Made by a program: the position numbers and the translations under genes | The notes under the pieces: model-generated | Told to the model about the DNA's origin: nothing | Database searches by the model: none | Seen by the model: the letters and a program-made list of their open reading frames with translations, nothing else | DNA from: Candidatus Omnitrophota bacterium | GTDB lineage: Bacteria; Omnitrophota; Gorgyraeia; Zapsychrales; Zapsychraceae | Direction: 5' to 3' | DNA: 64,000 nt | Assembly: GCA_018062515.1 (NCBI GenBank) | Contig: JAGOSC010000005.1 | Location: forward strand, 880 to 64,879 | Part shown: one piece after another, positions 1 through 64,000 of the stretch | How positions within the stretch are numbered: the first letter of the stretch is position 1 | Layout: every line of letters begins with the position of its first letter

Positions 1-2
1 TT

Positions 3-128
3 AGCCGAATGGAAAATAATAAATTAACAGGGAGCATTAAAACCTATATTGCGATTGCGAATGTATTAGGCTTTCGATTAAGTGAGATGTTTGCCATGAT
101 TGAACAGATTGAAAAAAGTCGAAATTAA
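3..128 (+). CDS. 3' end of an ORF cut by the window edge; possible XRE-type HTH protein tail
   Basis: Frame 3 is open from the edge to TAA at 126-128 (..NKLTGSIKTYIAIANVLGFRLSEMFAMIEQIEKSRN*). The IANVLG..LSEMF stretch resembles the end of XRE-type HTH domains. Too short to be sure. Confidence 0.25.
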   Translation, partial: SRMENNKLTGSIKTYIAIANVLGFRLSEMFAMIEQIEKSRN

Positions 129-144
129 AAGGAAAGGTATTACC

Positions 145-699
145 ATGACAAAGAAAGAGTCAGCAGAAAACGCGGTTAATTTAATACCCCACGAAAAAAT
201 TGAAAATAATATTTATTTAATTAGGGGCAGAAAAGTAATGCTTGATGAAGAATTAGCCGAACTATATGGTGTCCCAACAAAGTCGTTAAATTTGGCAGTT
301 AAACGAAATTTGACGCGTTTCCCGTCGGATTTTATGTTTCAATTAAATGAAAAAGAGAGCCAGTTTTTGAGGTTTCAAAATGAAACCTCAAATAAAGGCC
401 GTGGTGGTCGCAGATACTTACCTTATGTTTTTACTCAAGAAGGCGTTGCTATGCTTTCGAGTGTATTAAACAGTGAAAGGGCCATTCAAGTCAACATCCA
501 GATTATGCGGGCGTTCGTAAAGCTTCGAGAATTGATGATTTCACATAAGGGATTAGCCCAAAAAATCAATGAATTGGAAAAAAAATTTAAGGATCATGAC
601 AAAAGTATCGCCTTGATTTTTAGGGCAATCAAGGAATTATTGGAAAACCCACCTGAACAGGATAAATCTAAGCAAGGAATTGGTTTTCATGTGAGGTGA
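145..699 (+). CDS. ORF6N / KilA-N-like DNA-binding domain protein (phage or island accessory gene)
   Basis: IYLIRGRKVMLDEELAELYGVPTKSLNLAVKRNLTRFPSDFMFQL...RYLPYVFTQEGVAMLSSVL matches the ORF6N-type pattern as I remember it. ATG at 145 is preceded by AAGGAAAGG, so I prefer it to the TTG at 100 in the ORF track. Confidence 0.6.
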   Translation: MTKKESAENAVNLIPHEKIENNIYLIRGRKVMLDEELAELYGVPTKSLNLAVKRNLTRFPSDFMFQLNEKESQFLRFQNETSNKGRGGRRYLPYVFTQEGVAMLSSVLNSERAIQVNIQIMRAFVKLRELMISHKGLAQKINELEKKFKDHDKSIALIFRAIKELLENPPEQDKSKQGIGFHVR

Positions 700-702
700 A
701 AT

Positions 703-897
703 ATGGCTGTCAGTGTAAACAAAAGGTTTTTAAACGTGGAAGAATTAGCTGAGTTTTTGGGAATTGCTGAAGGCACCGTTTATGTTTGGGTCTGTCATCG
801 AAAAATACCGTTTTTAAAAGTTGGACGTTTGGTTAAATTTGATCTTAGGAAGATAGAAAAATGGCTAGAACAAAAATCAGTTGAAATGTATAATTAA
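703..897 (+). CDS. Excisionase/AlpA-family helix-turn-helix DNA-binding protein
   Basis: 64 aa. LNVEELAEFLGIAEGTVYVWVCHRKIPFLKVGRLVKF is the classic Xis/MerR-type HTH_17 pattern. It sits immediately upstream of the integrase. Confidence 0.7.
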   Translation: MAVSVNKRFLNVEELAEFLGIAEGTVYVWVCHRKIPFLKVGRLVKFDLRKIEKWLEQKSVEMYN

Positions 898-929
898 TCA
901 TTAACTTTTAATATATATATTGATTAATT

Positions 930-2012
930 ATGGGCGTATATTTTAAAAATCAAAATTGGCATATTGACTATCGTTTGAAAAACGGCATACGTAGGCGTGA
1001 GAAAGTTGGAACGAGTAAAAAGCTTGCAGAAACCGTTTTAGCAAAACGCAAAGTTGAGATCGCTGAAGATAAATTCTTAGATGTAAATAAAAAAGAAAAA
1101 ATTCGTTTTGAAGAATTTTCAATCGAATTTTTAAACATTCATTCCAAACCAAATAAAAAAAGCTGGATTTCGGATTTATACAATATAAATCGTTTAAAAA
1201 AATCCTTTAAAGGTAAATATATTTTTAGTATTACTTTAAAAGATATCGAAAAATATAAAGCTGATCGCAATGAAGAAGTTTCTTCTGCCACTGTAAACCG
1301 TGAATTGGCAACTTTAAAAACAATGTTATCTAAAGCTGTTGCGTGGGGAAAATTATCTTCAAATCCAGCTCAGAATGTTAAGTTTCTCAAAGAACCTAGT
1401 GGGCGTCTTCGTTTTTTAGAACGTGAAGAAATCTTAAAACTACTCACCAATTGCAATAAACACATGAAATCGATTGTTATACTTGCCTTAAACACCGGAA
1501 TGCGAAAAGGTGAAATTTTAGGACTTAAATGGCGGGATATAGATATTAAACGTAATATAATTACTATATTAGATACAAAAAACGGTGAAAAAAGAGAAAT
1601 TTATATGAATGAACAGGTGAAAACGGCCTTGATTAGAACCCCGAAGCATCCTGATAGCCAATTTATTTTTTGTAAAGAAGATGGTAAACCGCGTCAGGAT
1701 ATACGCAAATCATTCTTTACAGCCCTACGCAAATCTGGTATAAAAGAATTTCGTTTTCATGATTTGAGGCATACTTTTGCAAGTCAATTGGTTATGTCTG
1801 GTACAGATATTAATACTGTAAGAGAATTATTAGGACATAAGGATATTAGAATGACACTTCGATATAGCCACTTGTCACCAAGTTATAAGCAACGGGCGAT
1901 TGATATTTTGGGCAGAAAAATGGACACTTTTTGGACACTTGGCCAATCACAGGTTATTTCTGAAAATTCTGAATTATCACAAACCCTTGATAATAAATCA
2001 TTAACAGTTTAA
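930..2012 (+). CDS. int: Tyrosine recombinase / phage-type integrase
   Basis: The catalytic pattern is present: ALNTGMRKGEILGLKW (Arg), HDLRHTFAS (His-x-x-Arg), LLGHKDIRMTLRYSHL (His, Tyr). There is also an N-terminal SAM-like core-binding region. Confidence 0.9.
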   Translation: MGVYFKNQNWHIDYRLKNGIRRREKVGTSKKLAETVLAKRKVEIAEDKFLDVNKKEKIRFEEFSIEFLNIHSKPNKKSWISDLYNINRLKKSFKGKYIFSITLKDIEKYKADRNEEVSSATVNRELATLKTMLSKAVAWGKLSSNPAQNVKFLKEPSGRLRFLEREEILKLLTNCNKHMKSIVILALNTGMRKGEILGLKWRDIDIKRNIITILDTKNGEKREIYMNEQVKTALIRTPKHPDSQFIFCKEDGKPRQDIRKSFFTALRKSGIKEFRFHDLRHTFASQLVMSGTDINTVRELLGHKDIRMTLRYSHLSPSYKQRAIDILGRKMDTFWTLGQSQVISENSELSQTLDNKSLTV

Positions 2013-2086
2013 CGGGGCGTAGCGCAGCTGGCTAGCGCACTTGTATGGGGTACAAGAAGTCGTGAGTTCAAATCTCACCGCCCCGA
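2013..2086 (+). tRNA. tRNA-Pro (anticodon GGG), no encoded CCA
   Basis: Hand-folded cloverleaf. Acceptor CGGGGCG/CGCCCCG; D stem GCGC/GCGC; anticodon stem CTTGT/ACAAG with loop ATGGGGT; T stem GTGAG/CTCAC with loop TTCAAAT; discriminator A. Followed by TTT. Confidence 0.85.
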
Positions 2087-2114
2087 TTTTAATTTAAAAC
2101 TAAAAGGAGCTATT

Positions 2115-2501
2115 ATGCTTCCCAAGAAAAAAGAAGAATCCTTTACTGAAAAACGTAAATACAAACGTTTCCGAAAGCATTTCTTATTACGTTATTACGA
2201 CATTAGGACCCCACAAAATAAGGAAGAGCTAACGCAGTTAAAAAATATTAGCCAAGGCGGAATGTGTTTTGTCACAACATCAGCGTTTCCCATCGGCACG
2301 CACATGGGTGTTGAATTGAATACACCTTTTATTACCGGCACGACCATACTTGAAGGCATTGTTCGCGGCAGTAATGAAAAAGTCAAAAATATGATCTATG
2401 AAACACGCTTGGAATTTGAAAACCTAAATACCGAGGCATTGGTTGTCCTCGATAAGTTGATTACCTTTTTTAATCGGGCTGAAGGAGCTACACATGATTA
2501 A
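2115..2501 (+). CDS. PilZ domain protein (putative c-di-GMP receptor)
   Basis: RKYKRFRKHF (RxxxR-type motif) followed by NISQGGMCF (D/N-x-S-x-x-G motif). AAGGAG lies upstream of the ATG. Confidence 0.65.
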   Translation: MLPKKKEESFTEKRKYKRFRKHFLLRYYDIRTPQNKEELTQLKNISQGGMCFVTTSAFPIGTHMGVELNTPFITGTTILEGIVRGSNEKVKNMIYETRLEFENLNTEALVVLDKLITFFNRAEGATHD

Positions 2502-3804
2502 ACACCGCAAAATTTCAGATCGAATGAACGTTGGGCTCGTCGGATATGGTGTTGTCGGCCAAGGAGTGGTTCAAATTTTAAAGAAAAACAGACGAACCTT
2601 CCAAGAAACGTATAACACGGATTTTAATCTCGTCGCTATCTGTGACCGCAGTATTCACAAAAAAAACACATCCGGCCTAACTGGAGTTAAGAGGACAAAA
2701 AATATTGATGATGTCCTCAATGATCCTAATATCGATATCGTGATTGAACTTATCGGTGGAAAACAGCCGGCTAAACAAATTGTTGAACGGGCCTTGAAAA
2801 ATGGCAAGGACGTTATCACCGCGAATAAAGATTTAATCGCGAATCATGGCCTCGAGTTATTTAAACTTGCCCAAGACAATGGCCGGCATCTTTACTATGA
2901 ATCTGCCGTTGGTGCTGGTATTCCGATCATCAAAATGATTTCTGAAACGATTGCCGGAAATTCCTTTAAAGGTCTTTACGGAATTATCAACGGGACATGC
3001 AACTTTATCCTCGATGAAATGACCACCAAACATTGTTCCTTTCAAGACGCTTTAAAAGATGCTCAAGCCAGAGGTTACGCGGAGTCTGATCCGACGCTGG
3101 ATGTCAATGGGATGGACACTACCCATAAACTCGCCATTTTAACTTTTCTTGCCTTCGGAAAAATGTTTCCGGTTAAATCTATTTATACAGAAGGGATCAG
3201 TGATATTTCTCACATTGATATTACTTATGCCGAAAGCCTTAATTTATCGATCAAATTACTCGCCATTGCAAAAGAAACAAAAGGAAACTTGGAAGTACGC
3301 GTTCATCCGACGCTGATTTCTAAAAACCATCCATTGTCGACGGTACGCGGAATTTTCAATGCTGTGTATTTAAACACAGATCCTCTGGGAAATGTGATGG
3401 TTTCCGGCGAAGGAGCCGGCCAAATGGCCGCTGCCAGCGGCGTTGTCGCCGATCTTATCAATGCGGCGAATGCTCCCAACAATCCTATGTATTGTAACCG
3501 TTATGTGCAATCAAAAGGCATACGGCTCAGAACCATTGATCATATTGAAACAAAATTTTATATACGTATTCTCGCCGCTGATAAGCCGGGCGTTTTGTCA
3601 CAGGTAACCGGTATTCTCGGTCGCGCTGGTATCGGCATCAATTCGGTAACACAGCAAGCCCATGATGCAGATTTGAAGGCCGTTCCGGTTATTATGTTGA
3701 CCGATTATTCGACGGAAAAAGCGTTACGGAGCGCGCTAAATAAGATTGAAAAATTATCCAGCGTTAAAAGCAAACCTGTAGCAATCAGGATGGAGCAATT
3801 ATAA
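2494..3804 (+). CDS. hom: Homoserine dehydrogenase with C-terminal ACT domain
   Basis: NVGLVGYGVVGQGV Rossmann motif, VITANKDLIA, ESAVGAGIPII, and a C-terminal ACT-like FYIRILAADKPGVLSQVTGILG. An alternative start at ATG 2524 (MNVGLVG) is at least as likely. Confidence 0.9.
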   Translation: MIKHRKISDRMNVGLVGYGVVGQGVVQILKKNRRTFQETYNTDFNLVAICDRSIHKKNTSGLTGVKRTKNIDDVLNDPNIDIVIELIGGKQPAKQIVERALKNGKDVITANKDLIANHGLELFKLAQDNGRHLYYESAVGAGIPIIKMISETIAGNSFKGLYGIINGTCNFILDEMTTKHCSFQDALKDAQARGYAESDPTLDVNGMDTTHKLAILTFLAFGKMFPVKSIYTEGISDISHIDITYAESLNLSIKLLAIAKETKGNLEVRVHPTLISKNHPLSTVRGIFNAVYLNTDPLGNVMVSGEGAGQMAAASGVVADLINAANAPNNPMYCNRYVQSKGIRLRTIDHIETKFYIRILAADKPGVLSQVTGILGRAGIGINSVTQQAHDADLKAVPVIMLTDYSTEKALRSALNKIEKLSSVKSKPVAIRMEQL

Positions 3805-4862
3805 TGAGTTACAAAGGCCTCATTCATCAATACAGAAAATTTTTACCACCGATCAAAGATGAAAACATCGTGACTCTTTTGGAATGCAACACCCCATTGA
3901 TTTATTCCGAGGATTTATCTAAACGCACCGGTTTAAATGTTTATCTTAAATATGAAGGGCTTAATCCGACGGGATCGTTTAAGGACCGCGGAATGACCAT
4001 GGCTATTTCGATGGCCAAGGAAAAAAACGCCAAGATCGTTATGTGCGCCTCGACGGGAAATACATCTGCCTCCGCGGCTGCATACGCCGCTAAAAGCGGG
4101 AGCATGGAATGCGTGGTTCTTATTCCCGAAGGTAATATTTCCCTCGGTAAATTAGCGCAAGCGATGATTCATAATGCCAAAGTCATACAGATTAAAGGAA
4201 ATTTTGATCACGCGCTTGAATTGGTCAAAAAAATTGCCGACGAGTTTCCCGTCGAATTGGTTAATTCGATTAATCCTTATCGCATTGAAGGTCAGAAAAC
4301 AGCGGCATTTGAGATTTGTGATGTACTCGGCGACGCGCCGCATTTTCATGCCATTCCCGTCGGAAACGCAGGAAATATCACCGCGTATTGGAAGGGTTAT
4401 AATGAATACGAACAGGCATGTATCAGCGAAAGGTTGCCGAAAATGCTTGGATTTCAAGCCGCAGGGTCAGCGCCGATTGTTCATAATAAAATTATTGAGA
4501 AGCCGGAAACAATCGCAACAGCGATTAAAATAGGAAACCCGGCGAGCTGGAAACAGGCTGTTGCCGCGCGAGATGAGTCTGGCGGATTAATTGAAGCTGT
4601 CACCGACGAAGAAATTCTTGAGGCTTATAAAATTTTAGCTAATTACAGCGGTGTGTTTTGCGAACCAGCGTCGGCAGCTAGCGTCGCAGGTGTTCTCAAA
4701 TTACATAAACGTGGTTATTTTAAGAATGATTCAGAAGCAAATTTAGTGTGCACCTTGACGGGACATGGACTAAAAGACCCGACTTCTGCTATTAATCTCA
4801 TTGGTAAACCAGTAACGGTTGAGGCTGATATATCGGCTGTACTTAAAGAAATAGGATTATAG
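3804..4862 (+). CDS. thrC: Threonine synthase
   Basis: PLP-lysine motif NPTGSFKDRGMT, ASTGNTSAS, GNAGNITA. Its ATG overlaps the hom stop by 1 nt (TAATG). Confidence 0.9.
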   Translation: MSYKGLIHQYRKFLPPIKDENIVTLLECNTPLIYSEDLSKRTGLNVYLKYEGLNPTGSFKDRGMTMAISMAKEKNAKIVMCASTGNTSASAAAYAAKSGSMECVVLIPEGNISLGKLAQAMIHNAKVIQIKGNFDHALELVKKIADEFPVELVNSINPYRIEGQKTAAFEICDVLGDAPHFHAIPVGNAGNITAYWKGYNEYEQACISERLPKMLGFQAAGSAPIVHNKIIEKPETIATAIKIGNPASWKQAVAARDESGGLIEAVTDEEILEAYKILANYSGVFCEPASAASVAGVLKLHKRGYFKNDSEANLVCTLTGHGLKDPTSAINLIGKPVTVEADISAVLKEIGL

Positions 4863-4929
4863 AAGTCACAAGACACAAAGTCACAAGTCACATCTGACCT
4901 TGTGACATGTGTCCTGTGACATGTGACTT
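4863..4929. repeat. GTCACA-rich imperfect palindrome, copy 1 (two arms of ~31 nt)
   Basis: Left arm is AAGTCACAAGACACAAAGTCACAAGTCACAT. Right arm is CTTGTGACATGTGTCCTGTGACATGTGACTT, and its reverse complement matches the left arm with mismatches and one indel. It fills the thrC-coaB gap and ends 5 nt before the coaB ATG. Confidence 0.8.
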
Positions 4930-4933
4930 ATAG

Positions 4934-5575
4934 ATGAGTAAACTTAAGAACAAATCAGTGCTGATCACATGCGGGCCCACATGGGTTCCGATTGATGATG
5001 TGCGGGTCATTAGTAATATATCGACGGGTGAAATGGGACAAACTCTTGCGCTCGAATGCAAAAAACGAGGAGCTAAAGTTACTTTAATTGAAGGTCCCGT
5101 CGAACGTCGCTTAGTCTCCAAGGGAATTAATGTTAAACCATTTAAATATTTTACCGATTTGGCAAAAATCATTCGGAAAGAATTGAAGAAAAATTACGAT
5201 GTCATCTTTCATGCGGCAGCGGTGAGTGATTACGCCGTGAATAAACCGTCTAAAAACAAAATCAAATCGGATCGATCACGTTTAACTTTGAACTTAGTTC
5301 CATTACCAAAATTGATCCAGTCATTACGGAAATTTAGCCCTAAAGCATTCATTGTTGGATTTAAACTGGAATCTGACATGACGGAAAAAACCGCACTGGA
5401 GTCGACTCGCGGATTATTTAAAAAATCATTTTGTGATCTTGTCATCGCGAACACCGTCCGGAAACAGAAATATCTGGGTTATATTGTTGAGCAAGATAAA
5501 GTTTTAGCGAAGGGAATCACATCGCGCTCGGCAATGGTTAAAAAAATATTAAATACGGTTGAAAATAAAATATGA
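4934..5575 (+). CDS. coaB: Phosphopantothenate-cysteine ligase (CoaB-only DFP-family protein)
   Basis: VLITCGPTWVPIDDVRVISNISTGEMG matches the CoaB pattern ITAGPT.E.IDPVR.I.N.SSGKMG as I recall it. 213 aa, with no CoaC flavoprotein half. Confidence 0.75.
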   Translation: MSKLKNKSVLITCGPTWVPIDDVRVISNISTGEMGQTLALECKKRGAKVTLIEGPVERRLVSKGINVKPFKYFTDLAKIIRKELKKNYDVIFHAAAVSDYAVNKPSKNKIKSDRSRLTLNLVPLPKLIQSLRKFSPKAFIVGFKLESDMTEKTALESTRGLFKKSFCDLVIANTVRKQKYLGYIVEQDKVLAKGITSRSAMVKKILNTVENKI

Positions 5576-6774
5576 AATACGTCGTGATTGTGCCGGATGG
5601 TATGTTCGATCATCCGCTGGAAAATTTTGATAATCGTACACCTCTGGAAATCGCTCGCACACCGAACATGGATTATCTCGCGAGAAATGGAATGAGCGGT
5701 TTGGTGCAGACTATTCCTGATAAGCTTCCCCCAGGGTCTGACGTCGGAAATATGGCCATACTTGGTTATAATCCTGAAATTTCTTTGACTGGGCGATCGC
5801 CGCTGGAAGCTGCGAACATGGGCATCGATTTAAAGGAAGATGAGATTGCATTTCGCTGCAATATGATTACCGAAATGAATGGAATCATGGCAGATTACAG
5901 CGCCGGGCATATCCGGACAGAAGAAGCAGCAATTTTGATCGAAGCGTTAAAAAACCACCTCGGAACTAGAGAGGTAAAATTTTACGCGGGAAAAAGTTAC
6001 CGCCACATTATGGTTCTAAAAACCACGAATCTTAATGAATTTCTAGCGATTAAAACTGTGCCGCCGCATGACATCATCGACCAACCCATTGAAAAGTATT
6101 TGCCGCATGGCCCATTAGCGGATAAACTCATCGGTATTATGGAACAATCCAAAGCGATTTTTGCGGAAAATTCCATTAATCAAGTCCGCATTGATTTAAA
6201 AGAAAATCCGGCGACGATGATTTGGTTGTGGGGACAAGGGACGAAACCAAATCTTATACCTTTTAAAAAAAAATATGGGATTAGCGGATCCATTATTTCC
6301 GCCGTGGATCTTGTCAACGGTTTAGGACGATTGGCCGGATTAAATGTGATTGATGTCCCAGGCGCGACGGGTTACTACGATACCAACTACCAGGGAAAAG
6401 CGGATTATGCGATGGAATCGTTAAAGAAACATGATTATGTCTATATTCACATTGAATCACCCGACGAAGCTGGCCATAACGGAGATGCGCAAGCGAAAAT
6501 TGAAGCGATTGAAAAAATTGATAAGTATGTCGTCGGAACTGTATTAAATCACTTTGGGGACCATCCGGATGCGCGTATCCTAGTTTTACCAGATCATCCG
6601 ACGCCAGTTGTATTACGTACTCATACTCATGAGCCGGTCGGTTTTGCTATGTACGGGCGCGGCATTCCACCCAGCGGTGTAGATTCATACACTGAATCAT
6701 CGACACAAGAAATAGGAATGAAATTCAAGAGTGGCGAAGAAATGATTGAATACTTTATTAAGAAAAATTTATAA
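5572..6774 (+). CDS. Cofactor-independent phosphoglycerate mutase (ApgM) family protein; by context likely the proposed alternative homoserine kinase
   Basis: MKYVVIVPDGMFDHP...RTPNMDYLARNG...LPPGSDVGNMAILGY...IHIESPDEAGHNGD fits the ApgM/metalloenzyme superfamily. It is embedded among hom, thrC and lysC, and no GHMP-type thrB is present. The ATGA overlap with coaB suggests coupling. Confidence 0.7.
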   Translation: MKYVVIVPDGMFDHPLENFDNRTPLEIARTPNMDYLARNGMSGLVQTIPDKLPPGSDVGNMAILGYNPEISLTGRSPLEAANMGIDLKEDEIAFRCNMITEMNGIMADYSAGHIRTEEAAILIEALKNHLGTREVKFYAGKSYRHIMVLKTTNLNEFLAIKTVPPHDIIDQPIEKYLPHGPLADKLIGIMEQSKAIFAENSINQVRIDLKENPATMIWLWGQGTKPNLIPFKKKYGISGSIISAVDLVNGLGRLAGLNVIDVPGATGYYDTNYQGKADYAMESLKKHDYVYIHIESPDEAGHNGDAQAKIEAIEKIDKYVVGTVLNHFGDHPDARILVLPDHPTPVVLRTHTHEPVGFAMYGRGIPPSGVDSYTESSTQEIGMKFKSGEEMIEYFIKKNL

Positions 6775-6776
6775 AT

Positions 6777-6832
6777 GACACAAGATACAAAGTCACAAGT
6801 CACATGTGTCATTGTGACCTGTGTCTTGTGTC
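6777..6832. repeat. GTCACA-rich imperfect palindrome, copy 2
   Basis: GACACAAGA (6777-6785) pairs with TCTTGTGTC (6824-6832), and GTCACAA (6792-6798) pairs with TTGTGAC (6812-6818). The 28-nt core at 6779-6806 matches 4866-4893 at 26 of 28 positions. Confidence 0.8.
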
Positions 6833-6856
6833 TGATATGAAAGGACATAATCACTC

Positions 6857-8083
6857 ATGAAAAAAGATATTGTCGTGCTAAAATTCGGCGGTTCTTCCGT
6901 CGCAAATATTGACCGCATTAAAAACGTAGCCCGGCGCATTGTCGACTCAAAAACGAAAACGAATAATTTAGTCGTTGTCGTTTCGGCCCTGGGAGATACG
7001 ACGGATGAATTAGAAGAAATGGCCTTTAAACTCTGTGATAATCCGCCGGACCGTGAAATGGATTTACTCATGTCAACTGGCGAACAAATTTCTTCTGCGC
7101 TTGTGGCTATGGCGATTAAATCACTGGGTCTTGACGCCATTGCCTTTACCGGCCCGCAAGTCGGAATTAAAACCGATAAATCGCATACAAACGCACGGGT
7201 CATGTCGATAGAATCGCCGCGCATCAAAAAAGCGCATCAGCAAAATAAAATTGTCATCGTCGCCGGTTATCAGGGAATTACCGAGGATGATGAGATTACA
7301 ACACTTGGGCGAGGCGGATCGGATCTGACAGCCGTTGCTTTAGCCGTCGCTCTTAAAGCCAAGGTATGTGAAATTTATACCGACGTGACCGGCATCTTCA
7401 CGACGGATCCACGCAAAGTTAAAGATGCGCGTAAAATAAAAACCATCACGTTTGAAGAAATGCTCGAAATGGCTTCTCTGGGCGCGCAGGTTATGCAGGC
7501 CCGCTCAATCGAAGTCGCCAAACGTTTTAATGTGCCAATCCATGTTCGATCAAGTTTTTCTAAGGAGGAAGGAACCATGATAGTGAAAGACGCACCTAAA
7601 ATCGAAGATATCGCCGTACGCGGCATTACCAGCAATACATCTGAAGCAAAAATTACCATACACGCCGTTCCTGATCAAACAGGTATCGCGGCGAGTATAT
7701 TTACGGAGATTTCTAAAAAAGGTGTCAACGTCGACATTATCGTCCAGAATGTTTCTAACACAGGCTTGACGGATATTTCTTTCACGGTTCCAAAAAAAGA
7801 ATTAGGGAAAGCTTTAGACGCATCCAATAATGTCGCCAAAAAAATTAAAGCCGGGCAAGTTACGTCGGCATCCAACATTGCCCGCGTGTCAATTATCGGT
7901 TCAGGCATGCGCTCGCATAATGGTATTGCAGCTAAGATGTTTGACACATTGGCTAAATTAAAAGTCAATATTGAAATGATTTCCACGTCGGAAATAAGCA
8001 TTTCTTGTATCATTAACGAAAAGCACGCCGAAAAGGCAACACTGGGATTACATAAAGCGTTCGCGCTCGATAAAATAAAATAA
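6857..8083 (+). CDS. lysC: Aspartate kinase with tandem ACT domains
   Basis: VLKFGGSSVA, LGRGGSDLTA, IYTDVTGIFTTDPR. The C-terminal half has two ACT-like repeats. Confidence 0.92.
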   Translation: MKKDIVVLKFGGSSVANIDRIKNVARRIVDSKTKTNNLVVVVSALGDTTDELEEMAFKLCDNPPDREMDLLMSTGEQISSALVAMAIKSLGLDAIAFTGPQVGIKTDKSHTNARVMSIESPRIKKAHQQNKIVIVAGYQGITEDDEITTLGRGGSDLTAVALAVALKAKVCEIYTDVTGIFTTDPRKVKDARKIKTITFEEMLEMASLGAQVMQARSIEVAKRFNVPIHVRSSFSKEEGTMIVKDAPKIEDIAVRGITSNTSEAKITIHAVPDQTGIAASIFTEISKKGVNVDIIVQNVSNTGLTDISFTVPKKELGKALDASNNVAKKIKAGQVTSASNIARVSIIGSGMRSHNGIAAKMFDTLAKLKVNIEMISTSEISISCIINEKHAEKATLGLHKAFALDKIK

Positions 8084-8120
8084 TCAATCCATACAAATTC
8101 TATTTGGAGGATTTTCATAC

Positions 8121-9689
8121 ATGCAACGATTTATCATTTATGACACGACATTACGCGACGGCAGTCAAACCGAGGGTGTCAGTTATACGGTAAGCGACAA
8201 AATCAAGATCACCCACAAACTCGACGAGCTGGGCGTGCATTATATCGAAGGCGGTTGGCCGGGTTCTAATCCAAAGGACCAGGAATATTTCGCGCATTTT
8301 AAGGGCAAGAAATTAAAAAGCGCCGTTATTACCGCGTTTGGTTCGACTCGACGGGCTAAATCACCGACGGCAAAAGACGCGAATATCCGCGCACTCATTC
8401 AATCCGGAGCCAAGACCATTTGTATTTTCGGTAAATCGTGGGATTTGCATGTGACCGATGTCATCAAAACAACACTCGAAGAAAATCTAAGCATGATTTA
8501 TGATTCGGTTCAATATCTTAAAAAACAAAAGAAAGAAGTCTTCTACGACGCTGAACATTTTTTTGACGGGTTTAAAAATAATCCGGAATACGCGCTTAAG
8601 GCCGTCTTAACCGCCCAGAAAGCAGGGGCCGATTGTATTATTTTCTGCGATACCAATGGCGGAACCCTTCCAAGTGAAGTTTATAAAATCATCAGCGAAA
8701 TCAAACATCACTTTGATATCCCTTTGGGTATCCATTGCCATCATGATATGGAATTAGGTGTAGCGAATTCAATTGCAGCCGTCGAGGCTGGATGTAAACA
8801 AATTCAAGGAACATTTAATGGTTTAGGCGAACGTTGTGGAAACGCGAATCTTGCGACAATCATCGGCATTTTGCAAACAAAAATGAAATTCGAATGTTTA
8901 CCCAAAGCTAATTTAAACAAGTTAATGGACACTTGTTATTTTATCAGTGAAATCTCGAACAATCTTATTCCGAACAATGCCGCGTTTGTCGGTCATTCAG
9001 CATTCGCGCATAAAGGTGGCGTGCATATTGATGCCATGATGAAAAATCCGCTCGCGTATGAGCATATTGATCCTAAGCTCGTTGGAAATCACAGCCGATT
9101 TATCACATCGGAACTCGCCGGAAAAATGCCGATTGTTAAAAAAGCTGAACAGATGAATGTTGTACTCGATAAAAAGTCCCCTCAAACGAAAAAATTGATG
9201 AAACAACTGCAAGATAAAGAACACAGTGGTTATCAATTTGAAGCGGCGGATGCATCTTTTGAACTGTTTTTGAAACGCCAATTGAAAAAATATAAACCAT
9301 TTTTTATCCTCGAAGGTTTCCGAACCTATTCTGAAAAACGTCAGGATGGACGAGTGTTTGCGGAAGCGACTGTACGCTTAAGTGTTGACGGTCAGGAAAA
9401 GTACGCGGCCGTTGAAGGCGATGGCCCCGTCGACGCATTGGATAAGGCTTTACGGCAAGCATTAAATCCTTTTTATCCCAAGCTCCAGGAAATGCGTTTG
9501 TCTGATTATAAAGTCCGGGTGTTAGATACTAAAGAAGGAACGGGCGCTAAGGTGCGGGTCTTAATCGAAACACATGATGAACATGATTCTTGGACCACCG
9601 TCGGAGTTCATGAAAATATCATTGAAGCCTCGTGGGAAGCCTTAACCGATGCAATCGAATATAAATTATTAAAAGACCAAAAGAAATAG
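8121..9689 (+). CDS. cimA: Citramalate synthase / 2-isopropylmalate synthase family (CimA-type)
   Basis: IYDTTLRDGSQTEGVSYTV, HYIEGGWPGSNPKD, HCHHDMELGVANS. The ~520-aa length with a LeuA-dimer-like C-terminus fits the CimA subgroup. Confidence 0.8.
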   Translation: MQRFIIYDTTLRDGSQTEGVSYTVSDKIKITHKLDELGVHYIEGGWPGSNPKDQEYFAHFKGKKLKSAVITAFGSTRRAKSPTAKDANIRALIQSGAKTICIFGKSWDLHVTDVIKTTLEENLSMIYDSVQYLKKQKKEVFYDAEHFFDGFKNNPEYALKAVLTAQKAGADCIIFCDTNGGTLPSEVYKIISEIKHHFDIPLGIHCHHDMELGVANSIAAVEAGCKQIQGTFNGLGERCGNANLATIIGILQTKMKFECLPKANLNKLMDTCYFISEISNNLIPNNAAFVGHSAFAHKGGVHIDAMMKNPLAYEHIDPKLVGNHSRFITSELAGKMPIVKKAEQMNVVLDKKSPQTKKLMKQLQDKEHSGYQFEAADASFELFLKRQLKKYKPFFILEGFRTYSEKRQDGRVFAEATVRLSVDGQEKYAAVEGDGPVDALDKALRQALNPFYPKLQEMRLSDYKVRVLDTKEGTGAKVRVLIETHDEHDSWTTVGVHENIIEASWEALTDAIEYKLLKDQKK

Positions 9690-9698
9690 AAAAATAAC

Positions 9699-9793
9699 TA
9701 AGTGGTAAGTGGTAAGTGGTAGGTGATAAGTGATATGAAATTTTACTAACCACTCACTGATGACTTACCACATATCACTTACCACTTATCACT
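9699..9793. repeat. AAGTGGT heptamer-based hairpin between cimA and valS
   Basis: (AAGTGGT)x3 then AGGTGATAAGTGATATG at 9700-9737. The reverse complement of 9771-9793 matches 9715-9737 at 20 of 23 positions (33-nt loop). Alternative 12-bp perfect pairing: 9700-9711 with 9776-9787. Confidence 0.8.
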
Positions 9794-9798
9794 CTAAT

Positions 9799-12408
9799 AT
9801 GGAACTAGATAAACGTTTTGATTTTAAAACTGTTGATGCCAAGTGGACGGCTTACTGGGAAAAGAATAATTGTTTTCACGCCACACCCAGCGATAAGAAG
9901 CCTTATGTCATCACCATCCCGCCCCCGAATGTTACCGGTATTCTTCACATGGGACACGCACTCAATAATACTTTGCAAGACATTCTCATCCGTTACAAAC
10001 GCATGCAAGGTTTTGAAACCTGCTGGATGCCGGGAACGGACCATGCTGGGATCGCCACGCAAAACGTCGTCGAGAAACAGTTAGCCAAAGAAGGGACTAA
10101 CCGTCATGCGGTCGGGCGGGAAAAACTTCTGCAACGCTTGTGGGAATGGAAACAGCAGTATGGGGACACCATCATCAATCAACTTAAAGCTATTGGCGCG
10201 TCCTGCGATTGGCCCCGCGCCGCCTTCACGATGGATGAACAATACAGCGAAGCCGTTAAAAAAGTTTTTATTGAGCTTTACAAAAAAGATCTCATTTATC
10301 AAGGCGAGCGAATTATCAATTGGTGCCCGCGTTGCCGCACCGCTTTATCTGATGAAGAAAGCGAACACGAAGAAAAACAGGGCACGTTAACGCATATCAA
10401 ATATCCGCTTAAAGATGATCCAAATCAATTTATTACGGTAGCGACCACCCGTCCTGAAACCATGTTAGGAGATACCGCCGTCGCTGTTCATCCGAATGAT
10501 GAACGCTACAAAAACCTTCATGGTAAAACACTTATTTTACCTATATTACGTCGAGAAATTCCTATTATTACCGATGAATTCGTGGATCCGACATTCGGCA
10601 GCGGAGCTGTCAAAGTAACGCCAGCGCATGATCCCAATGACTTTGATATGGGACGTCGCCATAATCTTAAATTTATCCGTGTCATGAATGAAGATGGAAC
10701 AATGAATGAACAAGCCGGCCCTTTTGCTGGTCAAGACCGTTTTGTCGCCCGCAAAGGTGTCCTCGAAGCTCTTAAAAATGAAGGCGTGTTTGTGAAACAA
10801 GAAGACCACACACATTCAGTCGGGCATTGTTATCGATGTCACTCAATCGTTGAACCTTATTTATCCAAACAATGGTTTGTCCGTATGGAACCGTTGGCTC
10901 GTCCAGCCATTGAAGCTGTCCGTTCCGGAGAAATAAAATTTCATCCCGCGCGTTGGGAAAAAGTCTACATGAACTGGATGGAAAATATCCGGGACTGGTG
11001 TATTTCTCGTCAGATTTGGTGGGGCCATCGCATTCCAGTTTGGTACGATGAACAAGGCAATCCTTATGCGGCGAATAATGAAGAAGAAGCGATCAAACTT
11101 TCCGGAAAGAAAAATTTACGCCAAGATGAAGATGTTCTCGATACCTGGTTCTCGTCGTGGTTATGGCCATTTGCCACGTTTGGTTATCCCAACAAAAATA
11201 AAGATTTGGAATTTTTTTATCCAGGCGATGCGCTTTTTACCGCCTCAGAAATTATCTTTTTTTGGGTGGCGCGTATGATCATGGCCGGATATGAATTCAT
11301 GGGCGATTTACCATTTAAAGACGTTTTCATTCATGGAACCGTGCGCGATGCACAAGGTCGTAAAATGAGCAAATCGCTAGGCAATGCCATTGATCCTCTG
11401 GAAATCGTCGACGAATATGGCGCCGATGCTTTAAGATTTTCTTTGATTCATAATTCCGGGCAAGACTTGTATATATCCAAAGATAATTTTGAGGTAGGAC
11501 GAAACTTTGCGAATAAAATTTGGAATGCTTCACGCCTTATATTAATGAATGTAGAATCCCGCGAATCCAAAAACACGAGTTCACTTGTTCCTATCGATGG
11601 AGATTTGGCCAGCAAGTGGATCGTTTCCCGGTTTTATTCAACATTAAAAAATGTGGAGGAAGCCATCGAGAATTTTCGTTATTCCGAGGCTGAACATTTG
11701 ATTTATGAATTCTTCTGGACGAATTTATGTGATTGGTATTTCGAAATTATTAAAAGTCAAAATCGATGGAATGAACCAGCTGTACAAAGATTGGTAGTAC
11801 AAATTCTCGAAGAATCCTTAAAGATGATGCATCCGTTTATTCCCTTTGTCACCGAGGAGATTTGGGAACATTTAAACAAAGAAAAAGGGCCACTATGCCT
11901 TCAAGATTGGCCTAAAGTTAATCAACAATTCATCAATGCTGAAATTGAGTCAGACATGCAGCAATATATCATGAACACGACTATTGCTATACGTGATATC
12001 CGAGCCACGCGGAATATTCCTCTCAAAAAAAATATACCCGTTAGCTATGATGGAGAGACCGAAGACATTGAACGTTTTCTGAAAAACCAAGATATTGTCA
12101 CATCCCTTACAAACTCTACAGTAAGTCTGGGACGAATAGTAACGGTTAACTGTGCTACTGCAATCGTCGGTAAAATCACATTGACCGTTCCCTTGGAAAA
12201 TCTTATCGACAATGAGGCCGAAAAAAATCGCATCCAAAAACAAATGGACACAGCGACAAAAAGTTATGATTCGTTGAAAAACCGACTCTCCAATGAAAGC
12301 TTTCTCGCTAAAGCCCCCGAAGATGTAGTCAAGAAAGAACAAGAGCGCTTAAAGACGTTAGAACATGAAATTACTGAATTTCAAAACGTTTTAAAAAACT
12401 TGAAATAG
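9799..12408 (+). CDS. valS: Valyl-tRNA synthetase
   Basis: PPPNVTGILHMGHA (HIGH), KMSKSLGN (KMSKS), an editing-domain insertion and a C-terminal coiled coil. I chose the start at ATG 9799 (MELDKRFDF...) because the 13 extra codons from 9760 simply translate the hairpin repeat. Confidence 0.93.
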   Translation: MELDKRFDFKTVDAKWTAYWEKNNCFHATPSDKKPYVITIPPPNVTGILHMGHALNNTLQDILIRYKRMQGFETCWMPGTDHAGIATQNVVEKQLAKEGTNRHAVGREKLLQRLWEWKQQYGDTIINQLKAIGASCDWPRAAFTMDEQYSEAVKKVFIELYKKDLIYQGERIINWCPRCRTALSDEESEHEEKQGTLTHIKYPLKDDPNQFITVATTRPETMLGDTAVAVHPNDERYKNLHGKTLILPILRREIPIITDEFVDPTFGSGAVKVTPAHDPNDFDMGRRHNLKFIRVMNEDGTMNEQAGPFAGQDRFVARKGVLEALKNEGVFVKQEDHTHSVGHCYRCHSIVEPYLSKQWFVRMEPLARPAIEAVRSGEIKFHPARWEKVYMNWMENIRDWCISRQIWWGHRIPVWYDEQGNPYAANNEEEAIKLSGKKNLRQDEDVLDTWFSSWLWPFATFGYPNKNKDLEFFYPGDALFTASEIIFFWVARMIMAGYEFMGDLPFKDVFIHGTVRDAQGRKMSKSLGNAIDPLEIVDEYGADALRFSLIHNSGQDLYISKDNFEVGRNFANKIWNASRLILMNVESRESKNTSSLVPIDGDLASKWIVSRFYSTLKNVEEAIENFRYSEAEHLIYEFFWTNLCDWYFEIIKSQNRWNEPAVQRLVVQILEESLKMMHPFIPFVTEEIWEHLNKEKGPLCLQDWPKVNQQFINAEIESDMQQYIMNTTIAIRDIRATRNIPLKKNIPVSYDGETEDIERFLKNQDIVTSLTNSTVSLGRIVTVNCATAIVGKITLTVPLENLIDNEAEKNRIQKQMDTATKSYDSLKNRLSNESFLAKAPEDVVKKEQERLKTLEHEITEFQNVLKNLK

Positions 12409-12413
12409 TCTCT

Positions 12414-13196
12414 ATGGAATACTTGATCGTATGCTTAGCATCACTCCTCGCCTCGGGATTAACATTATTTTCCGGGTTTGGTTTAGGGACTATTCTTACG
12501 CCGGTATTCGCCATATTCTTTCCCGTTCCCGTCGCTATTGCCGCCACCGCCGTTGTCCATTTAGCCAATAATATTTTTAAATTATTTTTAGTCGGCCAGA
12601 ACTCAAATAAAAAAATCCTAATCCGTTTTGGCATACCCGCCGTCGTTGCCGCCTTTTTGGGGGCATTTCTTCTCAAGTATGTGAGCGCTTTTCCTGTTCT
12701 TTGGTCTTATTCCATAGCTGAACACAGACATGAAATTACGCTCGTTAAATTAATCATTGGATTTGTTATTATTCTTTTTTCTGCCCTTGAACTTAACCCG
12801 CATTTCCAAAAAAAATCGATCGACGAAAAGTATATGCCGATCGGCGGAATATTATCCGGTTTCTTTGGCGGCCTGTCTGGTCATCAAGGCGCGCTAAGAT
12901 CTATGTTTTTAATTCGCGCCGGGCTTAGCAAAGAAGAGTTTATTGGGACCAACGTGGCATTAGCCATCATGGTCGATATGGGAAGACTTATCGTCTATGG
13001 AATGGGGTTTTATTCCTCAAAATTTTTAGCGATGGACGATATAAAGGGCCTGGTGTTGGCTGCTACTTTTTTCGCCTTCATCGGCGCGTATATCGGAATG
13101 AAATTCTTTAAAAAGGTGACTTTAACTGTTATACAAAATCTCGTCGGAATTATGCTGATTTTTCTTGGGTTGGGATTAAGCACTGGCCTGTTATAA
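12414..13196 (+). CDS. TauE/SafE (TSUP) family membrane transporter
   Basis: Polytopic hydrophobic protein with the duplicated glycine-rich motifs FSGFGLGTILTP and LSGFFGGLSGHQGAL, which are typical of TSUP. Confidence 0.65.
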   Translation: MEYLIVCLASLLASGLTLFSGFGLGTILTPVFAIFFPVPVAIAATAVVHLANNIFKLFLVGQNSNKKILIRFGIPAVVAAFLGAFLLKYVSAFPVLWSYSIAEHRHEITLVKLIIGFVIILFSALELNPHFQKKSIDEKYMPIGGILSGFFGGLSGHQGALRSMFLIRAGLSKEEFIGTNVALAIMVDMGRLIVYGMGFYSSKFLAMDDIKGLVLAATFFAFIGAYIGMKFFKKVTLTVIQNLVGIMLIFLGLGLSTGLL

Positions 13197-13214
13197 TAAA
13201 ACCCGGAGGTGGTG

Positions 13215-13622
13215 ATGATAAAACATTTTTTTATTCTGTCATTTTTATTTCTTTTTTCCTCAACAGCTCAGGCTGAACCACAAACCTATGGAGCATTTGA
13301 TCTACACCTTGAATCTTCTAAAAAAGCATTTGCCGTAGAGGAAAATTTAAATATCAAAATAGTTATCTCACACTCGTATCCAGCTGCCTTGCCAGGAACA
13401 TTTAAGGTCGAGCTTTTTCATGATGGAATTAAGTGGTCGGAAAATTTAATTAATCTCGAGGCCATTTTGCCCGGAGAAAATGATTTTACTCTTAAAGAAT
13501 TTAATATTCAGCCATTTAATCGCGACAATTCCAGCGTCGGAAACTGGCGCATCCGTATTTTTCCTATAACGGATGAAAAAAAAGCGCAAGAGATACGGAT
13601 AACCATTCATCCACAAAATTAA
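13215..13622 (+). CDS. Small secreted hypothetical protein
   Basis: GGAGG lies upstream of ATG 13215. The leader MIKHFFILSFLFLFSSTAQA|EP looks like a signal peptide. No recognisable domain. Confidence 0.5.
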   Translation: MIKHFFILSFLFLFSSTAQAEPQTYGAFDLHLESSKKAFAVEENLNIKIVISHSYPAALPGTFKVELFHDGIKWSENLINLEAILPGENDFTLKEFNIQPFNRDNSSVGNWRIRIFPITDEKKAQEIRITIHPQN

Positions 13623-13646
13623 TTGTTTTTTAAAAATGATTTGCGT

Positions 13647-13720
13647 GCGGGTGTAATTCAGTGGCAGAATGTAAGCTTCCCAAGCTTAATACGACGGTTC
13701 GATTCCGTTCACCCGCTCCA
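13647..13720 (+). tRNA. tRNA-Gly (anticodon CCC), CCA encoded
   Basis: Acceptor GCGGGTG/CACCCGC; D stem ATTC/GAAT; anticodon stem TAAGC/GCTTA with loop TTCCCAA; T stem GACGG/CCGTT with loop TTCGATT; then T-CCA. Confidence 0.85.
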
Positions 13721-13751
13721 TTAACAAATGTAAATCAACCGAAGGAGAGAT

Positions 13752-14213
13752 ATGTATAATTTGACTTTATTCGTTCATTCATGGTTACGCTGGGTGATTG
13801 TTATTTTATTAATTCTTTTAGCGGTTAAGTCATGGAGAGGATGGCGGAGTAATAGCACGTATACGAAATCAGATAATATTCTTCGCTTAGTCACCGTTTT
13901 AGTTTTTGATCTGCAAGCTCTCGTGGGAATTTATCTGTATTTTTTTCTCAGTCCCGTCGTGAAAGCGGCTTTTGAACCGAACAGTCATTTCATGAAAGAT
14001 TCACAATTAAGATTTTATGCGGTCGAACATATATTTTTGATGACCATAGCTTTGGTTATTTTGCATGTCGGGAACTTCTTGTCTAAAAAGGCACTGCAAC
14101 CACAACAAAAATTCAAAAGGATGGCGATAACCATTGCCTTGATTTTAATTTCCGTTTTAATATCGATTCCATGGCCGGGCCTGCCATATGGACGTCCGTT
14201 ATTACGATTCTAA
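13752..14213 (+). CDS. Hypothetical integral membrane protein (4 predicted TM segments)
   Basis: GGAGAG lies upstream of the ATG. Four hydrophobic stretches; no family recognised. Confidence 0.45.
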   Translation: MYNLTLFVHSWLRWVIVILLILLAVKSWRGWRSNSTYTKSDNILRLVTVLVFDLQALVGIYLYFFLSPVVKAAFEPNSHFMKDSQLRFYAVEHIFLMTIALVILHVGNFLSKKALQPQQKFKRMAITIALILISVLISIPWPGLPYGRPLLRF

Positions 14214-15388
14214 ACAAATTGAGCGGCGGCATGGCCTGACGACCAGGCCCATTGAAAATTATAACCTCCCAGATGGCCGGTCACATCCACCACTTCACCG
14301 ATAAAATAAAGACCTTTGACTTTATGCGATTCCATAGTCTTAGATGATAGTTCGTCGGTGTCAATACCACCGAGCGTTACTTCTGCTTTTGAATATCCTT
14401 CCGTCCCGGCTGGATAGATATCCCAACGATGTAAACGCTGCTCAATCTCGGTTAACTCTTTAACCGAATACTGATTCAATGGTTTATTATCTAAATACAA
14501 TTCACAAAAAACTTCAGTAAACCGCTTAGGAAGATGATTAGCGAGAAAATTTTTAAGAGTAATTCTTGATGAAGAGGATGATTTAAAAAGTTTATCTTTT
14601 TTATTAGGAAGAAGATCGACGAGAATGGGCTGGTTCTTATTCCAATAAGAGGAAATTTGCAGGACAGCCGGGCCGCTTAAACCACGGTGAGTAAAAAGTA
14701 AATTTTCTCTAAACCTTATTTCAGGCACGGAGACATCAGCGTCGAATGATAGGCCAGACAGTGCTGCGAAATGCGCTAAATCAGCTTTACTTAAAGTTAA
14801 AGGAACAAGGCCTGGTAGACGAGGGCGGAGCTTGATACCAAATTGATCCGCCAATTTATATCCAAAATCAGAAACACCCAAAGGGGGAATGGAAAGACCT
14901 CCGGTAGCAACGACGAGACTTTGACATAAAATACTTCCCTGATCCGTGTGAACTAAAAACTTATCCGTCTTAACAACTTCTTTAACACGTGTGTTTAATT
15001 GGATTTTAACCTTAACAGCCGCGCATTCTTTTAATAACATATCGATAATTTGCTGCGCGCTTTCATCACAAAAGAGTTGGCCAAGCTTTTTTTCATGAAA
15101 ACGGATATGATTTTTTTGTACGAGTTGAATAAAATCCTGCGGAGTATAACGAGAGAGGGCCGAACGAGCAAAATCTGAATTTCCGCTTAGATATTGTGCA
15201 GAACCGGCATAGACATTCGTAAAATTACAACGGCCGCCTCCGGAAATACGAATTTTTTTACCGACTTTGTCATTGTGTTCGAGAAGAAGAACCGATCGCC
15301 CGCGCTGCCCGGCTTGCATGGCACACATTAATCCAGCAGCACCAGCGCCGATAATCACGACATCATATTGTTTTTTTTGTTCAGACAT
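14210..15388 (-). CDS. HI0933/BaiN-family NAD(P)/FAD-dependent oxidoreductase
   Basis: YDVVIIGAGAAGLMCA dinucleotide-binding motif, ISGGGRCNFTN, and C-terminal GGYNFQWAWSSG. These are typical of the family. Confidence 0.8.
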   Translation of the reverse strand: MSEQKKQYDVVIIGAGAAGLMCAMQAGQRGRSVLLLEHNDKVGKKIRISGGGRCNFTNVYAGSAQYLSGNSDFARSALSRYTPQDFIQLVQKNHIRFHEKKLGQLFCDESAQQIIDMLLKECAAVKVKIQLNTRVKEVVKTDKFLVHTDQGSILCQSLVVATGGLSIPPLGVSDFGYKLADQFGIKLRPRLPGLVPLTLSKADLAHFAALSGLSFDADVSVPEIRFRENLLFTHRGLSGPAVLQISSYWNKNQPILVDLLPNKKDKLFKSSSSSRITLKNFLANHLPKRFTEVFCELYLDNKPLNQYSVKELTEIEQRLHRWDIYPAGTEGYSKAEVTLGGIDTDELSSKTMESHKVKGLYFIGEVVDVTGHLGGYNFQWAWSSGHAAAQFV

Positions 15389-15566
15389 AATTATCCTAAT
15401 AACCCGCGCTCATTGTAATCATTCACCTCAAAAGATCAATAAAAAATTAGCACCAATTCCACCTAATAAAACATTTGATATGTTTATATAACAAAAATAA
15501 ACTTTGTAGTAAAATTTTTATATGTTGATTTTATTTAATTAATTATTATTTTATTTTTCGAAACTT

Positions 15567-17228
15567 ATGACCGTTCATTATAAACCTTCGATCATTTTAC
15601 TCAGCATTATTGTCCTGGCCGCTTTTGCCATCCGGATCTCCTATCTAAACGCACTCAAAACCCATCCGCTCCCGATTCTTGCCAATCACGCGGATGAATT
15701 TGACCAATCACGCTTTATGAATCTTGCTGATAAAATAAGCGCGGGAAAATGGGAAGAGGCAGGTAAATCATTTTTCTCACCCGTCTATTCGATCTTAATA
15801 AGTCTGATTTTTTATTTCTTTGGCCACGATTTTTATAATGTATTTCTTTTTCAAAGCATCATCGCTTGTCTATCGATCATTACGGTTTATAAAACCGCGG
15901 AATTAGTATACAACAATCCGAGGATAGGCATTATTGCCGCATTCCTCATGGCTTTCTACGGGCCACTGATTTATCATGACAGTAAAATTGAGCGAGGCGC
16001 TTTAATCGCTTATTTAAATCTAACAAGCTTTTATTTCCTGGTAAAATTTCTCCAATTTAAAAATAAAATTTTTTTAGTTCTTTCCGGATTTGTGACGGGA
16101 TTATCCTTCATTATGAGAGACAATTTTTTGCCTTTTGTGGTTTTACCGTATCTTTTTATTAACGTGGATAAAAATTTTAAGGATAGAATTCTTTCTTGCG
16201 TACTTTTTTTATCAATTTTAGCTATTCCGATCGGATCCTTAATTATATTGCAAAAAACCTCTGAAAATAAAGGGATATTCACGACTCAAGGTTCTTCAGT
16301 TTTTTGGATTGGAAATACTCCGGATGCGATGGGAATCGGCCTTTACCGGTCACCGATACGGGAAGTTTATGATCAAAAAACCGAAGGAAAAGCATTAAAA
16401 ACCATCGGTCTTTTTTTAAATGAAGTTGTACATAATCCTTCGGTCTATTCAAGATTATATTGGCGTAAAATTCAAATGTATTTCAATGGTTATGAAATTC
16501 CCGGCAATTTAAGCTTTGACCTTTTCCGTGAAGATATAAAAATACTTCGTATAGGATTTGTTACTTTTACTTTTATTTGCCCTTTAGCACTTATGGCGAT
16601 GTTGATTGGCTGGAAAAAATTTGCTTATCATCGGCTTTTGGTTCTGTTCACGTTCGTTTTAAGCATGTCGGTCATTGCTTTTCATATTCAGGGACGTTAC
16701 CGTATTCCTTCCATACCATTTTTTATTTTATTAGCTGCTTTTACGATTGAATGGTTTATTCAAAAACTCGGCAATAAACAAACACTGAAGCTTATAATTG
16801 GAAGCGTAGTGTTCCTTTTATTGTTTAATTTCTGTTCTCCCAATGAGAGGATTATAAAAACATACTTCGGGGATAAAGTACGTCCGCTTGATTACGTTAA
16901 TACCGCCATTGCCTATCATTATTTACTTTTAACATATCCAGAGCGGTATCCATCTTCCCAAAAAGCAATCATTTATCAAAAAGTGATTGAATATTTTTCG
17001 AAGGCAATCGAAAGCACCCCCGGTACAGCAAAAAACTTTCGAACGGATCTTTATATCAATAAAGGATTGTTTGAAAAGTTGACCGGCCAAGAAAATGCCG
17101 CCGAAAAATCTTTTCAGGAAGCCTTGAGCCTTAATAAAGGAAAAGAAGACACGATATGGACAAATATCAAGGAAAGATGGCGCGTGTTATCCATTAGCCC
17201 TCAAGACACACAATACGTATATTTTTAA
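15567..17228 (+). CDS. GT-C-type (ArnT/PMT-like) membrane glycosyltransferase with C-terminal TPR-like region
   Basis: About 11 hydrophobic segments followed by a soluble helical-repeat tail (..AIESTPGTAKNFRTDLYINKGLFEKLTGQENAAEKSFQEALSLN). The architecture fits, but I could not verify catalytic motifs. Confidence 0.45.
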   Translation: MTVHYKPSIILLSIIVLAAFAIRISYLNALKTHPLPILANHADEFDQSRFMNLADKISAGKWEEAGKSFFSPVYSILISLIFYFFGHDFYNVFLFQSIIACLSIITVYKTAELVYNNPRIGIIAAFLMAFYGPLIYHDSKIERGALIAYLNLTSFYFLVKFLQFKNKIFLVLSGFVTGLSFIMRDNFLPFVVLPYLFINVDKNFKDRILSCVLFLSILAIPIGSLIILQKTSENKGIFTTQGSSVFWIGNTPDAMGIGLYRSPIREVYDQKTEGKALKTIGLFLNEVVHNPSVYSRLYWRKIQMYFNGYEIPGNLSFDLFREDIKILRIGFVTFTFICPLALMAMLIGWKKFAYHRLLVLFTFVLSMSVIAFHIQGRYRIPSIPFFILLAAFTIEWFIQKLGNKQTLKLIIGSVVFLLLFNFCSPNERIIKTYFGDKVRPLDYVNTAIAYHYLLLTYPERYPSSQKAIIYQKVIEYFSKAIESTPGTAKNFRTDLYINKGLFEKLTGQENAAEKSFQEALSLNKGKEDTIWTNIKERWRVLSISPQDTQYVYF

Positions 17229-17355
17229 TAGAAAGATATGCCTACATATATAGGAAATTTTTAATACACATAAAAAATCAATGGAATAACCACCCCGGAT
17301 ATGTTGTAATGAAATTTAGTATTTCGAAACCTCCTCATAAAACGGCATATTCAAC

Positions 17356-17835
17356 ATGACAAATCTGTTCGACTTTATTCAATCAACCCTGTATGGAATT
17401 TTTCCACATCCGGATATTACCGGTTTTTATGGAAACAGCCATGTTATTTACTTTGTAATTTACACACAGATCGTTTTACTTACTTTACTCATCAGTTTCT
17501 TTAAACCCTTACAAAAATATTTTGATCCATTTTTAATCTGCTTCTATCACGGCTGGAGAAACTATTTCTTTTCCCTTTTTATTTTCTTTTTTCTTCTGAT
17601 TTCTTTTACTCAGATCAGCATGCATGTTCGGTATTTTTCAAACCGCTATACCCGCCTGGTCAGTTTTGGCCCAGGCTATTTTAATAATTCCACACGCATC
17701 AAAAATTTTGCAAATGGATGTCAGCAATTTTTTGGGAAAGAACGCTTAAAAGGAAAGCTGATCACTGATTTAGACATAACGGATGATCCCGGTATGATTA
17801 TGCATAAGAATTTGCGTACCAAGCTTACCCGGTGA
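17356..17835 (+). CDS. Hypothetical membrane protein
   Basis: ORF with 2-3 hydrophobic segments. No family recognised. Confidence 0.35.
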   Translation: MTNLFDFIQSTLYGIFPHPDITGFYGNSHVIYFVIYTQIVLLTLLISFFKPLQKYFDPFLICFYHGWRNYFFSLFIFFFLLISFTQISMHVRYFSNRYTRLVSFGPGYFNNSTRIKNFANGCQQFFGKERLKGKLITDLDITDDPGMIMHKNLRTKLTR

Positions 17836-17982
17836 TCAATATTCGTGCGCACAATCGGCAGGAACAACCGGATTGCCTCGTCTATTTTTATAAGCTTAAT
17901 GCCCAACAATTCATTCCAGATGGATACGAAATTAAGTATAAATTTGATGAAATAAACATGATCGCGATGAAAAAAGAATCCA

Positions 17983-19344
17983 ATGGAAATCCTTAAACTT
18001 ATTTACAGCCTATCTTTACCCTGGTGGATGGGATATCAAATTTTATTCTTGATAGGTGGAAGAAATAAATTAGATTGGACCGTTTCCTCAGCTATTGCTT
18101 TCGGGATTGGATTCGGCATTTTGAGCCAAATCATGCTCATATTAGGTATTTTGAATGTTGAATTTTCCGTTTTTAATATTAGCGCTGTGCTTATTTTTCT
18201 AGGAGGAGGGAGCTGGCTGATTAAAAAAATAAGAACGTCCGGTAAAGAGGTTATGCCCATTATCCTTCCACATAAATTATTCACCGGCTATGATATTTTA
18301 AGTCCGTCCATGATCATTCTGATCAAGGCGATTATCGTTTACTATATTGTATACGTATTTTGGAATGCTATCAGTTTTCCTGTATACGAATGGGATTCCG
18401 TTTCGACCGCTATTTATAATGCCAAAGTTATATACTTTGACCGGTCATTAAAATCATTTGAATTTTTAGCTCATCGGGCTTACCCATTGCATATTCCATT
18501 TCTGACGGTATGGATTTCCACTAATTTAGGATTCTGGACAGAACAAACCTTTAAGATTATTTTTCCATTAACCCTGTGCATGTTTACCGGAGTGTTTTAT
18601 CAATATTTAGCGTCTCAAACCAATAAAAACTGGTCGCTGTTGGGTGTTTTTATGCTTTTTTCATCGAACTTGCTTATCTTTCACGCCAGTGCGACTTACC
18701 GTGATTTATCACTCATGTTTTATAACTGTTCCGCGATTATTTTTTTGCTCATCTGGAAAGATCAAAAACAAGACACATTTCTCATTTTGGCTGCGCTATT
18801 TTCCGGATTTGGTACTTTCATCAAGCAGGAAGGCACTGCCTATCTTTTAGTACATATTCTGGTTATGTTGACGATATTGATAAAATATAAGACCGAAAAT
18901 AATAAAGCGAAGGCGGTAAAGGCGGCAATTTTTTTAATTTTGACTTTAGGAATTTACTCGCTGTTTTTCGGCTATAAAATCCTGAATGGTTATAATACGA
19001 CGGAGTATTTGAGCTTTAATTTTTATTCTGCCTTTCAGCAGATTCCATTGATCCTTGTAGCATTTATCAAAGCCCTTTTTTTCACGGCTAATTGGAACAT
19101 ATTGTGGGCGCTTCTCTTTGTAAGCGCTGCCTTTAATATTAGAAAAATTAAAAACGATTCAAATATTCAGGTATTACTGATCACGATCACTTTATTCTTT
19201 GCTTTACTCATGTCTTTGAGTTTGGTAGTTGAAAAGGGACTCATTATTAATGTCTATAATATCTCAAGAATTTTACTTCATTTTTTCCCACTGTGCCCTT
19301 TAGCAATCATTCTTTTGATTAGTCGCTCCGATGAACAGCCTTGA
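17983..19344 (+). CDS. Polytopic membrane protein (GT-C / O-antigen-polymerase-like architecture)
   Basis: 453 aa, more than 10 hydrophobic segments. Neighbour of the GT-C-like gene. No specific motif verified. Confidence 0.4.
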   Translation: MEILKLIYSLSLPWWMGYQILFLIGGRNKLDWTVSSAIAFGIGFGILSQIMLILGILNVEFSVFNISAVLIFLGGGSWLIKKIRTSGKEVMPIILPHKLFTGYDILSPSMIILIKAIIVYYIVYVFWNAISFPVYEWDSVSTAIYNAKVIYFDRSLKSFEFLAHRAYPLHIPFLTVWISTNLGFWTEQTFKIIFPLTLCMFTGVFYQYLASQTNKNWSLLGVFMLFSSNLLIFHASATYRDLSLMFYNCSAIIFLLIWKDQKQDTFLILAALFSGFGTFIKQEGTAYLLVHILVMLTILIKYKTENNKAKAVKAAIFLILTLGIYSLFFGYKILNGYNTTEYLSFNFYSAFQQIPLILVAFIKALFFTANWNILWALLFVSAAFNIRKIKNDSNIQVLLITITLFFALLMSLSLVVEKGLIINVYNISRILLHFFPLCPLAIILLISRSDEQP

Positions 19345-19492
19345 TAAAATCTTTATTTATCCGCGCCCAGATAAAGATGATTTATCTTTTAAAAAATCGT
19401 TCTTATCTTTTTAGGATAATCTGCTAAGATAGTTCGTTGTATTTTAGAATAATCGCCACACATAGCATTAACCATAGAGAAAGAGGTCATAT

Positions 19493-19867
19493 ATGCAAAA
19501 CCCGCTGGTAGTTACCTTTCATGATCTTCCGCATTATCCCCAAATTGAAAAACTTATATCCGAAAAATTTGCTAAACTTCAAACTATCAACTCCGACGTG
19601 ACTAAATGCCATGTCATCCTCGAAAAATTGAGCAAACATCATCAAAAAGCCAACTCATCGTGCGTGCGCCTCGACCTGAAAGTGCCGCATTTAGATGATA
19701 TTGTTATTACCGAGAAATGCAGCGATGACGAAGCGGATCTTGCTTCAAATGTCATCAAAGTTTTTAAACTCGGACAATTGTCAATGCGCGAAGGAATTAA
19801 ACGTAAGCAAGATCGTCAGCGCGTCCCACGGCCAAATCTGGTAGAATCTGTCGAGGAACCTGAATAA
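19493..19867 (+). CDS. hpf: HPF/RaiA-like ribosome-associated (hibernation) factor
   Basis: Its size and pattern are colinear with short HPF/YfiA proteins as I recall them (..IEKLISEKFAKLQTINSDVTKCHVILEK....VRLDLKVPHLDDIVITEKC.D...A...VIKVF.KL..Q). AGAGG lies upstream of the ATG. Confidence 0.5.
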   Translation: MQNPLVVTFHDLPHYPQIEKLISEKFAKLQTINSDVTKCHVILEKLSKHHQKANSSCVRLDLKVPHLDDIVITEKCSDDEADLASNVIKVFKLGQLSMREGIKRKQDRQRVPRPNLVESVEEPE

Positions 19868-19883
19868 AATTACAGATACGAAC

Positions 19884-20201
19884 ATGCGTACAGATTTATC
19901 CCGGGAAGAAATCCTTAAATTCCGTCAAGACCGAACGAATTATATTTACGGCGGAACGGTGTACGCGTGCAAATCGGATCCATACGTCATTCTCCCTAAA
20001 AAAATAAAGTGGATGGGATGGACCATCAACATGGGGCATCATGACGCCCTTGCAACGTTGATGCTTATTATTTTATGGACGACGATCCCGGTTCTTTTGG
20101 TGATTTTCTTGTTTCAAAATGTACTCGCTATTTTTATCGCCGTTGTTATCGATACAATTTTATTATGTGCGTGGTGTGCCAAGAAGGCCAAGCTCACGTA
20201 A
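19884..20201 (+). CDS. Small hypothetical membrane protein
   Basis: 105 aa with two C-terminal hydrophobic segments. No family recognised. Confidence 0.35.
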   Translation: MRTDLSREEILKFRQDRTNYIYGGTVYACKSDPYVILPKKIKWMGWTINMGHHDALATLMLIILWTTIPVLLVIFLFQNVLAIFIAVVIDTILLCAWCAKKAKLT

Positions 20202-20207
20202 ATTTTT

Positions 20208-20444
20208 TTGAATGGAAAAACAGACTTTCTTATGGACAACTCATTATTAGAAAAAAAGATTATTGAACTGGAAAAACAAACGGCATTTTTAGACCAATCC
20301 GTCGATGAGCTTACCGAAGTAGTCAATAGTCAGAAGAAATTAATTGATTCCTTAGAAAAGAAGATTGAACAGCTCAGCATGCAGATGAGTGACGAACGTT
20401 TGGTTCGTCCGCTGGATGAAGAAGATAAACCACCGCATTATTGA
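20208..20444 (+). CDS. slyX: SlyX-family coiled-coil protein
   Basis: LEKKIIELEKQTAFLDQSVDELTEVVNSQKKLIDSLEKKIEQL matches the SlyX heptad pattern. The start may be the internal Met at 20232. Confidence 0.6.
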   Translation: MNGKTDFLMDNSLLEKKIIELEKQTAFLDQSVDELTEVVNSQKKLIDSLEKKIEQLSMQMSDERLVRPLDEEDKPPHY

Positions 20445-20453
20445 GAAATTTAT

Positions 20454-21782
20454 ATGACCGTGGATTTCCAAAAAATTAAAAAGTATTTAACAGACGATAT
20501 CTGGCGCATCCGTAAAAGTCAATTGAGTGGACGGCATTCGATGTGGATCAATCAATTACGGATCATGATGTTGGCTGTCCGCCGATTTGACGAGAACGAT
20601 TGCCAGCTGCGCGCCTCGGCCTTGACATTTTATTCTTTGTTATCCATTGTTCCCGTCGTGGCCATGGCCTTTGGCATCGCGAAAGGTTTTGGATTTGAAA
20701 AACTTTTGGAAACACAGCTGTATGAAAAGTTGAGAGGACAAGAAGAAGCTGTTCGTCAAATTCTGGCCTTTTCAAATTCACTTTTACAGAATACACAAGG
20801 AGGAGTCATTGCCGGAGTGGGCGTCGCCATCCTTTTCTATACAGTCATTAAAGTGTTGGGGAATATTGAAAATTCTTTCAACATTATTTGGGGTGTTAAA
20901 AAAGCCCGCTCATTCAGCCGTAAATTCAGCGACTATATGTCGATTATGATGATTTGTCCGATTCTGTTGATCATGTCGAGCAGTTTAACGGTGTTCATGA
21001 CGAGTCAAGTCACCCTCATCGTGGCAAAACTATCTTTTTTAGGGCCCGTCGGGGAAATCCTTTTATTATGTCTTAAAATTTTACCCTTTTGTGTGATGTG
21101 GGCTGTTTTTACTTTTATCTATATATTTTTGCCCAATACAAAAGTTAATTTTAAAGCTGGCCTGGTCGGAGGAATTATTGGAGGAACATTCTACCAACTC
21201 GGGCAATGGATTTACATTAAATTTCAAGTGGGTGTAGCCAGTTATGGCGCGATTTACGGAAGTTTTGCGGCTCTGCCGCTTTTTTTAATTTGGTTACAAA
21301 CCAGTTGGCTCATCGTTTTATTCGGGGCTGAACTTTCTTTTGCGGAACAAAATGTGGATACATATGAATTTGAACCCGACAGCTTAAAAGCCAGCCGGAA
21401 GTTCAAACAAATTGTCGCATTAGGCATAGCTCAAGTATCCATCAAAAGATTTTATCAAGCTGAAGTTCCTTTAACAGCCAATCAAATCGCCCAATCCCTT
21501 GAACTGCCCATACGCTTAGCGAATCAAGTTATTTTTGAAATGACTGAAGCGGGAATTCTCGCCGAGGTAAAATTCAATGAAGGAAAAATTGTCGCCTATC
21601 AGCCCGCCCGGGATATACATCAATTGACTATCCATCAAGTTTTACGTTTGATGGAAGAGAATGGACTATCCAATATTCCCTATGCGGAAACAGCGGAGAT
21701 TAAAAAGATCAAAGAATCCTTGGAATCTTTGTCGAGAAAAATCCAAAGCGCCCCGGAAAATCAGCTCCTCAAAGATATTTAG
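20454..21782 (+). CDS. YihY/BrkB-family membrane protein with C-terminal winged-helix-like extension
   Basis: DCQLRASALTFYSLLSIVPVVAM..., six hydrophobic segments, then a soluble ~130-aa tail. Confidence 0.7.
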   Translation: MTVDFQKIKKYLTDDIWRIRKSQLSGRHSMWINQLRIMMLAVRRFDENDCQLRASALTFYSLLSIVPVVAMAFGIAKGFGFEKLLETQLYEKLRGQEEAVRQILAFSNSLLQNTQGGVIAGVGVAILFYTVIKVLGNIENSFNIIWGVKKARSFSRKFSDYMSIMMICPILLIMSSSLTVFMTSQVTLIVAKLSFLGPVGEILLLCLKILPFCVMWAVFTFIYIFLPNTKVNFKAGLVGGIIGGTFYQLGQWIYIKFQVGVASYGAIYGSFAALPLFLIWLQTSWLIVLFGAELSFAEQNVDTYEFEPDSLKASRKFKQIVALGIAQVSIKRFYQAEVPLTANQIAQSLELPIRLANQVIFEMTEAGILAEVKFNEGKIVAYQPARDIHQLTIHQVLRLMEENGLSNIPYAETAEIKKIKESLESLSRKIQSAPENQLLKDI

Positions 21783-21822
21783 TTAATTAGTATATCAGTA
21801 TAGATAATTGTTAAAAATATTT

Positions 21823-21851
21823 TTGACAATGGATCGACTTTAATGTATACT
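21823..21851 (+). promoter_or_regulatory. Sigma70-type promoter for the giant-gene operon
   Basis: TTGACA (21823-21828), 17-nt spacer, TATACT (21846-21851). It lies ~170 nt upstream of the ORF A ATG in the only sizeable intergenic gap before the 30-kb cluster. Confidence 0.6.
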
Positions 21852-22018
21852 CGTTTCAATTCAATAAGTAGTTCCAAATTCCCCAATCTTTAGAAGTTAA
21901 ATTTCACCCAACTTTAGTTAATTTTATTTTTTGCAGCGCGTCTTTTTTTTGATGCCCTTTATATTTTTTTGTCAAATTTAGATAAAAATTTGTTTAAACT
22001 ATTGAGAGGAAATGAGTT

Positions 22019-23090
22019 ATGATGATTTTTAAAAGAAATAAAAGAAATTTAACCCGAAAAATAACTTCCACCTTTGTCTTATTTTCATTTATTTTCTCAT
22101 CAATACTACCTCCTCAAGTCTCGGCGCAGAGCGTATTCCATTTACCTATACCTGGGACCCTGTTTAATGTTACAAATACCTTTAATCCTTTTATCATTCA
22201 AGGGCTTACTGTAGATCCGCAAAATCCTCTTCATTTCAGTTTTATTATTGACACCGGCGACACGCAAACAAACGATCCAGACGCTTTCCGCTTAGAATCT
22301 ACAAAACTAGTCAAATATTTCTTAGCATCCTTAACCGTTCCCGAAGATCAAATGTGGGTTAACCTTTCTCCGTATGAAGGCAACCGCATTATTTCGGACA
22401 CATTTGGTCAAACCGAAATGGGCCGTGACTTATTAGCTCAAGATTATATTCTCAAACAAATGTCGGCTTCTTTAACGTATTCAGAAGAAGAATTGGGTGA
22501 AAAATTTTGGCACAGGGTCCACCAACGCGCAAAAAAAGAATACGGCGTTAAAGATATTCCTTTAAATACTTTTAATAAAGTATGGATCATTCCTCAGAAG
22601 GCAACCGTTTATGAACATGACGGCAGCGCGTATGTCGTCAATAGCCGGTTAAAAGTAATGATGGAAGAAGATTACTTAGCCTTAAACAAAAATATCGGTG
22701 AGCAAGCTTTTGGTATGAATAATGTCAAGCAAGATGAGGCGGAATCCACGAGTAAAGTTACTTCCGCCATCATTAAAGAAATTATTATCCCGGAACTCGA
22801 GAAAGAAGTGAATGAAGGCAGCCATTTTGCCAATTTGCGTCAAATTTATCAGTCGATGATTTTAGCGACCTGGTACAAAGTGAATTTAAAAGAATCACTT
22901 TTAGGAAAAGTTTATATTGATCAAAATAAAGTCCAAGGAATTGATTTAAACGACAAAAACGCGAATCAGAAAATTTATGAACAATATTTAGCCGCCTTTA
23001 AAAAAGGTGTTTACAACTATATTAAGGAAGACTACGATTCAGCCACTCATAAGTCAACACCTCGTCAATATTTCGCCGGCGGATTTGTTC
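22019..23090 (+). other. Leader plus shared N-terminal module, copy A (unknown family)
   Basis: MMIFKRNKRNLTRKITSTFVLFSFIFSSILPPQVSA|QS, then LPIPGTLFNV...GLTVDPQNPLHFSFIIDTGD...FLASLTVPEDQMWVNLSPYE...FGQTEMGRDLLAQDYILKQ...NLRQIYQSMILATWYK...AFKKGVYNYIKEDYD...PRQYFAGGF. Colinear with the same region of ORFs B, C and D. Confidence 0.85.
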
Positions 23091-26000
23091 CAAAAACCGA
23101 AGATAATGCGACTTTAGCAGAATTGATCACACGAGAGAAGACCACTCGTTTAGCCGCTACGGATCAGGCAGCTTTAACTCCGAAAGGAAACCAGATTCGA
23201 GCTGATTTCGCTTTATTAGAAGACTTAACCGATGAAGATGCTCCAAAGGTACAAAAACCGATTGAAAAAATTGAAGACGCGCAGATAGCTGTGGACCCTA
23301 ATTGGGTTGAGGACTATTTGGAAAATCTTTTCCCTGAAAACAGCTTTCCTAAACCAGTCAAACAAGAACCAGTCATTATCAGCAAAGAAAGAAAAGAATT
23401 AGAAGACGAATTAATCGCCAATCGTTCTCAATTCTCGGGCTCTAGAATAAATCGGAATATTAAGGAAAAAACAGGGCTTGACGTTCCCGAGGACACTGTC
23501 GATTATTTCGTCGAGCATAGTGGAACCCTCCCTGGATTAAATCACCGTGCTGACCGTTCCCAGGTTATAGGGCAACTTATCCGCAATCATCGTCCTTATG
23601 AAATCTCTAAATTATTTGCCTTATCAGAATCCAAAAATTTTGAAAGAAAATATTATCCTGCCTGGATCCAAGCTTTATCAAAAATATTTACTTTTTTGAA
23701 AGATAAAAATTCAACCATTAATACAGAATTAACCGTTCAAGTCAATTTAGACGGAATTCTTTTAATTAAAGACGGCTCGGGAGAAGAACTCAAGGCGTTT
23801 CAGAAATTGGATCAATTGCACACGGAAAAAGCTTCCGTCGGTGCACTGGCCCTTCAAATTGTCAAATTATTAACCCATGATTACGACGGTTTGGAACTCA
23901 CCAACACTAAAGAATTGTCAGATGATTTAGTATCCATCTTTAATATTTTCGGAATCAAGCCGACGGTGATTAATGATGCGTGGATGCAAACTGTCCTGGG
24001 ATACGGAGATTCTTCATTAAATCTTCAAGCTCTAAAAGAAGGCGTTGAAGTAACTGAAGCTGATGTCGACACTTATCTTTTCCGTCTGGACACAGAAAAA
24101 AGTTTAGCTCGTCAAGCCGGAGAGACTGTATATCTTTCTACGCGCTCAGAAGCCGTCGCTGAAATGATTAAAGAAAATAAATATGATTCTGCTCTTTTAG
24201 CCTCCATCGATGAAAAGGCTTTAACACCGGAAATTCTTACTGCTTTTGGCGGAAATGTAACGGCCGCACAAACGGTCGTGGCCGAGCGTCTTGAGGCTAT
24301 GCGCGTCGCTGATCCGAATGCCACCGTCGAGCAAGCTGTCGCCCGTTTAGCTTGGGAATATAAGCCGCGCGATATTCAAAACGTTTTTCCTGGAGACAAC
24401 TGGAAATTTATGTTTTTGGCCGCCAAAGCCGGCATGAAAGCTCCGATTCTTTTATTAGACTTGGAAGACGCAGTTGCGACAACTCGTAAAGAAATTGCCC
24501 GCGGTGTTATCGTACAATTGATCCGGGCTTTTAAAGGTGAAGGATTAACACAAGATGAATTTGATTTCTTGCAGAAGAACGCGCTTCAGGCTGATGATGA
24601 AAAATATCCGATGACTAGTTTCTTTACACAAAGTCTTGTCGACGGAAAAACTGTTTATACGTTAAATCCTGAAAATCAATTCCATAAAGATCAAATGGTT
24701 CTTTTCCGCCCGAATAATTTAAGAACAAAGTGGTCGGCAGGGGATTATTCTCAAGTTTTTCGTAAAGTCGGTCATTTGGTAGACGGTATTTATATGCCTA
24801 AAGTAGAAGGCCCAGAAGATATCAAAATCGGCGCGTCTATTTTACGCGCCATTCAGAAAGAACAAAACTGGGTCGTTGGTCGTCACAAAATTTTTGTTTT
24901 AACCGAACTTCCCGGCGCTGTTTTGACCGCTGAAAATATTTTAAAAATAGCTCCTGAAGTTGAAGAAGTTCAATTAGGAGTCGTCGATTACACCGCAGCG
25001 ACGGGTGGAAAAAATCAAGTTCAAATCGAACAATTTCCATTTATGCGTTATGCCTTATTACGCTTGGTTGAAGCCGCTAATAATATAGGGAAATCCGCCG
25101 GTTTAGGTATTACCGTTCAATTTACTCCAGAAGCAACAGCCGAGGATACAGTCAAGGCTATTAATATTGGCCTTCATCGCAAATGGAGCGTTCATCCAGC
25201 GCATTTGAAAGGCATGGAATCATTCATCGGAAAATTCCCAAAGATTGTCCGAAAAGATATTCAATATGATGAACTACAAGGATTTGATTTGGTACAGCTA
25301 GATCAATACGCTAGTGAAAGCCGTCCAATTTTAGCTCCTAAAGTTTTAACACCTAAAGATGTGGTTTTATCCAGAGCTGTGGTCACTGTTTCATCCGGAA
25401 ATATTGATGGGCTTAAAAAAGCTCTGGATTCAAATGCTGATACTATTATTTTGGATTTCGGGAAAAAAGAAAATTTGTCTGAAATTAAAAAAATATTAGT
25501 TCAGGCTAAAACAACAAAGAGTATTCTTGTTGTCGATGAGCTTGATTCCCTACAATCAATTAAACAAATTGTAACTGAGTTAAATGGATATTTTCAAGGA
25601 TTTAACCTGAATAACATACAGAATGCATCAACAGTAAGAGATGTGGATGGATTGTTATCAGAAGCAGAAAGTGATTTGGGATTAAACGCAGGCAGCTTAA
25701 AAATTGCCGTCAGCTTTAATGACCCGCAAGTGGTCGAGGAGCAATCCCGCTATCTCGGCACCGATCCAGCTAAAGCTCTTTTGTATTCCAGTCAACGCCT
25801 CAGCTGGGCCATCTTGAATTTGCCTACCATGCCGACTGAAGATTTAGATGATCCGGAAACGAGAGGATACAATTATTATCATTCTTTATTTATTGCCATG
25901 ACCGCTCATGCCGAAGTCGATTCCATCGACGGTTATAGCGCGGATGAGAATTTAACAGAACAAGTTGCGACCTCAGCCATTTGGGGATTTCAAGGAAAAC

Positions 26001-29000
26001 TAGCTAACTTGAATCAAGTTGATGAAATTACTGAAGCCATGAGCCCGCAGCGAGCTGGAATTATGCCAGAATTTTCTACTCCAGAGGAACGTAAAGCTTG
26101 GTTAGCTACTGCCGAAGGAAAAATTTATGTAGCACGTTGGAAAAATTCATTAGAACGAGATTTGGAACTGATGGATCTGTATGCCGAAGCGGATCAAGAA
26201 CGGCAATTAGGTGCGGTAGGTTATAAGGATCCTTTAACCGGCGCTATTGAAATCGTCGACGCTGCTTCAGCTCGAATTCCATTCCGACAATTAGAAAAAG
26301 CTTTAAAGACAAATCAATTAACCGATACGGAAAAAGTTCGATATGCAAAATCACGAGAAAAATTACTTTTAGCCATGCGTCCAGGCGGACGAGAAGGCAG
26401 CGGTGAAAAAGTTTTTGCCGGGCAAAAAATTACAGCTCCGGCCATTGTGATGCGTCCTTGGATGGTTAATGCGTTTGCTAAAGATGGCGATCAAAACCGT
26501 TATCATTTAGATGAAGCTTATGCCAACGCCTCAAAATTTAAAGGATTAGTTGCTCATGGATTATTGACGGTAACTAAGGCTTTAAGTTCTTTAAAAGCTC
26601 AATTACCGGCTTATAAAATTGAAGAAGTCGACGACGCTAAATTCTTAGCTCCTGTACGCTTTAATGATACGATTACCCCGGTCATTGATGTTACGAGTGT
26701 CGACAATGAAAAAGCCAATGTAAAAATTAGTGTAATCAATCAAGACGGAAAAACAGTCAGTGAAATCAAAGTTTTATTAATAGAAAGCACTGATTCTCAA
26801 ATCATTCCAAAAATTAATAATGATTCTTTAAAATCAGCAGAAAAGGTGCCGGCTTCTATTCCGGCCGTCATTTACGATTTTACTGATCCACAAAGTCCTC
26901 GAGAACAAACGTTCAAGCAGGAAATCACATCCAGTTATTTAGAAAATGTTCAAGGATCTAATTTGATTACAAGCCGGGATTTATTAAGTCAATTAGCTGC
27001 CTTTAAAATGATGGCCGGTACTTCCGCCAATGCCGTCCCAGGCCACATATTATTGAATGCAACAAATGTAAAATTCGGAGCTGAAATTCATTTAGGTGAT
27101 GTATTGACCGCCAAAGCTACTGTTCCTGCAGCTGATCAAATTAAATTGACTAAAGACAATCTTCCTAAAGTTCCAGTCACGATTGAAATCACGAATCAAA
27201 ATGGAGAAATGGTTTTAAAAGGACAAGTATTAAAACTCATGGAACCGGGTAAAGATCGAGCGATGCTGGCCAAAAAACCATACCTTCTGCCAAGAGGAAA
27301 AATTGTTACATCGCCGGATGAACTTCCAACACATATGGAAGCATATGTAGTCCGACGCGGTGAGCATGGTGACCCAATTGATGCGTTTAAAAAATCCATT
27401 CAACCCGTTCCCGATGTGGGCGATTATGAAGTCCTTGTCCAAGTTATGGCTGGAGGATTAAATTTTAATGGAACATGGGCCCTTCAAGGTCTTCCCATTT
27501 CTCCATTTACTTATCCTTTGAATAAATTCCACGATGAACAACGCTTAGGTAGTGATGCTTCAGGCATTGTTGTGGCCGTTGGCAAACATGTCACACAATA
27601 TAAAATTGGTGATCAGGTTGTTATGGCTACCGGTGAAGATGACCGCGCTGAAAAAGATCCTGATCATGGCGATACCATGCAAAAACGAACGTTTGTTATC
27701 ACCGGGTATGAAACTCCGGATGGAACGTTCGGTCAATTTGTCGCTTTGGATGAACGTCAAGTACATCCGAAAGAGGCAAATATGACTTGGGAACAAGCCG
27801 CCAGTTATCATTTAGTCGCCGACACAGCTTGGCGAGATATGAAATACAAACTGGGTGTTAAAAAGGGAGATACTGTATTAATCTGGGGGGCATCAACAGG
27901 AGTAGGAGCTTTTAATGTCCAGATCGCTAAATATTTAGGAGCCAAGAATATTGTGGCGGTTGTTTCCAGTGCTTCAAGAGCGGAACAAGCCAGAAAATTC
28001 GGGGCCACTCAAGTGATTAATCGAACTGAACTTCCTAAAATTTTGGGATACAGTGATGCTGAAATTTGGGGTGAACTCTCTAACAATCCCCAAAAGCAGC
28101 AAAAACAAATTGAAATGTTAAATAAGTTCAGAGAATATTTTCTTTCTCTAACGGGTGGTGAATTAGCCGATGCCGTTGCGGAACAAATCGGCCAAACAAC
28201 TTATCCAATTAGTCAATATTTAGCTAAAGATTCCGGAAAAGTCACTCATTTTGCCGGAACATTTGGTTTCAAATTTACCTTTATGGGAAAAGATTTACCG
28301 TTGGATGAGAATACAAAAAAGCAAAAAACGCCACTTCAAATGTTAGAAGAAGCTGGTGTACGCGACGCTAAACGAGTGCTGATATATGGTGCTGATCAAC
28401 TTTCTAAAGAAATTTTTGAGGAAGTTAAAAAATACAGCACTAATATTGCTTTCATCGTTAAAAGCCAAGAAGAACAAAATACAGTCGAAAACTGGGATTT
28501 AGAAAAGACATATATCAAAGGTATTGTAGATTTAAATCCGATTTCTTTTCCTGAAGATATGCCTACACCTCCTCATCCAGACATCCCGGCAGATAAACAG
28601 GCAAAAAATCTTGAAGAATTTAATGAGTATCGTATCAAAGTACTGGATCCAATCCGAGGATCGGTTGTAAAAGCTTTAGGCGGTCAGCCCGACTTAATTG
28701 TTGAAAGAGCGGGGAACAAAAATACTTTGGATATCAGCGTATTTGTCGTGCGTCCTCATGGCGTCGTAACATATGTTGAATCAACAAAAGGAAAACGTTT
28801 AGTCTTTGATGCCCGATTTATTTGGATGTTCCAAAAGCAAATTTATCCTTGGGTTCTTGGGACTCATTATGCGAACCACACACAAACCAAGGAATTAAAT
28901 GATTTAGTTTTAAAAGGCATCATAAGCGTACCTGAACCCGAAGTATTTTCTTGGGATGAATTACCCTTAGCCCAGCAGAAAATGTATGAAAATAAATTAA

Positions 29001-29941
29001 TCGCAACCAAAGCGTCTGTTCTTATCGGAGCTGTTAAACCAGGACTGAAAGGTCTGCCCGAAGAAACTGCGGCAGAACTGCCCATAAAAAACGAAGAGGG
29101 ATTGCTTCCGGCTTTCATGATTACCTCAAAAATCATAGAACCCACCATTTCTGATAATCAAATCAATCTTTATAAGAATCCGGCCATTGATCTATCTGAG
29201 AAATTCGCAATATTAGCTGCTAAATCAAAATTTAAAGACCCAAATAGCGCCCTAGGAATGTATGCCTTGGAAACAAAGGCATTTATACCTGCCATTGTTG
29301 AAAAAGTTTTCGGGAACACGGCGGAATTAGGGGAATTTAAATTAAAGGGGTTTACATCATTTGCTCCTAGCGGATTAGATGCTAATGATCAAATTCGAAC
29401 GACATTGCAAGTAAGCCGCAATTTTAAGATCGACGGGGATGATGTATACCTTAATGCCCGTATATCTTTGGATAAATTTTTTGTCGATTCCGGAAAATGG
29501 AAAGAGTTGTTGGTCGGAAATCAAATACTAAAAATGCCAATTAACGACTTAAACTCTTTAGGTTTTTACTTACCGTCTGAAAAAATTGACTCCGCTTTGA
29601 TTGGAGAAAAAAACGATGTTAGCCTGAATAATAATATCGCTGAATCCAAAAAAGAATACGGCGGTATTGACTTTAATTCAAAATTTTTGAATCTTCAGAT
29701 CAAGCGTGATGGACGAGGAATTCCATTGCCGGTGAATCAGCAGCCATTGATGAACATTCACATCAATGGATTTTATCCGGTTCTCATTGAAACAATGCCG
29801 ATTAATTTACCATTGATTCTCGGTTTAGAGACGGAAGAAGAAGATTCGAATTCAAGAACTCAACAAAGTTCACTTGATCCTTTGCATAAACAAGAAGACA
29901 TACGTATCGAAGATTTAGAAACAGCCAGCATACTAAACTAA
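22019..29941 (+). CDS. Giant fusion protein A (2640 aa): leader + shared N module + 2x CitE/HpcH-like lyase + 2x MaoC hot-dog + crotonyl-CoA carboxylase/reductase-like MDR + shared C module
   Basis: Uninterrupted 7.9-kb ORF in AT-rich DNA. GAGGAA lies 8 nt upstream of the ATG. Domain motifs are listed in the sub-features. Confidence 0.9.
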   Translation: MMIFKRNKRNLTRKITSTFVLFSFIFSSILPPQVSAQSVFHLPIPGTLFNVTNTFNPFIIQGLTVDPQNPLHFSFIIDTGDTQTNDPDAFRLESTKLVKYFLASLTVPEDQMWVNLSPYEGNRIISDTFGQTEMGRDLLAQDYILKQMSASLTYSEEELGEKFWHRVHQRAKKEYGVKDIPLNTFNKVWIIPQKATVYEHDGSAYVVNSRLKVMMEEDYLALNKNIGEQAFGMNNVKQDEAESTSKVTSAIIKEIIIPELEKEVNEGSHFANLRQIYQSMILATWYKVNLKESLLGKVYIDQNKVQGIDLNDKNANQKIYEQYLAAFKKGVYNYIKEDYDSATHKSTPRQYFAGGFVPKTEDNATLAELITREKTTRLAATDQAALTPKGNQIRADFALLEDLTDEDAPKVQKPIEKIEDAQIAVDPNWVEDYLENLFPENSFPKPVKQEPVIISKERKELEDELIANRSQFSGSRINRNIKEKTGLDVPEDTVDYFVEHSGTLPGLNHRADRSQVIGQLIRNHRPYEISKLFALSESKNFERKYYPAWIQALSKIFTFLKDKNSTINTELTVQVNLDGILLIKDGSGEELKAFQKLDQLHTEKASVGALALQIVKLLTHDYDGLELTNTKELSDDLVSIFNIFGIKPTVINDAWMQTVLGYGDSSLNLQALKEGVEVTEADVDTYLFRLDTEKSLARQAGETVYLSTRSEAVAEMIKENKYDSALLASIDEKALTPEILTAFGGNVTAAQTVVAERLEAMRVADPNATVEQAVARLAWEYKPRDIQNVFPGDNWKFMFLAAKAGMKAPILLLDLEDAVATTRKEIARGVIVQLIRAFKGEGLTQDEFDFLQKNALQADDEKYPMTSFFTQSLVDGKTVYTLNPENQFHKDQMVLFRPNNLRTKWSAGDYSQVFRKVGHLVDGIYMPKVEGPEDIKIGASILRAIQKEQNWVVGRHKIFVLTELPGAVLTAENILKIAPEVEEVQLGVVDYTAATGGKNQVQIEQFPFMRYALLRLVEAANNIGKSAGLGITVQFTPEATAEDTVKAINIGLHRKWSVHPAHLKGMESFIGKFPKIVRKDIQYDELQGFDLVQLDQYASESRPILAPKVLTPKDVVLSRAVVTVSSGNIDGLKKALDSNADTIILDFGKKENLSEIKKILVQAKTTKSILVVDELDSLQSIKQIVTELNGYFQGFNLNNIQNASTVRDVDGLLSEAESDLGLNAGSLKIAVSFNDPQVVEEQSRYLGTDPAKALLYSSQRLSWAILNLPTMPTEDLDDPETRGYNYYHSLFIAMTAHAEVDSIDGYSADENLTEQVATSAIWGFQGKLANLNQVDEITEAMSPQRAGIMPEFSTPEERKAWLATAEGKIYVARWKNSLERDLELMDLYAEADQERQLGAVGYKDPLTGAIEIVDAASARIPFRQLEKALKTNQLTDTEKVRYAKSREKLLLAMRPGGREGSGEKVFAGQKITAPAIVMRPWMVNAFAKDGDQNRYHLDEAYANASKFKGLVAHGLLTVTKALSSLKAQLPAYKIEEVDDAKFLAPVRFNDTITPVIDVTSVDNEKANVKISVINQDGKTVSEIKVLLIESTDSQIIPKINNDSLKSAEKVPASIPAVIYDFTDPQSPREQTFKQEITSSYLENVQGSNLITSRDLLSQLAAFKMMAGTSANAVPGHILLNATNVKFGAEIHLGDVLTAKATVPAADQIKLTKDNLPKVPVTIEITNQNGEMVLKGQVLKLMEPGKDRAMLAKKPYLLPRGKIVTSPDELPTHMEAYVVRRGEHGDPIDAFKKSIQPVPDVGDYEVLVQVMAGGLNFNGTWALQGLPISPFTYPLNKFHDEQRLGSDASGIVVAVGKHVTQYKIGDQVVMATGEDDRAEKDPDHGDTMQKRTFVITGYETPDGTFGQFVALDERQVHPKEANMTWEQAASYHLVADTAWRDMKYKLGVKKGDTVLIWGASTGVGAFNVQIAKYLGAKNIVAVVSSASRAEQARKFGATQVINRTELPKILGYSDAEIWGELSNNPQKQQKQIEMLNKFREYFLSLTGGELADAVAEQIGQTTYPISQYLAKDSGKVTHFAGTFGFKFTFMGKDLPLDENTKKQKTPLQMLEEAGVRDAKRVLIYGADQLSKEIFEEVKKYSTNIAFIVKSQEEQNTVENWDLEKTYIKGIVDLNPISFPEDMPTPPHPDIPADKQAKNLEEFNEYRIKVLDPIRGSVVKALGGQPDLIVERAGNKNTLDISVFVVRPHGVVTYVESTKGKRLVFDARFIWMFQKQIYPWVLGTHYANHTQTKELNDLVLKGIISVPEPEVFSWDELPLAQQKMYENKLIATKASVLIGAVKPGLKGLPEETAAELPIKNEEGLLPAFMITSKIIEPTISDNQINLYKNPAIDLSEKFAILAAKSKFKDPNSALGMYALETKAFIPAIVEKVFGNTAELGEFKLKGFTSFAPSGLDANDQIRTTLQVSRNFKIDGDDVYLNARISLDKFFVDSGKWKELLVGNQILKMPINDLNSLGFYLPSEKIDSALIGEKNDVSLNNNIAESKKEYGGIDFNSKFLNLQIKRDGRGIPLPVNQQPLMNIHINGFYPVLIETMPINLPLILGLETEEEDSNSRTQQSSLDPLHKQEDIRIEDLETASILN
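24360..25230 (+). other. CitE/HpcH-family (malyl-CoA lyase / citrate lyase beta-like) domain 1
   Basis: APILLLDLEDAVA, LFRPNNL, IYMPKVEGPEDI, IFVLTELPGAV, LGVVDYTAATGG, WSVHPAHL. This is colinear with CitE-family motifs from memory. Boundaries are approximate. Confidence 0.6.
25350..26060 (+). other. Second, degenerate CitE-like domain
   Basis: SRAVVTVSSGNIDGLKKALDSNADTIILDFGKKEN, where the DLEDAV-type motif is replaced, and later IWGFQGKLANLNQVDEITEAMSP (compare GF.GK..IHP.QV). Boundaries are approximate. Confidence 0.45.
26400..27240 (+). other. Tandem MaoC-like hot-dog (enoyl-CoA hydratase/dehydratase) domains
   Basis: DGDQNRYHLDEAYANASKFKGLVAHGLLT is the MaoC signature D.NP.H.D...A....F...IAHG. 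A second hot-dog-like half follows (...GHILLNATNVKFGAEIHLGDVLTAKATV). Confidence 0.65.
27330..29040 (+). other. Crotonyl-CoA carboxylase/reductase-like medium-chain reductase domain with an internal insertion
   Basis: EVLVQVMAGGLNFNGTWAL, LGSDASGIVVAVGKHVTQYKIGDQVV, ETPDGTFGQFVALDERQVHPK, GDTVLIWGASTGVGAFNVQIAKYLGAKNIVAVVSSASRAEQARKFGA. All are colinear with Ccr-type sequences as I remember them. It is ~120 aa longer than stand-alone Ccr. Confidence 0.65.
29657..29835 (+). other. Shared C-terminal module, copy A
   Basis: YGGIDFNSKFLNLQIKRDGRGIPLPVNQQPLMNIHINGFYPVLIETMPINLPLILGLE, followed by a polar/acidic ~35-aa tail. Confidence 0.85.
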
Positions 29942-29957
29942 TAAGGGACGCAGCTAA

Positions 29958-31000
29958 GTGATTAATCAATTTAAGAAGTTTCAGCCACGATTTGCTTATA
30001 AATTATTCTGTGCGGTCATCAATGTTGCGTTTATTTCAACTTCGGTTCTCCCACCGAGTTATGCTCAGGTTTTACCAACCGCATTTGCATTACCGCAACC
30101 CGGGGCAATGGTTAACCTAACGGAGAAGTTTATGCCGGTCATCGTGCGCGGCATAACCATTCATCCTGAAAATCCGCTTATGTTTGATTTTATGGTGGAT
30201 CAAGGCGACACAACTCTTGATGCGACCGCCCTCAAAAACGAATCGTTAAAACTAATTAAATACTTTCTCGCTTCCTTGACCATTCCAGAAAAGGAAATGT
30301 GGGTCAATCTTTCTCCGACGGAAAAAGATAGAATTATTCCTGATTCGTTTGGAGAAACCGAAATGGGACGGGATCTCTTAGCCCAAGATTATGTTCTCAA
30401 ACAGTTGACGGCCTCTTTGATGTATCCGGAAAAAGAATTAGGCCAAAAATTCTGGCAGCGCGTCCGTGAACGGGCGAAATCCGAATATGGTCTAACAGAT
30501 ATTCCGATGGATACATTTAATAAGGTATGGATTGTGCCTAAATCAGCGGTTGTTTTTGAAGGTAAAAATTCTGCCTTTGTCGTTGAGAGTGAGTTGGACG
30601 TCATGCTTGAAGAAGAGTATTCCCAGTTAGATGGTGTCATCCAGGCTCAAGGTTCCTCGTCGATAAAAAGTAGTTCAGCAAAAGAAATTATTAAAGAAGT
30701 CATTTTACCGGAAATCAAAAAAGAAGTTAACACGGGAGAGACTTTTGCGAATTTGCGTCAGATTTATAATTCCATGATCTTGGCTTCCTGGTATAAAGAT
30801 AATTTAAAAAAGAGTCTTTTAGGACAAGTATACGTCGATCAGAATAAAATACGCGGCATTGATGTTGAGGATAAAAATGTCAAACTAAAGATTTACGACC
30901 AATATATGAAGGCCTTTAAAAAAGGTGTTTACAACTATATAAGAGAAGATTATGACTCAGCATCTAAGAAAATGGTTCCGAGAAGATATTTTTCCGGTGG
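29958..31000 (+). other. Leader plus shared N-terminal module, copy B
   Basis: ..INVAFISTSVLPPSYA|QV, LPQPGAMVNL..GITIHPENPLMFDFMVDQGD..FLASLTIPEKEMWVNLSPTE..FGETEMGRDLLAQDYVLKQ..NLRQIYNSMILASWYK..AFKKGVYNYIREDYD..PRRYFSGG. Confidence 0.85.
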
Positions 31001-34000
31001 GGAAACATTTACAAATTTAAAAATCACTCGCCAGGATATAGATGATTCCGGGATGCTAAGCGCTTCACAAAAAGATGCAATGAATCCGGGTAATACCGAC
31101 GTCATTGTGACAGTAGCGTTAGCTGACTTTGGAAGCAATGTCGATACGACAACTTTAAAACAAGCCGCAAAAGAACTCAATGAAGATCAATCCATGGTTG
31201 GCGAAAATCCTGAGAATAAAAAGGGAATAACCGGAGGATTTTTAACGGACGGCAATTTGGTTGTATATGATAATCCTAAAATTGTCCTTTATCCGGAAAA
31301 TGTTAAAGATCATCCTGATGTCGACACAATGTATCAAATGTTTGAATCCATCTTGGGTCAAAATTCTGAAATTGTACAATCAGTGGGTGAAAGGATTGAC
31401 ACGAAAGAAATTCACGTCGAAGAACCATATGAAGTTACCGTTAACGGGAAAAATGAATCACGAGAAAGTTTAATTAAACAATTAGGCGGTTTAGGTCTTT
31501 TAGGCATGTCGGTACCGGCTGAATATCGAACCGTTGAACTCGGTGGTGATGGTAAAAAGGCCTTCCCTAAAATTGTTAAATCATTGGCGGATAAATGGGC
31601 ATGGTATGGGAACGCGTCTATTGGATCGCTGGTGCGTGTTCATGGCGGCGTGTCTACATTTCCAATTTTAATTTACGGAACGGAAGAACAAAAGAAAAAA
31701 TATTTGCCAAAATTAGCCTCGGGAGAAATGATCGGCGCTTATGCGTTGACGGAATCGAATCATGGGTCTGATACTCTTAATCAGGAAACTGTATTTGATA
31801 CCACCGGGGTTATCGTCGAGCAAGATGGCAAAAAGTATGTAAAAATAAATGGTTCAAAACAATATATTACCAATACACGTTTTGCGGATATTTTCACCGT
31901 GTTTGTGTCTGTCCAAAATCCTGAATGGAATAAGGATCAACCAGACGCAGCCCCACAATGGTTAAAAAGCGTTTTTGTCGTTGAGAAGAAAGATTCCACA
32001 CCGGATACTTTTTCATTTGGACCCGAAATGGAAAAAATTGGGCTTCCCGGATCTGCGACCCAAGAAATATTTTTTAATGATTTACTGATACCGATGGACA
32101 ACCTTTTAGGCAAATTAGGCCAAGGCGATAAAATCGGCATGAGTATTCTTAATTATGGACGATTAGCGATTGGCGCCGGATCTTTAGGCGGAAGCCAACG
32201 TATTCTCGATGAGAGTATACGCTGGATCCTTACTCGTCAGCAATTCGGACATCCCTTGGCCGACTTTAGCGCTGTTCAAACCAATATCGCCGAAATGGAA
32301 GCGAATATTTATGCGATGGAAGCCTTGGTTTATGCCGTCAGCGCGTTATTAGATAACAATGAAGCACCGGGGTTAGAAGCATCAATAGCCAAGGTCTGGG
32401 GGTCCAACACATTTCAGAAAATTGCCCAGATGGGTGTCAATCTGCGTGATGATGAAGGTTTTCTCAAATCAACGCATGTTAACCGCATACTCGGTGATTC
32501 CGTTGTCATGTCTATTTTTGAAGGGGCGAATGAAGTTCTTTCGTCACAGGTCATCGCCGCTTTATCCATGAAATACTTAGACAAAAAAGATAAATTATTA
32601 GGCAGCTGGACAATCCCTCAAGATAGCCCTGTTTACGACGAGAGTTTGCATATAAAACAGGCTGCCGAAACAATTATGCAAGCCAAGGATAAATTGATTA
32701 AAACCTACGGAACGACGTCGGTCTTGCGGGAGCGCGGGAAAGAACATCTTCAAGAATATTTTAATGCATTTGGATTAATGATCGCCGATCTGTACGTATT
32801 AGTGAATACGCTTAATCGAACACATCATTTGCTTTTGTCAAATCCTCAATCACAACATGAAAGGAATTTAGCTAAATTGGTTGTTGAAGAAGGTATTCGT
32901 CGAATCGAAAGCAATGCCGGGCTCATCTTGACTCAGGATGAAATTAAACTAGTTAATCTGGGTACCGAAAGCCCTGTGGAGCTCAAAATACAAGTAGCAA
33001 AACATATTTTAGAGAATAATAAATTTATGACGTGGACCCCTGCGACAGCCACCGACGAAGAAATAGTGAGTACGGAAGGCGCAAAACCGGTATCAACATT
33101 CCTCTTTAGTGGTCAAAAAGGTGAATACCCGGAATCAGCTTTACCATTTATGGAAGATAATGAGCAGTTTGCTGAAGGCCCGATGTACGAAGGTCTTAAA
33201 GAAATTTTCGCGGATATGGTCGTTTCTAAACAGATTAATAAAAATTTGGATGAAGGCCATTTAAAACTCACGCAGATTTGGGACGAACTGAAAGAATTAG
33301 GCCTTTTTGATCCGGAATACTCTACCATTGTAAAAAATTGGGTGAATCAATTTGCGGCATATGCCAGCCCGTCGCTAGGACTTACTTTAGCCGTTCATAA
33401 CGGCGTAGGTTCTATGCCCATTAAACTTTTTGGAAGTGATGCGCAGAAGGAAAAATATTTACCGCTATTTAACTCTGGTGAAAATATCGCGGCCATGGCC
33501 ATCACGGAAAAAGAGCATAACTCAGATATTTATTCTGACAATACGGTATTAGAAACGACCGCCACGCCCATCACCGACGAGAATGGAACGATTGTTTCTT
33601 ACCAAATCAAGGGTTCAAAAGATTATGTGATTAATGCGAGTGACAACAGCATATATATTATCTTAGCTTCGGTTTTGAATGAATCACAAGGAAAACAAAA
33701 ATCTTTATTTATCGTCGAGCATAACGATACTGGAAAAATTTCGGTCACAGAACAAAAAAATAAAATGGGTTTGAGATCAGCTATGACCGCGGTTGTTGAT
33801 TTTAATATCACCGTTCCGGCAGACCGCATGATCGGTGAGGCGGATCAAAGCGATATGATCAACCAAAACATTCAAGGTTATACGTGGACTGCTTTGGGTT
33901 CCATTTATTTAGGCGCCAGTGACATTGCGTTTAAAGAAACTTTAAAGTACGTAACTCAGCGCAAACAATTTTCCTACAAAAAAGATAATGTTTTAAAAAG

Positions 34001-35141
34001 AAAATTCATCGCGGATTTCGGTGCCGTACAAATATCCTTAGCCAACTCAGAAGCCATGTTATACGCCTTGGAATCGATGGTCTATGCTGTCAATGCAGAA
34101 TTTGATAGCGGCCGTAATCCCGTTTTTGAATCAGCTATTTTGAAAGTGATCGGGACAAACACATTCCAGGATATTGCCCGTCAAGGTGTGCAAAAACACG
34201 GCGGCATGGGTTTCGGGCGGGAAACGGAAGTCGCTAAATATTTCGAAGATTCCATCGCACTCGCGCAGATTGGCGGATCAAATAATGTCCTATTAGGTGT
34301 TGTTATCGGCCCCTTGGGATTAACGGCTTTAAAAGAAAATTCCGGCCTGAGCATTTTGGAAAACTGGAATATTCCGGAAGGCCCGTTGACGGATGATGTC
34401 CTTAGAATAAAAGTAGCCGCTAAAACTATTTTGAATATGGTGAGTGAATTTGAAAAACGCGGCATTACGAAAAATAACCCTTCCGCCAGTATATATTTTC
34501 ACCTGCTTGGAGAAATGTTTGTCCAACTCTATGTGATGACCACGACGGTGAACCGCACTCAACATCGTTTAGATAAGGGCATGGATTCTGCGCATGAAAT
34601 TGGTTTAACAAAAACCATTGTCATTGACGGGATACAAAAAATACAAAAATTAGCGCAAGAATTACGTATTTCTGCGCCATCCACGCCATCCCTAAACAGT
34701 GATCAATTGGTGGCCTTGAAAACAGAAATCGCGGAATCAACATTAGAACGCACGACCGATTGGGAAAAACCACAAACAGAAAAAGATATAGCCATGGTGG
34801 CAGAAACCGAAGATCCATACTTGATGAATAAAGCAGATCTCAATACACCGTCGACAAAAGATAAGGTAGGGGGTATTAATTTAGACCGTTCCTTACTGAA
34901 TATGCAAATCCTCCGGGATGAGGGCGGTGTTCCTCTTCCGCTCGACGATCAACCGCTTTTGGAAATGAATATCGAAGGGTTTATTCCGGTGATCATTCAA
35001 ATTACACCGGCTCTAAATGTGCCTTTATTGTTGGGGTTAGCCGGTGAAAAGAAAGATTCAAATTCAAACAGCCAACGCGGTTCGCTAGACCCTTTGCAAA
35101 AAAAAGAGCATATGCTTGTAGAATATGAGGAACGCAGCTAA
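29958..35141 (+). CDS. Giant fusion protein B (1727 aa): leader + shared N module + two acyl-CoA dehydrogenase units + shared C module
   Basis: GTG start 16 nt after the ORF A stop, preceded by AGGGA. 5.2-kb open frame. Motifs are in the sub-features. Confidence 0.88.
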   Translation: MINQFKKFQPRFAYKLFCAVINVAFISTSVLPPSYAQVLPTAFALPQPGAMVNLTEKFMPVIVRGITIHPENPLMFDFMVDQGDTTLDATALKNESLKLIKYFLASLTIPEKEMWVNLSPTEKDRIIPDSFGETEMGRDLLAQDYVLKQLTASLMYPEKELGQKFWQRVRERAKSEYGLTDIPMDTFNKVWIVPKSAVVFEGKNSAFVVESELDVMLEEEYSQLDGVIQAQGSSSIKSSSAKEIIKEVILPEIKKEVNTGETFANLRQIYNSMILASWYKDNLKKSLLGQVYVDQNKIRGIDVEDKNVKLKIYDQYMKAFKKGVYNYIREDYDSASKKMVPRRYFSGGETFTNLKITRQDIDDSGMLSASQKDAMNPGNTDVIVTVALADFGSNVDTTTLKQAAKELNEDQSMVGENPENKKGITGGFLTDGNLVVYDNPKIVLYPENVKDHPDVDTMYQMFESILGQNSEIVQSVGERIDTKEIHVEEPYEVTVNGKNESRESLIKQLGGLGLLGMSVPAEYRTVELGGDGKKAFPKIVKSLADKWAWYGNASIGSLVRVHGGVSTFPILIYGTEEQKKKYLPKLASGEMIGAYALTESNHGSDTLNQETVFDTTGVIVEQDGKKYVKINGSKQYITNTRFADIFTVFVSVQNPEWNKDQPDAAPQWLKSVFVVEKKDSTPDTFSFGPEMEKIGLPGSATQEIFFNDLLIPMDNLLGKLGQGDKIGMSILNYGRLAIGAGSLGGSQRILDESIRWILTRQQFGHPLADFSAVQTNIAEMEANIYAMEALVYAVSALLDNNEAPGLEASIAKVWGSNTFQKIAQMGVNLRDDEGFLKSTHVNRILGDSVVMSIFEGANEVLSSQVIAALSMKYLDKKDKLLGSWTIPQDSPVYDESLHIKQAAETIMQAKDKLIKTYGTTSVLRERGKEHLQEYFNAFGLMIADLYVLVNTLNRTHHLLLSNPQSQHERNLAKLVVEEGIRRIESNAGLILTQDEIKLVNLGTESPVELKIQVAKHILENNKFMTWTPATATDEEIVSTEGAKPVSTFLFSGQKGEYPESALPFMEDNEQFAEGPMYEGLKEIFADMVVSKQINKNLDEGHLKLTQIWDELKELGLFDPEYSTIVKNWVNQFAAYASPSLGLTLAVHNGVGSMPIKLFGSDAQKEKYLPLFNSGENIAAMAITEKEHNSDIYSDNTVLETTATPITDENGTIVSYQIKGSKDYVINASDNSIYIILASVLNESQGKQKSLFIVEHNDTGKISVTEQKNKMGLRSAMTAVVDFNITVPADRMIGEADQSDMINQNIQGYTWTALGSIYLGASDIAFKETLKYVTQRKQFSYKKDNVLKRKFIADFGAVQISLANSEAMLYALESMVYAVNAEFDSGRNPVFESAILKVIGTNTFQDIARQGVQKHGGMGFGRETEVAKYFEDSIALAQIGGSNNVLLGVVIGPLGLTALKENSGLSILENWNIPEGPLTDDVLRIKVAAKTILNMVSEFEKRGITKNNPSASIYFHLLGEMFVQLYVMTTTVNRTQHRLDKGMDSAHEIGLTKTIVIDGIQKIQKLAQELRISAPSTPSLNSDQLVALKTEIAESTLERTTDWEKPQTEKDIAMVAETEDPYLMNKADLNTPSTKDKVGGINLDRSLLNMQILRDEGGVPLPLDDQPLLEMNIEGFIPVIIQITPALNVPLLLGLAGEKKDSNSNSQRGSLDPLQKKEHMLVEYEERS
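31330..32580 (+). other. Acyl-CoA dehydrogenase domain 1
   Basis: LGLLGMSVPAEY, GAYALTESNHGSD, INGSKQYITN, RQQFGHPLADF, IFEGANEV (the Y-E-G-T-type position keeps the Glu). Boundaries are approximate. Confidence 0.7.
33200..34330 (+). other. Acyl-CoA dehydrogenase domain 2 (divergent)
   Basis: ELGLFDPEYS, AAMAITEKEHNSD, IKGSKDYVINA, RKQFSY. The C-terminal motif reads AQIGGSNNV, where ACADs of the MCAD type have Y-E-G-T. Confidence 0.6.
34866..35045 (+). other. Shared C-terminal module, copy B
   Basis: VGGINLDRSLLNMQILRDEGGVPLPLDDQPLLEMNIEGFIPVIIQITPALNVPLLLGLAGE, followed by a polar tail. Confidence 0.85.
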
Positions 35142-36200
35142 GTGATTATTCAGTTTAAAAAATTCCAGTTAAAATTTACCTATAAATTTCTTTGTACGGT
35201 TATCAATATTGCGTTTATCTCGACTTGTGTTCTACCGCCGAGCTATGCTCAGGTTTTATCTTTACCCCAACCTGGAACCATGCTGAATGTAAGCCCGGTT
35301 TATACTCCGCCCATGATCAAAGGACTGACCATTGATCAAGAAAACCCGCTGCATTTTCAATTTATTATTGATACTGGAAATGAACAATATAAAGATAATG
35401 ATCAGCTTCGAGAAGAATCAACACGCTTAATTAAATATTTCCTTGCTTCGTTAACAGTTCCTGAAAATGAAATGTGGGTGAACCTTTCACCCCATGAAAA
35501 AGACCGCATTATTCCCGACGGGTTCGGCCAAACCGAAATGGGCCGTGACCTTTTAGCCCAGGATTATATTTTAAAACAACTCACCGCGTCATTGATTTAT
35601 CCTGAAAAAGAATTAGGGGCTGAGTTTTGGAAAAAAGTGCATGACCGCGCTTGGAAAGAATTTAAAACAAAAGAAATTCCATTGGATACATTTAATAAGG
35701 TTTGGATTGTTCCGGAAAAAGCAGTGATTTATGAACATGAAAGAAGCGCTTATGTTCTGGAAAGTCATTTAAAGGTCATGTTGGAAGAAGATTATCAAGC
35801 ACTTATATCCAATACTTCGTCGACATCCGCGGACAATCAAAAATTAAAAGATGATAATCGGCAACTGACAGCGTCGATCATGAAAGAAATTATTATTCCG
35901 GAAATCGAACGGGAAGTTAATGAAGGTAAAAATTTCACAAATCTACGCCAAATTTACCAGTCGATGATTTTAGCGACGTGGTACAAGATGAACTTAAAAG
36001 AGTCATTACTTGGACAAATTTACGTCGATCAGAATAAACTCATAGGGATTGATCTCGACGATAAGAATGTTAAAGACAAAATTTACGCGCAGTATATAGA
36101 AGCCTTTAAAAAAGGTGTTTATAACTATATCAAAGAAGATTATGATCCTGACCAGCAAAAGACCGTTCCTCGTCAATACATTTCGGGCGGTTTCTCGACG
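35142..36200 (+). other. Leader plus shared N-terminal module, copy C
   Basis: ..INIAFISTCVLPPSYA|QV, LPQPGTMLNV..GLTIDQENPLHFQFIIDTGN..FLASLTVPENEMWVNLSPHE..FGQTEMGRDLLAQDYILKQ..NLRQIYQSMILATWYK..AFKKGVYNYIKEDYD..PRQYISGGF. Confidence 0.85.
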
Positions 36201-39200
36201 GTAGGAAAAGATAACGCAACGCTCGTTGATCTCGTTGGCCGAGAAATCATTAAGTCCAGCGCCGGCTATGTGAGCGCGGATCAATATAAACGTATTTCCA
36301 AAGGACTTAAACCCAGCGGTGATCAATTCAGAACAGATGTTCAATTATTAGAAAACGGAAATAATGGAATTATTAACGCCGATCAATCCATGCTGGTTAA
36401 GATCGACGATGCTTTACAAAAAAATCCTTCTCAAAAAGTTCATACGGTTAAAGGATACACACCGGCTGGAAATCCAATTGAAGATGTTCTTACATATCAG
36501 GATATCAGCGACCAATCCAATCAATTTGCCCATGTATTAAAAAATGCGGGGATTGAAAAAGGCGACCGTGTGGCTGTTATGTCGCCGGTCTCAGGTTTGG
36601 AAATGATCGCGTCTTTGGGAATTTGGAAAGCCGGGGCAGTACGTGTACCGTTTAAAACCCAATGGACGTCGAATGAAATTAAAAAATATTTGACCCAAAC
36701 CACGCCTGAAGCGATGGTTATTCTAAATGTGTATTACGATCAACATTTATTGTCAATTTTAAATGAATTTAAAGATTTAAAAGTTTATATCATTTCTTCC
36801 GGCGAAACTATTTCTTCAACACCTCACGTCATGACTTTTCAAAATAGTTTAATCAATCAAACAACGGATTTCTTAAATATTTCTTCCGATCCGAGGGATT
36901 TAGTCCAATTGGCTATTTCCACCGGAACAACCGGTGAATCAAAAATTGTAAAGCAAACACAAGAAAACTTTTATTTCAGTACGCAAGAGTATAGTGAGTG
37001 GCTTGATGATGCTCCTCAAGGCCCTGTCGTCAGCACTTTACCGCCGGGAACGTACGGAAGCCATAGTATTTTAGGAACTGTTCTGCGAGGACGTCCGTTA
37101 TATATCGTTCCCCGTTTACCCAAAAATCAAACGACCGATGAATATACCCAGACATTATCGGAAACATTGAAGAGAACAAACGCGAAAATTTTATTCGGCG
37201 TTCCAACGCAATTTCAGGCTTTAGCCATGACGGGAGAAAAATTCCCCGGCCTTATTGGTTTAAGCCGAGGAGCCGCGTTAAGAGATGTAAAACAATTATT
37301 TGAGTCGGTGACCGGAGGACGGGTTATCGAAGGTTATGGATTGACAGAAGGAACCAGTTCAGTCACCAATCCGATTAATAGAGATAAGCCGGGTACCGTC
37401 GGAATTCCGTCAAAAGATACGACATTTAAAGTCATTAATCCATCCACGCAAAAAGAACTTCCCATTGGTGAAGAAGGTGAATTAGTGTTAAAAGGCCCGC
37501 AGGTTATGGCCGGATATTGGGAAGATCCTGTGGGCACTAAAGCCGCTTTTACAGAAGATGGATTTTTAAGGACCGGCGATTTGGGCTCCATCGACAAAGA
37601 TGGTTATATAAAAATCACCGGCCGCTTAAAAGACATTATTATTTCCGGCGGTGATAATGTCATTCCGTCGGAGGTAGAAAAAATTATTAAAACCAACGCC
37701 GCTATCGAAGAAGTTACCGTCGTCGGTATAAGTGATCCTGGCCGTTTTCCTGATGATCCGGCATTTGCTGAGCTCGTTGAACATTGGGGGGAAGTTGTTG
37801 TCGCGTTTGTCGTCCCGAAAAAGGGCATGAATACTTTAAATTTAGAGCCATCCATACGAGAATTTGCCAAAAAGAATTTGGCTGCTTATAAAGTCCCCAA
37901 AAAAGTTGTTGTCCTCAATAAACTGCCTCTGCTAGGAGACCTTTTTAAAATTGACCGTCAACAACTCATCCGAGGCGACAATGACAATGCTGTTTTAGTT
38001 ATTCCTTCAGCCATCAAGAATATAGAAAATATAAAAGCCAAATTAGTGTTAAATTTTATGATAAATGAGACTTTAAGAAATGGTTTAATTTCCCAAATTG
38101 ATGGCGAAAAACTTATTCCTTCTGTGGCCATTGATGATGAACAAATAACAGTTGCAAAAAAAGTCAGCGATGAAGAATATGAACTATCCGGAACGAAGGC
38201 GGCTGTTGTCAATGGAGGCCGGGCTTCTTTTTATATTGTATTTGCGCAGCTCAACGGAAAATCAAAAGCGTTCTTAGTCGACAATCCAAAAGGGATAACC
38301 AAAAAATCTGTTCCCACCATGGGCTTGGCTGAAAATAATATTGCTCAAGTTCAGTTTAACCGTGTTAGAGCCAAACTCATCACTGATAATTTAGACGATT
38401 CCGAAATACTTAAAGCTGTACAAAATAAAGAAAATAAAATCATTCGAGCCCTGGCTATTTCCGAAGCCCAAAGGATATATAAAATGGGCGAGAAATATGC
38501 CGCCGAAAGACGCGCCTTTGGACAATCCATCAATAAATTCCCATCTTTAAAACGATTAATGGATGGTATTCAAACGGATGTAGAAAACATCAATGCATCC
38601 CCGAATCCAACCGCCATGCTGGTTGATATAGCCAACCGTGTCCTTCAAATTTTTGCGGCGCGCGGATTTGAAAATAATACGCCGGCTGTAAAAATCTGGC
38701 GTGAGGCACAGGCCCTACATGCCATTGTCACTTATCGGCAATCTTTAACAAAAACAACTCCGGAAAACATATCTCTTGACCCTGAAGAGGTATTTAAAAA
38801 AGGTTCATGGGAAGATTTTGGATTAACACCGGATCAGATTTCTCTAAAATCGAAAATTCGCAATTTTGCGGAAAATATCGTCGCGCCAATGTATGAAGAG
38901 CTTGATCGTGATGGACAGTATCCGCTTTCTATATTGAAGAAAATGGGGGATGCCGGCATTACAAAACCCGGTTATCCAAAAGAAGTTGGCGGTGAAGAAG
39001 CTGACACATTAAGCTGGGCCATCGTCGTCGAGGAACTGGTTAAAGCGGCTCCGGCCTTCGGTATATTTTCCGGTGTTCCGCACACGGCTTCCGTTCCAAT
39101 TCTCAAATCCGGCACTCCCGAACAGAAAGAAATTGTCGCGCAAGTTGTCCGCGGAGAAATTCCTCTATCTTACGGACAGAGCGAACCTCACAGCGGATCG

Positions 39201-42200
39201 GACGTTGGCGGAATTAAGACAACGGCTCATTTAACAAAACGTGATGGTGTTGAAGGTTATGTTATTAACGGTGAAAAAATTTGGATTGGAAGCGCGACCG
39301 TAGCTCCGTGGTTGGTATTATTGGCAAAAACAGGCGAGGCTACTGATCGAGATTTAAATAAATTTGCATTTTTCCTAGTCCCGTTTCGGGATCAAGATGG
39401 TAAATTCCAAAAAGGAATTGAAGTTCATGAAATGGATTTATTGGGAATGCGGGGAATTGGCAACAGCCATATCATTATGAAAGATGTATTTATTCCCAAA
39501 GAAAATATATTAGGTGAAGTTGGTAAAGGATTTAAAACCGCTATGCACGCCATGGATAGCGGGCGTATTTTTGTTTCCTCTCGAGGATTGGGCGTGATAA
39601 GCCACGCGGTGGAGAATGCCAAAGAAGCTTTAAAAGAAGCATTGCGAGAAAATCCGAACTTGCCCCACGCTCAAAATTATATTTCTCAGATTGACTTAAT
39701 GGAAGCCGAACGGCTAAGCGTGCGGGCTATGCTGCAAAAAACATCTGACATGAATGACCGAGGCAAACGCATGACTTATGAAACGGCGATCATGAAATGG
39801 ATTGCCGGAGAAGTTGCTGCCGACATTGCTCAGCGTTCCTACGATCTAATTCACACCATCTCATATAATCCATCACGATGGGCGCATTCCGAACGGGTTT
39901 TGCGGGATTCGCGGCAAATTCGTATCGGCGAAGGGACGCCGCAAATTATGCAACGTATCGCTGGTCTTAAAATCCGACGTCAAATGAAAAAAAAGTTAAC
40001 ACATTTATCAAGTGACATTATTTTACAGGATGCCCTAAAACAAATTCTCGACGAAAAAGAAAATGATTCTGTGCCTACCCGTCTGAATATTCTGTTTAAT
40101 ATAGCTCTGGCCGCATACCTCAAAGCGATTAAAGATGGACAATTTGATATTACGCCCGTCGAGCCATATGGCATTGAATTGGATTTGGCTAATTTAGAAG
40201 CCTTGCGTATGCGTGTGAATGATTTTCAAAAAATGCTCACACAAATGGCGCAATCTGGACAACCTTTTCCTTATGGAAATGCTGTTCAGATATTTATGAA
40301 TCAGAAGTATGTCGAAGCTGAGACGATAGTTCATAATATTTTTACACAATTAAGTTTTAAGACCGAATTGGAAGAAATAAAAGACTATGCTATGATCGCT
40401 TCACTGCAAGTCGAAGAGCTTCGCAAACGTTTTAAAGAAACCGGCGGAGCGATCACACGGGAAGAAGCGCAACAAATAGTAAAAGGTGCAAAGCCAGAAG
40501 AGGTTGCAGTTGTCCTTGAGCAAATAGCATATCAGTCAAGCCTTTATGGGCCTGTCAACGATCCTGCCATTAACAGAGTTGATCCAAAAATTTATGAATC
40601 TTTAATTGGAATTCCTGGTCAAGCGCCGTTTGTCCGCGGATTGTTTCCTTCAGTTACGCAGCGCGCTGCTGGCCGATGGCCGACGGTACGACGTTATGGT
40701 TCGTATGGAACTGCGGAAGAATCAAACGCCAATCTTAAAAAACAATTAGAAGCGGGTGTTACTGGATTTAGTATTGCTTTTGATTTACCGACTCAAAATG
40801 GTTATGACACAGGTCATCCTTTAGCTGTTGGAGAAGCTGGCCGCGTCGGTATCGCCATTAACACATTGCAAGATATGGAAGATCTTTTTGATGGACTGCC
40901 TTTAGAGAAAATTAGTACATCAATGACCATTAATCCAACCGCGCCAATTCTTTTTGCCATGTATGTGGCTGCAGCGCGTAAGAAAGGCGTGCCAGACAAA
41001 TTAATTGCCGGAAGCGTTCAAAATGATAGCTTGAAAGAATACACGGCGCGTAATACGTATGTTCTACCTTATAAAGGTATGATGCGCATGACCACAGATG
41101 TATTTCGTTGGACGAAAGACAATTTGCCGCGATTTAATACGATTACGATTTCTGGTTATCATATCCGTGAATCCAACGTCGATGCGGTTAAAGAAATTGC
41201 TTTTACGATAACGAACGCGCTTCAATATGTCGCCGAATTAAAACGCAAAGGTCTAAGCCGTGATGAAATCGCCGGATCATTGGCCACGATGGCTTGGTTT
41301 ATCAATTTGAAAATGAATACGTTTGAAGAAGTCGGAAAACTTCGCGCACTCCGACGGGTATGGTCGAAAATTGTCCGTGATGGATTAGGCATTAAACCTG
41401 AAAATGTGACTGATCCTAAGCTCAAAGATGTGTATCAAAAAGCAACGAACGCCCGGGTTGCAACCTGGTCGGGTGGAAGCGAAGTCCGGTTACCGTACGC
41501 AACGACACTGAATTTTGCCCGTAACGCTATCCGTGCTTTTAACGCACCGTTAAGCGGCGTTCAAAGTTGGGACGGAGCAGCCTTTGATGAATCCATCGGA
41601 ATACCGACGGATTTTGCTCAAGAAGAAGCTATGCTTCGGCTTTTCGCGGCACAGTCGGAAACAGGCCTTATGGAATTAGATGATCCATTCGGCGGATCAT
41701 ATTTCTTGGAAGCTGAGACAAATCGAATTGAGCAAGGAATTTGGAATGAATTATCTGAATTATCACAAAAAGATTCATTCTTGGATGTTCTCCAATTTAT
41801 GGTCGATGAACGAACGCGCTTAACTGATCAGGACCGAATAGATTTAGAAGGGGGACAACGAAAAATCGTCGGGTACAACATTTCCACCGACGGGGCAGAT
41901 GCTTATCCTCAACCCAAAGCTCGGCCGATGAACACCGAAAATTTCGATGTAAAACAGGGCAAAAGATTAAAGAAAGTTTTGGAAACTCGCGATAATGACG
42001 CTGTACAATCCGCCTTGGATGAACTTGAAAAAGCATTAAAAAATGAAACTGAAAATGTCCTGCCATATATTTTTAAAGCCGTCGAAGTTTACGCTACGGT
42101 TGGAGAGATTAGTGACCGCATGCGACGCATATATGGCGCCTCCGACGGAAAGACTCCATGGAATGCGCAACCTGTTTGGAAAGATTTGAAAGACAAAGAA

Positions 42201-45200
42201 TGGACTCCTCCAATACAAGAGAAGCCAGAAATTTTTGATCAAGATATACGGAACTTTATCGAAACACAAAAAAATCTTATTGGGAATAGCTATCAAGAAA
42301 TTTATGACCGAGGGATTGCCCGCGGATATTTCTTGGCTGGCGACATGCCATATGTTAGACATTTGCATGTTGAAGAGCGCCCCGGGGAGTATCCATATAC
42401 ACGCGGAATTATTAAGCAGCGACCAGAAAAATTAAATAACATTAGTGGATATTTATTAAGAGAAGCTGGGATGGATGGAATGCAGGAATTGGCTTTGAGT
42501 TTATTTGCTGCTAAAAAGGAAATTGAAAAAGGAAATACTCCCAGCGAACGTGCAGACATTGCCAATCAAATCCGTATTGTGCTTTCTTCCAGCGATAATT
42601 TTATGGAAGAAACCGCTCGAATATTTTTAGCACGTAGAATGTGGGCTGAAATGCTCAAAGAAATGGGAATCACCGATGAAAATGCATTGCAATTGATCGT
42701 CGGTGTTAAAACCGATGCAACCACATACACGGAAGATAAACATTGGCTGAATATTAGCCGCGGCACACGTCAAGCATATCAAGCTTATTTAGCCGGTGTT
42801 GATCCGCAAGATATTATCATTACCCGTTTTGATGCTCCTTATGGCCATACAGATCAAACTCGATTAGCCGAACAAATTGCCAAAGATACTCTCGATGTAT
42901 TCCGTTATGAATTACCCAAAAAAGTTCAAAATCCTTTAAGCGGAATGTTTGCTTTAGAAGCTAAGATCGAAACAATGGAAGGTGAATTAAAAGCTGAATT
43001 AACAAAACTTGAAGATTTGTCATCTGATAAAAAATCAATATCTATTTCCGCAGAATCTGAAATGAAAGCCCTTATACCTGTTACCAATGTTACTGGATCC
43101 ACGGGTGTTCCAACTTGGTTAACTCCGTCATTAGCGAATTATCTGATCACTTCACTTTTACATTCGCAGGCTGTTCAGCTAGCCAAAGTTACCGCCGGAT
43201 TGACTCCAAAAGTAGGCGAGAATATTAAAACCAGTTCGACGAAATATTTTCCGCCAATGAATACCGAGGCCATGGGTATGAAACTTCTACCGCCATCAGA
43301 ACAAGTCACCATTGATGCCTTAGCCTCTGATTCAGAGGATTTAAGAATTGCAATTGCGGACGCATGGTTCAATCAAGCTGCAAATTTATATACAAAACTT
43401 TTAGGCGCGCTTCATCTTAATAACAGTAATCGTCATATTACAAAACTCCTCAGAGGTTTAGCAGCGGCTAATTTAAGTGTGAATGCTGAACAATTTTCAA
43501 AAATTGCTGAAAAATGGTCAATTATTTCTGAAGGCGATCAATTCACTATTCAGACGGATAATGGATCACAACTGAATATTATCCGTGATACTGATCACCA
43601 AGGGAAAATGGGCATTGAATTGGCGGGAAATGTTTCAGAAATAATGCGGTATGTTTCACAGTATACACTAAAAAATAAAATGACTAAAAAAGATAAATTA
43701 CGTATTCTCGTCGCTAAACCAGGACTTGATGGTCATGATGTCGGTGCACGAACAATCGCCAATGGCTTTCGTGACGCCGGCTTTGATGTAATTTATACGG
43801 GATTGCAAAACACCCCGGAACAAATTGTGGAAACAGCTCGCCAAGAAAATATTGATGTCATTGGGTTAAGCATTCTTTCTAACGCTCATAATTCGATTGG
43901 ACCAAAAGTCGCTAGCCTTTTAAATAAGAATGGAATGGATGATGTTTTTGTCGCCATGGGCGGAATGATTCCTGACGATGATCAGCGTAATTTATTTCGA
44001 AAAAGCGCGGTCAACGCAATCTATATTGCCGGTACAACCATGCAAAAGATTGTTGACGATATCAACCATTGGAATGAATGGCGGGGGAAATCAGATAAAA
44101 TAAAAATCACAAATGATCATCAGTTTACGGCAACATTATTCGATGGAAGTTCAGTCGAAGTTGTTGTCATCAATAAGGAAATTCCAACAGCTAAACCGGT
44201 CACGGACGTAGAAGAAACGGAAATTCCTCAAACTGCTTTAGCCGTGCCAACAAAACTAGGCCCATTGCATCGATCAAATATTCCCGTCGTTGAAGGCGTT
44301 TGGAGCGATGATCCAGAAATTCGAAACCGTGCTCTACAACACTATGCTTTAGCTGGAGACATATTGTTAGAACAGGTCATAAAAACGAGTCCAGTACTGG
44401 GACGATTTATTATTCCGGTTTCGAATGCCGTTTCTCCTCATATTGAACACGCCACTGTTGCCTCAGCTGGAATTGCTTTAACACCCGAACATTTTGAACA
44501 AGCCTGGGAGGCTAATGGAAACCCTCATCGTTCCAATGTACCGGAAGACGTCCGTGCAGAAGAATTTGAAGTTATAGTAACAATGCCCGATGGAAGTAAG
44601 CGAATTTTGGATATTCTTCGTGATAAAAAGGATGACTTTGAAGCTGGCGATATTGTCCGAAGAAAGATAGACGTCTCACACACGTTGGTTGAAGCATGGA
44701 ATAAAAAAGCTAAAACCAACCCTAAAGCCAAAGATCAAGAAGCAGAATGGTTAAATATGACCATAAAACAAATTCTTAATCCGCCGTTTGCTTCAAATAT
44801 TTTTCCAGCTAATGCGATTGTGATAAAGGTTCAAAACAGAAATAGTGAATTGGACCGAGGTATTATTGAACTTGATCAAGAATTAAATATTTACGTGAAG
44901 GTTCTCGACGTCACCCCATTTAATCAACAAACTGTCGACGGAAAATCATTCATTAAAGCGGATGTCATCGTTAAAGATAAAGAAGAAAACATTCTCATCG
45001 ACAGTATCGTCACAGTCATGAAACCGCTGACCATCGCTCGTCATATTAATGAATACAGTGAAGCGGTGATTCAGCAAGTTGAAGTTTGGACCGACGACAT
45101 TCAAGCGGCTCACAAAGCGATTTCCGCAGCGGCTAAAGATAAAACAAATGGTATTAATGTCGTACTGCCTGTCCGTGACGGAGCGAATGGAACAAAGGTT

Positions 45201-45560
45201 TTCTTTACGATGGTGACAATCGAAGGCGGCGTCAAAGTTCTCGTTGAGTTAATTCAAAATCCAAAAGCCGCGGTTGATAACGCTTCGCTCAGCCAATACG
45301 GCGGTATCGACCTTAATCCAGCGCATTTGGATTTGCAAATCAAGCGTGATGGACGAGGAATTCCGCTTCCGGTTAATCAACAGCCAATCATCAATATGCA
45401 TATCGACGGTTTTTATCCGATTATTATTGAAATGACGCCAGTGAATTTGCCGATGTTGCTCGGTTTCGCGGATGAAAATATGCCTGCGGATGAAACAGAT
45501 GATTATTCTCAATCAGAATTAAACGCCAGAGAACCTGAAGATTTAAGTTATTTAAATTAA
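35142..45560 (+). CDS. Giant fusion protein C (3472 aa): leader + shared N module + acyl-CoA synthetase + partial ACAD + ACAD + B12-dependent acyl-CoA mutase barrel + truncated second barrel + B12-binding domain + unassigned region + shared C module
   Basis: The GTG start directly abuts the ORF B TAA, with GAGGAA upstream. 10.4-kb open frame. Motifs are in the sub-features. Confidence 0.88.
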   Translation: MIIQFKKFQLKFTYKFLCTVINIAFISTCVLPPSYAQVLSLPQPGTMLNVSPVYTPPMIKGLTIDQENPLHFQFIIDTGNEQYKDNDQLREESTRLIKYFLASLTVPENEMWVNLSPHEKDRIIPDGFGQTEMGRDLLAQDYILKQLTASLIYPEKELGAEFWKKVHDRAWKEFKTKEIPLDTFNKVWIVPEKAVIYEHERSAYVLESHLKVMLEEDYQALISNTSSTSADNQKLKDDNRQLTASIMKEIIIPEIEREVNEGKNFTNLRQIYQSMILATWYKMNLKESLLGQIYVDQNKLIGIDLDDKNVKDKIYAQYIEAFKKGVYNYIKEDYDPDQQKTVPRQYISGGFSTVGKDNATLVDLVGREIIKSSAGYVSADQYKRISKGLKPSGDQFRTDVQLLENGNNGIINADQSMLVKIDDALQKNPSQKVHTVKGYTPAGNPIEDVLTYQDISDQSNQFAHVLKNAGIEKGDRVAVMSPVSGLEMIASLGIWKAGAVRVPFKTQWTSNEIKKYLTQTTPEAMVILNVYYDQHLLSILNEFKDLKVYIISSGETISSTPHVMTFQNSLINQTTDFLNISSDPRDLVQLAISTGTTGESKIVKQTQENFYFSTQEYSEWLDDAPQGPVVSTLPPGTYGSHSILGTVLRGRPLYIVPRLPKNQTTDEYTQTLSETLKRTNAKILFGVPTQFQALAMTGEKFPGLIGLSRGAALRDVKQLFESVTGGRVIEGYGLTEGTSSVTNPINRDKPGTVGIPSKDTTFKVINPSTQKELPIGEEGELVLKGPQVMAGYWEDPVGTKAAFTEDGFLRTGDLGSIDKDGYIKITGRLKDIIISGGDNVIPSEVEKIIKTNAAIEEVTVVGISDPGRFPDDPAFAELVEHWGEVVVAFVVPKKGMNTLNLEPSIREFAKKNLAAYKVPKKVVVLNKLPLLGDLFKIDRQQLIRGDNDNAVLVIPSAIKNIENIKAKLVLNFMINETLRNGLISQIDGEKLIPSVAIDDEQITVAKKVSDEEYELSGTKAAVVNGGRASFYIVFAQLNGKSKAFLVDNPKGITKKSVPTMGLAENNIAQVQFNRVRAKLITDNLDDSEILKAVQNKENKIIRALAISEAQRIYKMGEKYAAERRAFGQSINKFPSLKRLMDGIQTDVENINASPNPTAMLVDIANRVLQIFAARGFENNTPAVKIWREAQALHAIVTYRQSLTKTTPENISLDPEEVFKKGSWEDFGLTPDQISLKSKIRNFAENIVAPMYEELDRDGQYPLSILKKMGDAGITKPGYPKEVGGEEADTLSWAIVVEELVKAAPAFGIFSGVPHTASVPILKSGTPEQKEIVAQVVRGEIPLSYGQSEPHSGSDVGGIKTTAHLTKRDGVEGYVINGEKIWIGSATVAPWLVLLAKTGEATDRDLNKFAFFLVPFRDQDGKFQKGIEVHEMDLLGMRGIGNSHIIMKDVFIPKENILGEVGKGFKTAMHAMDSGRIFVSSRGLGVISHAVENAKEALKEALRENPNLPHAQNYISQIDLMEAERLSVRAMLQKTSDMNDRGKRMTYETAIMKWIAGEVAADIAQRSYDLIHTISYNPSRWAHSERVLRDSRQIRIGEGTPQIMQRIAGLKIRRQMKKKLTHLSSDIILQDALKQILDEKENDSVPTRLNILFNIALAAYLKAIKDGQFDITPVEPYGIELDLANLEALRMRVNDFQKMLTQMAQSGQPFPYGNAVQIFMNQKYVEAETIVHNIFTQLSFKTELEEIKDYAMIASLQVEELRKRFKETGGAITREEAQQIVKGAKPEEVAVVLEQIAYQSSLYGPVNDPAINRVDPKIYESLIGIPGQAPFVRGLFPSVTQRAAGRWPTVRRYGSYGTAEESNANLKKQLEAGVTGFSIAFDLPTQNGYDTGHPLAVGEAGRVGIAINTLQDMEDLFDGLPLEKISTSMTINPTAPILFAMYVAAARKKGVPDKLIAGSVQNDSLKEYTARNTYVLPYKGMMRMTTDVFRWTKDNLPRFNTITISGYHIRESNVDAVKEIAFTITNALQYVAELKRKGLSRDEIAGSLATMAWFINLKMNTFEEVGKLRALRRVWSKIVRDGLGIKPENVTDPKLKDVYQKATNARVATWSGGSEVRLPYATTLNFARNAIRAFNAPLSGVQSWDGAAFDESIGIPTDFAQEEAMLRLFAAQSETGLMELDDPFGGSYFLEAETNRIEQGIWNELSELSQKDSFLDVLQFMVDERTRLTDQDRIDLEGGQRKIVGYNISTDGADAYPQPKARPMNTENFDVKQGKRLKKVLETRDNDAVQSALDELEKALKNETENVLPYIFKAVEVYATVGEISDRMRRIYGASDGKTPWNAQPVWKDLKDKEWTPPIQEKPEIFDQDIRNFIETQKNLIGNSYQEIYDRGIARGYFLAGDMPYVRHLHVEERPGEYPYTRGIIKQRPEKLNNISGYLLREAGMDGMQELALSLFAAKKEIEKGNTPSERADIANQIRIVLSSSDNFMEETARIFLARRMWAEMLKEMGITDENALQLIVGVKTDATTYTEDKHWLNISRGTRQAYQAYLAGVDPQDIIITRFDAPYGHTDQTRLAEQIAKDTLDVFRYELPKKVQNPLSGMFALEAKIETMEGELKAELTKLEDLSSDKKSISISAESEMKALIPVTNVTGSTGVPTWLTPSLANYLITSLLHSQAVQLAKVTAGLTPKVGENIKTSSTKYFPPMNTEAMGMKLLPPSEQVTIDALASDSEDLRIAIADAWFNQAANLYTKLLGALHLNNSNRHITKLLRGLAAANLSVNAEQFSKIAEKWSIISEGDQFTIQTDNGSQLNIIRDTDHQGKMGIELAGNVSEIMRYVSQYTLKNKMTKKDKLRILVAKPGLDGHDVGARTIANGFRDAGFDVIYTGLQNTPEQIVETARQENIDVIGLSILSNAHNSIGPKVASLLNKNGMDDVFVAMGGMIPDDDQRNLFRKSAVNAIYIAGTTMQKIVDDINHWNEWRGKSDKIKITNDHQFTATLFDGSSVEVVVINKEIPTAKPVTDVEETEIPQTALAVPTKLGPLHRSNIPVVEGVWSDDPEIRNRALQHYALAGDILLEQVIKTSPVLGRFIIPVSNAVSPHIEHATVASAGIALTPEHFEQAWEANGNPHRSNVPEDVRAEEFEVIVTMPDGSKRILDILRDKKDDFEAGDIVRRKIDVSHTLVEAWNKKAKTNPKAKDQEAEWLNMTIKQILNPPFASNIFPANAIVIKVQNRNSELDRGIIELDQELNIYVKVLDVTPFNQQTVDGKSFIKADVIVKDKEENILIDSIVTVMKPLTIARHINEYSEAVIQQVEVWTDDIQAAHKAISAAAKDKTNGINVVLPVRDGANGTKVFFTMVTIEGGVKVLVELIQNPKAAVDNASLSQYGGIDLNPAHLDLQIKRDGRGIPLPVNQQPIINMHIDGFYPIIIEMTPVNLPMLLGFADENMPADETDDYSQSELNAREPEDLSYLN
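36440..37980 (+). other. AMP-dependent acyl-CoA synthetase/ligase domain
   Basis: TYQDISDQSNQFAHVLKNAGIEKGDRVAV, ISTGTTGESKIV (a divergent SGTTG.PKG), EGYGLTEG, LRTGDLGSIDKDGYIKITGRLKDIIISGGDNVIPSEVE, AAYKVPKKVVVLNKLP. Confidence 0.75.
38000..38700 (+). other. Partial/degenerate acyl-CoA dehydrogenase-like unit (middle and C-terminal parts only)
   Basis: YELSGTKAAVVNGGRASFYIVFAQLNG..AFLVD, PTMGLAENNIAQVQFNRV, AERRAFGQSINKFPSL. No clear N-terminal helical domain. Confidence 0.45.
38800..39980 (+). other. Acyl-CoA dehydrogenase domain (complete)
   Basis: FAENIVAPMYEELDRDGQYP, MGDAGI, SYGQSEPHSGSDVGG, INGEKIWIGSA, DLLGMRGIGNSHIIMKDVFIP, IGEGTPQIMQRIAG. Confidence 0.75.
40590..42140 (+). other. 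Adenosylcobalamin-dependent acyl-CoA mutase catalytic (TIM-barrel) domain, methylmalonyl/ethylmalonyl-CoA mutase type
   Basis: PGQAPFVRG, WPTVRRYGSYGTAEESNANLKKQLEAGVTGFSIAFDLPTQNGYDTGHPLAVGEAGRVGIAI, ISTSMTIN, LKEYTARNTYVLP (Arg retained where I recall isobutyryl-CoA mutases having Gln), ISGYHIRESN, YATVGEISDRMRRIYG. Confidence 0.8.
42300..42990 (+). other. Truncated second mutase-barrel-like segment (beta-subunit-like remnant)
   Basis: PGEYPYTRGI jumps directly to LREAGMDGMQELALSLFAAKKEI...NFMEETARIFLARRMWAEMLKEMG...TDATTYTEDKHWLNISRGTRQAYQAYLAGV. It is colinear with the start and the last third of a mutase barrel; the middle is missing. Confidence 0.5.
43690..44060 (+). other. Cobalamin-binding (B12) Rossmann-like domain
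   Basis: LRILVAKPGLDGHDVGARTIANGFRDAGFDVIYTG contains the D-x-H-x-x-G motif (43728-43745). Then IDVIGLSILS and FVAMGGMIP. Confidence 0.8.
45295..45475 (+). other. Shared C-terminal module, copy C
   Basis: YGGIDLNPAHLDLQIKRDGRGIPLPVNQQPIINMHIDGFYPIIIEMTPVNLPMLLGFADE. A 26-nt run (45339-45364) is identical to 29699-29724 in copy A. Confidence 0.85.
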
Positions 45561-45566
45561 TAAACC

Positions 45567-46600
45567 ATGAAAAAGAAAATTTTCCTTATGAAAAAGTTTG
45601 TGTCTATATTAATTCTTTGCGCATTTACAATGAACACCATTGTTCCGCCGAGTTTGGCGCAGAGCATATCGTCAACGATCCTACCGCCGGTAGGTTCAAT
45701 GCTAACCATGACACCATCGTTTGTTCCGATACAAATCAAGGGTCTAACCATCGATCCCGAAAATCCTTTGCATTTTGAATTTATCATCGATACCGGCGAT
45801 TCAAAAATTGTAAACGATGAAGAATTGCGCGCCGAAACAACAAAACTGGTTAAATATTTTCTTACATCGCTGACCGTTCCGGAAGAAGATATGTGGGTCA
45901 ATCTTTCTCCTTATGAAGGAAATCGTATTGTTACCGACGGATTCGGACAAACGCAAATGGGTCAGGATCTCTTAGCGCAAGATTATATTCTAAAACAAAT
46001 CACCGCATCATTAATGTTCCCTGAAAAAGAGTTGGGCAAAAAGTTCTGGGATAAAATTTATCAGAGAGCAGAACAAGAATACGGAACTAAAGATATTCCA
46101 ACGAATACATTTAATAAAGTATGGATCATTCCGGAAAAAGCCACGGTTTATGAGCATGACGGCAGTGTTTTTGTTATCGAAAGCCGTTTAAAGGTTTTAT
46201 TGGAAGAAGATTATTTTGCCCAAAGAAAATCTGAAGGAGCCTCCGTCGATCCAAATAAATCTGTGTATACCGACATCGTTCGAGAAATTTTAATTCCGGA
46301 GATTGAAAAAGAAGTCAATGAAGGACAGCATTTTGCCAAACTGCGTCAAATTTATAATGCGATGATCTTAGCGACTTGGTATAAAACCAATCTGCAAAAA
46401 TCCGTCTTAGGACAAATTTATGTTGATCAAAATAAGTTGGAAGGCATTAACGGCGAGAATAAAAACGCTAAGTCAGATATTTATAATCAATATCTCAAGG
46501 CTTTTAAGGCCGGCGTTTATAACTATATTAAAGAAGACTATGATTCGACAACTCGGTCAACGATTCCCCGACAGTACTTCTCCGGTGGATTTGCCGCTAC
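45567..46600 (+). other. Leader plus shared N-terminal module, copy D
   Basis: MKKKIFLMKKFVSILILCAFTMNTIVPPSLA|QS, LPPVGSMLTM..GLTIDPENPLHFEFIIDTGD..FLTSLTVPEEDMWVNLSPYE..FGQTQMGQDLLAQDYILKQ..KLRQIYNAMILATWYK..AFKAGVYNYIKEDYD..PRQYFSGGF. Confidence 0.85.
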
Positions 46601-49600
46601 TTCAGATAAAGCGGCATTATCCACCGTAGTTAAGGAATCAAACCTGGGTCAAAACAACACGCCGTTATCCGACGAGGACTCAGCACTCATCGCAGATGCA
46701 TTATCCGCGCGAGGCAAACAGTTTAATACAGATATCCTCCTTAGAGAAGCCGTCTCGGGGATAACTTCCGGCGATGAAGCTATTCTTAGTTCTTTTACTG
46801 AAGATGAAATTGTGTCACGAATTCTAAATACTCCATATGATCCGATAAAAATTGGTCAGCAAATGCGGGCATGGTACGCTGATGGTAACCTCGACGCTGA
46901 TATCTTAAAAGCAACCTTGACCAATTTAAGCCGCCGTGTTGTGTACGTAAAAAGTACAGCTGATTTAAAAGACTATGAAAAAATGAAGCCTTTTTTGATC
47001 AAGACCTGGGCGCTGCTTAAAGAAGCGAATGACTCTCAGTATACCGAAAGCATTTCGATCATTGAGAGAACCATGGCCTACTCCTTATATATTTCGGATC
47101 CAAAATTATTTTATGCCGAACCGATTGAATCCATGGTCGCTGATTTAAGAAAAATTAAAGACAGCACCGCGGATGAACGTATTAAATTTGATGAAGCTTG
47201 GACACTGATTTCCAAACGCTACAGCCAAAAAAATCCGCGAGATATTTTTTATATCGCCCGGGCGATGAAACGTCCCAAGGCCTCAGATATTGTTAAAAGT
47301 TCTTTATTTAAAGATTTCATGGAATTGCGGGATGCCAAAGATCCGCTCGACCCTCAAAAAAATGAACGTTACACGCCGACGGAAAATGAGATTCAAGAGG
47401 CCATGTCGATCGGGTTCAAAGATAAATTAGAAGCCCGTGAATATGTCATTGCCAAACGAGACGCCCAATATGATGACGCATCCGTACTTACGGGAATAGG
47501 GACTTTTGTGGATCCAAAAACCGGAAAAGAGACAAAAGTTATGGTTGTTGCTTTACAAAATGGAAGTGATATTAAGGAATTATTTGAAAGAAATGCCGGT
47601 TTAAACCGCCCGTGGGGATATTGGAAAGCGATCCGCGCTTTTCGTTTGGCGGAATCTACAGAGTATAGAATTCCAATTGTCACTTTTGTTGACACGAAGG
47701 GGGCGGATAACACATTACCGTCGGAAATCGCCAATCAATCGGGCGTGGTTTCCTACGCCATACAAGTTCAACAAGAGCTGACGGTTCCGTTTATTTCCAT
47801 CATCAATATCGACGGCGTAAGTGCTGGAGGCATGGTTGTCACTCAAGGCGGCGCATTATATATGATGGATTATTCGAATCGATATTTAGCTGCTCCGGCA
47901 GGGTCTTTAGATATTATCGGCAAAGCAAAAACGACTATTCCCGTCGCTGAGCAACGCGGCGTGAAAGATACAATCGGAATGCAAATCATTGAAAAAGAAG
48001 TGCAAAGTGTGTGGGGAGATGCTTTTCATGCGGACGCGAAAAGATCATTGGAAGAATTAAAAACCATTTCCGGAATTATCCCTGAAGCGCTCGGTGGTGC
48101 GCATCGATTCCCTGAACTTTCTTATGAAATGATAGGCGATGTCATTCACAATTACTTAAAGGAAAATGCCAACAAAACAGTTGCGCAGCTTAAAGCCCAG
48201 CGTCATGACTTTTTCCGTCGATTAGGTGGAATTCCTGAAAAAGATTTTAGAATCGTCGACGATCAAGATGTCCCAACCTTGACCAAATCCATCATCACAC
48301 CGGATGAATTTGCACAGTTGGTGGAAACTATTCTTGACAATAAACAAAATACCGAACGTATGCTCCATGCGTATCGCCAGTACACTTTTACACTGAAATC
48401 AGCGAAACAAAAAAAAGAGGTTGTCGCTGTATGGATGAAAGTTTTTAGAGCTAACCGCAGCTGGTTTGATAATCGCTGGATGGTCAAAGTTTTAAATGCT
48501 TCGTTAACAGAATTTGAAAAGAAGGGAACGCAAAATGCTAAAACTCTTAAAGAGGCGATGATCAAGAGTTTCTTTCCGGAACCGCGCAGTATTGCTGATC
48601 GTCTCGAACAATTTGTCGACCGCAAAAAAGATGGAAGTTTGGAGATTATTGAAGAATTAAATGCGAATTTAGCCGAGACACCCATCATCGATTTTGATGA
48701 AACCATTCATGAAGCCTATCCCTTTTTGAAGATTGATGGCCAGGATATTGCGGCCAAGTTTGACCAATTCCGCAAATTAACCGGCTCATTAACCGGCGTT
48801 TGGACCGGTTATGTTAAAATCGGCGGAGTAAAGACGATGCTGGTTTTAAAAGATCCACGCTGGTTGAACGCCAGCGCAACAACGGCCGTCATCGGCGAGA
48901 AAGTGACCCGCGCCTTGGAAGATGTGCGTCAAAAATTTGATAAAACCAAAGAAAAAATTCCCGTGATCATGTTGACGACGGCGAGCGGTGCTCTTCAGCA
49001 AGAAGGCCAGCGCGCTATGGACCCGTTAAATAAAAAACTCGCTGGATTGGTTGAATTGAAGGAACGAAATATTCCCGTCGTGATTTTAGGTGCCTACGAA
49101 GTTTTCGGTGGTGATAGCGCCTCCGACGCGACATATCAAGATGCTGATCTTTTACTATTAGAAAAAGGGACAAGAAAAGGATTCACCGGCCACCCGACGC
49201 TGACCGGAGAAAATGATCGACGTAAGAAAAAAGGTGTTAAAGATACTTCGCAAAATGAGGTTGTGCCATTAACCGTTTTGCCTTTTCCATATCAGACTGA
49301 TCAGTTCTTAGACCGGCTTGGATTTATCGATGGAATTGTGACTGTCGAGCAAGAAACGCCTTTATTACAAGCTTTCTTACAAGACGTGACTAATAAAGAA
49401 CTGACTGTTAAATCCGAAGAAATTAAAGAACTTTTAAAAACCTTTAAAGACAAACGTGAAATGCGAGTAAAGCTTGTACGCGCCTTGGAACGAAAACCAT
49501 TTAAGACGACGTTTCAAAATGGAAATGAGGCTGAAGTTTTTAATCTGCGAAATAAGGCAAGACTATTGATGAATCAGCCAGGCATTGGCTGGCGTTATGA

Positions 49601-52088
49601 AAAGCCCGCAACAGGCCAAGAAACGGTGAATTCAGATGAAGCCATGCTGACCAACGTTTATGAAAATGCTGAAACGATGTATCAAAATTTGCCGCAAGAT
49701 ATTGAAAAATTTATGATGAGTACGGCATCGAAAATTAACGGCGGTGAAGCTGTAATGAATGATCAAAAAGCGATTACGGACATGATGTCCTTAATCGGAG
49801 AAATTTATGAAAAAGAAATGGACGGCCTGACGACGAAAAATTATCACAATCATATGCATAATCTTTCTGTCTCATTTGGAAGTTTAATTCTCGCCCAAAA
49901 TGCAAATTTAATTAAAGATAAGAATGATTTGATTATCGTCTTTTTAGGATCATTGTTTCATGATTTTCATGTGCGCGATGTCCGTCCTTTGCGTGAACGC
50001 GGCCCGGCAACGCCCGCCTTGGTTAATGAAACATTAGGTATTGAAGGATCAGGTGGGCAGCTCCCTGATTTATTAGCAATAGATGGATTCGTTTATAAAA
50101 ATCCAGCTATTGCCAATGCGCGTTATGGAGTGGTCGGAACCGATGTTAAAAAATCGGCCCGGGAAATCTATCAAACTTTAACTGGTAATGATGGTTCAAA
50201 TGGAATTTATAATGAAATTGCCGCCATTATACGGCGAACTGATTTTTCATCGGATCTCCCGCCAGCTATCGATAAGTATAAAAACCGTACTTTTGTTGTC
50301 CGCGATTTTATGGATGCAAAGGTTAATGAATGGTCACAAACGAAATCAGAAATATCCGACACTGATTTAACGCAACTCATTAATCAGGTGGAAAAACAAT
50401 ACCAGGATATTTATACTGATATGGCTCGGGACAAAGAATTGACTCCTGTAGGAAAAAGGGAAGTTTCCGAGAAGTGGGTAACACGTCAGCGTAATATTGA
50501 ACTGGCCTTCTTAAATGCTTTAACTAAAGTCAGATCTTCTCGACGATTAAATGTTTACCAAATAGCCAATCGTGTTGAGCTGGCCGATCAATCTGTTGCC
50601 TCGTGGATCGGATCCCCGGATATTGCCAAAAATATCACGTTAGGACTTAAAGAGGAACTGCCTTTTGTCAGCATCGAAGCTAATTATCCCTTATTTTATA
50701 CACCGCAATTATTACCCACACGGGTTTTATCACGCTTAAGAGATCTTCCCCTCAATTTAAGAATTAATTTCTTAAAAAATATGGAATATTTTGCCAGTTA
50801 TAGTACTGATTTCGCTAAAAATCTGAATGATGAGCAGAAAACGAAAATAAATGAATTTGTTTATAAGATGATGTTAAATTCTTTAGGAGAGTGGGACAAG
50901 ATTGAAGAAGATGTCCTTATGGAATTACGACTATATGTAGATGAAGAAGGTCAGATTAAACAACAAAGAATGGATCCTGAAGTAGTGCAGGGACTGAGAA
51001 AATCTATTATCGGAACAGTCTTTAACCTACGTGACATACATTCAATGGTTGCACAAAGAACAGTGAAAAAAATAAACTTGGCAGCAAATCAAACGATCAT
51101 TGAAGAAGGTGATGTCATTAATCACAAGAATTCAGAAGGTCTTTACATTATTATTTCCGGGGAAGTTAAGGTTATTGTCGGTGGAAGTCCTGTGGCAACG
51201 CTTAAGGCGGGGGACCATTTCGGAGAATTGGCCATCATCAGTCGCCTACCGCGCAATGCCACTGTTGTTTCCACTAGTCCTACAGTATTGGTTAAAATGC
51301 CGAGCAGATTTTTACATGGATTAAGATTAGTCAGCGATGAATTTAGTGATGCATTATATGCTGAAGCCAGAGCTAAAACGCGAAAAGGAACATCGATTCT
51401 GCCATATTGGGTTGAATCAGAAATTGTCATGAAAATGGCGCGGTCAAACCAAATATTAAATGAACAATCTAAAATTTTAGCTTGGCAGATGCCACAGTTT
51501 GTTAGGGGAAATGAAAATAAGAGCGAACGTTTAACACTCCAAAGCGTATATGACCGTTTACCAGCTGCCCTTTATGAATTTGAAAATGATTATCCTGAAA
51601 TAGGACCGATTAAGCTTGTTGGAATTGCCTCTAACGGACCGTCCGTCAGTGTTTATGTGGATCCGATTGACCATAAGTCGATTGTGGTTTTCTCCGATGA
51701 TTTCTTTAAGAGAGACTTGGACAACTTTAATCAACGTATAAAAACGGCTTTGCAGACTGCGATGAATGACGCGGCCATGTTCGCTGATGATGAATCTCCC
51801 AACGCTTTAACCAAAGGTGGTATTGATTTAAATCCCCAGGCGCTGGACCTAAAAATTAAAAATACCGGCACACAAATTCCTTTTCCCGTCGATGAGAACA
51901 TCGAACAGTTTATCGATATCAAAGGATTTTCTCCTGTCATTATTAATATAACCCCGATCCACAATCTTCCGCTTATTTTAGGAATCATTGATGGGAAGAA
52001 TGACCAATCTCCCCAAGTTAAAAGTGATCATTTTCCGTTATATAACGTGAAAGGTCGTTTTGAATCCGTCGAGGATTATCCTTCCTAA
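45567..52088 (+). CDS. Giant fusion protein D (2173 aa): leader + shared N module + AccA-like and AccD-like carboxyltransferase halves + HD domain + cyclic-nucleotide-binding domain + shared C module
   Basis: ATG 6 nt after the ORF C stop. 6.5-kb open frame. Motifs are in the sub-features. Confidence 0.88.
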   Translation: MKKKIFLMKKFVSILILCAFTMNTIVPPSLAQSISSTILPPVGSMLTMTPSFVPIQIKGLTIDPENPLHFEFIIDTGDSKIVNDEELRAETTKLVKYFLTSLTVPEEDMWVNLSPYEGNRIVTDGFGQTQMGQDLLAQDYILKQITASLMFPEKELGKKFWDKIYQRAEQEYGTKDIPTNTFNKVWIIPEKATVYEHDGSVFVIESRLKVLLEEDYFAQRKSEGASVDPNKSVYTDIVREILIPEIEKEVNEGQHFAKLRQIYNAMILATWYKTNLQKSVLGQIYVDQNKLEGINGENKNAKSDIYNQYLKAFKAGVYNYIKEDYDSTTRSTIPRQYFSGGFAATSDKAALSTVVKESNLGQNNTPLSDEDSALIADALSARGKQFNTDILLREAVSGITSGDEAILSSFTEDEIVSRILNTPYDPIKIGQQMRAWYADGNLDADILKATLTNLSRRVVYVKSTADLKDYEKMKPFLIKTWALLKEANDSQYTESISIIERTMAYSLYISDPKLFYAEPIESMVADLRKIKDSTADERIKFDEAWTLISKRYSQKNPRDIFYIARAMKRPKASDIVKSSLFKDFMELRDAKDPLDPQKNERYTPTENEIQEAMSIGFKDKLEAREYVIAKRDAQYDDASVLTGIGTFVDPKTGKETKVMVVALQNGSDIKELFERNAGLNRPWGYWKAIRAFRLAESTEYRIPIVTFVDTKGADNTLPSEIANQSGVVSYAIQVQQELTVPFISIINIDGVSAGGMVVTQGGALYMMDYSNRYLAAPAGSLDIIGKAKTTIPVAEQRGVKDTIGMQIIEKEVQSVWGDAFHADAKRSLEELKTISGIIPEALGGAHRFPELSYEMIGDVIHNYLKENANKTVAQLKAQRHDFFRRLGGIPEKDFRIVDDQDVPTLTKSIITPDEFAQLVETILDNKQNTERMLHAYRQYTFTLKSAKQKKEVVAVWMKVFRANRSWFDNRWMVKVLNASLTEFEKKGTQNAKTLKEAMIKSFFPEPRSIADRLEQFVDRKKDGSLEIIEELNANLAETPIIDFDETIHEAYPFLKIDGQDIAAKFDQFRKLTGSLTGVWTGYVKIGGVKTMLVLKDPRWLNASATTAVIGEKVTRALEDVRQKFDKTKEKIPVIMLTTASGALQQEGQRAMDPLNKKLAGLVELKERNIPVVILGAYEVFGGDSASDATYQDADLLLLEKGTRKGFTGHPTLTGENDRRKKKGVKDTSQNEVVPLTVLPFPYQTDQFLDRLGFIDGIVTVEQETPLLQAFLQDVTNKELTVKSEEIKELLKTFKDKREMRVKLVRALERKPFKTTFQNGNEAEVFNLRNKARLLMNQPGIGWRYEKPATGQETVNSDEAMLTNVYENAETMYQNLPQDIEKFMMSTASKINGGEAVMNDQKAITDMMSLIGEIYEKEMDGLTTKNYHNHMHNLSVSFGSLILAQNANLIKDKNDLIIVFLGSLFHDFHVRDVRPLRERGPATPALVNETLGIEGSGGQLPDLLAIDGFVYKNPAIANARYGVVGTDVKKSAREIYQTLTGNDGSNGIYNEIAAIIRRTDFSSDLPPAIDKYKNRTFVVRDFMDAKVNEWSQTKSEISDTDLTQLINQVEKQYQDIYTDMARDKELTPVGKREVSEKWVTRQRNIELAFLNALTKVRSSRRLNVYQIANRVELADQSVASWIGSPDIAKNITLGLKEELPFVSIEANYPLFYTPQLLPTRVLSRLRDLPLNLRINFLKNMEYFASYSTDFAKNLNDEQKTKINEFVYKMMLNSLGEWDKIEEDVLMELRLYVDEEGQIKQQRMDPEVVQGLRKSIIGTVFNLRDIHSMVAQRTVKKINLAANQTIIEEGDVINHKNSEGLYIIISGEVKVIVGGSPVATLKAGDHFGELAIISRLPRNATVVSTSPTVLVKMPSRFLHGLRLVSDEFSDALYAEARAKTRKGTSILPYWVESEIVMKMARSNQILNEQSKILAWQMPQFVRGNENKSERLTLQSVYDRLPAALYEFENDYPEIGPIKLVGIASNGPSVSVYVDPIDHKSIVVFSDDFFKRDLDNFNQRIKTALQTAMNDAAMFADDESPNALTKGGIDLNPQALDLKIKNTGTQIPFPVDENIEQFIDIKGFSPVIINITPIHNLPLILGIIDGKNDQSPQVKSDHFPLYNVKGRFESVEDYPS
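47200..48225 (+). other. Carboxyltransferase alpha (AccA-like) domain
   Basis: IARAMKRPKASD, NRPWGYWKAIRAFRLAESTEYRIPIVTFVDTKGA, SGVVSYAIQVQQELTVPFISIINIDGVSAGGM, IIPEALGGAHRFPE. It is colinear with E. coli AccA as I recall it, but the glycine-rich GEGGSGGA motif is altered. Confidence 0.7.
48690..49330 (+). other. Carboxyltransferase beta (AccD-like) domain, divergent, no zinc ribbon seen
   Basis: GYVKIGGVKTMLVLKD, AVIGEKVTRALE, IPVIMLTTASGALQQEG, IPVVILGAYEVFGGDSASDA, KGFTGHP, YQTDQFLDRLGFIDGIV. It is colinear with AccD. FMGGSMG is replaced by WLNASAT. Confidence 0.6.
49790..50300 (+). other. HD-domain (metal-dependent phosphohydrolase-type)
   Basis: NYHNHMHNLSVSFGSLILA....VFLGSLFHDFHV gives the H...HD pattern. 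Confidence 0.55.
51010..51330 (+). other. Cyclic-nucleotide-binding (CAP/PKA-type) domain
   Basis: NQTIIEEGDVINHKNSEGLYIIISGEVKVIVGGSPVATLKAGDHFGELAIISRLPRNATVVSTSPTVLVKM is the classic beta-roll with the FGE(L/I)A...R.A(T/S) phosphate-binding cassette. Confidence 0.75.
51813..51990 (+). other. Shared C-terminal module, copy D (most divergent)
   Basis: KGGIDLNPQALDLKIKNTGTQIPFPVDENIEQFIDIKGFSPVIINITPIHNLPLILGIIDG, followed by a polar tail. Confidence 0.8.
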
Positions 52089-52179
52089 AATAATTCGTTA
52101 AAAATATTAGTATAATCCTGAATATTTTCGTTATAATACTACACAAAAGTTATTCCAACCTATAACGTCAGGATTATAT

Positions 52180-52773
52180 ATGAACCCATCGATCAATTTC
52201 AGCGACCTACGAAAATCTCTGGATGAAGCAATCACGTTCGCCGAGCTCGAAAAAGCCGAACAAATTGCCGATCAAGGTTTAGAATTTGCCCTTTTTAAAG
52301 AAGACTTGGGCGAAATTATGTACTTCCAAGCACAACACGCCATTCTCGATGAGAATTTTAATCTCGCTATTCGATTTCTAAAAGAAGCGGTTGAATATAA
52401 CCCCTTCGACGGAGCCGCGTACAATGATATTGCTTTGTGTATGATTGAAATCGAAGAAGATGTTCACGAAACAATGTCTTATTTCGACATTGGCATAGAA
52501 GTAGAACCCGACTATGCCACCATTTTCCATAATAAAGGTTGGTTTTTGAATCAACTCGGACGCCCGCAAGAGGCAATTGCCTATTTAAATAAGGCATTAA
52601 CGATTGAACCAGATAGAGCGGTGACTTTCGAGAATTTAGCCGACGTTTATATAAAACTCGGTGAAACCGCCAAGGCCATCTCGGCCTATCAGACGTCCTT
52701 ACGTCTTCTCGATCAATCCTATCCTGATATTCGTCAGCAAATTTTCGAAAAACTCAAAATCCTGATGAGCTAA
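52180..52773 (+). CDS. Tetratricopeptide-repeat protein
   Basis: Repeated A..Y...G/A..A...Y..AL...P helical pairs (e.g. AAYNDIALCMIEIEE, FHNKGWFLNQLGRPQEAIAYLNKALTIEPD, FENLADVYIKLGETAKAISAYQTSL). Confidence 0.65.
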   Translation: MNPSINFSDLRKSLDEAITFAELEKAEQIADQGLEFALFKEDLGEIMYFQAQHAILDENFNLAIRFLKEAVEYNPFDGAAYNDIALCMIEIEEDVHETMSYFDIGIEVEPDYATIFHNKGWFLNQLGRPQEAIAYLNKALTIEPDRAVTFENLADVYIKLGETAKAISAYQTSLRLLDQSYPDIRQQIFEKLKILMS

Positions 52774-52780
52774 TCTTTGT

Positions 52781-53143
52781 ATGATTCATATTCCCGATAC
52801 TTTTCTCCCCAGGGATGAAAACGGACAAATCATCTGTCCAAAATGTAAACTTCCGACAAATAAATGTCAATGTCCTTCTTACGATCCGACACAGCCTAAA
52901 ACGGAACGCTATAGTCCGACGATCAAGTTAGAGAAGGCAGGCCGTTCAGGAAAAATTGTTTCGGTTATTCAGCATTTACCCAATGATGAGGCCTACTTGA
53001 AACGATTGATAAAAATAATTAAAACGAGGACAGCCAGCGGCGGAACCTTTTATATCCTCGACGCTGAAGGTGTCATCGAAATTCAAGGCAATCATCAAGC
53101 GATCATTGAAAAAATATTAGGTGATGAAAATTTTTCAGTGTAG
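52781..53143 (+). CDS. yciH: SUI1/YciH-family translation initiation factor-like protein
   Basis: The C-terminal RSGKIVSVIQHLP....LKRLIKIIKTRTASGGTF......IEIQGNHQAIIEKIL fits the SUI1 fold pattern. An N-terminal CPKC...C.C zinc-knuckle-like segment is present. Confidence 0.7.
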   Translation: MIHIPDTFLPRDENGQIICPKCKLPTNKCQCPSYDPTQPKTERYSPTIKLEKAGRSGKIVSVIQHLPNDEAYLKRLIKIIKTRTASGGTFYILDAEGVIEIQGNHQAIIEKILGDENFSV

Positions 53144-53157
53144 GAAAAATTAATCCC

Positions 53158-53814
53158 GTGGAAAAAATCCAATTTGATTTAGCGCAACACGACGGTAAAT
53201 TAAGTTTATTGTTTGCGGATGAACTTAAAATTAAACCAATTTCTGTTGATTTTACGTCGGACGTTTTGAATTATCGCCTCAAACATGGAGGCGGAAAAAA
53301 ACAATTAATCGCCCGCGCCGTCGGGATAAAATCAGGAAAAGATCTTCCCACCATCTTGGATGCCACGGCGGGTTTTGGACGTGATGCCTTTGTTTTGGCT
53401 TCGTTGGGATGCCGAGTACACATGCGAGAACGTTCAGCGGTAATTCGGGCTTTATTAGAAGACGGTTTGAACCGCGCTAAATTGGATCCTAAAATCGGCA
53501 GTTGGGTGGAAGAGCGTTTAAGTTTAGCATTGAATGATTCACAAAAAATACCGTTTAAACCGGATGTTGTTTATCTTGACCCTATGTATCCAACTAAAAA
53601 AAAATCAGCGCATGCTAAACAGGAAATGCGGATCATTAAAATGGTGGTGGGTGAGGATCCTGATGCGGATGAATTGCTGGAACCGGCCTTAAAAATAGCT
53701 TTAAAGAGAGTGGCTGTCAAACGTCCGGCCTATGCGGGCTGGTTGGCTGACCGAAAACCCGACGCTGTGATCGAATCTAAAAACAGCCGATTTGATATTT
53801 ATATGATTAAATAA
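53158..53814 (+). CDS. rsmJ: 16S rRNA m2G1516 methyltransferase RsmJ-like SAM-dependent methyltransferase
   Basis: ILDATAGFGRDAFVLASLGCRV (SAM motif I) and VVYLDPMYP (motif IV, D-P-M-Y/F). Confidence 0.75.
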   Translation: MEKIQFDLAQHDGKLSLLFADELKIKPISVDFTSDVLNYRLKHGGGKKQLIARAVGIKSGKDLPTILDATAGFGRDAFVLASLGCRVHMRERSAVIRALLEDGLNRAKLDPKIGSWVEERLSLALNDSQKIPFKPDVVYLDPMYPTKKKSAHAKQEMRIIKMVVGEDPDADELLEPALKIALKRVAVKRPAYAGWLADRKPDAVIESKNSRFDIYMIK

Positions 53815-53840
53815 TACCAAAGATCGTGATAGATTCTGTG

Positions 53841-53869
53841 TTGACGATGTGTACAATATCAATTATATT
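53841..53869 (+). promoter_or_regulatory. Candidate sigma70 promoter for the serpin gene
   Basis: TTGACG (53841-53846), 17-nt spacer, TATATT (53864-53869). This argues against the GTG 53849 start given in the ORF track. Confidence 0.4.
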
Positions 53870-53908
53870 ATTTACACATATCCACGGTCTAAACGCTTAA
53901 AAAAATTC

Positions 53909-55177
53909 ATGAATAAAATGCGAAAATCAATTTTTATTATGGGCAGAAAATTTACGATTTTATTATCCTTATTTTTAATTTTCTTAACATGTCAAGAAAG
54001 CTGCGTATTCGCTTCACAGGAAGAAGACATCAAGACGGTCGCTGAAAATAATCAGCAATTTGCCTTTGATTTGTATTCTCAAATTAAAAACAATGATGAC
54101 AATCTGTTCTTTTCTCCATTTAGTATTTCGATGGCTTTGGCCATGACCTACGCTGGCGCCCGCGGAAATACAGAAAAGCAAATGGCGGAAACTCTCCATT
54201 TTTCTCTCAACCAAGATGAGTTACATCCGATTTTCCTAAAAATCAACCGGGATTTACAAGCTGATCAAGGGGAAAAAGGTTTTGAACTTTCGATTGCGAA
54301 TGCCCTATGGGGAGAAAAAAGTTTTAAATTTCATAAGTCTTTTATCGATCTAACAAAAAATTATTATGAAGCCGGGTTTAAAGAAGCTGATTTTAAAAAC
54401 AACGCCGAACCCGAACGTCAAACGATCAATAGCTGGGTTGAAAAACAAACCAAAGATAAGATCAAAGACTTACTTCTCCCGAGAGTTTTGACAGAAATAA
54501 CAAAATTGGTTTTAGTAAATGCCATTTACTTTAAAGGACATTGGATATATCCATTTGAGAAAGAATACACACAACCAAGAAAATTTGAATTAATAAGCGG
54601 AGAGCAAATTGAAGTGCCGACGATGAATCAGGAAAGTTCGTATGGATATTCGGAAAATGAAACGCTTCAAATTCTTGAAATGCCTTACAAAGGCGATGAG
54701 CTGTCTATGGTTATTTTTCTTCCTAAAAAAGCGGGCGGAATAAAAGAATTAGAGGCTTCGCTTAAAACAGAGAATGTCCGAAATTGGCTTTCAAAATTAG
54801 AGAAACAAGAAGTCACTGTATTTTTACCAAAATTTACAATGACCAGAGAATTTTCTTTAAAAGAAAACTTTGAATCACTCGGAATGACCGATGCGTTTAA
54901 TCCATACGCGGCTGATTTTTCCGGTATGTCTCCGCTAGCCTTAGATACAGAATATCATTTATGCATATCGGAAATAATTCATAAAGCCTTTGTGGATGTG
55001 AATGAAGAAGGTACTGAGGCTGCTGCCGCGACCGCTGTTGTCATGGTCAAGATGACTGCCGCAGCCGTAGAACCAAAACCTATTTTTAACGCTGACCATC
55101 CGTTTATTTTTATTATTCGTGATAAGATTTCCGATAATATTTTATTTATCGGCCGGGTAATGGACCCTTTAAAATAA
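53909..55177 (+). CDS. Serpin-family protease inhibitor with signal peptide
   Basis: FSPFSISMALAMTYAGARGNT, VLVNAIYFKGHW, and a hinge/reactive-centre loop EEGTEAAAATAVVMVKMTAAAVEP followed by FNADHPFIFIIRD. Hydrophobic leader FTILLSLFLIFLTC. I chose the start at ATG 53909. Confidence 0.88.
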   Translation: MNKMRKSIFIMGRKFTILLSLFLIFLTCQESCVFASQEEDIKTVAENNQQFAFDLYSQIKNNDDNLFFSPFSISMALAMTYAGARGNTEKQMAETLHFSLNQDELHPIFLKINRDLQADQGEKGFELSIANALWGEKSFKFHKSFIDLTKNYYEAGFKEADFKNNAEPERQTINSWVEKQTKDKIKDLLLPRVLTEITKLVLVNAIYFKGHWIYPFEKEYTQPRKFELISGEQIEVPTMNQESSYGYSENETLQILEMPYKGDELSMVIFLPKKAGGIKELEASLKTENVRNWLSKLEKQEVTVFLPKFTMTREFSLKENFESLGMTDAFNPYAADFSGMSPLALDTEYHLCISEIIHKAFVDVNEEGTEAAAATAVVMVKMTAAAVEPKPIFNADHPFIFIIRDKISDNILFIGRVMDPLK

Positions 55178-55178
55178 T

Positions 55179-55496
55179 ATGAACTCAAACAATAAAGAAG
55201 TCAAAGAAGTTGACATCAATCAAGCCAAAGAAATGCTCGGGCGGGATGACACCATCATCATCGATATTCGTCATATATCCGATTATGAAGCCGGAAATAT
55301 CGAAGGCTCTCAACATCTAACGCCTGAAACATTCAAAGATTTTCTCGAATTAACTGATAAAACAAAAACAATATTATGTTATTGTTATCATGGAATCAGC
55401 AGCCTGGACGTATGCGAAACTTTGAAGGATCATGGATTTCAAAATCCTATCAGCCTCAAAGGCGGCTTCAGTGCCTGGCAGACAAATCAACCCTAA
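55179..55496 (+). CDS. Single-domain rhodanese sulfurtransferase
   Basis: ~105 aa with an active-site loop CYCYHGISS (C-x-x-x-G-x-x-S/R type). Confidence 0.75.
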   Translation: MNSNNKEVKEVDINQAKEMLGRDDTIIIDIRHISDYEAGNIEGSQHLTPETFKDFLELTDKTKTILCYCYHGISSLDVCETLKDHGFQNPISLKGGFSAWQTNQP

Positions 55497-55508
55497 AAGG
55501 AAATACCT

Positions 55509-55991
55509 ATGCAAATTGCGGATAAAAAAGTGGCTCAGTTTCATTTTTCTTTAAAGAATGATCAAGGTGAAATACTGGATTCTTCTAAAGGAGAAACACC
55601 ATTAGGATATATTCACGGTCAAAATAATTTAATGCCCGGGCTTGAAAAGGCGCTGGCTGGCCACAAAAAAGGCGACAAATTCAGCGTTAAACTTGATCCG
55701 GAAGACGCTTTTGGGTCTTACGCGGAAGAATTAATCAAAGAAGTACCGCTCAATGAATTTGAAAACCCAAAAGAATTAAAGCCGGGAACAAAAATGCAGG
55801 TCCACAGCCAACAAGGCGACCAAATCGTTACAGTTCTCGATATCGTTGGAGAAACGGTGCGCGTTGATTTTAATCATCCGTTTGCCGGCCAAACATTACA
55901 GTTTGATATTGAAGTTCTTGAAGTTAGAGATGCGACCGCGGATGAATTATCTCACGGCCATTTGCACGGAGACGGCGGTTGCTGTCATTAA
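55509..55991 (+). CDS. slyD: FKBP-type peptidyl-prolyl isomerase SlyD with short His/Cys metal-binding tail
   Basis: V.FHF.LKND.GE..DSS....PL.YIHGQNNLMPGLEKAL.GH..GDKF, an IF-domain insertion, NHPFAGQTL.F.IEVLEVR, and the tail HGHLHGDGGCCH. Confidence 0.85.
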   Translation: MQIADKKVAQFHFSLKNDQGEILDSSKGETPLGYIHGQNNLMPGLEKALAGHKKGDKFSVKLDPEDAFGSYAEELIKEVPLNEFENPKELKPGTKMQVHSQQGDQIVTVLDIVGETVRVDFNHPFAGQTLQFDIEVLEVRDATADELSHGHLHGDGGCCH

Positions 55992-56049
55992 TTTTTATTT
56001 ATCAGCGTCGATCATTTGAAAAATAATTGTCAATGAAAGGATCAATAAG

Positions 56050-56475
56050 ATGAGTTTAAACAGTGTCAATATGCTGGGGAATTTGACCCGGGATCCGGAA
56101 ATGCGCTTTACCACCGCCGGGCGTCCGGTCTGCAATATATCCATCGCGAATAACCGTATTTATACAAAAGACGGACAAAGAGTCCAGGAAGTATCTTACT
56201 TTGACGTTGAGGTATGGGGCACGATGGCGGAAAATTGTAATAAATATTTATCCAAAGGCAGCGGAATTGTCGTCGAAGGCCGGCTCAAACAAGACCGTTG
56301 GGAAAAAGACGGCAAAACACAAACCCGCGTGCGGATTGTCGCTAACAATATCCATTTTCTACCTAAGAAAAGTGGAGATAATTCAGCCCCGTCGGGAAAT
56401 GACTATCAACCAGAAGCTCAAATGGCCCCGGCCGCTCAAGATCCTGGCTATGATACAACCTCATGGGACGGATAA
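56050..56475 (+). CDS. ssb: Single-stranded DNA-binding protein
   Basis: An OB-fold pattern NSVNMLGNLTRDPEMRFT..G..V.N.SIA.N......G...E.VSYFDVEVWG..AEN...YL.KGS.IVVEGRL, then a Gly/Pro/Gln-rich linker. The C-terminal tip is atypical. Confidence 0.85.
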   Translation: MSLNSVNMLGNLTRDPEMRFTTAGRPVCNISIANNRIYTKDGQRVQEVSYFDVEVWGTMAENCNKYLSKGSGIVVEGRLKQDRWEKDGKTQTRVRIVANNIHFLPKKSGDNSAPSGNDYQPEAQMAPAAQDPGYDTTSWDG

Positions 56476-56478
56476 TTC

Positions 56479-56856
56479 GTGAGTGAACAGTATCAACATC
56501 CCAGTTTTATTGCTCAAGAAGTAGATGACCTGATCATTGTTCGCCTCTACGGTGATTTCAATCAGCATACGCTGCATCAATCACGGAAAATGATTGATGA
56601 AATGATGCGTATTCATCAAATCAATGAACGGCATAATCTCAGCATCATCATCGACTATCAAAATGTCAATGATGTTGATTCCTCGACGATAGCGGACATC
56701 TTGGAACATATTGAAGAGAACAGTGAGCATTCGCATAAAGTGGCATTCATCAATGTTCCGGACGAATTTATTAAATTACTGGAAATCTATAAGCTCCAGG
56801 ACAAAATCCTCGTTTTCAAAACAGAAAAAGAGGCTATCAAAGCTCTGCAACAATAA
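56479..56856 (+). CDS. STAS-domain protein (anti-sigma-factor-antagonist-like)
   Basis: GTG start. IIVRLYGDFNQHTL......IIIDYQNVNDVDSSTIADIL......KVAFINVPDEFIKLLEIYKLQDKILVFKTEKEAIKAL fits the SpoIIAA/STAS layout. Confidence 0.5.
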   Translation: MSEQYQHPSFIAQEVDDLIIVRLYGDFNQHTLHQSRKMIDEMMRIHQINERHNLSIIIDYQNVNDVDSSTIADILEHIEENSEHSHKVAFINVPDEFIKLLEIYKLQDKILVFKTEKEAIKALQQ

Positions 56857-56877
56857 TACATATCAATCTTTCACAGG

Positions 56878-57336
56878 ATGAATGTAAAACCACAATCAAT
56901 AACCGCAAAAACCTTCCGATCATATGGAAAATTGATTGAATATCCTGATCAAAATAAAAAGGGAACGGTAAGGAATTTGTGGCGGATAATCCATCGGGCG
57001 CCGAATAAAAATGGCTGGCGCGTTGCCTATCTGATTTTACGTGATCGTTCTATCGGCCGTTTGGAATGCCATCCAACCAGTGACGAAACATTCGAACCCA
57101 TTAAAAACAGCGCCTTATTTTTTGTATCTAAAACTAAAAACATTGACGACATTGAATGTTTTATCCTCGACCGTCCCATTATTTTATATAAAGGAATTTG
57201 GCATGGGCTCATCACGCAGGGAAATGAAGCCGAAATTAAAATAACCGAAAATTTAAATATTTCCAGCCGTTACTGGCCGTTTGGTTTCCGTATTAAAAAT
57301 TTAACTGATTTAAACCGAAAAAGGACAAGAACATGA
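56878..57336 (+). CDS. Ureidoglycolate-lyase-like (AllA/cupin-type) protein
   Basis: F..YGKLIE........LECHPTSDETFEPI....LFFV........ECFILD.PIILYKGIWHG is colinear with the AllA family as I recall it. Weak call. Confidence 0.4.
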   Translation: MNVKPQSITAKTFRSYGKLIEYPDQNKKGTVRNLWRIIHRAPNKNGWRVAYLILRDRSIGRLECHPTSDETFEPIKNSALFFVSKTKNIDDIECFILDRPIILYKGIWHGLITQGNEAEIKITENLNISSRYWPFGFRIKNLTDLNRKRTRT

Positions 57337-57716
57337 ACAAAACAATTATTCTTTCCACAAACGCACCGCAACCCGTCGGTCCTTATAGCCAAGCCGTTAT
57401 GTCGGGTCAATTCATCTTTCTGGCCGGACAGATTCCTTTGACGAAAGAAGGCAAGAAGATCGACGGTGGCATCACTGAGCAAACCGAACAGGTCATTACC
57501 AATATTATTGCCGTTCTCGCCGCCGGGGGAACAACGCTGGAAAGAGTCGTTAAGGTGACAGTGTTTCTACAAGATATGAATGACTTTAAAGCCATGAATG
57601 AAGTGTATGCCAAATATTTTAAGCCAGGCTATGCGCCGGCCCGCTCAACCGTTCAGGTCGCGCGTTTACCCATGGACAGCCTGGTCGAAATTGAAGCCAT
57701 AGCTGAAATCAGTTAA
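57333..57716 (+). CDS. ridA: RidA/YjgF-family reactive-intermediate deaminase
   Basis: APQPVGPYSQAV..GQFIFLAGQIPL, ...KVTVFLQDMNDF.AMNEVYAKYF....PARSTVQVARLP....VEIEAIA. Confidence 0.88.
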   Translation: MNKTIILSTNAPQPVGPYSQAVMSGQFIFLAGQIPLTKEGKKIDGGITEQTEQVITNIIAVLAAGGTTLERVVKVTVFLQDMNDFKAMNEVYAKYFKPGYAPARSTVQVARLPMDSLVEIEAIAEIS

Positions 57717-57744
57717 TCAAGCAGTCTAAAGAAAGGACGCTACG

Positions 57745-59502
57745 TTGATTAAAAATTTACTAAAGGATACGTCAGCCAAATTCATTCATATTTCCGCATT
57801 AATGATCATTGGCCTCATTATCTATGCGAATTCACTCCATGGTGAATTTATAGCTGATGATTTTGGTTCCATTCTCGCGCACGCGAAAGCACTTTCAACG
57901 TTTAATCTTATTGAACTTTGGCAAGCCTACAGCACACGTCTCATCGGAGGCCTGACTTTCGCGATTAATTATCAGCTTAGCCATGAAGATGTGCTTAGTT
58001 ATCATTTTTTTAATGTCATGATACATATCCTCAATGCCGTCCTGTTTTATCATTTTATTCTGCAGATATTCACAACACCCGTCGGGAAAAAATCATCAAT
58101 AGTCGATCATGCCGGCGGCGTAGCTTTCTTAAGCGCGGTTTTATTCCTTGTCCATCCAATCCAGAGCCAAGCGGTGGCTTACATCGTCCAGAGATATATT
58201 TCGCTGGCGACTTCTTTATGCCTGGCATCAATCTTGTTTTATGGGAAAGCCCGATTGATGGGAGATAAAAAATATTATTTTATTTCATTTCTATTTTTGG
58301 TTTTCGCCATGTTCACCAAAGAGTCGGCATACCCATTTTTCATTTTAATTATTTTGTACGATATTATTTTCTGGGGAAAGACAACGGCTTCACTAAAAAG
58401 GGTAGGGGCTTACGGGCTTTCGGCGCTGCTTTTTATTAGTTATATGCTTCGGTTGTCAACGTCTCGCGTTGAACAAAATCTTTTCGTGGATTATCCATCC
58501 TCTTCCATGCCCAGCCTTTGGAATCTTTTTTTAACTCAACTGAATGTTCTACGCACATATTTCCGTCTGCTTATTTTGCCCTATAAACAATCCTATTCCT
58601 ACGACTATAACATTGTTTCTCATTTGGATTTGAACACTTTGGTTTCGATTATTTTATTGTCATCCATTGGTATTCTGGCTGTATATCTATATAAGAAAAA
58701 TAAATTAATTCCGTTTTTTACTATTCTTTGGTATTTTTTAACGCTTTCGATTCATGCTTTATTTGTGATCGTTTATGGCCAAAACGGCGACGGGTTACTA
58801 AACGATCATTGGCTATATTTACCCACGGCCGGTTTCGCTTTATTTATTGTTTATACTCTGGTCGACTTGGTTAACATTAAAAATGCACGGCGAATACTGT
58901 TTATGGTCCTGATTGTTTTTTGTGTACTGACATTCCAACGGAATAAAGTCTGGCGGTCCAGTACTACATTATGGGAAAATGTCGTCAAGAATAACCCGGA
59001 TCGTTTTTACCATACTCTGGGGCTGGGAGGAAGTTATCAAGCGAAAGGTTTAACGGAAAAAGCTTATTCAGTCTATACAGAAGCATTATATCAGCATCGA
59101 TTCGAATCGATTAAAGACATGTTGCCCGCCCAACAGTTTTACATGGCGCAAATGTATTTTAATTTAGGATTAGCGGCAAATGGTCTGGGAAAAAAAGATG
59201 AATTTATTTCATCATTACATGCGGCCGTAGCTATTGCCCCGAAAGAACCTTTCTACACGTACCATTTAGGAATAGCCTATTATCAGTTATCCATACCGGA
59301 AAAAGCGATTTTCTACTTAAATCAGGTTGAAAAAAGATTTCAAAACGCCCCCTATTTGCATTATTATCTAGGCTCCGCGTATCTCCAAATAAACAACAAA
59401 GTTTTAGCGAAAGAACATTTGGACCACGCTTTGACCTTATTCCATGCGGCGGGAGATGTGGTCAAAGAGCAAGAGGTGGAAGCGATGGTCAAAAAACTAT
59501 AA
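57745..59502 (+). CDS. Polytopic membrane protein with C-terminal TPR domain (GT-C/PMT_2-like architecture)
   Basis: TTG start. ~10 hydrophobic segments, then TPR-like repeats (GLGGSYQAKGLTEKAYSVYTEAL; MAQMYFNLGLAANGLGKKDEFISSLHAAVAIAP; YHLGIAYYQLSIPEKAIFYLNQV). Confidence 0.55.
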   Translation: MIKNLLKDTSAKFIHISALMIIGLIIYANSLHGEFIADDFGSILAHAKALSTFNLIELWQAYSTRLIGGLTFAINYQLSHEDVLSYHFFNVMIHILNAVLFYHFILQIFTTPVGKKSSIVDHAGGVAFLSAVLFLVHPIQSQAVAYIVQRYISLATSLCLASILFYGKARLMGDKKYYFISFLFLVFAMFTKESAYPFFILIILYDIIFWGKTTASLKRVGAYGLSALLFISYMLRLSTSRVEQNLFVDYPSSSMPSLWNLFLTQLNVLRTYFRLLILPYKQSYSYDYNIVSHLDLNTLVSIILLSSIGILAVYLYKKNKLIPFFTILWYFLTLSIHALFVIVYGQNGDGLLNDHWLYLPTAGFALFIVYTLVDLVNIKNARRILFMVLIVFCVLTFQRNKVWRSSTTLWENVVKNNPDRFYHTLGLGGSYQAKGLTEKAYSVYTEALYQHRFESIKDMLPAQQFYMAQMYFNLGLAANGLGKKDEFISSLHAAVAIAPKEPFYTYHLGIAYYQLSIPEKAIFYLNQVEKRFQNAPYLHYYLGSAYLQINNKVLAKEHLDHALTLFHAAGDVVKEQEVEAMVKKL

Positions 59503-61166
59503 TGAACAAACAAAACGATTATAAATCAAATAAAATCACTGAATGGAAGAAGAAACTAGCACGTCCGACGAACCCGGTAAGCCTGGCTTGTTTCCGTATC
59601 GGCTTCGGTATATTCATGTTTTTTCACATTTATCTATACCAAACACCGGATGTGATTAATGCTGTTTATTTATCACCGGATTTTCACTTTACCTTTCCTT
59701 TATTTGATTGGTTACATCTACCGATCCCAACAGCGGTGAGCATTTCCATTTTACTAAAAATAATAGCTGTTTCAGCTTTATGTATTGCCATAGGGCTATT
59801 GACCCGTATATCGGCCGGTATTTTTTTCATCACGTTCGGTTACATCTTTCTCCTCGAGAAATCAGAATACAGCCAATATTATTATTTGGTTTTGCTATTA
59901 TCCTTTTTATTTATGATAACCAACGCGAACCGGTTTTTTTCCGTCGACAATCTTATATTCAAGCAATCAAAGAAAAATGCTATTCCCTATTGGAACCTTT
60001 TCTTATTTCAGTTTCAGTTTATTTTGGTGTACTTTTTCGGTGGCATAGCCTATTTGAATAATGATTGGATCAGCGGACGGGTGGTTCAATCGATTTTTGA
60101 AGGGGCGGGCGATTTATTTTTCTTTGCGACTTCGATCAGCGCATTGCTCATCCTGCTCAGCGCTCCGTTAATGTTAATTTATAAACCGTTAAAATATGCC
60201 GGAATCTTGCTTTTGGTGATTTTCAATGCATTTATCAAATATAGTCTTGGTTTTGGAATTTTTCCATATTTGATGATTATCTCGTCGGTGTTATTCATTC
60301 ATTTAGAGGAAATAAGAGGCCTTTCCCGTTTATTCCGTCCTAAGAAGGCTGCGGCAACTATTCAACCGGAAATGGCTCATTCCGAGGCGATAAAGCCGGG
60401 AGTTTGGTTATTTATTATCACTTATGTTTTCTTTCAATTTTTTATCCCCTTACGATTTTTATTAGAAAAAGGACCTGTACAGTGGACACTCAATGGCAGC
60501 CGTTTTTCCTGGAGATTGTTGGCACAAAATAATCTTGGCCATATTGATTTTTTTGTCACCGATATAGTGACGGGAGAAACAAAAGAGGCGCCCCGATTAA
60601 AAGGGATAACCGTTAGCTCTTATCTTCAAATGGCTTGTCACCCCGACATGATTATTCAATATGCAAGGTACCTGCACGACGTTTATCAAAAACAGGGAGT
60701 TTATAATCCCATTATCACGTCAAATTCTTTTGTTTCATTTAACGGCCGGCCTTTTTCTCTATTCATTAATCCTGAATTCAATTTAGCTCACCCCACGATT
60801 CATCCGAACAGCGACAATCTTCTCACGCCCGCGCCTTTTGTAAGGCAAGACACTATGATCACACCAAAAAATGTCGGACGGTTTTTCCCTCCTGAGTATC
60901 AGTTAGCGGTTATCGAAGAGGAGAGTTTACTGCCGGGTGATCATCCGACCGTTGGTGTCATGAACGATTTAATTTATCAATTGATCGGTGACCCGACGGT
61001 GAGCCCGGCTGAGATTTCAGATACCGTCGTAGAACTTCACAATATGCTTTATTCAAAATATGGCCGGCATTTCACCATCAAACAGATTCTGGAGACACTG
61101 TATGATAAAGCCGGTCAAATGACAACTGTACCTTCCATCGACGAACTCATAAAATATTTTCTTTAA
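59502..61166 (+). CDS. HTTM-domain (vitamin-K-dependent gamma-carboxylase-like) membrane protein
   Basis: N-terminal PVSLACFRIGFGIFMFFHI..., multiple TM segments and a ~250-aa soluble C-terminal region, as in bacterial HTTM proteins. Its ATG overlaps the upstream stop (ATAATG). Confidence 0.6.
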   Translation: MNKQNDYKSNKITEWKKKLARPTNPVSLACFRIGFGIFMFFHIYLYQTPDVINAVYLSPDFHFTFPLFDWLHLPIPTAVSISILLKIIAVSALCIAIGLLTRISAGIFFITFGYIFLLEKSEYSQYYYLVLLLSFLFMITNANRFFSVDNLIFKQSKKNAIPYWNLFLFQFQFILVYFFGGIAYLNNDWISGRVVQSIFEGAGDLFFFATSISALLILLSAPLMLIYKPLKYAGILLLVIFNAFIKYSLGFGIFPYLMIISSVLFIHLEEIRGLSRLFRPKKAAATIQPEMAHSEAIKPGVWLFIITYVFFQFFIPLRFLLEKGPVQWTLNGSRFSWRLLAQNNLGHIDFFVTDIVTGETKEAPRLKGITVSSYLQMACHPDMIIQYARYLHDVYQKQGVYNPIITSNSFVSFNGRPFSLFINPEFNLAHPTIHPNSDNLLTPAPFVRQDTMITPKNVGRFFPPEYQLAVIEEESLLPGDHPTVGVMNDLIYQLIGDPTVSPAEISDTVVELHNMLYSKYGRHFTIKQILETLYDKAGQMTTVPSIDELIKYFL

Positions 61167-61171
61167 TCTGA

Positions 61172-62569
61172 ATGAATCTAAAATATTTCAAAATTATTTT
61201 TCTTATTCTCAGTTTGCAAATGATATATATCCATCCGGCCGTATCTCAGGAATATCCGCCGCTGCCGAAAATTCTCCCTGAAGACCGTATATTAATTATC
61301 GCGCCTCATCCCGACGATGAAACCATCGCCGCCGCCGGTGTTATTCAGAACACACTAGAAAGTAAATCCCAACTTCGAATGGTATGGCTGACGAACGGAG
61401 ACAGCAATGAATATGCGTTTCTCCTCTACAAGAAAAAACCCGTCCTTAAGCGTTCCGCCGTTATAAAAATGGGGACTTTACGACGGAAAGAAGCTATTGA
61501 CGCCATGAAGGTGTTAGGCGTTGATGAAAGCCAACTGACTTTTTTGGGTTATCCGGACTTCGGCACCATGAGTATTTTTAAAGACTTTTGGAAAAGTTCA
61601 AAATCTCTGAAGAGTGTATTAACTCGGGTGCGAAGCGTTCCTTATTACAGCAGCCCATCATTCGGCAAGCCGTATATTGGAGACAGCATTCTCGAGGATA
61701 TGATCCGCATCCTCATTGAATTTAAGCCGACGAAAATATTCGTGACTTTATCGTCCGACTTAAATTCTGACCATCAAGCCGCTTTTCTTTTTTTGCAGGT
61801 CGCTGTTTGGGAAATAAAGGATCTGATCGGAGAGCCGGAAATTTATTCTTATCTCGTCCATTCCGCCCGTTGGCCAAAACCAAAAGGCTATCATCCCGAA
61901 TTGGCGTTTGAACCACCTAAACGGTTTAGTACATCGAGCATTCAGTGGTATACATTAAAATTAAATCCTGAACAAATCGAAAAAAAAAGAGAGGCAATAT
62001 TAAAATATAAATCTCAACGCTACAAGCCTGGTTATCTTTTAGCGTTTGCGCGCAGTAATGAATTATTCGGACAGTATCCCGATATTAAACTTTATGATAA
62101 AGAAGAATCACTTGATTGGAATTCCGTCGAGAAAGAAATGAATATTGAATCCCAAATCTATGATGAAGACTATCCGGGAAGTAATACCATCGAGGAAGTA
62201 CTTTACGCCAAAACGGCCGATTCACTGTATGTAAAAATCAAATCACCGACGTATAAGAGCCGATTATTCGGCGTTAATTTATTCTTGTATGGGTATAAGA
62301 AAGACAAACATTTTAGTGAAATGCCTAAACTGCGTTTTCATTTCCAACGTCCGAATAAAGTGGTTATTTATGATAAACGTCATCCCGTTATGTTGCCGGA
62401 TATTAAATATGAGTACAAAAAAAGAGAGATTGAGGTCCGGATTCCATTGAAATTATTGGATAATCCGGAAATGATCCTGACCAGCGTCTCGTCGTGGCTG
62501 CGCGGAATTCCTCAAGAAACAACGGCTTGGCGTGTATTGGAATTTCCATCGGAAGAGGACAATCCATAA
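61172..62569 (+). CDS. Secreted PIG-L/LmbE-family deacetylase with C-terminal extension
   Basis: A signal-like leader, then ILIIAPHPDDETIAAAG (P-D-D motif) and SDLNSDHQAA (H-x-D-H-type metal site). Confidence 0.75.
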   Translation: MNLKYFKIIFLILSLQMIYIHPAVSQEYPPLPKILPEDRILIIAPHPDDETIAAAGVIQNTLESKSQLRMVWLTNGDSNEYAFLLYKKKPVLKRSAVIKMGTLRRKEAIDAMKVLGVDESQLTFLGYPDFGTMSIFKDFWKSSKSLKSVLTRVRSVPYYSSPSFGKPYIGDSILEDMIRILIEFKPTKIFVTLSSDLNSDHQAAFLFLQVAVWEIKDLIGEPEIYSYLVHSARWPKPKGYHPELAFEPPKRFSTSSIQWYTLKLNPEQIEKKREAILKYKSQRYKPGYLLAFARSNELFGQYPDIKLYDKEESLDWNSVEKEMNIESQIYDEDYPGSNTIEEVLYAKTADSLYVKIKSPTYKSRLFGVNLFLYGYKKDKHFSEMPKLRFHFQRPNKVVIYDKRHPVMLPDIKYEYKKREIEVRIPLKLLDNPEMILTSVSSWLRGIPQETTAWRVLEFPSEEDNP

Positions 62570-62570
62570 C

Positions 62571-63215
62571 ATGAATGTCATCATTCGTCCCTACGAATCG
62601 AACGATTTAGAAGCGTTACGTCAAATCGCCTGCGATACGGTCTTTATGGGAAAACCCTATCACCACATCGTATCGAATGCCGAAGTTGTTGCCGACGTGA
62701 TAACCCTTTGTTATACGCAGTACGAACCTGAATCCTGTCTTGTCGCGGAAATTGGAGGTAAGGTCGTCGGTTATCTTATCGGGACAAAAGATATACGACG
62801 AATGAACAAAATAAAAGCAAAAATGATACCCCGCATAACGCTTAAAATCATCCGGTATGGTTTATTGTTTAACAAAAAAAATTTAAAATTTCTTTGGTTT
62901 AATTTATTTAGTTTTTTTAAAGGAGAAACTCGGAAGGAAGACTATGCGATAGAATACCCGGCGACAGGTCATATTAATATTGACGCTCAATATCAATCCA
63001 GCGGTATTGCGAGCAAACTACTGGGGGAATCTCTCCATTACTTACGAAAAAATAATATTCCCGGCGTACAAGTATCGATCAACACCGAAGCCGGAAAGAA
63101 ATTCTTTTTAAAGCATAAATTCAATTTTTTATATAGTCAAAAGAGAAGTGAGTTACGATATCTCATTCATCAAGACTTCACCAATTACATTTATGGACTG
63201 AAACTTTCCGAATGA
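62571..63215 (+). CDS. GNAT-family N-acetyltransferase
   Basis: MNVIIRPYESNDLEALRQI..., VAEIGGKVVGYLIG, IDAQYQSSGIASKLL (the Q/R-x-x-G-x-G/A acetyl-CoA motif). ATG 62571 sits 2 nt after the upstream stop, so I prefer it to the overlapping 62532 start. Confidence 0.75.
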   Translation: MNVIIRPYESNDLEALRQIACDTVFMGKPYHHIVSNAEVVADVITLCYTQYEPESCLVAEIGGKVVGYLIGTKDIRRMNKIKAKMIPRITLKIIRYGLLFNKKNLKFLWFNLFSFFKGETRKEDYAIEYPATGHINIDAQYQSSGIASKLLGESLHYLRKNNIPGVQVSINTEAGKKFFLKHKFNFLYSQKRSELRYLIHQDFTNYIYGLKLSE

Positions 63216-63236
63216 TGGTCGGGCAGGAAATAAAAA

Positions 63237-63326
63237 TGGCGGAGAGGCAGGGGTTCGAACCCTGGGTCCCGTTTCCAGGACAACTGCTTAGCAGGCAGCT
63301 GCAATCGACCACTCTGCCACCTCTCC
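63237..63326 (-). tRNA. tRNA-Ser (anticodon GCT), long variable arm, CCA encoded
   Basis: On the reverse complement: acceptor GGAGAGG/CCTCTCC; D stem GCAG/(C)TGC; anticodon stem GCTGC/GCAGT with loop CTGCTAA; ~18-nt variable arm; T stem CAGGG/CCCTG with loop TTCGAAC; then G-CCA. Confidence 0.85.
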
Positions 63327-63446
63327 GACAATATTTTATGGTAATACTTTGGCTAGATATTTAGTTAGGAAAATAACGAGAACTCTTTATACCAGACTTT
63401 ATCTTCAGTGTAAAGAGCGAAGTTTCGGAATCAAGGAAGAATGTAA

Positions 63447-63573
63447 GAGTTATTGAGTTATTTGTGTTTATTGCGTTTGCTGAGTTAAACACGGCAACTC
63501 AAAAACTCAATCAACCCAATCAACTCGACCAACTCAATTAACTCAATTAACTCAAGAAACTCAACAAACGCAA
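63447..63573. repeat. AACTCAA/TTGAGTT short-period repeat tract with inverted flank
   Basis: About eight AACTCAA-containing units of 7-11 nt at 63496-63565 (e.g. TTAACTCAA x2). The left flank GAGTTATTGAGTTA...TTGCGTTTGCTGAGTT carries the reverse-complement motif. 63471-63486 pairs with 63558-63573 at 15 of 16 positions. Confidence 0.75.
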
Positions 63574-63576
63574 GTT

Positions 63577-63597
63577 TATTTGACATTTCGTCAAATA
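63577..63597. other. Small perfect hairpin (8-bp stem, 5-nt loop)
   Basis: TATTTGAC-ATTTC-GTCAAATA. AT-rich, with no clear U-tract, so its function is unknown. Confidence 0.4.
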
Positions 63598-63707
63598 TAG
63601 TTTATTCTTTCTTCAGGTAATCGCCTCCCCAATAGTTCTACCCATAAACAGGCAAGCCTACGAAGGGTGTTAACATTACAAGTCTAATAATTCGGAATAA
63701 CCTGTTT

Positions 63708-64000
63708 ATGTTCAAAAATCCTATTCTTAAAATCATCCTTCTGATCGCAGCGGTTTTGTCCTTTTATATAAGGGAAGCCGACGCGATGAAACAAATCGAA
63801 CCCCGCGATAATAAAGTCCTAATCAACTTTACCCACAACGGAACTTGGCAAACCGTCAATCTTACGCCAATTCTTAATTTCAGCGGTTCTACCAAATTGG
63901 TAACAATCATGATTGTTTCAAGCGCGGACAGAAAGGTCGGGATCCGTCCGACGGGAACAACGTTCGGGGACGATAAGACCCGCTGGAGAACTGATCCGAC
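63708..64000 (+). CDS. 5' part of a hypothetical secreted protein (runs off the window)
   Basis: ATG 63708 opens a frame to the window end: MFKNPILKIILLIAAVLSFYIREADA|MKQIEPRDNKVLINF... with a signal-peptide-like leader. No domain recognised. Confidence 0.4.
   Translation, partial: MFKNPILKIILLIAAVLSFYIREADAMKQIEPRDNKVLINFTHNGTWQTVNLTPILNFSGSTKLVTIMIVSSADRKVGIRPTGTTFGDDKTRWRTDP

Follow-up and report, generated by a model that had tools for sequence, protein, structure and literature searches.

Paralogous palindromic heptamer-repeat elements at the junctions of a conserved aspartate-family operon in Omnitrophota

Introduction

Many bacterial genomes contain an excess of heptameric tandem repeats, whose origin and role are essentially unexplained. 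In an aspartate-family operon of Omnitrophota, two palindromes built from such units bracket the gene pair coaB-apgM. This raises the question of whether the repeats mark an inserted piece of DNA or are elements of the intercistronic gaps themselves. The original prediction had offered both readings: recombination scars of a two-gene cassette, or REP-like elements and RNA hairpins. In this study, we analysed the window, which is the whole 64-kb stretch of DNA that carries the operon, and compared the operon with related loci.

Results

Palindromic heptamer arrays at the operon junctions

The genes and elements that bear on this question are listed below.

3804 to 4862, + strand: thrC, PLP-dependent threonine synthase, upstream of E1
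4863 to 4933, + strand: E1, palindromic heptamer-repeat element occupying the thrC-coaB gap; left arm GTCACA-a-GACACA-aa-GTCACA-a-GTCACA, right arm TGTGAC-a-TGTGTC-c-TGTGAC-a-TGTGAC
4865 to 4920: minimum free energy (MFE) stem of E1, beginning 3 nt past the thrC stop codon
4934 to 5575, + strand: coaB, CoaB (DFP C-terminal) domain only, below every NCBIfam cutoff; overlaps apgM by 4 nt
5572 to 6774, + strand: apgM, ApgM-family protein, upstream of E2
6775 to 6841, + strand: E2, paralogous copy of E1 in the apgM-lysC gap; left arm GACACA-a-GATACA-aa-GTCACA-a-GTCACA, right arm TGTGTC-at-TGTGAC-c-TGTGTC-t-TGTGTC
6777 to 6832: stem of E2, beginning 3 nt past the apgM stop codon
6857 to 8083, + strand: lysC, aspartate kinase, downstream of E2
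8121 to 9689, + strand: cimA, citramalate synthase (TIGR00977), upstream of E3
9699 to 9793, + strand: E3, of E1/E2-type architecture with a different unit; left arm AAGTGGT three times, AGGTGAT, AAGTGAT; right arm ACTTACC, ACATATC, ACTTACC, ACTTATC
63447 to 63573: E4, a looser relative of the class, beside tRNA-Ser

E1 and E2 are each an imperfect palindrome in which four GTCACA/GACACA/GATACA units face four TGTGAC/TGTGTC units. Tandem Repeats Finder placed period-7 arrays at 4863-4892, 4901-4927, 6790-6804 and 6805-6833, with 3.9-4.1 copies in each arm, and found no period-7 array in the 64 kb beyond E1, E2 and E3. The sequence and these arrays confirm that (A)GTCACA-type imperfect palindromes fill both gaps, as originally described. 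The two elements are direct repeats in the same orientation, again as predicted, and 4857-4918 and 6769-6830 are identical at 53 of 62 positions without gaps. The predicted 28-nt core is identical at 26 of 28 positions, but its second range was off by one; the correct ranges are 4866-4893 and 6778-6805. At the 3' end of E1, the coaB ATG lies 4 nt downstream of the last unit, and a Shine-Dalgarno sequence is absent at this start. E2 is followed by the lysC Shine-Dalgarno sequence AAAGGA and then by the ATG at 6857.

Folding, which had been suggested as a check, gave a long hairpin for both elements. The RNA MFE was -30.8 kcal/mol for E1 and -28.7 kcal/mol for E2 (z -4.8 and -5.0), and 0 of 200 shuffles folded equally well. 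DNA parameters left the hairpin shapes unchanged, and the antisense strand of E1 folded better than the sense strand (-36.1 vs. -30.8). Each arm consists of about four 7-nt units, of which the 6-nt core pairs and the spacer base is usually unpaired. Unit swaps are compensated so that pairing is kept, as GACACA:TGTGTC in E1 and as GACACA:TGTGTC and GAUACA:UGUGUC in E2. The spacing between the inverted units is variable.

None of the three hairpins E1, E2 and E3 is followed by a U-tract (tails TTATAGATG, TGATATGAA and CTAATATGG), which bears out the original statement for E1 and E2. An intrinsic (Rho-independent) terminator was rejected for this lack of a U-tract. A terminator scan of the window was at chance level (17 sites vs. 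18.7 expected), and a promoter scan showed no enrichment, with counts at chance expectation. At the gathering score Rfam returned tRNAs only; below the threshold it gave only hairpin matches of miRNA-precursor type (E 0.3-0.5). A CRP-like TGTGA-N6-TCACA operator was also rejected: the half-sites are reversed, with TCACA before TGTGA, and their spacing varies.

E3 has an MFE of -43.8 and a z of -7.1. The element runs from 10 nt past the stop codon of cimA to 6 nt short of the probable valS start, ATG 9800. The strongly structured non-tRNA gaps of the window are only the operon junctions with E1-E3. E4 is built from the 9-nt unit AACTCAATN, repeated about eight times, with a partly complementary upstream arm (z -3.6).

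Conserved gene order around the coaB-apgM pair

The two repeats could be what remains of the insertion of a coaB-apgM cassette, as recombination scars or att-type sites. They are direct repeats, 85% identical, that flank exactly two genes, and a tyrosine integrase lies 3 kb upstream. However, the comparison of operons in relatives contradicts an insertion. About 35 Omnitrophota loci share the order PilZ-hom-thrC-coaB-apgM-lysC-cimA, and thrC-coaB-apgM-lysC is kept down to 40% CoaB identity. In most of these loci the thrC-coaB and apgM-lysC junctions overlap or are tight and carry no repeat. Comparison of the loci shows that the aspartate-family operon is ancient and that its ancestral junctions were tight or overlapping.

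The genes themselves point the same way. The ApgM-like protein passes the NCBIfam model TIGR02535, 'proposed homoserine kinase', at 520.9 bits against a cutoff of 446.3; apgM is therefore a native threonine-pathway gene and, judging by this match, likely encodes the homoserine kinase of the operon. The integrase scores 83.1 bits, far below the integron-integrase TIGR02249 cutoff of 265, and a 68%-identical integrase lies at the corresponding site, upstream of PilZ, in L030. Neither E1 nor E2 contains GTTRRRY/RYYYAAC core sites. In addition, E3 repeats the architecture of E1 and E2 at a third junction, after cimA, and the bracketing of coaB and apgM is thus a by-product of hairpins at several junctions. 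The chance that a cassette insertion explains the repeats is close to negligible. An integron gene cassette with attC was rejected on its own account, for its missing attC cores, the low integrase score and the fixed gene order.

Copy number and possible mobility of the elements

We then considered E1 and E2 as two insertions of a mobile REP/REPIN or MITE-like family, moved by a RAYT or another transposase whose gene lies elsewhere in the genome. The hairpin families are genome-specific, and near-identical paralogs occupy different gaps of one genome not only in the window but also in two relatives. The paralogous pair of L031 is 29/30 identical at a distance of 6.3 kb, that of L038 is 90/126 identical, and in each case the two gaps belong to this operon. 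CGTC, one of the two REP tags (PMC3733652), stands at the start of the L006 copies, and TTATAG flanks E1 on both sides. Against mobility, a search of the window for the 27-mer CACAAGAYACAAAGTCACAAGTCACAT with up to 3 mismatches gave exactly two occurrences (0 in 100 shuffles), so that the E1/E2-type element has a copy number of 2 within 64 kb, both in one operon. E1 starts with AAGTCACA and E2 with ATGACACA, neither with a GTAG or CGTC tag. No consistent target-site duplication was found, and none flanks E2 or E3; the TTATAG flanks of E1 belong to the palindrome itself, which extends through TATA (pair I5). Sister lineages hold different units at one and the same junction.

The 19-mer core ACAAAGTCACAAGTCACAT was scanned in 185,579 representative genomes, a set that evidently lacks the source MAG, and gave only four matches, all in unrelated phyla (Planctomycetales, Anaerolineaceae and two Prevotella). 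Three of the four lie in GTCACA arrays that are accompanied by a second, inverted array; at the fourth (L004) the array has beside it only a short palindrome, TGTGACATGTCACA. Viral contigs scanned for GTCACAN x3 yielded 22 arrays, of which just 2 had an inverted partner. The most plausible reading of this likeness across phyla is a convergent simple repeat and not homology. The copy number of 2 within 64 kb and the lack of further copies in the scanned set count against a mobile family, which we consider improbable.

Unit-built hairpins in related operons

The junctions of relatives carry unit-built hairpins of other units, among them AAGTATG, ATTCGAA, AGTAACT and TGATAC. Their carriers (L010, L022, L029, L031, L034, L036, L038, L041, L086, L087 and L089) are scattered over the tree, interspersed with lineages whose gaps are tight. 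Within one clade the thrC-coaB junction holds GTCACA, AAGTATG or ATTCGAA units, or the gap is absent. On the sequence evidence, this comparison shows a recurring class in which unit-built hairpins with unrelated units arose repeatedly at these junctions across lineages. It shows likewise that one hairpin family occupies more than one junction within a genome.

The relative at 72% CoaB identity, sampled three times (L006-L008), carries a GTCACA/GACACA palindrome in the thrC-coaB gap. Its apgM-lysC gap holds only a one-unit GTCACA-N9-TGTGAC hairpin. The L006 ortholog of E1 starts with CGTCACA and pairs less well than the window copies (z -3.3). Among the GTCACA-type elements compared, unit composition is better conserved than exact pairing. 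E1 and E2 of the window share the spacer pattern A/AA/A, and E1 of L006 has A/G/A; window E2 matches window E1 and does not match E2 of L006.

Since GTCACA/GACACA/GATACA-type units recur in the thrC-coaB gap of the distant Omnitrophota L006, L031 and L034, and the unit sequence outlasts exact pairing, the arrays could be operator-like sites for a sequence-specific DNA- or RNA-binding regulator of the operon. Heptamer arrays just upstream of starts without a Shine-Dalgarno sequence have been suggested to serve as targets of post-transcriptional regulators (PMC4679880). However, other lineages use wholly different units at this junction, and most have none. The inverted units are not at a fixed spacing, the elements lie inside the operon and not at a promoter, and the promoter scan showed no enrichment. 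We regard an operator role as very unlikely.

In L089 (20/22 identical) and L087, at about 56% CoaB identity and with a different gene downstream, the stop codon of cimA is again followed by the E3 unit family. The element therefore travels with the 3' end of the upstream gene.

We compared sense and antisense folding over 19 structured gaps. The summed MFE was -663.6 for the sense and -651.2 for the antisense strand, with 57 and 56 G-U pairs. Thus, there is no asymmetry between the strands, and nothing points specifically to selection on the sense RNA. This is one of the observations behind a strong alternative, in which the hairpins would be a neutral or selfish mutational by-product without function, made by slipped-strand expansion of heptamers and intrastrand template switching. 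Such an insert would persist only because a self-folding sequence does no harm to a coupled operon, since it would be looped out, would give Rho or RNases no place to enter and would leave stop and start codons adjacent. The fast turnover to unrelated units at the thrC-coaB junction of one clade and the scatter of carriers among tight-gap lineages are consistent with this, as is the common occurrence of GTCACAN simple-repeat arrays in unrelated viral contigs and phyla. However, the hairpins recur at the same three junctions and are absent from the window's 10 further non-tRNA gaps that measure 35 nt or more, and the E3 family is retained after cimA over the distance given above. The spacer mismatches also persist, although hairpin-templated correction should erase them, and the unit swaps are compensated. 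We consider a functionless by-product possible but somewhat doubtful.

Discussion

The best explanation is that E1 and E2 are two paralogs within a lineage-specific family of palindromic heptamer repeats, and that each consists of two short tandem arrays in inverted orientation. The reading as REP-like elements or RNA hairpins remains the best of those first proposed. That they are locally copied REP-like hairpins placed after stop codons and acting on the polycistronic mRNA has, in our judgement, about an even chance of being correct. The unit would multiply by slippage inside each arm, and the element would be copied between nearby gaps by template switching or non-allelic gene conversion. 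Transcribed in the polycistronic mRNA, the element would fold into a hairpin of about 22-25 bp located 3-10 nt past the stop codon.

REP hairpins are exonuclease barriers, and REPs less than 15 nt from a stop codon stall ribosomes (PMC12306157). By analogy with E. coli REP, the hairpins may block 3'-exonucleases and, being less than 15 nt from the stop codon, may hinder the terminating ribosome. Together, these effects could give different expression of hom-thrC, coaB-apgM, lysC-cimA and valS. At the thrC-coaB junction the hairpin would bury the start region of coaB, and the stop and start codons would be adjacent at the base of the stem; we propose that coaB translation thereby stays dependent on translation of thrC. 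We infer from these features that the elements might act at the RNA level, through mRNA stability, ribosome stalling or translational coupling. The element is dispensable, since many relatives have tight, hairpin-free junctions.

The elements are a further example of a known, poorly understood kind of repeat. The nearest known parallel comes from Xanthomonas, where heptameric simple-sequence repeats form inverted pairs. The GGGAATC arrays there, most of them four units long, occupy intergenic positions about 28 nt past the upstream ORF, and 70-75 cases are convergent inverted pairs (PMC4692102). Like these arrays and the Nostoc GGGGAYT repeats (STRR), E1 and E2 consist of tandem 7-nt units, about four per array (Rehm et al. 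2015, PMC4692102). The likeness extends to intergenic positions nearer the end of the upstream ORF than the next gene, here with stems 3, 3 and 10 nt past the stops, to convergent arrays that as a pair could fold into a stem-loop or cruciform, and to array length that varies among related species. In contrast, the unit AAGTCAC is not G-rich and has no G-tract and no G-quadruplex potential. The 2-3 elements per 64 kb within one operon differ from the about 180 dispersed copies in Xanthomonas, and these elements span the intercistronic gap from stop to start codon in an Omnitrophota host.

REP/BIME of Enterobacteria and Pseudomonas, and REPINs, are similar in being imperfect extragenic palindromes, often in operons just after stop codons. 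REP/BIME are species-specific, stabilise upstream mRNA (PMC12306157) and are thought to be homogenised by gene conversion. Unlike them, the elements have a stem of about 56 nt instead of 20-40 nt, made of tandem heptamers; the window copies also differ in their missing tags. TAACTGA heptamers of Beggiatoaceae, Cyanobacteria and Bacteroidetes are also intergenic arrays, of 2-6 copies (MacGregor 2015, PMC4679880), and the right arm of E1 likewise ends a few nt before a start without a canonical ribosome-binding site. A post-transcriptional role has been proposed for TAACTGA (PMC4679880). TAACTGA is a single genome-wide heptamer in 169 direct sets and 1 inverted set, unlike the inverted hairpin pairs with lineage-variable units described here.

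Intercistronic RNase III processing hairpins, of the type in the phage T7 early region, similarly have imperfect stems of some 20-25 bp, interrupted by internal mismatches, and lie between the cistrons of a polycistronic transcript. RNase III sites of this type differ from E1 and E2 in being free of repeat-unit construction.

A wider proposal would be that heptamer-repeat hairpins are distinct, actively generated intercistronic regulators in Omnitrophota and possibly beyond. Self-expanding arrays would repeatedly colonise the junctions of a conserved operon and tune sub-operon stoichiometry and translational coupling. This might link cyanobacterial STRRs, Xanthomonas arrays and TAACTGA repeats, and a dedicated RNA-binding factor for AGT/ACU-containing units may read the hairpins. 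We put this forward as a speculation that is unlikely as a whole.

The operon is one conserved locus across dozens of Omnitrophota lineages and thus a natural comparative series. The series covers tight empty junctions, one-unit hairpins, four-unit hairpins, unrelated units at one and the same site and fresh paralogous copies inside a genome, and it lets the birth, copying and loss of repeat-built hairpins be tested. With metatranscriptomes, it could show whether such hairpins partition operon expression in an uncultured phylum. For annotation, coaB and apgM should not be described as an inserted cassette, and the start of valS is probably at 9800, not at 9760.

Hairpins built from tandem units at the operon junctions

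The gene order in the window (40% G+C) is tyrosine integrase, tRNA-Pro, PilZ, hom, thrC, E1, coaB, apgM, E2, lysC, cimA and valS, E1 and E2 being heptamer-repeat palindromes.

Features of the window
930-2012, tyrosine integrase, first in the gene order
2013-2086, tRNA-Pro, same strand as the tyrosine-recombinase gene, which ends one base before
3804-4862, thrC, upstream of E1
4863-4933, E1, thrC-coaB gap, palindrome of GTCACA-type units
4934-5575, CoaB-domain-only protein, below every NCBIfam cutoff
5572-6774, ApgM-family protein, passing NCBIfam TIGR02535
6775-6841, E2, apgM-lysC gap, palindrome of GTCACA-type units
9699-9793, E3, cimA-valS gap, architecture as in E1 and E2, other unit
63447-63573, E4, about eight copies of the 9-nt unit AACTCAATN, adjoining tRNA-Ser (63237-63326, minus strand)

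E1 reads AA-GTCACA-A-GACACA-AA-GTCACA-A-GTCACA-tctgacct-TGTGAC-A-TGTGTC-C-TGTGAC-A-TGTGAC-TT, and E2 reads AT-GACACA-A-GATACA-AA-GTCACA-A-GTCACA-TGTGTC-AT-TGTGAC-C-TGTGTC-T-TGTGTC. Tandem Repeats Finder detected period-7 arrays in every arm of both elements and none in the window outside E1-E3. The two elements were aligned as ungapped direct repeats (4857-4918 versus 6769-6830) with 53 of 62 positions identical. The original prediction had described palindromes and direct repeats that lack a U-tract, and sequence, repeat and folding analyses reproduced all of this; no U-tract follows E1 or E2 in the window sequence. Its 28-nt core was also found at 26/28 identity, with the second range corrected by one base (4866-4893 versus 6778-6805). 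With up to three mismatches allowed, this core occurred only twice in the window and in none of 100 shuffles.

Both elements folded as RNA into long imperfect hairpins (E1, -30.8 kcal/mol; E2, -28.7 kcal/mol; z about -5), with none of 200 shuffles folding as well, and DNA parameters gave the same shapes. The typical fold consists of 6-bp helices separated by a single mismatch at the spacer base. Unit variants were compensated from arm to arm, GACACA facing TGTGTC and GAUACA facing UGUGUC via a G-U pair.

In E3, the arms AAGTGGT/AGGTGAT/AAGTGAT face ACTTACC/ACATATC/ACTTATC (MFE -43.8, z -7.1). Automatic gene calling put the valS start at 9760, inside this element, so valS probably starts at the ATG at 9800. 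E4, in which the upstream arm is partly complementary (z -3.6), is a looser relative of this class. Apart from tRNA genes, only these operon junctions were strongly structured among the window gaps; the window has 10 further non-tRNA gaps of 35 nt or more, and strong structure was seen in none of them.

Conserved gene order

Relatives were gathered by exact-protein look-ups and a metagenome scan. The order PilZ-hom-thrC-coaB-apgM-lysC-cimA was found in about 35 loci, with CoaB identity down to 40%. In most of them, the thrC-coaB and apgM-lysC junctions overlap or have a gap of less than 20 nt; in L009 they are repeat-free at 4 and 22 nt, respectively. Thus, the tight junction is likely ancestral and the enlarged gaps are derived. 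Since the ApgM-family protein passes the 'proposed homoserine kinase' model (520.9 bits, cutoff 446.3), it is an ordinary member of the threonine operon. The CoaB-only protein and this kinase-type protein form a conserved, translationally coupled pair. Their 4-nt overlap is kept in nearly all of the loci.

The original prediction had offered insertion of a coaB-apgM cassette as one origin of the flanking repeats. We rejected this, as the order is conserved, the junctions are mostly tight and repeat-free with coaB-apgM present throughout, and the kinase-type gene is native. The integrase scored far below the integron-integrase cutoff, and no attC-type core sites were present. L030 has a 68%-identical integrase match in the equivalent place, upstream of PilZ. 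A tRNA-Pro also precedes PilZ-hom in L009-L011. Extra DNA was seen at apgM-lysC in L020, L023 and L031 (about 1.6 kb) and at coaB-apgM in L040 and L045 (1.5-2.1 kb) and L012 (577 nt).

Turnover of the elements in relatives

The enlarged junctions of relatives in the same operon also carry tandem-unit hairpins, and the units differ.

Hairpins at the junctions of related loci
L010, thrC-coaB, AAGTATG/AAGTAGA
L086, thrC-coaB, ATTCGAA
L022, thrC-coaB, AGTCCAC
L036, thrC-coaB, AAGTTAT
L041, thrC-coaB, AGTAACT
L032, coaB-apgM, AGTTACT
L029, thrC-coaB, AAATTTCYAY
L034, thrC-coaB, TGATACN/GTGTCAT; coaB AUG within the stem
L031, thrC-coaB and after cimA, GTCACA/GACACA
L038, apgM-lysC and lysC-cimA, AATTTCTAATTA
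L013 (9074-9148), L026 (9173-9245) and L016 (10716-10824), after lysC or cimA, perfect hairpins that are not repeat-built

These perfect hairpins, which some junctions carry in place of unit-built ones, have 20-28 bp and lack clear U-tracts. Operon junctions in Omnitrophota may generally bear long U-less hairpins.

The closest relative (72% CoaB identity) is represented by three independent samplings of identical sequence, L006-L008. Its thrC-coaB gap holds a GTCACA/GACACA palindrome as in the window, and in its apgM-lysC gap there is just a GTCACA-N9-TGTGAC hairpin of one unit. The E1 elements of the window and L006 aligned at 53/63 positions with three gaps. The best partner of the window E2 was the window E1; the L006 E2 did not align. 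The window E1 and E2 share a 7-8-7 (A/AA/A) spacer pattern, which the L006 E1 lacks (A/G/A), and a variant second unit. On these alignments, the simplest reading would be that E1 came first and that E2 arose from it by copying or conversion in the window's lineage, at a site where a small hairpin was already present. Paralogous palindromes also occupy two gaps of this operon in L031 (5921-5989 and 12295-12391, 6.3 kb apart, 29/30 bases identical) and in L038 (7785-7931 and 9153-9287, 90/126 identical); therefore, within-operon copying is general.

On a rough neighbour-joining tree of ThrC and CoaB, GTCACA-type carriers (window/L006, L031 and L034) were scattered among tight-junction lineages, and thrC-coaB junctions in the window's own clade held GTCACA, AAGTATG or ATTCGAA units, or nothing. 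These results indicate repeated gain, or fast gain and loss, at this junction. In L089 and L087, where the next gene is not valS, the RGTGAT unit family of E3 immediately follows the cimA stop codon, and the L089 element matched part of E3 at 20/22 positions. The E3-type element is thus tied to the upstream gene's 3' end and is able to persist.

Comparison with known repeats

In the literature, the nearest precedent comes from Xanthomonas, where heptameric simple-sequence repeats form inverted pairs. Those arrays, mostly of four GGGAATC units, are intergenic and lie on average 28 nt past the upstream ORF, with 70-75 convergent pairs per genome; Nostoc heptamers were described as related (PMC4692102). 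A second relative is the arrays of TAACTGA heptamers, which lie immediately 5' of start codons lacking an SD sequence (PMC4679880). Our impression is that AGT/ACT is common to the units of many lineages, including TAACTGA and the STRR heptamers.

On their own, GTCACAN arrays are a common type of simple repeat. Of 22 detected in a scan of viral contigs, only two had an inverted partner, and unrelated bacterial phyla gave four further matches to the GTCACA core; therefore, likeness across phyla is best read as convergence. In Prevotella and viral contigs, namely L004 (54-170), L084 (10075-10150) and L085 (700-760), GTCACA arrays stand beside arrays of other heptamers (AAGTGGC, GCCACAA and GGTCGTA), and AAGTGGC resembles AAGTGGT of E3.

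Among known systems, REP elements offer the closest functional parallel to the E1 and E2 hairpins, which are at most candidate members, since both copies lack the REP GTAG/CGTC tag. The identity of E1 and E2 as palindromic heptamer-repeat, REP-like hairpins, a known but poorly understood kind, is well supported; their function we only infer. What is notable is that, across an uncultured phylum, such hairpins recur where the genes of a single conserved operon meet.

Placement and possible function

E1-E3 occupy the gaps between cistrons in an array of genes that all run in one direction, and the stem begins 3 nt past the stop codon in E1 and E2 and 10 nt past it in E3. REPs are barriers to 3'-exonucleases; those located within 15 nt of a stop codon also stall terminating ribosomes and reduce expression of the gene upstream (PMC12306157). 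By analogy with E. coli REP elements, the hairpins may act likewise in a polycistronic mRNA. A distance of 4 nt separates the end of E1 from the coaB ATG, a start without a Shine-Dalgarno sequence. When the palindrome is extended through TATA, the thrC stop codon lies opposite the bases that immediately precede the coaB start codon. Through the thrC-coaB hairpin, translation of coaB might remain dependent on that of thrC, in place of the ancestral overlap coupling.

A strong rival is that the elements are tolerated mutational by-products, in which slippage and template switching make inserts and a self-folding insert survives as it is harmless. Over 19 gaps, there was no sense-strand pairing bias (summed MFE -663.6 versus -651.2; G-U pairs 57 versus 56), and because of this negative result the by-product explanation stays strong. 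Weaker are the readings as mobile REP/MITE elements, operator arrays or cassette scars.

Further along the window, four giant ORFs of 2640, 1727, 3472 and 2173 aa lie in a row on the plus strand (22019-52088, 30 kb).

What the first reader, a model, noticed from the sequence alone, without database searches (positions are those of the whole stretch)
21823..52088. 30-kb operon of four paralogous giant genes: a common N/C scaffold carrying different fused acyl-CoA enzymes
A single consensus-like promoter (TTGACA-17-TATACT) is followed by four ORFs of 2640, 1727, 3472 and 2173 codons, separated by 16, 0 and 6 nt. In DNA this AT-rich, stop-free frames of 5-10 kb cannot be accidental. All four proteins begin with the same leader plus ~310-aa module and end with the same ~60-aa module. 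Their interiors are completely different chains of recognisable acyl-CoA enzymes. This is not NRPS/PKS, adhesin or toxin architecture. It looks like a family of carrier proteins into which whole metabolic enzymes have been inserted as cargo. I do not recognise the terminal modules or this arrangement as any described system.
Basis: partly seen in the sequence, partly recalled or inferred. Interest (0 to 1): 0.95.

Follow-up and report, generated by a model that had tools for sequence, protein, structure and literature searches.

The report
Exported carrier proteins loaded with enzymes
Four neighbouring giant genes of an uncultured Omnitrophota bacterium belong to a huge, apparently undescribed protein family in which a secretion signal and two conserved end-pieces bracket strings of ordinary metabolic enzymes, so whole pathways may be sent out of the cell's own cytoplasm.

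Summary
Four same-strand ORFs of 2640, 1727, 3472 and 2173 codons are spaced by 16, 0 and 6 nt. Each carries a Sec-type signal peptide, a ~315-aa N module and a ~55-aa C module. The interiors are divergent acyl-CoA enzymes: Ccr-like reductase, MaoC hydratase, CitE/malyl-CoA-lyase-like domain, several acyl-CoA dehydrogenases, acyl-CoA ligase, B12 mutase and AccA/AccD-like carboxyltransferase, plus a cNMP-binding domain.

This is not a one-off. The N…C bracket defines a family of at least 8,700 cluster representatives, and named hits are almost all Omnitrophota MAGs. Some members have no insert (438 aa); others carry inserts over 4,400 aa. Members often sit in tandem arrays. Cargo elsewhere includes GAPDH+PGK+enolase, isocitrate lyase+malate synthase, phosphoglucomutase and receiver domains. 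Cassettes are shuffled between members at a recurrent D-x-A-M-L linker motif.

Neither module matches Pfam, NCBIfam or PHROGs. An AlphaFold model matches no solved or viral fold. I found no description in the literature. A 2026 preprint notes multi-enzyme giant proteins with signal peptides in this phylum, but not this scaffold.

Best reading: an exported "handle plus cassettes" carrier. Destination and catalytic competence outside the cytoplasm are untested. Interest is high.

The parts
21823..21851 (+). sigma-70-like promoter candidate, TTGACA-17-TATACT
   Evidence: 11 of 12 positions match; consensus match only
22019..29941 (+). G1, 2640 aa: signal peptide, N module, cargo, C module. NCBI names it 'zinc-binding dehydrogenase' (P0399).
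22019..22126 (+). G1 signal peptide, aa 1-36 (...PPQVSA|QSV)
22127..23083 (+). G1 N module, aa 37-355, ends in YFAGG
24431..25216 (+). G1 HpcH_HpaI / CitE / malyl-CoA-lyase-like domain, about aa 805-1066
26420..26773 (+). G1 MaoC-type (R)-hydratase domain, aa 1468-1585
27317..29008 (+). G1 reductase resembling crotonyl-CoA carboxylase/reductase, aa 1767-2330. It carries an insertion of roughly 140 aa in the Rossmann domain and is collinear with the reductase domain of propionyl-CoA synthase (6eqo).
   Evidence: (TIGR01751: 342 bits against a 378.55 cut-off)
29660..29824 (+). G1 C module, aa 2548-2602 (GGIDFN...PVLIETMPINLPLILG), followed by a 38-aa acidic tail ending in SILN
29958..35141 (+). 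G2, 1727 aa: signal peptide aa 1-36 (29958-30065), N module aa 37-348 (30066-31001), two acyl-CoA dehydrogenases, C module aa 1638-1693 (34869-35036)
31425..32933 (+). G2 acyl-CoA dehydrogenase 1, FadE-like, aa 490-992. The catalytic Glu motif SIFEGANE is kept at aa 855.
33300..34673 (+). G2 acyl-CoA dehydrogenase/oxidase-like unit 2, aa 1115-1572
35142..45560 (+). G3, 3472 aa: signal peptide aa 1-36 (35142-35249), N module aa 37-350 (35250-36191), cargo, C module aa 3387-3441 (45300-45464). NCBI's call (P0431, 3426 aa) starts 46 codons later and so omits the signal peptide.
36378..37973 (+). G3 acyl-CoA ligase (AMP-binding plus its C-terminal domain), aa 413-944. Motif STGTTGESK at aa 594.
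38148..39980 (+). G3 partial acyl-CoA-dehydrogenase-like unit (aa 1003-1195) followed by a full acyl-CoA dehydrogenase (aa 1225-1613)
40581..44033 (+). G3 B12-dependent acyl-CoA mutase: catalytic barrel aa 1814-2354, second mutase-like (beta-like) domain aa 2433-2625, B12-binding domain aa 2854-2964 with DxHxxG (GLDGHDVGA)
45567..52088 (+). G4, 2173 aa: signal peptide aa 1-31 (45567-45659), N module aa 32-341 (45660-46589), cargo, C module aa 2084-2139 (51816-51983). NCBI names it 'cyclic nucleotide-binding domain-containing protein' (P0391).
47193..49382 (+). G4 acetyl-CoA-carboxylase-type carboxyltransferase: AccA-like about aa 543-890, AccD-like about aa 1036-1272
49632..51821 (+). G4 portable cassette, aa 1356-2085. 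It begins at the DEAML linker motif and holds an unannotated ~400-aa domain plus a cNMP-binding domain (aa 1803-1917). It is shared at 49% identity with P0392, where it sits beside adenylate kinase and PGK cargo.

Best explanation
G1-G4 are four paralogues of a very large family that named hits place almost entirely in Omnitrophota. I found no name for it.

Every member is built the same way:
- a cleavable Sec-type signal peptide (K/R-rich start, hydrophobic core, proline-rich end, small residues at -3 and -1, Gln at +1);
- a strongly conserved ~315-aa N module;
- a variable insert of 0 to more than 4,400 aa;
- a ~55-aa C module at the extreme C-terminus.

The N and C modules probably fold together into one small 'handle'. 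The cargo is then a giant insertion at a single permissive site of a small exported protein.

The cargo consists of portable cassettes. Each is a divergent copy of a cytoplasmic-type enzyme or regulatory domain. Cassettes are often separated by a D-x-A-M-L-like linker motif and are strung together in pathway-coherent sets.

In this window the set is acyl-CoA chemistry:
- ligase;
- dehydrogenases;
- MaoC hydratase;
- Ccr-like reductive carboxylase;
- B12 mutase;
- malyl-CoA/citrate-lyase-like domain;
- carboxyltransferase;
- a cNMP-binding regulatory cassette.
These are the enzyme families of the ethylmalonyl-CoA pathway and the 3-hydroxypropionate bi-cycle.

Proposed working, with the status of each step:
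1. The four genes are co-transcribed. Inferred from spacing and one promoter-like site.
2. Each polyprotein is threaded out through Sec. Inferred from the signal peptide.
3. The conserved handle directs all family members to one common extracytoplasmic destination: a surface coat, a vesicle, or a host or prey cell. Inferred.
4. The linker motifs may be processing sites that release the enzymes. Speculative.

What is shown: the architecture, the family's size and its Omnitrophota predominance among named hits, the cassette shuffling, and the retention of key catalytic motifs in the mutase, one dehydrogenase and the ligase.
For: Architecture in the window.

Family size: 8,722 representative proteins at E<=1e-3 and 6,272 at E<=1e-30.

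The bracket is the rule: 132 of the best 150 representatives have both modules, with the C module 0-38 aa from the end. The 80 loci show the same, often as tandem arrays.

Insert-less members: P0116, P0081 and P0026.

Signal peptide over 277 members: -3 is A/S/V in 77%, and +1 is Q in 246 of 277 (the site was anchored on A followed by Q/E/A, so -1 = A is by construction). Median length is 36 aa. G1-G4 have no internal transmembrane segment.

Handle. In the N+C model of P0116, C-module residues 371-390 reach pLDDT 87-88 and form strands. The same residues modelled without the N module reach only 55-71 and form no strands.

Uniform constraint. N modules of any paralogue or genome are about 55-65% identical. 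Homologous cargo is only 22-49% identical.

Cargo catalogue. Examples are P0474 (GAPDH+PGK+enolase) and P0410 (isocitrate lyase+TIM+malate synthase).

Cassettes and motif. D-x-[AS]-M-[LIV] occurs 185 times in 120 members, against 11 in shuffled sequences. It sits at unit boundaries. The alignment of G4 with P0392 starts at position 1356 in G4 and 1336 in P0392, one residue before the motif at 1357 and 1337.

Enzyme integrity. The mutase keeps the Arg207 and Tyr243-His244 equivalents and DxHxxG, and scores 355 bits against human MUT. ACAD1 of G2 keeps its catalytic Glu, and the ligase keeps its P-loop-like motif.

Lifestyle context. Omnitrophota are inferred to be host-dependent, predatory or parasitic nanobacteria (PMC10066038). 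RNA from a predatory member accumulates in prey cells (PMC13153191).
Against: The cargo needs ATP, NAD(P)H, FAD, CoA thioesters and adenosylcobalamin. No known periplasm supplies these, and Sec exports unfolded chains.

Other family members carry receiver domains, and G4 carries a cNMP-binding domain. These normally work in a cytoplasm.

No dedicated secretion or processing gene is conserved next to the arrays.

Signal-peptide cleavage, export, processing at the motif and enzyme activity are all untested. N-C docking rests on pLDDT alone; coordinates and PAE were not available.

The cargo enzymes are unusually divergent. All fall below NCBIfam equivalog cut-offs, and the enolase, GAPDH and PGK of P0474 score only 212-254 bits against PDB homologues. 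Some units may therefore not be catalytic.
Confidence: 0.5

Rival explanations
1. Membrane-tethered cytoplasmic metabolons. The hydrophobic leader is an uncleaved anchor or membrane-association element, and the handle is an assembly or tethering unit. The enzyme strings then stay on the cytoplasmic side, channelling intermediates of one pathway.
For: The cargo is of cytoplasmic type and cofactor-dependent. Family members include receiver, HATPase and cNMP domains. A response-regulator gene lies within 10 kb of the family gene in 12 of 80 loci, and a putative histidine-kinase gene in 6. Pathway-coherent fusion is a known way to channel intermediates; the G1 reductase is collinear with the reductase domain of the fusion enzyme propionyl-CoA synthase (6eqo).
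Against: The leader has all the features of a cleaved type I signal peptide. These include conserved small residues at -3/-1 and a positively charged start, which predicts that the chain goes outward. No second transmembrane segment brings the chain back. Ordinary housekeeping enzymes in the same window are stand-alone and lack the bracket.
Confidence: 0.2
2. Exported but not catalytic. Enzyme folds have been recruited as building blocks or ligand-binding modules of a surface coat or adhesion layer, and they evolve fast at a host interface.
For: The cargo is much more divergent than housekeeping orthologues. About 40-65% of each protein has no recognisable domain. The ACAD of G3 lacks the canonical catalytic YEG/FEG motif. 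A 'coat' has been described for Velamenicoccus (PMC10066038).
Against: Key catalytic and cofactor motifs are retained in the mutase, in ACAD1 of G2 and in the ligase. The cargo sets are pathway-coherent both here and elsewhere, which is hard to explain for purely structural use.
Confidence: 0.15
3. Targeting to an internal, membrane-bounded metabolic compartment that is topologically outside the cytoplasm, comparable to the way signal peptides target enzymes to the anammoxosome. The handle would act as the sorting or retention element.
For: A signal peptide is combined with metabolic cargo. The cargo spectrum (glycolysis, glyoxylate-cycle enzymes, acyl-CoA oxidation) recalls what glycosomes and glyoxysomes contain. 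Omnitrophota belong to the PVC group, in which compartments are known (established knowledge).
Against: No compartment has been reported in these ~0.2-um cells (PMC10066038). No transporter or shell genes are linked to the arrays. This reading is pure inference.
Confidence: 0.07
4. Assembly chimera or decaying pseudogenes.
For: The sequence comes from a MAG contig. Some homologues in other assemblies are broken by frameshifts (L001).
Against: There are four intact frames of 5-10 kb. The same proteins are present in NCBI from a 64.9-kb contig. Thousands of independent homologues have the same bracket. GC content is uniform.
Confidence: 0.01

Closest known systems
MARTX toxins (multifunctional autoprocessing RTX toxins)
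   Same: Conserved N- and C-terminal regions bracket a variable, shuffled set of central functional modules separated by linkers. The modules are swapped between paralogues and strains. Known MARTX processing cuts after Leu; the motif here ends in Leu, Ile or Val.
   Different: There are no RTX or glycine-rich repeats, no cysteine protease domain, and no type I secretion signal or linked genes. These proteins have a Sec signal peptide instead. The cargo is central-metabolism enzymes, not toxins.
Type IX secretion cargo proteins of Bacteroidota
   Same: An N-terminal Sec signal peptide that often leaves Gln at +1 (the 'Q-rule', from my own knowledge), a variable functional body, and a small conserved C-terminal domain that acts as the sorting signal.
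   Different: The C module gives no match to Por_Secre_tail or any other Pfam or NCBIfam model, even at a permissive E-value threshold (10 for Pfam, 1 for NCBIfam). There is also a conserved 315-aa N module. The cargo is of cytoplasmic type.
Multi-enzyme 'metabolic cluster' giant proteins of Omnitrophota (bioRxiv 10.64898/2026.06.07.730766)
   Same: Same phylum. Long polypeptides tile many cytoplasmic-type enzyme Pfam families behind a predicted signal peptide, and the same topology paradox is noted.
   Different: That catalogue covers proteins of at least 10,000 aa, mostly with many transmembrane helices. My searches of its text found no conserved N/C bracket, no insert-less members, no cassette motif and no acyl-CoA set. 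Whether those giants carry the same modules was not tested.
Fusion enzymes of acyl-CoA carbon pathways, e.g. propionyl-CoA synthase (PDB 6eqo) of the 3-hydroxypropionate bi-cycle, and the enzymes of the ethylmalonyl-CoA pathway
   Same: The enzyme families are the same: ligase, hydratase, Ccr-type reductase, B12 mutase, acyl-CoA dehydrogenase, MaoC hydratase, malyl-CoA-lyase family and carboxyltransferase. The G1 reductase is collinear with the PCS reductase domain.
   Different: All scores fall below equivalog cut-offs. No biotin carboxylase/BCCP, epimerase or thiolase was recognised. The units are embedded behind a signal peptide, between the N and C modules.
Viral polyproteins, and the polyvalent proteins of phages and conjugative elements
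   Same: Several unrelated activities sit on one chain with recurrent junction motifs. One family member carries an ART-PolyVal domain.
   Different: The genes are chromosomal and lie among housekeeping genes. No protease domain was identified, and no phage-family match was found.

Membership tests
Sec (type I) signal peptide | Positively charged n-region, hydrophobic h-region, and a c-region with small residues at -3 and -1 | tested here: met
   All four genes fit, as do 277 family members in which a cleavage-like site was located. The site was anchored on A followed by Q/E/A, so -1 = A is by construction; -3 is A/S/V in 77%. There is no Cys at +1, so they are not lipoproteins, and no consistent twin-arginine, so they are not Tat substrates.
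Sec (type I) signal peptide | Experimentally demonstrated cleavage or export | not testable with these tools
   Needs reporter fusions or N-terminal proteomics.
MARTX toxin | N- and C-terminal RTX-type glycine-rich repeat regions | tested here: not met
   No RTX or hemolysin-type repeats among the Pfam hits listed for G1-G4. The N and C modules have no Pfam hit at all.
MARTX toxin | Inositol-phosphate-activated cysteine protease domain (Peptidase_C80) | tested here: not met
   Absent from the Pfam hits listed.
MARTX toxin | Variable central effector modules between conserved arms | tested here: met
   This is an analogy of architecture only.
Type IX secretion cargo | C-terminal Por_Secre_tail / T9SS CTD | tested here: not met
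   The C modules give no Pfam hit at E<=10 and no NCBIfam hit at E<=1. The only weak Por_Secre_tail match is internal to G1 (E = 0.007, below the cut-off).
Type V autotransporter | A beta-barrel translocator domain at one end | tested here: not met
   No autotransporter Pfam family was found. The N module is predicted as mixed alpha/beta with long helices.
NRPS/PKS megasynthase | Carrier (PP-binding) domains with KS/AT or C domains | tested here: not met
   Only one AMP-binding ligase domain was found. No PP-binding, KS, AT or condensation domain is present.
Encapsulin or bacterial-microcompartment cargo | A linked shell gene (HK97-fold or BMC domain) plus a short targeting peptide | tested here: not met
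Ethylmalonyl-CoA pathway enzyme set | Ccr, ethylmalonyl-CoA mutase, methylsuccinyl-CoA dehydrogenase, mesaconyl-CoA hydratase and malyl-CoA lyase, each at equivalog level | tested here: inconclusive
   All five enzyme families are present, but every score is below the equivalog cut-off. Examples: Ccr 342 against 378.55, and the mutase 520 against 876. Substrate specificity is unknown.
Omnitrophota 'multi-enzyme metabolic cluster' giants (2026 preprint) | At least 10,000 aa, with many distinct enzyme Pfam families and a signal peptide and/or transmembrane helices | tested here: inconclusive
   Same phylum, same signal peptide and same enzyme tiling. G1-G4 are only 1.7-3.5 kaa and have no transmembrane helices. 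Whether those giants carry the N and C modules was not tested.

The most novel reading that the evidence does not exclude
Host-dependent Omnitrophota export whole metabolic pathways as single polyproteins. A conserved handle (N plus C module) takes each chain to a common site outside the producer's cytoplasm: inside or against a host or prey cell, or in vesicles. Cassettes released at the D-x-A-M-L linkers then run glycolytic, glyoxylate and acyl-CoA chemistry on the victim's metabolite and cofactor pools for the benefit of the nanobacterium. This would be 'exo-metabolism', a form of energy and carbon parasitism, carried out with a delivery scaffold of a previously unseen fold.
Probability: 0.2. 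Interest if true: 0.95.

Novelty: categorically new. Interest (0 to 1): 0.88.

Why it matters
If the reading is right, one of the most widespread uncultured bacterial phyla devotes a large share of its coding capacity (47% of this window) to a protein architecture that no database models. That architecture is a small exported handle which tolerates kilobase-scale insertions and is used to move or organise sets of metabolic enzymes.

Three consequences follow.
- It bears on the topology paradox raised for Omnitrophota giant proteins and makes it testable: cytoplasmic enzymes behind signal peptides.
- It would change metabolic reconstructions of these organisms. Enzymes now counted as cytoplasmic pathway steps, such as 'phosphoglycerate kinase' or 'triose-phosphate isomerase', may be exported paralogues.
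- It offers a natural, insertion-tolerant secretion scaffold and a defined linker motif for protein engineering.

Even if the enzymes stay inside the cell, a phylum-wide system of scaffold-bracketed, cassette-shuffled pathway polyproteins would be new biology.

Tried and rejected
Family and fold searches that found nothing:
- Pfam, NCBIfam and PHROGs on the isolated N and C modules.
- PDB sequence searches of three dark cargo segments. Pfam on ten unannotated cargo segments added only a partial ACAD, a second mutase-like domain and weak extensions of the HpcH and AccA hits.

Technical problems:
- MAFFT repeatedly misplaced C-terminal fragments, aligning their GG to the YFSGG that ends the N module (A2 and local tests). 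I solved this by trimming (A3).
- The search for homologous proteins returns only hits shorter than about 1.8 times the query length. The first two searches therefore showed fragments only; a full-length query was needed.

Analyses with negative results:
- Neighbour-gene clustering in 80 loci found no conserved partner. The top clusters were antisense shadow ORFs, and a response-regulator gene appears in 12 of 80 loci and a putative histidine-kinase gene in 6.
- Rfam found no riboswitch in the 165-nt leader of the operon.
- Literature searches found no description of the scaffold. The Velamenicoccus proteome paper (PMC9004380) is not held.

Explanations considered and rejected, each after a failed defining feature: NRPS/PKS, autotransporter, type IX secretion cargo, MARTX membership, encapsulin or microcompartment cargo, Tat signal, lipoprotein, polymorphic toxin, assembly artefact.

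Not attempted: dN/dS, because the orthologues are too divergent, and N-C covariation, because there are too few sequences and clade structure would confound it.

Full report
**1. The observation**

The window has four consecutive + strand ORFs:
- G1, 22019-29941, 2640 aa;
- G2, 29958-35141, 1727 aa;
- G3, 35142-45560, 3472 aa;
- G4, 45567-52088, 2173 aa.

They are separated by 16, 0 and 6 nt. None has an internal stop. GC content (0.38-0.43) matches the surroundings. A stop-free frame of 3472 codons in DNA of this composition has a chance probability of roughly 1e-98 (my own arithmetic).

A TTGACA-17-TATACT site lies at 21823-21851. It is a consensus match only. Rfam finds no riboswitch in the ~165-nt leader.

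BLASTP of the four products against each other gives 48-57% identity over the first 400-495 residues. It gives 35-55% over the last 59-118 residues. HMMs of the two ends hit nothing else in the six-frame translation of the window.

The one exception is that G2 and G3 share acyl-CoA dehydrogenase domains.

**2. Anatomy of the four proteins**

Each protein starts with a 31-36-aa leader that has the features of a type I signal peptide. There is a K/R-rich start, a hydrophobic core, a PP-containing end and a (V/S)-x-A|Q site.

A ~315-aa N module follows and ends in a near-invariant YF(S/A)GG.

Each protein ends with a ~55-aa C module, followed by a variable acidic tail. The C module reads GGIDLNPxxLDLQIKRDGxGIPLPxxxQ...GFxPVIIxITPxxNLPLLLG.

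No internal transmembrane segment exists.

Cargo of each protein:
- G1: a HpcH/CitE/malyl-CoA-lyase-like domain, a MaoC hydratase, and a reductase resembling crotonyl-CoA carboxylase/reductase. The reductase scores 342 bits on TIGR01751, against a cut-off of 378.55. It is collinear with the reductase domain of propionyl-CoA synthase (6eqo).
- G2: two acyl-CoA dehydrogenase or oxidase-like units.
- G3: an acyl-CoA ligase, a partial and a complete acyl-CoA dehydrogenase, and a B12 mutase. The mutase has a catalytic barrel, a second beta-like barrel and a B12-binding domain.
- G4: AccA-like plus AccD-like carboxyltransferase, then an unannotated ~400-aa domain and a cNMP-binding domain.

About 40-65% of each chain remains unannotated.

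Key motifs survive:
- the mutase keeps the Arg207 and Tyr243-His244 equivalents and DxHxxG;
- the first dehydrogenase of G2 keeps its catalytic Glu;
- the ligase keeps STGTTGESK.

All cargo scores fall below NCBIfam equivalog cut-offs. These are divergent paralogues, not textbook orthologues.

Together the families are those of the ethylmalonyl-CoA pathway and the 3-hydroxypropionate bi-cycle. Specificity cannot be called, and no biotin carboxylase, epimerase or thiolase was recognised.

**3. Not a one-off: a very large family**

The N module alone has at least 1,255 homologues. Those that carry a source name are almost all from Omnitrophota MAGs.

A full scan of 1.84 billion representative proteins with an insert-less member (P0116, 438 aa) gives 8,722 hits at E<=1e-3 and 6,272 at E<=1e-30. 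Of the best 150:
- 132 carry the N module at the very start and the C module 0-38 residues from the end;
- their inserts span 210-4431 aa, with a median of 768.

The 80 loci kept are all MAGs: most are labelled Omnitrophota and the rest 'uncultured Planctomycetales' or unclassified 'bacterium'.

In those 80 loci nearly every complete ORF has the same bracket. Lengths run from 784 to more than 3,700 aa. Tandem same-strand arrays of three or four are common. The exceptions lack one module or look split by frameshifts.

The source contig itself is in NCBI. It is 64.9 kb, and G4, G1 and G3 correspond to P0391, P0399 and P0431. They are annotated naively as 'cyclic nucleotide-binding domain-containing protein' and 'zinc-binding dehydrogenase'. 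NCBI's G3 call starts 46 codons late and so loses the signal peptide.

**4. What the family carries**

Pfam annotations of 38 representatives and of the 120 best full-length relatives of G4 show cargo dominated by cytoplasmic-type enzymes, often in pathway-coherent strings.

Enzyme families seen:
- sugar and glycolytic enzymes: phosphoglucomutase, UDP-glucose pyrophosphorylase, PGK, PGI, TIM, FBP aldolase, GAPDH, enolase;
- isocitrate lyase plus malate synthase, PEPCK, PPDK;
- adenylate kinase, NDK, starch synthase, methyltransferases, EPSP synthase;
- regulatory receiver, HATPase and cNMP domains.

Examples:
- P0474: GAPDH + PGK + enolase (+ aldolase);
- P0410: isocitrate lyase + TIM + malate synthase.

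Many members have no recognisable cargo.

The acyl-CoA set recurs in other MAGs in a different fusion order:
- in L015, mutase + B12 + AccA/D-like domains sit in one giant, and ligase + MaoC + HpcH-like domains in the next;
- in L023 there is a double dehydrogenase.

Scaffolded enzymes are unusually divergent. The enolase, GAPDH and PGK of P0474 score only 212-254 bits against PDB homologues.

Ordinary housekeeping genes in this window are stand-alone and lack the bracket. They include hom, a thrC-like gene, coaB, apgM, ask, a leuA-like gene and valS.

**5. Cassettes and a punctuation motif**

A short motif, D-x-[AS]-M-[LIV], is 17-fold enriched in family members: 185 occurrences against 11 in shuffled sequences. 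It sits in linkers at unit boundaries:
- in P0474 it precedes the natural N-terminus of PGK, and it also lies two residues before the GGIDL of the C module;
- in P0419 it precedes the GAPDH N-terminus.

In G1-G4, strict or relaxed copies flank the cargo on both sides and separate some units:
- G1: 382, 1746, 2524;
- G2: 410, 1610;
- G3: 414, 948, 1748, 3379;
- G4: 403, 1357, 2068.

The 730-aa cassette of G4 (aa 1356-2085) is shared at 49% identity with P0392, where it accompanies adenylate kinase and PGK. The alignment starts at position 1356 in G4 and 1336 in P0392, one residue before the motif at 1357 and 1337.

Cargo is therefore made of portable cassettes delimited by this motif. Whether the motif is a protease site is inference only. 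It is also not universal: only 35 of 120 members show the strict form on the N side.

**6. The handle**

Neither module matches Pfam, NCBIfam or PHROGs.

An AlphaFold2 model of the insert-less P0116 has pLDDT 74 and pTM 0.69, with a core above 90. It is a mixed alpha/beta fold with two beta-hairpins and long helices. It has no significant match:
- Foldseek against PDB, best E 0.12;
- Foldseek against BFVD, best E 0.067.

In the N+C model, the first part of the C module reaches pLDDT 87-88 and forms strands. Modelled without the N module, but with the same C alignment, the same residues reach 55-71 and form no strands. This suggests that C docks onto N. Coordinates and PAE were not available, so it stays a suggestion.

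N modules from any paralogue or genome are uniformly about 55-65% identical, while homologous cargo is 22-49% identical. This is the pattern expected if all members must fit one common partner or lattice.

**7. Where do they go?**

Leader statistics over 277 members show a type I signal peptide: small residues at -3, Ala at -1 (fixed by how the site was located), Gln at +1 in 246 of 277, and a median length of 36 aa. The Gln at +1 recalls the Bacteroidota 'Q-rule' (my own knowledge). There is no lipobox and no consistent twin-arginine.

Selection for such a leader across thousands of paralogues argues that the chains engage Sec and are cleaved.

Against this, the cargo needs ATP, NAD(P)H, FAD, CoA esters and B12. 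Some members also carry receiver or cNMP domains.

A 2026 preprint on Omnitrophota proteins of at least 10,000 aa meets the same paradox. It describes 'multi-enzyme metabolic clusters' predicted to have signal peptides. My searches of its text found nothing on this bracket, on insert-less members or on the motif.

The other Omnitrophota papers I could reach do not mention the family either.

Omnitrophota are inferred to be host-dependent, predatory or parasitic nanobacteria (PMC10066038). Predator RNA accumulates in prey cells (PMC13153191). A destination at or in another cell would reconcile the signal peptide with the cargo, but nothing here shows it.

No secretion or processing gene is conserved next to the arrays.

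**8. Verdict**

Real, highly non-random, and a member of a very large family with an architecture I could not find described.

My best-supported reading (0.5) is an exported handle-plus-cassettes carrier. Rivals:
- membrane-tethered cytoplasmic metabolons (0.2);
- exported non-catalytic coat (0.15);
- targeting to an internal compartment (0.07);
- artefact (0.01).

The nearest analogues by architecture are MARTX toxins and type IX secretion cargo. Both fail membership tests on their defining domains. I rate it categorically new, with the caveat that the 2026 preprint has noted enzyme-tiled signal-peptide giants in the same phylum.

Noticed in passing
window 100-2086: An ORF6N/Rha-type phage regulator (100-699) and a tyrosine integrase (930-2012) directly abut tRNA-Pro(GGG) at 2013-2086. 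GC is only 0.33 in the first 2 kb. This looks like the edge of an integrated mobile element at a tRNA gene.
   Followed up: partly
window 59502-61166: A 554-aa protein with an HTTM domain plus the lumenal domain of vitamin-K-dependent gamma-carboxylase. This is an unusual eukaryote-like enzyme for a bacterium.
   Followed up: no
window 53849-55177: A full-length serpin (Pfam E = 2.8e-127) with its own signal peptide. It lies 1.8 kb downstream of the array, after a small TPR protein (52180-52773) and a SAM methyltransferase.
   Followed up: no
window 35142-35279 (start of G3): The NCBI gene call for G3 (P0431, 3426 aa) starts 46 codons downstream of the GTG used here and so omits the conserved signal peptide. 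Automated annotation probably hides the leader in other family members too.
   Followed up: partly
family-wide; in the window e.g. G1 aa 1746, G2 aa 410 and 1610, G3 aa 414, 948 and 1748, G4 aa 403, 1357 and 2068: A linker 'punctuation' motif, D-x-[AS]-M-[LIV], is 17-fold enriched in the family. It marks cassette boundaries and the junctions of cassettes shuffled between members. It may be a processing site.
   Followed up: partly
N module about aa 300-320 and C module start, e.g. G1 aa 304-321 versus aa 2548-2560: The N module contains a G(I/V)D(L/V)xD stretch (NKVQGIDLNDKN) that resembles the GGIDLNP start of the C module. MAFFT repeatedly aligned C-module fragments to the wrong part of the N module, including this stretch and the YFSGG end, and the C HMM gives weak hits there. 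It could be a shared structural element or chance.
   Followed up: no
L084 (GCA_030765585.1) versus window 8121-12408: The leuA-like and valS gene pair lies upstream of a family member in both genomes, but the cargo differs completely: GAPDH+PGK+enolase there, acyl-CoA enzymes here. This hints at a hypervariable locus.
   Followed up: no
L001 9956-14562 and other loci (L012, L030, L037, L067, L077): Several homologues in other assemblies are split into an N-carrying ORF and an overlapping or adjacent C-carrying ORF. This is consistent with frameshift errors or real frameshifts in long genes. Database proteins of 400-550 aa that have only the N module are often such fragments.
   Followed up: partly
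window 20454-21782: The gene immediately upstream of the array encodes a BrkB/YihY-family membrane protein, with a weak Rrf2-like match in its C-terminal ~100 aa (E = 5e-4, below the cut-off).
   Followed up: no
G4 about aa 1400-1500 (window about 49,760-50,070): The unannotated part of the portable cassette contains H...HD...D-like motifs (HNHMHNL..., LFHDFHVRD) suggestive of an HD-type phosphohydrolase next to the cNMP-binding domain. This rests on sequence inspection only; no Pfam hit was found.
   Followed up: no

Follow-up and report, generated by a model that had tools for sequence, protein, structure and literature searches.

Four giant open reading frames (ORFs; G1 to G4), spanning positions 22019-52088 of the 64,000-nucleotide stretch of Omnitrophota DNA that we analysed (the window), begin with leaders that are best explained as a whole by a cleavable Sec-type signal opening an Omnitrophota export cassette. 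We hold this overall reading with slightly better than even confidence. Export of the giant cassette proteins as such appears probable from their sequences, and the site of action that we favour, the cytoplasm of a prey or host cell, is a tentative suggestion that we find on balance doubtful.

In each of the four proteins, the N-terminus runs from a basic stretch into a hydrophobic core, followed by prolines and an (S/V)xA|Q site. The G1 leader (22019-22126; this and all features below are on the forward strand) comprises residues 1-36 and reads MMIFKRNKRNLTRKITSTFVLFSFIFSSILPPQVSA|QS, with a basic n-region, a hydrophobic core and a PPQVSA|Q site. Its start codon has an in-frame stop directly 5' and an SD-like GAGAGGAAA 7-8 nt upstream. 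The G2 leader (29958-30065) starts with a GTG abutted by an in-frame stop, about 10 nt downstream of an SD-like AAGGGA, and ends ...VLPPSYA|QV. The G3 leader (35142-35249) has the same ending (...VLPPSYA|QV); its GTG start lies immediately 3' of the G2 stop, with an SD-like GAGGAA about 9 nt upstream. The G4 leader (45567-45659; ...IVPPSLA|QS) is without a clear SD, and Met-8 as an alternative start would still retain the hydrophobic core. Each of the four start codons is the first or second codon past an in-frame stop. The leader cores are Ser/Thr-rich and about 15-16 residues long, and of the 120 best homologues about 100 retain the leader in their protein sequence. Judging from the upstream stops, SD-like sequences and family conservation, we take the start codons of G1-G4 to be secure. 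The original prediction had placed the leader of the first giant at 22019-22126, which is exactly residues 1-36 of G1 with the sequence as it was quoted, and the A-x-A-like sites that it gave for G2, G3 and G4 read exactly as stated. Its size range for the giants (190-390 kDa) agrees with their lengths of 1727-3472 aa. It had also named start codons downstream of the hydrophobic segment as a finding that would refute the leader, and here the same three lines of evidence support the annotated starts.

We then considered the leader across the family, using 103 aligned members. Position -1 of the predicted site is Ala in ninety-seven (94%) and Gly in four, position -3 is V, S, A, G or T in ninety-one (88%), position -2 is bulky, and positions -6 to -4 are dominated by Pro. 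At position +1, Gln is found in ninety-six (93%) and Cys in none. The n-region carries +3 net charge as the median (+2 or more in 93% of the leaders) and is followed by 20 residues with a net charge of 0, and the uncharged stretch formed by the core and c-region has a median length of 22 residues. Because positive charge precedes the core and none follows it, an N-in/C-out orientation is predicted. The Tat consensus S/T-R-R-x-F-L-K occurs in none of the 103 leaders (any RR in just seventeen). A lipobox with Cys at +1 is likewise absent from all 103, one of which matches a loose lipobox pattern. With a median of 36 aa, the leader is long for a Sec signal, and the sequence features of Sec/signal peptidase I (SPase I) substrates are all found in this set: a charged n-region, a short core with helix breakers, and small residues at -3 and -1. 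The conservation of charge, core and site across the 103 members is not a matter of chance, and we infer a true signal peptide of the Sec type, predicted to be cleaved by signal peptidase I.

The leader is the first part of a conserved cassette, in which it is followed by an N-domain of about 320 aa, a variable cargo, a C-domain of about 56 aa, and an acidic tail. The original prediction had recognised neither this cassette, of which the leader is just the opening part, nor the family of thousands of proteins that the cassette defines. The N-domain forms a conserved N-terminal cap at residues 37-355 of G1 (22127-23083) and lies at 30066-31001 in G2, 35250-36191 in G3, and 45660-46589 in G4. 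The C-domain of G1 (29660-29827; GGIDFN...IKRDGRGIPLP...GFYPVLIETMPINLPLILGL) was identified by alignment and by an HMM match at the extreme C-terminus, and it is paired with the N-domain throughout the family. It is followed by an acidic/polar tail that ends ...SILN (29828-29941, including the stop codon). The C-domain, tail and stop codon together occupy 34869-35141 in G2 (C-domain 34869-35039), 45300-45560 in G3 (C-domain 45300-45467, with an acidic tail ending ...SYLN), and 51816-52088 in G4 (C-domain 51816-51986). No internal membrane-spanning segments are predicted in G1-G4, and the sole internal hydrophobic segment is the C-domain motif. Among complete ORFs in seventy-nine loci (leaving aside those truncated where a contig or locus ends and those interrupted by a frameshift), nearly all begin with the N-domain and have the C-domain no more than about 90 residues from the C-terminus (usually within 50). 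The 150 top cluster representatives also have the N-domain at the extreme N-terminus, nearly all with a single N-domain match.

Neither cap matches any model in Pfam or NCBIfam; for the C-terminal 130 aa there was no Pfam match and none in NCBIfam even at E up to 1. In AlphaFold2 models, the N-domain has an alpha/beta fold and the leader is a single long helix. The model of a near cargo-less member (P0043) has a pLDDT of 67.9, with the C-domain at about 60-87, and the N-domain model had no match among PDB folds. Since no family model matches the caps and the N-domain model is without a solved-fold match, the idea that they are shared handles for a common post-Sec step is a guess.

The cassette family is large, with 8,408 clusters at 50% identity. 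Records that name an organism almost always name Omnitrophota, and from these the cassette appears to occur almost only in this phylum. There are several cassette genes per genome, frequently in tandem, and the proteins range from 0.8 to 5.3 kaa (1,727-3,472 aa in the window; 5,312 aa in the longest family member listed). A C-domain search with a 74-sequence alignment gave 211 matches, mostly short fragments. We rejected the idea that very large Omnitrophota ORFs are concatenated cassettes, having found no multi-cassette ORF in the seventy-nine loci. The spacing of G2, G3 and G4 by an in-frame stop only, which might suggest readthrough, was also rejected as a family trait: fifteen of forty adjacent pairs share a frame, which is the chance level. 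The cassette genes have no constant neighbour among secretion or transporter genes (the best neighbour cluster occurs in 6/79 loci), and neither a release protease nor a recognisable translocation domain was found in the cassette proteins.

The cargo of G1 (23084-29659) includes Pfam matches to an HpcH/HpaI lyase-like region, a MaoC hydratase and a crotonyl-CoA carboxylase/reductase (Ccr)-like module. G2 (31002-34868) carries two acyl-CoA dehydrogenase (ACAD) modules of the VLCAD/ACAD9 type by Pfam and PDB matches. By Pfam, G3 (36192-45299) carries an AMP-binding acyl-CoA synthetase, one or more acyl-CoA dehydrogenase modules, a methylmalonyl-CoA-mutase (MCM)-type mutase and a B12-binding domain, and G4 (46590-51815) a carboxyltransferase (ACCA / Carboxyl_trans) and a cyclic-nucleotide-binding domain. 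The original prediction had named the AMP-binding and acyl-CoA dehydrogenase domains and the cofactor motifs, and we found these motifs as GASTGVGA in the Ccr-like module of G1 and as DGHDVGA, a retained DxHxxG motif, in the B12 domain of G3. Against the PDB, the Ccr-like module matches the Ccr 4gi2 (E 3.7e-68) and also aligns to the fused propionyl-CoA synthase 6eqo. The G3 mutase matches MCM from human and from bacteria (E ~1e-104), in an alignment that includes the B12 domain. Viewed as candidate components of an ethylmalonyl-CoA-type pathway, the Ccr and the mutase are strong, the latter with MCM as its best match, the acyl-CoA dehydrogenases are VLCAD-like, the HpcH region has weak matches of the malyl-CoA-lyase type (E 1e-5), and MaoC and the carboxyltransferase are present. 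The database record for G1 is titled 'zinc-binding dehydrogenase'.

Similar cargo recurs in family members of other species, including a counterpart to that of G4 with 46% identity in another Omnitrophota family member (L013). Other family members likewise carry cytoplasmic-type cargo (PGK, PGM, UDP-glucose pyrophosphorylase, NUDIX, GT2, response regulators, and a methyltransferase); HEAT and ankyrin repeats are also found, and many members have cargo without a recognisable domain. Loss of catalytic residues was not seen across orthologues, and the Ccr, B12 mutase and acyl-CoA dehydrogenases look intact by sequence. Taken together, the cargo of G1-G4 reads as a coherent CoA-ester enzyme set dependent on ATP, CoA, NADPH, FAD and B12, and with these needs it most plausibly acts in a cytoplasm-like milieu.

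Cysteine exclusion, which was absent from the original prediction, is in our view the strongest sequence-level argument for export. Not one of the roughly 9,870 residues in the mature chains of G1-G4 is Cys, against about 89 expected from the 0.90% Cys of the twenty-three other ORFs in the window (P ~1e-39). The cargo of G1 has none, the sole Cys of G2 is within the leader, and so are both Cys of G3. Across 127 family ORFs, Cys makes up 0.058% of residues, compared with 1.08% in 342 neighbouring ORFs. The value is 0.69% among ordinary signal-peptide-like neighbours and 1.21% among cytosol-like ones. Family-wide, leaders have 2.37% Cys and N-domains 0.012%, and the content thus drops 200-fold where cleavage is predicted. 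Leaderless paralogues at related loci have 1.0% Cys (acyl-CoA dehydrogenase) and 2.4% Cys (acyl-CoA synthetase). A globally low cysteine content was rejected as the cause by the same-locus controls, the neighbouring ORFs. Omnitrophota are mostly anaerobic, so an oxidative reason for the exclusion is not obvious. Exported proteins are known to adapt by excluding cysteine (PMC2823432).

The original prediction posed a choice between an uncleaved anchor or internal sorting signal and true export, perhaps to another cell, and considered both outcomes unusual. This framing holds up, and the evidence leans to the export branch through the Sec-type features, the predicted N-in/C-out orientation and the cysteine step. 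In the model that we propose, the unfolded chain would be threaded through SecYEG and cut after (S/V/A/G)-x-Ala, which would leave an N-terminal Gln. The mature chain would never be resident in the producer cytoplasm, and we propose that cysteine was purged because the chain never has to live there. The caps would be handles for a post-Sec step, which might be outer-membrane passage, binding to the cell surface or its coat, or transfer to a partner cell. Finally, the CoA-ester cargo would work in a cytoplasm-like milieu supplied by the host or prey, either after transfer or at an open predator-prey junction. Such a junction has reportedly been described for Ca. Velamenicoccus. Sec substrates cross unfolded, which would require FAD and B12 to be inserted after the chain has left the cytoplasm, and we know of no mechanism for this. 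Nor, to our knowledge, is there any precedent for one cell delivering an entire CoA pathway into another. Omnitrophota are ultra-small epibionts or predators (PMC10066038). The fullest form of the model, which we think unlikely, is that they export blocks of central and CoA-ester metabolism as Cys-free capped giants that work within host or prey cells, or at an open junction between predator and prey, with the caps as handles of a new delivery or anchoring route. If true, an ultra-small cell would hand bulky metabolism over to its victim's cytoplasm.

A Sec-type leader and cysteine exclusion would suit any non-cytoplasmic compartment, and the coherent cargo pathway suggests joint action in one place. 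The proteins might then be sorted to a compartment within the producer, for instance a periplasm that is enlarged or metabolically active, or an internal space enclosed by a membrane, where ATP, CoA esters and NADPH would be at hand. There is a parallel in anammox bacteria, members of the PVC group to which Omnitrophota are related, which target enzymes to an internal organelle via signal peptides. We nevertheless consider this improbable: no such compartment is reported for Omnitrophota in PMC10066038 or PMC13153191, no CoA-ester or nucleotide transporter is linked to the seventy-nine loci, and the window holds no compartment-related genes.

Export could also serve a structural end, with the enzyme-like modules acting as scaffolds or binders, or working without classical cofactors, in proteins of the surface coat or of adhesion. 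Roles in a surface coat, adhesion or cell-wall attack have been proposed for Omnitrophota giants (PMC10066038; 10.1101/2023.11.21.568195), and the members with HEAT or ankyrin repeats or without recognisable cargo domains would fit. What makes this reading hardly probable for G1-G4 is that the cofactor motifs are retained, that identity is high over full domains (the Ccr and MCM matches above, the latter with DxHxxG), and that the four genes resemble one pathway with similar cargo conserved in other species, all of which argues for selection on catalysis.

An uncleaved tether would keep the leader in the inner membrane and the enzymes on its cytoplasmic face, near their cofactors. Every cargo domain is of a cofactor-dependent cytoplasmic type, the leader is one long helix in the AlphaFold2 model, and a 2026 preprint interprets many of the long proteins of Omnitrophota as anchored in the membrane, with their domains in the cytoplasm (10.64898/2026.06.07.730766). 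However, the placement of positive charge before the core and none behind it predicts an N-in/C-out topology. The core is short and Ser/Thr-rich and runs into Pro-Pro and a strongly conserved small-x-Ala|Gln site, for which an anchor would have no use. A cytoplasmic location also leaves unexplained why cysteine drops 200-fold exactly at the predicted site, and the leaderless paralogues have normal Cys content. The leader features and the cysteine exclusion together appear to favour Sec export over the tether, which we regard as quite improbable. Least credible by far is an annotation artefact in which the true starts lie downstream of the hydrophobic segment and no leader is made: it is true that G2 and G3 start with GTG and that no clear SD precedes G4, but charge, hydrophobicity and cleavage-site pattern are conserved in the 103 diverged homologues, G1-G3 have SD-like sequences, and the leader-containing N-domain profile aligns from residue 1 or near it in the 150 top cluster representatives.

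If export is true, thousands of Omnitrophota proteins annotated by one cargo domain would not be ordinary cytoplasmic enzymes, and metabolic reconstructions of the phylum that count cassette proteins would be misleading. The cysteine signature could distinguish exported from resident paralogues. The leader with its predicted Gln N-terminus and the two signature domains, which can be used for searches or antibodies, offer testable handles on host exploitation by these uncultured nanobacteria. Caps without a family-model match, and an N-domain whose model resembles none of the solved structures, would point to an undescribed post-Sec step.

Compared with classical Sec/SPase I signals, the leader has the same tripartite layout, with a positive n-region, an uncharged core, a Pro helix-breaker, small residues at -3 and -1, and a bulky -2. 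It differs in its greater length (median 36 aa), the nearly invariant Gln at +1, the strongly conserved LNLPxPGTM motif and dedicated domain directly after it, and its passengers, which are cofactor enzymes of 190-390 kDa. Propionyl-CoA synthase (6eqo) similarly joins several CoA-ester enzymes in one polypeptide, and the reductase module of G1 aligns to it; that enzyme is cytoplasmic and has neither leader nor caps.

Among secretion systems, two-partner secretion (type Vb; FHA, ShlA, CdiA) is similar in having a Sec leader, then a conserved N-proximal domain and a very long, variable, Cys-poor passenger. The passengers of autotransporters are also poor in cysteines (PMC9769942). The Omnitrophota N-domain has no Pfam match at all, so no TPS (haemagglutination-activity) domain was detected, and no TpsB-like neighbour was found at the seventy-nine loci. 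Moreover, the N-domain is modelled as alpha/beta rather than as a beta-helix, and the Omnitrophota proteins have an extra conserved C-terminal cap. A type Va autotransporter barrel (about 250-300 aa at the C-terminus) is absent, the C-domain being about 56 aa with no Pfam match. MARTX toxins likewise place variable enzymatic modules between conserved N- and C-terminal regions, and their modules act in the cytoplasm of another cell, a likeness of design logic. They leave the cell by type I secretion, lack a Sec leader, and have glycine-rich repeat arms and a cysteine-protease release domain. No RtxA-type repeat arms, type I signal or cysteine protease domain were found by Pfam in the Omnitrophota proteins, which have a Sec-type leader instead and a cargo that is metabolic, not toxic. 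Type IX cargo, from a system of the Bacteroidota, shares an N-terminal Sec signal and a small conserved domain at the extreme C-terminus. The Omnitrophota C-domain is just about 56 aa with an acidic tail after it, and Por-type C-terminal sorting domain models (Pfam, NCBIfam) gave no match.

Within the phylum, the comparison is with the Omnitrophota giant proteins ('archaeovorins' and long signal-peptide/membrane-helix proteins with metabolic domains). Their cargo overlaps that of the cassette family in phosphoglucomutase, HEAT, NUDIX, HAD, HATPase and response regulators (10.1101/2023.11.21.568195; 10.64898/2026.06.07.730766), and for the long proteins a preprint notes the same puzzle, in which metabolic domains follow a signal peptide (10.64898/2026.06.07.730766). 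Those giants have 10-147 kaa and many membrane helices, whereas the cassette proteins are 0.8-5.3 kaa long, carry one cassette each and are predicted to have no internal membrane helices. The pairing of N- and C-domains and the exclusion of cysteine are not described in these papers.

The four giant genes, G1 (22019-29941; 2640 aa; MBP9853540.1, deposited as 'zinc-binding dehydrogenase'), G2 (29958-35141; 1727 aa), G3 (35142-45560; 3472 aa), and G4 (45567-52088; 2173 aa; MBP9853543.1), lie head to tail on the forward strand of the window, which is 64 kb of a Candidatus Omnitrophota metagenome-assembled genome. Directly behind its leader, each protein has a ~320-aa N-domain (47-52% identity among the four), and all share a ~56-aa C-domain (GGIDLN..L.LQIKRDG.G.PLP...GF.PVII.ITP..NLPLLLG) followed by an acidic or polar tail of 30-37 aa. 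Within the window only G1-G4 carry the two domains, neither of which matched Pfam or NCBIfam.

Each gene starts at the first or second codon past an in-frame stop, which rules out longer leaders. Shine-Dalgarno (SD)-like sequences precede G1 (GAGAGGAAA), G2 (AAGGGA), and G3 (GAGGAA); G4 lacks a clear one and keeps its hydrophobic core even from an alternative Met-8 start. The most decisive support for the predicted starts is conservation: of the 120 best homologues, about 100 keep the leader at the protein level. G2, G3, and G4 are all in one reading frame with only stop codons between them (TAA then GTG at 35139-35144; TAA TAA, one codon, then ATG at 45558-45569). For adjacent family genes elsewhere, frame sharing is at chance level (15/40 pairs). 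The same SD and start sequence, ACGCAGCTAAGTGATTA, is present at the G1/G2 (29944-29965) and G2/G3 (35128-35149) junctions, and the nearly identical leaders of G2 and G3 suggest a recent duplication or gene conversion.

When one genome per species was scanned, at least 592 loci of this family came to light, nearly all in Omnitrophota MAGs, some of them labelled 'uncultured Planctomycetales'. A genome has several loci, often in tandem. Among 79 loci that we fetched, the N-domain was found in 113 ORFs, the C-domain in 94, and both in 80, in ORFs of 784 to >3,700 aa. Leaving aside ORFs truncated at the edge of a contig or locus or broken by a frameshift, nearly every one carries the N-domain at the extreme N-terminus and the C-domain at the extreme C-terminus. 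Profile searching against 1.84 billion cluster representatives returned 8,408 clusters at E<=0.001 (6,804 at E<=1e-30); in the best 150 of the 8,408, representatives are 420-5,312 aa long and the N-domain, almost always single, occupies residues 1-370 or close to them. Three members (P0043, 549 aa; P0046, 623 aa; P0054, 603 aa) are nearly cargo-less, with ~100-200 residues between the two domains, and could serve as minimal constructs in structural work or secretion assays. Roughly a quarter of the family ends in some form of (L/V)-S-x-(L/I)-N-COOH, including G1 (...SILN, 29927-29938), G3 (...SYLN, 45546-45557), and members at many other loci (e.g. L004 and L009); this motif could be a recognition tag.

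The leader at 22019-22126 named in the original prediction is exactly residues 1-36 of G1, ending at the alanine before the proposed cut, and all four leader sequences quoted there match the translated ORFs. Of 103 aligned family members, 97 have Ala and four have Gly immediately before the predicted cut, position -3 is V/S/A/G/T in 91, and +1 is Gln in 96. Tyr, Phe, Gln, or His usually occupies position -2, and Pro dominates positions -6 to -4. A median net charge of +3 in the n-region, an uncharged stretch with a median of 22 residues, and zero net charge over the next 20 residues predict an N-in/C-out orientation. None of the 103 leaders has a Tat consensus; one has a loose lipobox pattern, and none has Cys at +1. 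Beyond the leader, no other membrane-spanning segments are predicted for G1-G4, where the sole other hydrophobic patch is a proline-rich motif of the C-domain. The leader is thus predicted to behave as a classical Sec/signal peptidase I signal.

The new and most telling result on the family is its exclusion of cysteine. Mature G1-G4 contain none in ~9,870 residues, the only cysteines of the giants being in the G2, G3, and G4 leaders. At 0.90% Cys, the level in the window's other twenty-three ORFs, ~89 would be expected (Poisson probability of zero, ~1e-39). Across the 79 loci, family ORFs have 0.058% Cys (114/195,928 residues; 72/127 ORFs are Cys-free), compared with 1.08% in 342 neighbouring non-family ORFs. 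The change is a step positioned at the predicted cleavage site, from 2.37% in the last 25 residues of the leaders (61/2,574) to 0.012% in the N-domain directly after it (4/32,785). By a crude classifier, ordinary signal-peptide-like neighbours have 0.69% and cytosol-like neighbours 1.21%, and the depletion in the family far exceeds that of ordinary exported proteins from the same genomes. Leaderless enzymes in related loci have 1.0% (acyl-CoA dehydrogenase) and 2.4% (acyl-CoA synthetase), while their cassette-borne versions have 0-1 Cys in thousands of residues. Excluding cysteine is a known adaptation among exported proteins (PMC2823432), and autotransporter passengers are Cys-poor (PMC9769942).

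Pfam searches bear out what the original prediction says of the cargo, and found HpcH/HpaI, MaoC, and ADH_N/ADH_zinc_N in G1, two acyl-CoA dehydrogenase modules in G2, AMP-binding, acyl-CoA dehydrogenase, methylmalonyl-CoA mutase (MCM), and B12-binding in G3, and carboxyltransferase and cNMP-binding in G4. Of the predicted cofactor motifs, GASTGVGA is kept in G1 and DGHDVGA in G3. The G1 reductase module is closely related to crotonyl-CoA carboxylase/reductase (Ccr; 4gi2, E 3.7e-68), and the mutase of G3 hits MCM from human and from bacteria at E ~1e-104. The Ccr-like module is interrupted by a ~170-aa insertion relative to crystallised Ccr (28283-28798, residues ~2089-2260). Its alignments include the reductase portion of 6eqo, a fused propionyl-CoA synthase. 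From these domain families (synthetase, dehydrogenases, hydratase, Ccr, B12 mutase, HpcH lyase, and carboxyltransferase), we infer one putative CoA-ester pathway, which resembles the ethylmalonyl-CoA route joined to beta-oxidation-type dehydrogenases, though the HpcH lyase match is weak and the dehydrogenases are VLCAD-like. Other Omnitrophota split similar cargo differently among genes, so modules are shuffled between cassettes: one locus (L011, 9135-20276) encodes a double acyl-CoA dehydrogenase with 39% identity to G2, and in another (L013, 1-9915) a single protein combines a mutase with a carboxyltransferase that shares 46% identity with G4. Cargo elsewhere includes PGK, PGM, UDP-glucose pyrophosphorylase, NUDIX, GT2 glycosyltransferase, CofD, response-regulator receivers, methyltransferase, and HEAT and ankyrin repeats. 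No typical extracellular hydrolase was seen in the members sampled.

Elsewhere in the window, homoserine dehydrogenase, threonine synthase, ValRS, LeuA, and phosphoglycerate mutase are leaderless housekeeping enzymes. Signal-peptide-like leaders are present on a bacterial serpin (53849-55177; Pfam Serpin, E 2.8e-127; three Cys, one outside the leader) and on a PIG-L-type deacetylase (61172-62569; no Cys in 465 aa) adjoining an HTTM/vitamin-K-dependent gamma-carboxylase-like membrane protein (59502-61166). A phage-type integrase (930-2012) lies at the start of the window, and a SUI1-type translation factor homologue (52781-53143) just downstream of the giant genes.

The observation behind the original prediction is confirmed. 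The prediction posed a choice between an uncleaved anchor or sorting signal and export; that choice is supported, with export favoured. The leader is probably a real export signal, and the family is probably adapted to a location beyond the cytoplasm of the cell that makes it. The N-domain and C-domain would share a role in a step after Sec. Where the enzymes act is more tentative. They look catalytically intact and require ATP, CoA, NADPH, FAD, and B12, and Omnitrophota are ultra-small epibionts or predators (PMC10066038); our leading guess from these points, a possibility we hold loosely, is action in prey- or host-derived cytoplasm. Sorting to a compartment inside the producer seems unlikely. 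We think the same of a structural or adhesive coat, for which the intact-looking modules would have to be non-catalytic; many family members have no recognisable cargo domain. An uncleaved leader tethering the giants is slightly more doubtful, as a cytoplasmic tether gives no reason for the cysteine pattern. Wrongly assigned starts, with the true ones downstream of the hydrophobic segment, are highly improbable given the SD-like sequences and the conservation of the leader among homologues.

By itself the leader is ordinary, and the paradox of metabolic domains behind such a leader is not wholly new. In a 2026 preprint, signal peptides or membrane helices are noted alongside metabolic domains in Omnitrophota proteins of >=10 kaa, and its conclusion for one 147,155-aa protein is that the metabolic content faces outward (10.64898/2026.06.07.730766). 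Overlapping domain types are also among those listed by West-Roberts et al. (10.1101/2023.11.21.568195). The literature covered by our search held no description of the capped 1-5-kaa family, its size, or the cysteine step. In design, the cassette resembles two-partner secretion exoproteins (Sec leader, conserved N-proximal domain, and long Cys-poor passengers), type IX secretion cargo (Sec leader and C-terminal sorting domain), and MARTX toxins (variable enzymatic modules between conserved ends), but the defining homology features tested for each are absent from the cassette proteins. We rate the family as predicted secreted modular proteins with conserved trafficking ends, and there is a substantial chance that it points to something unprecedented.
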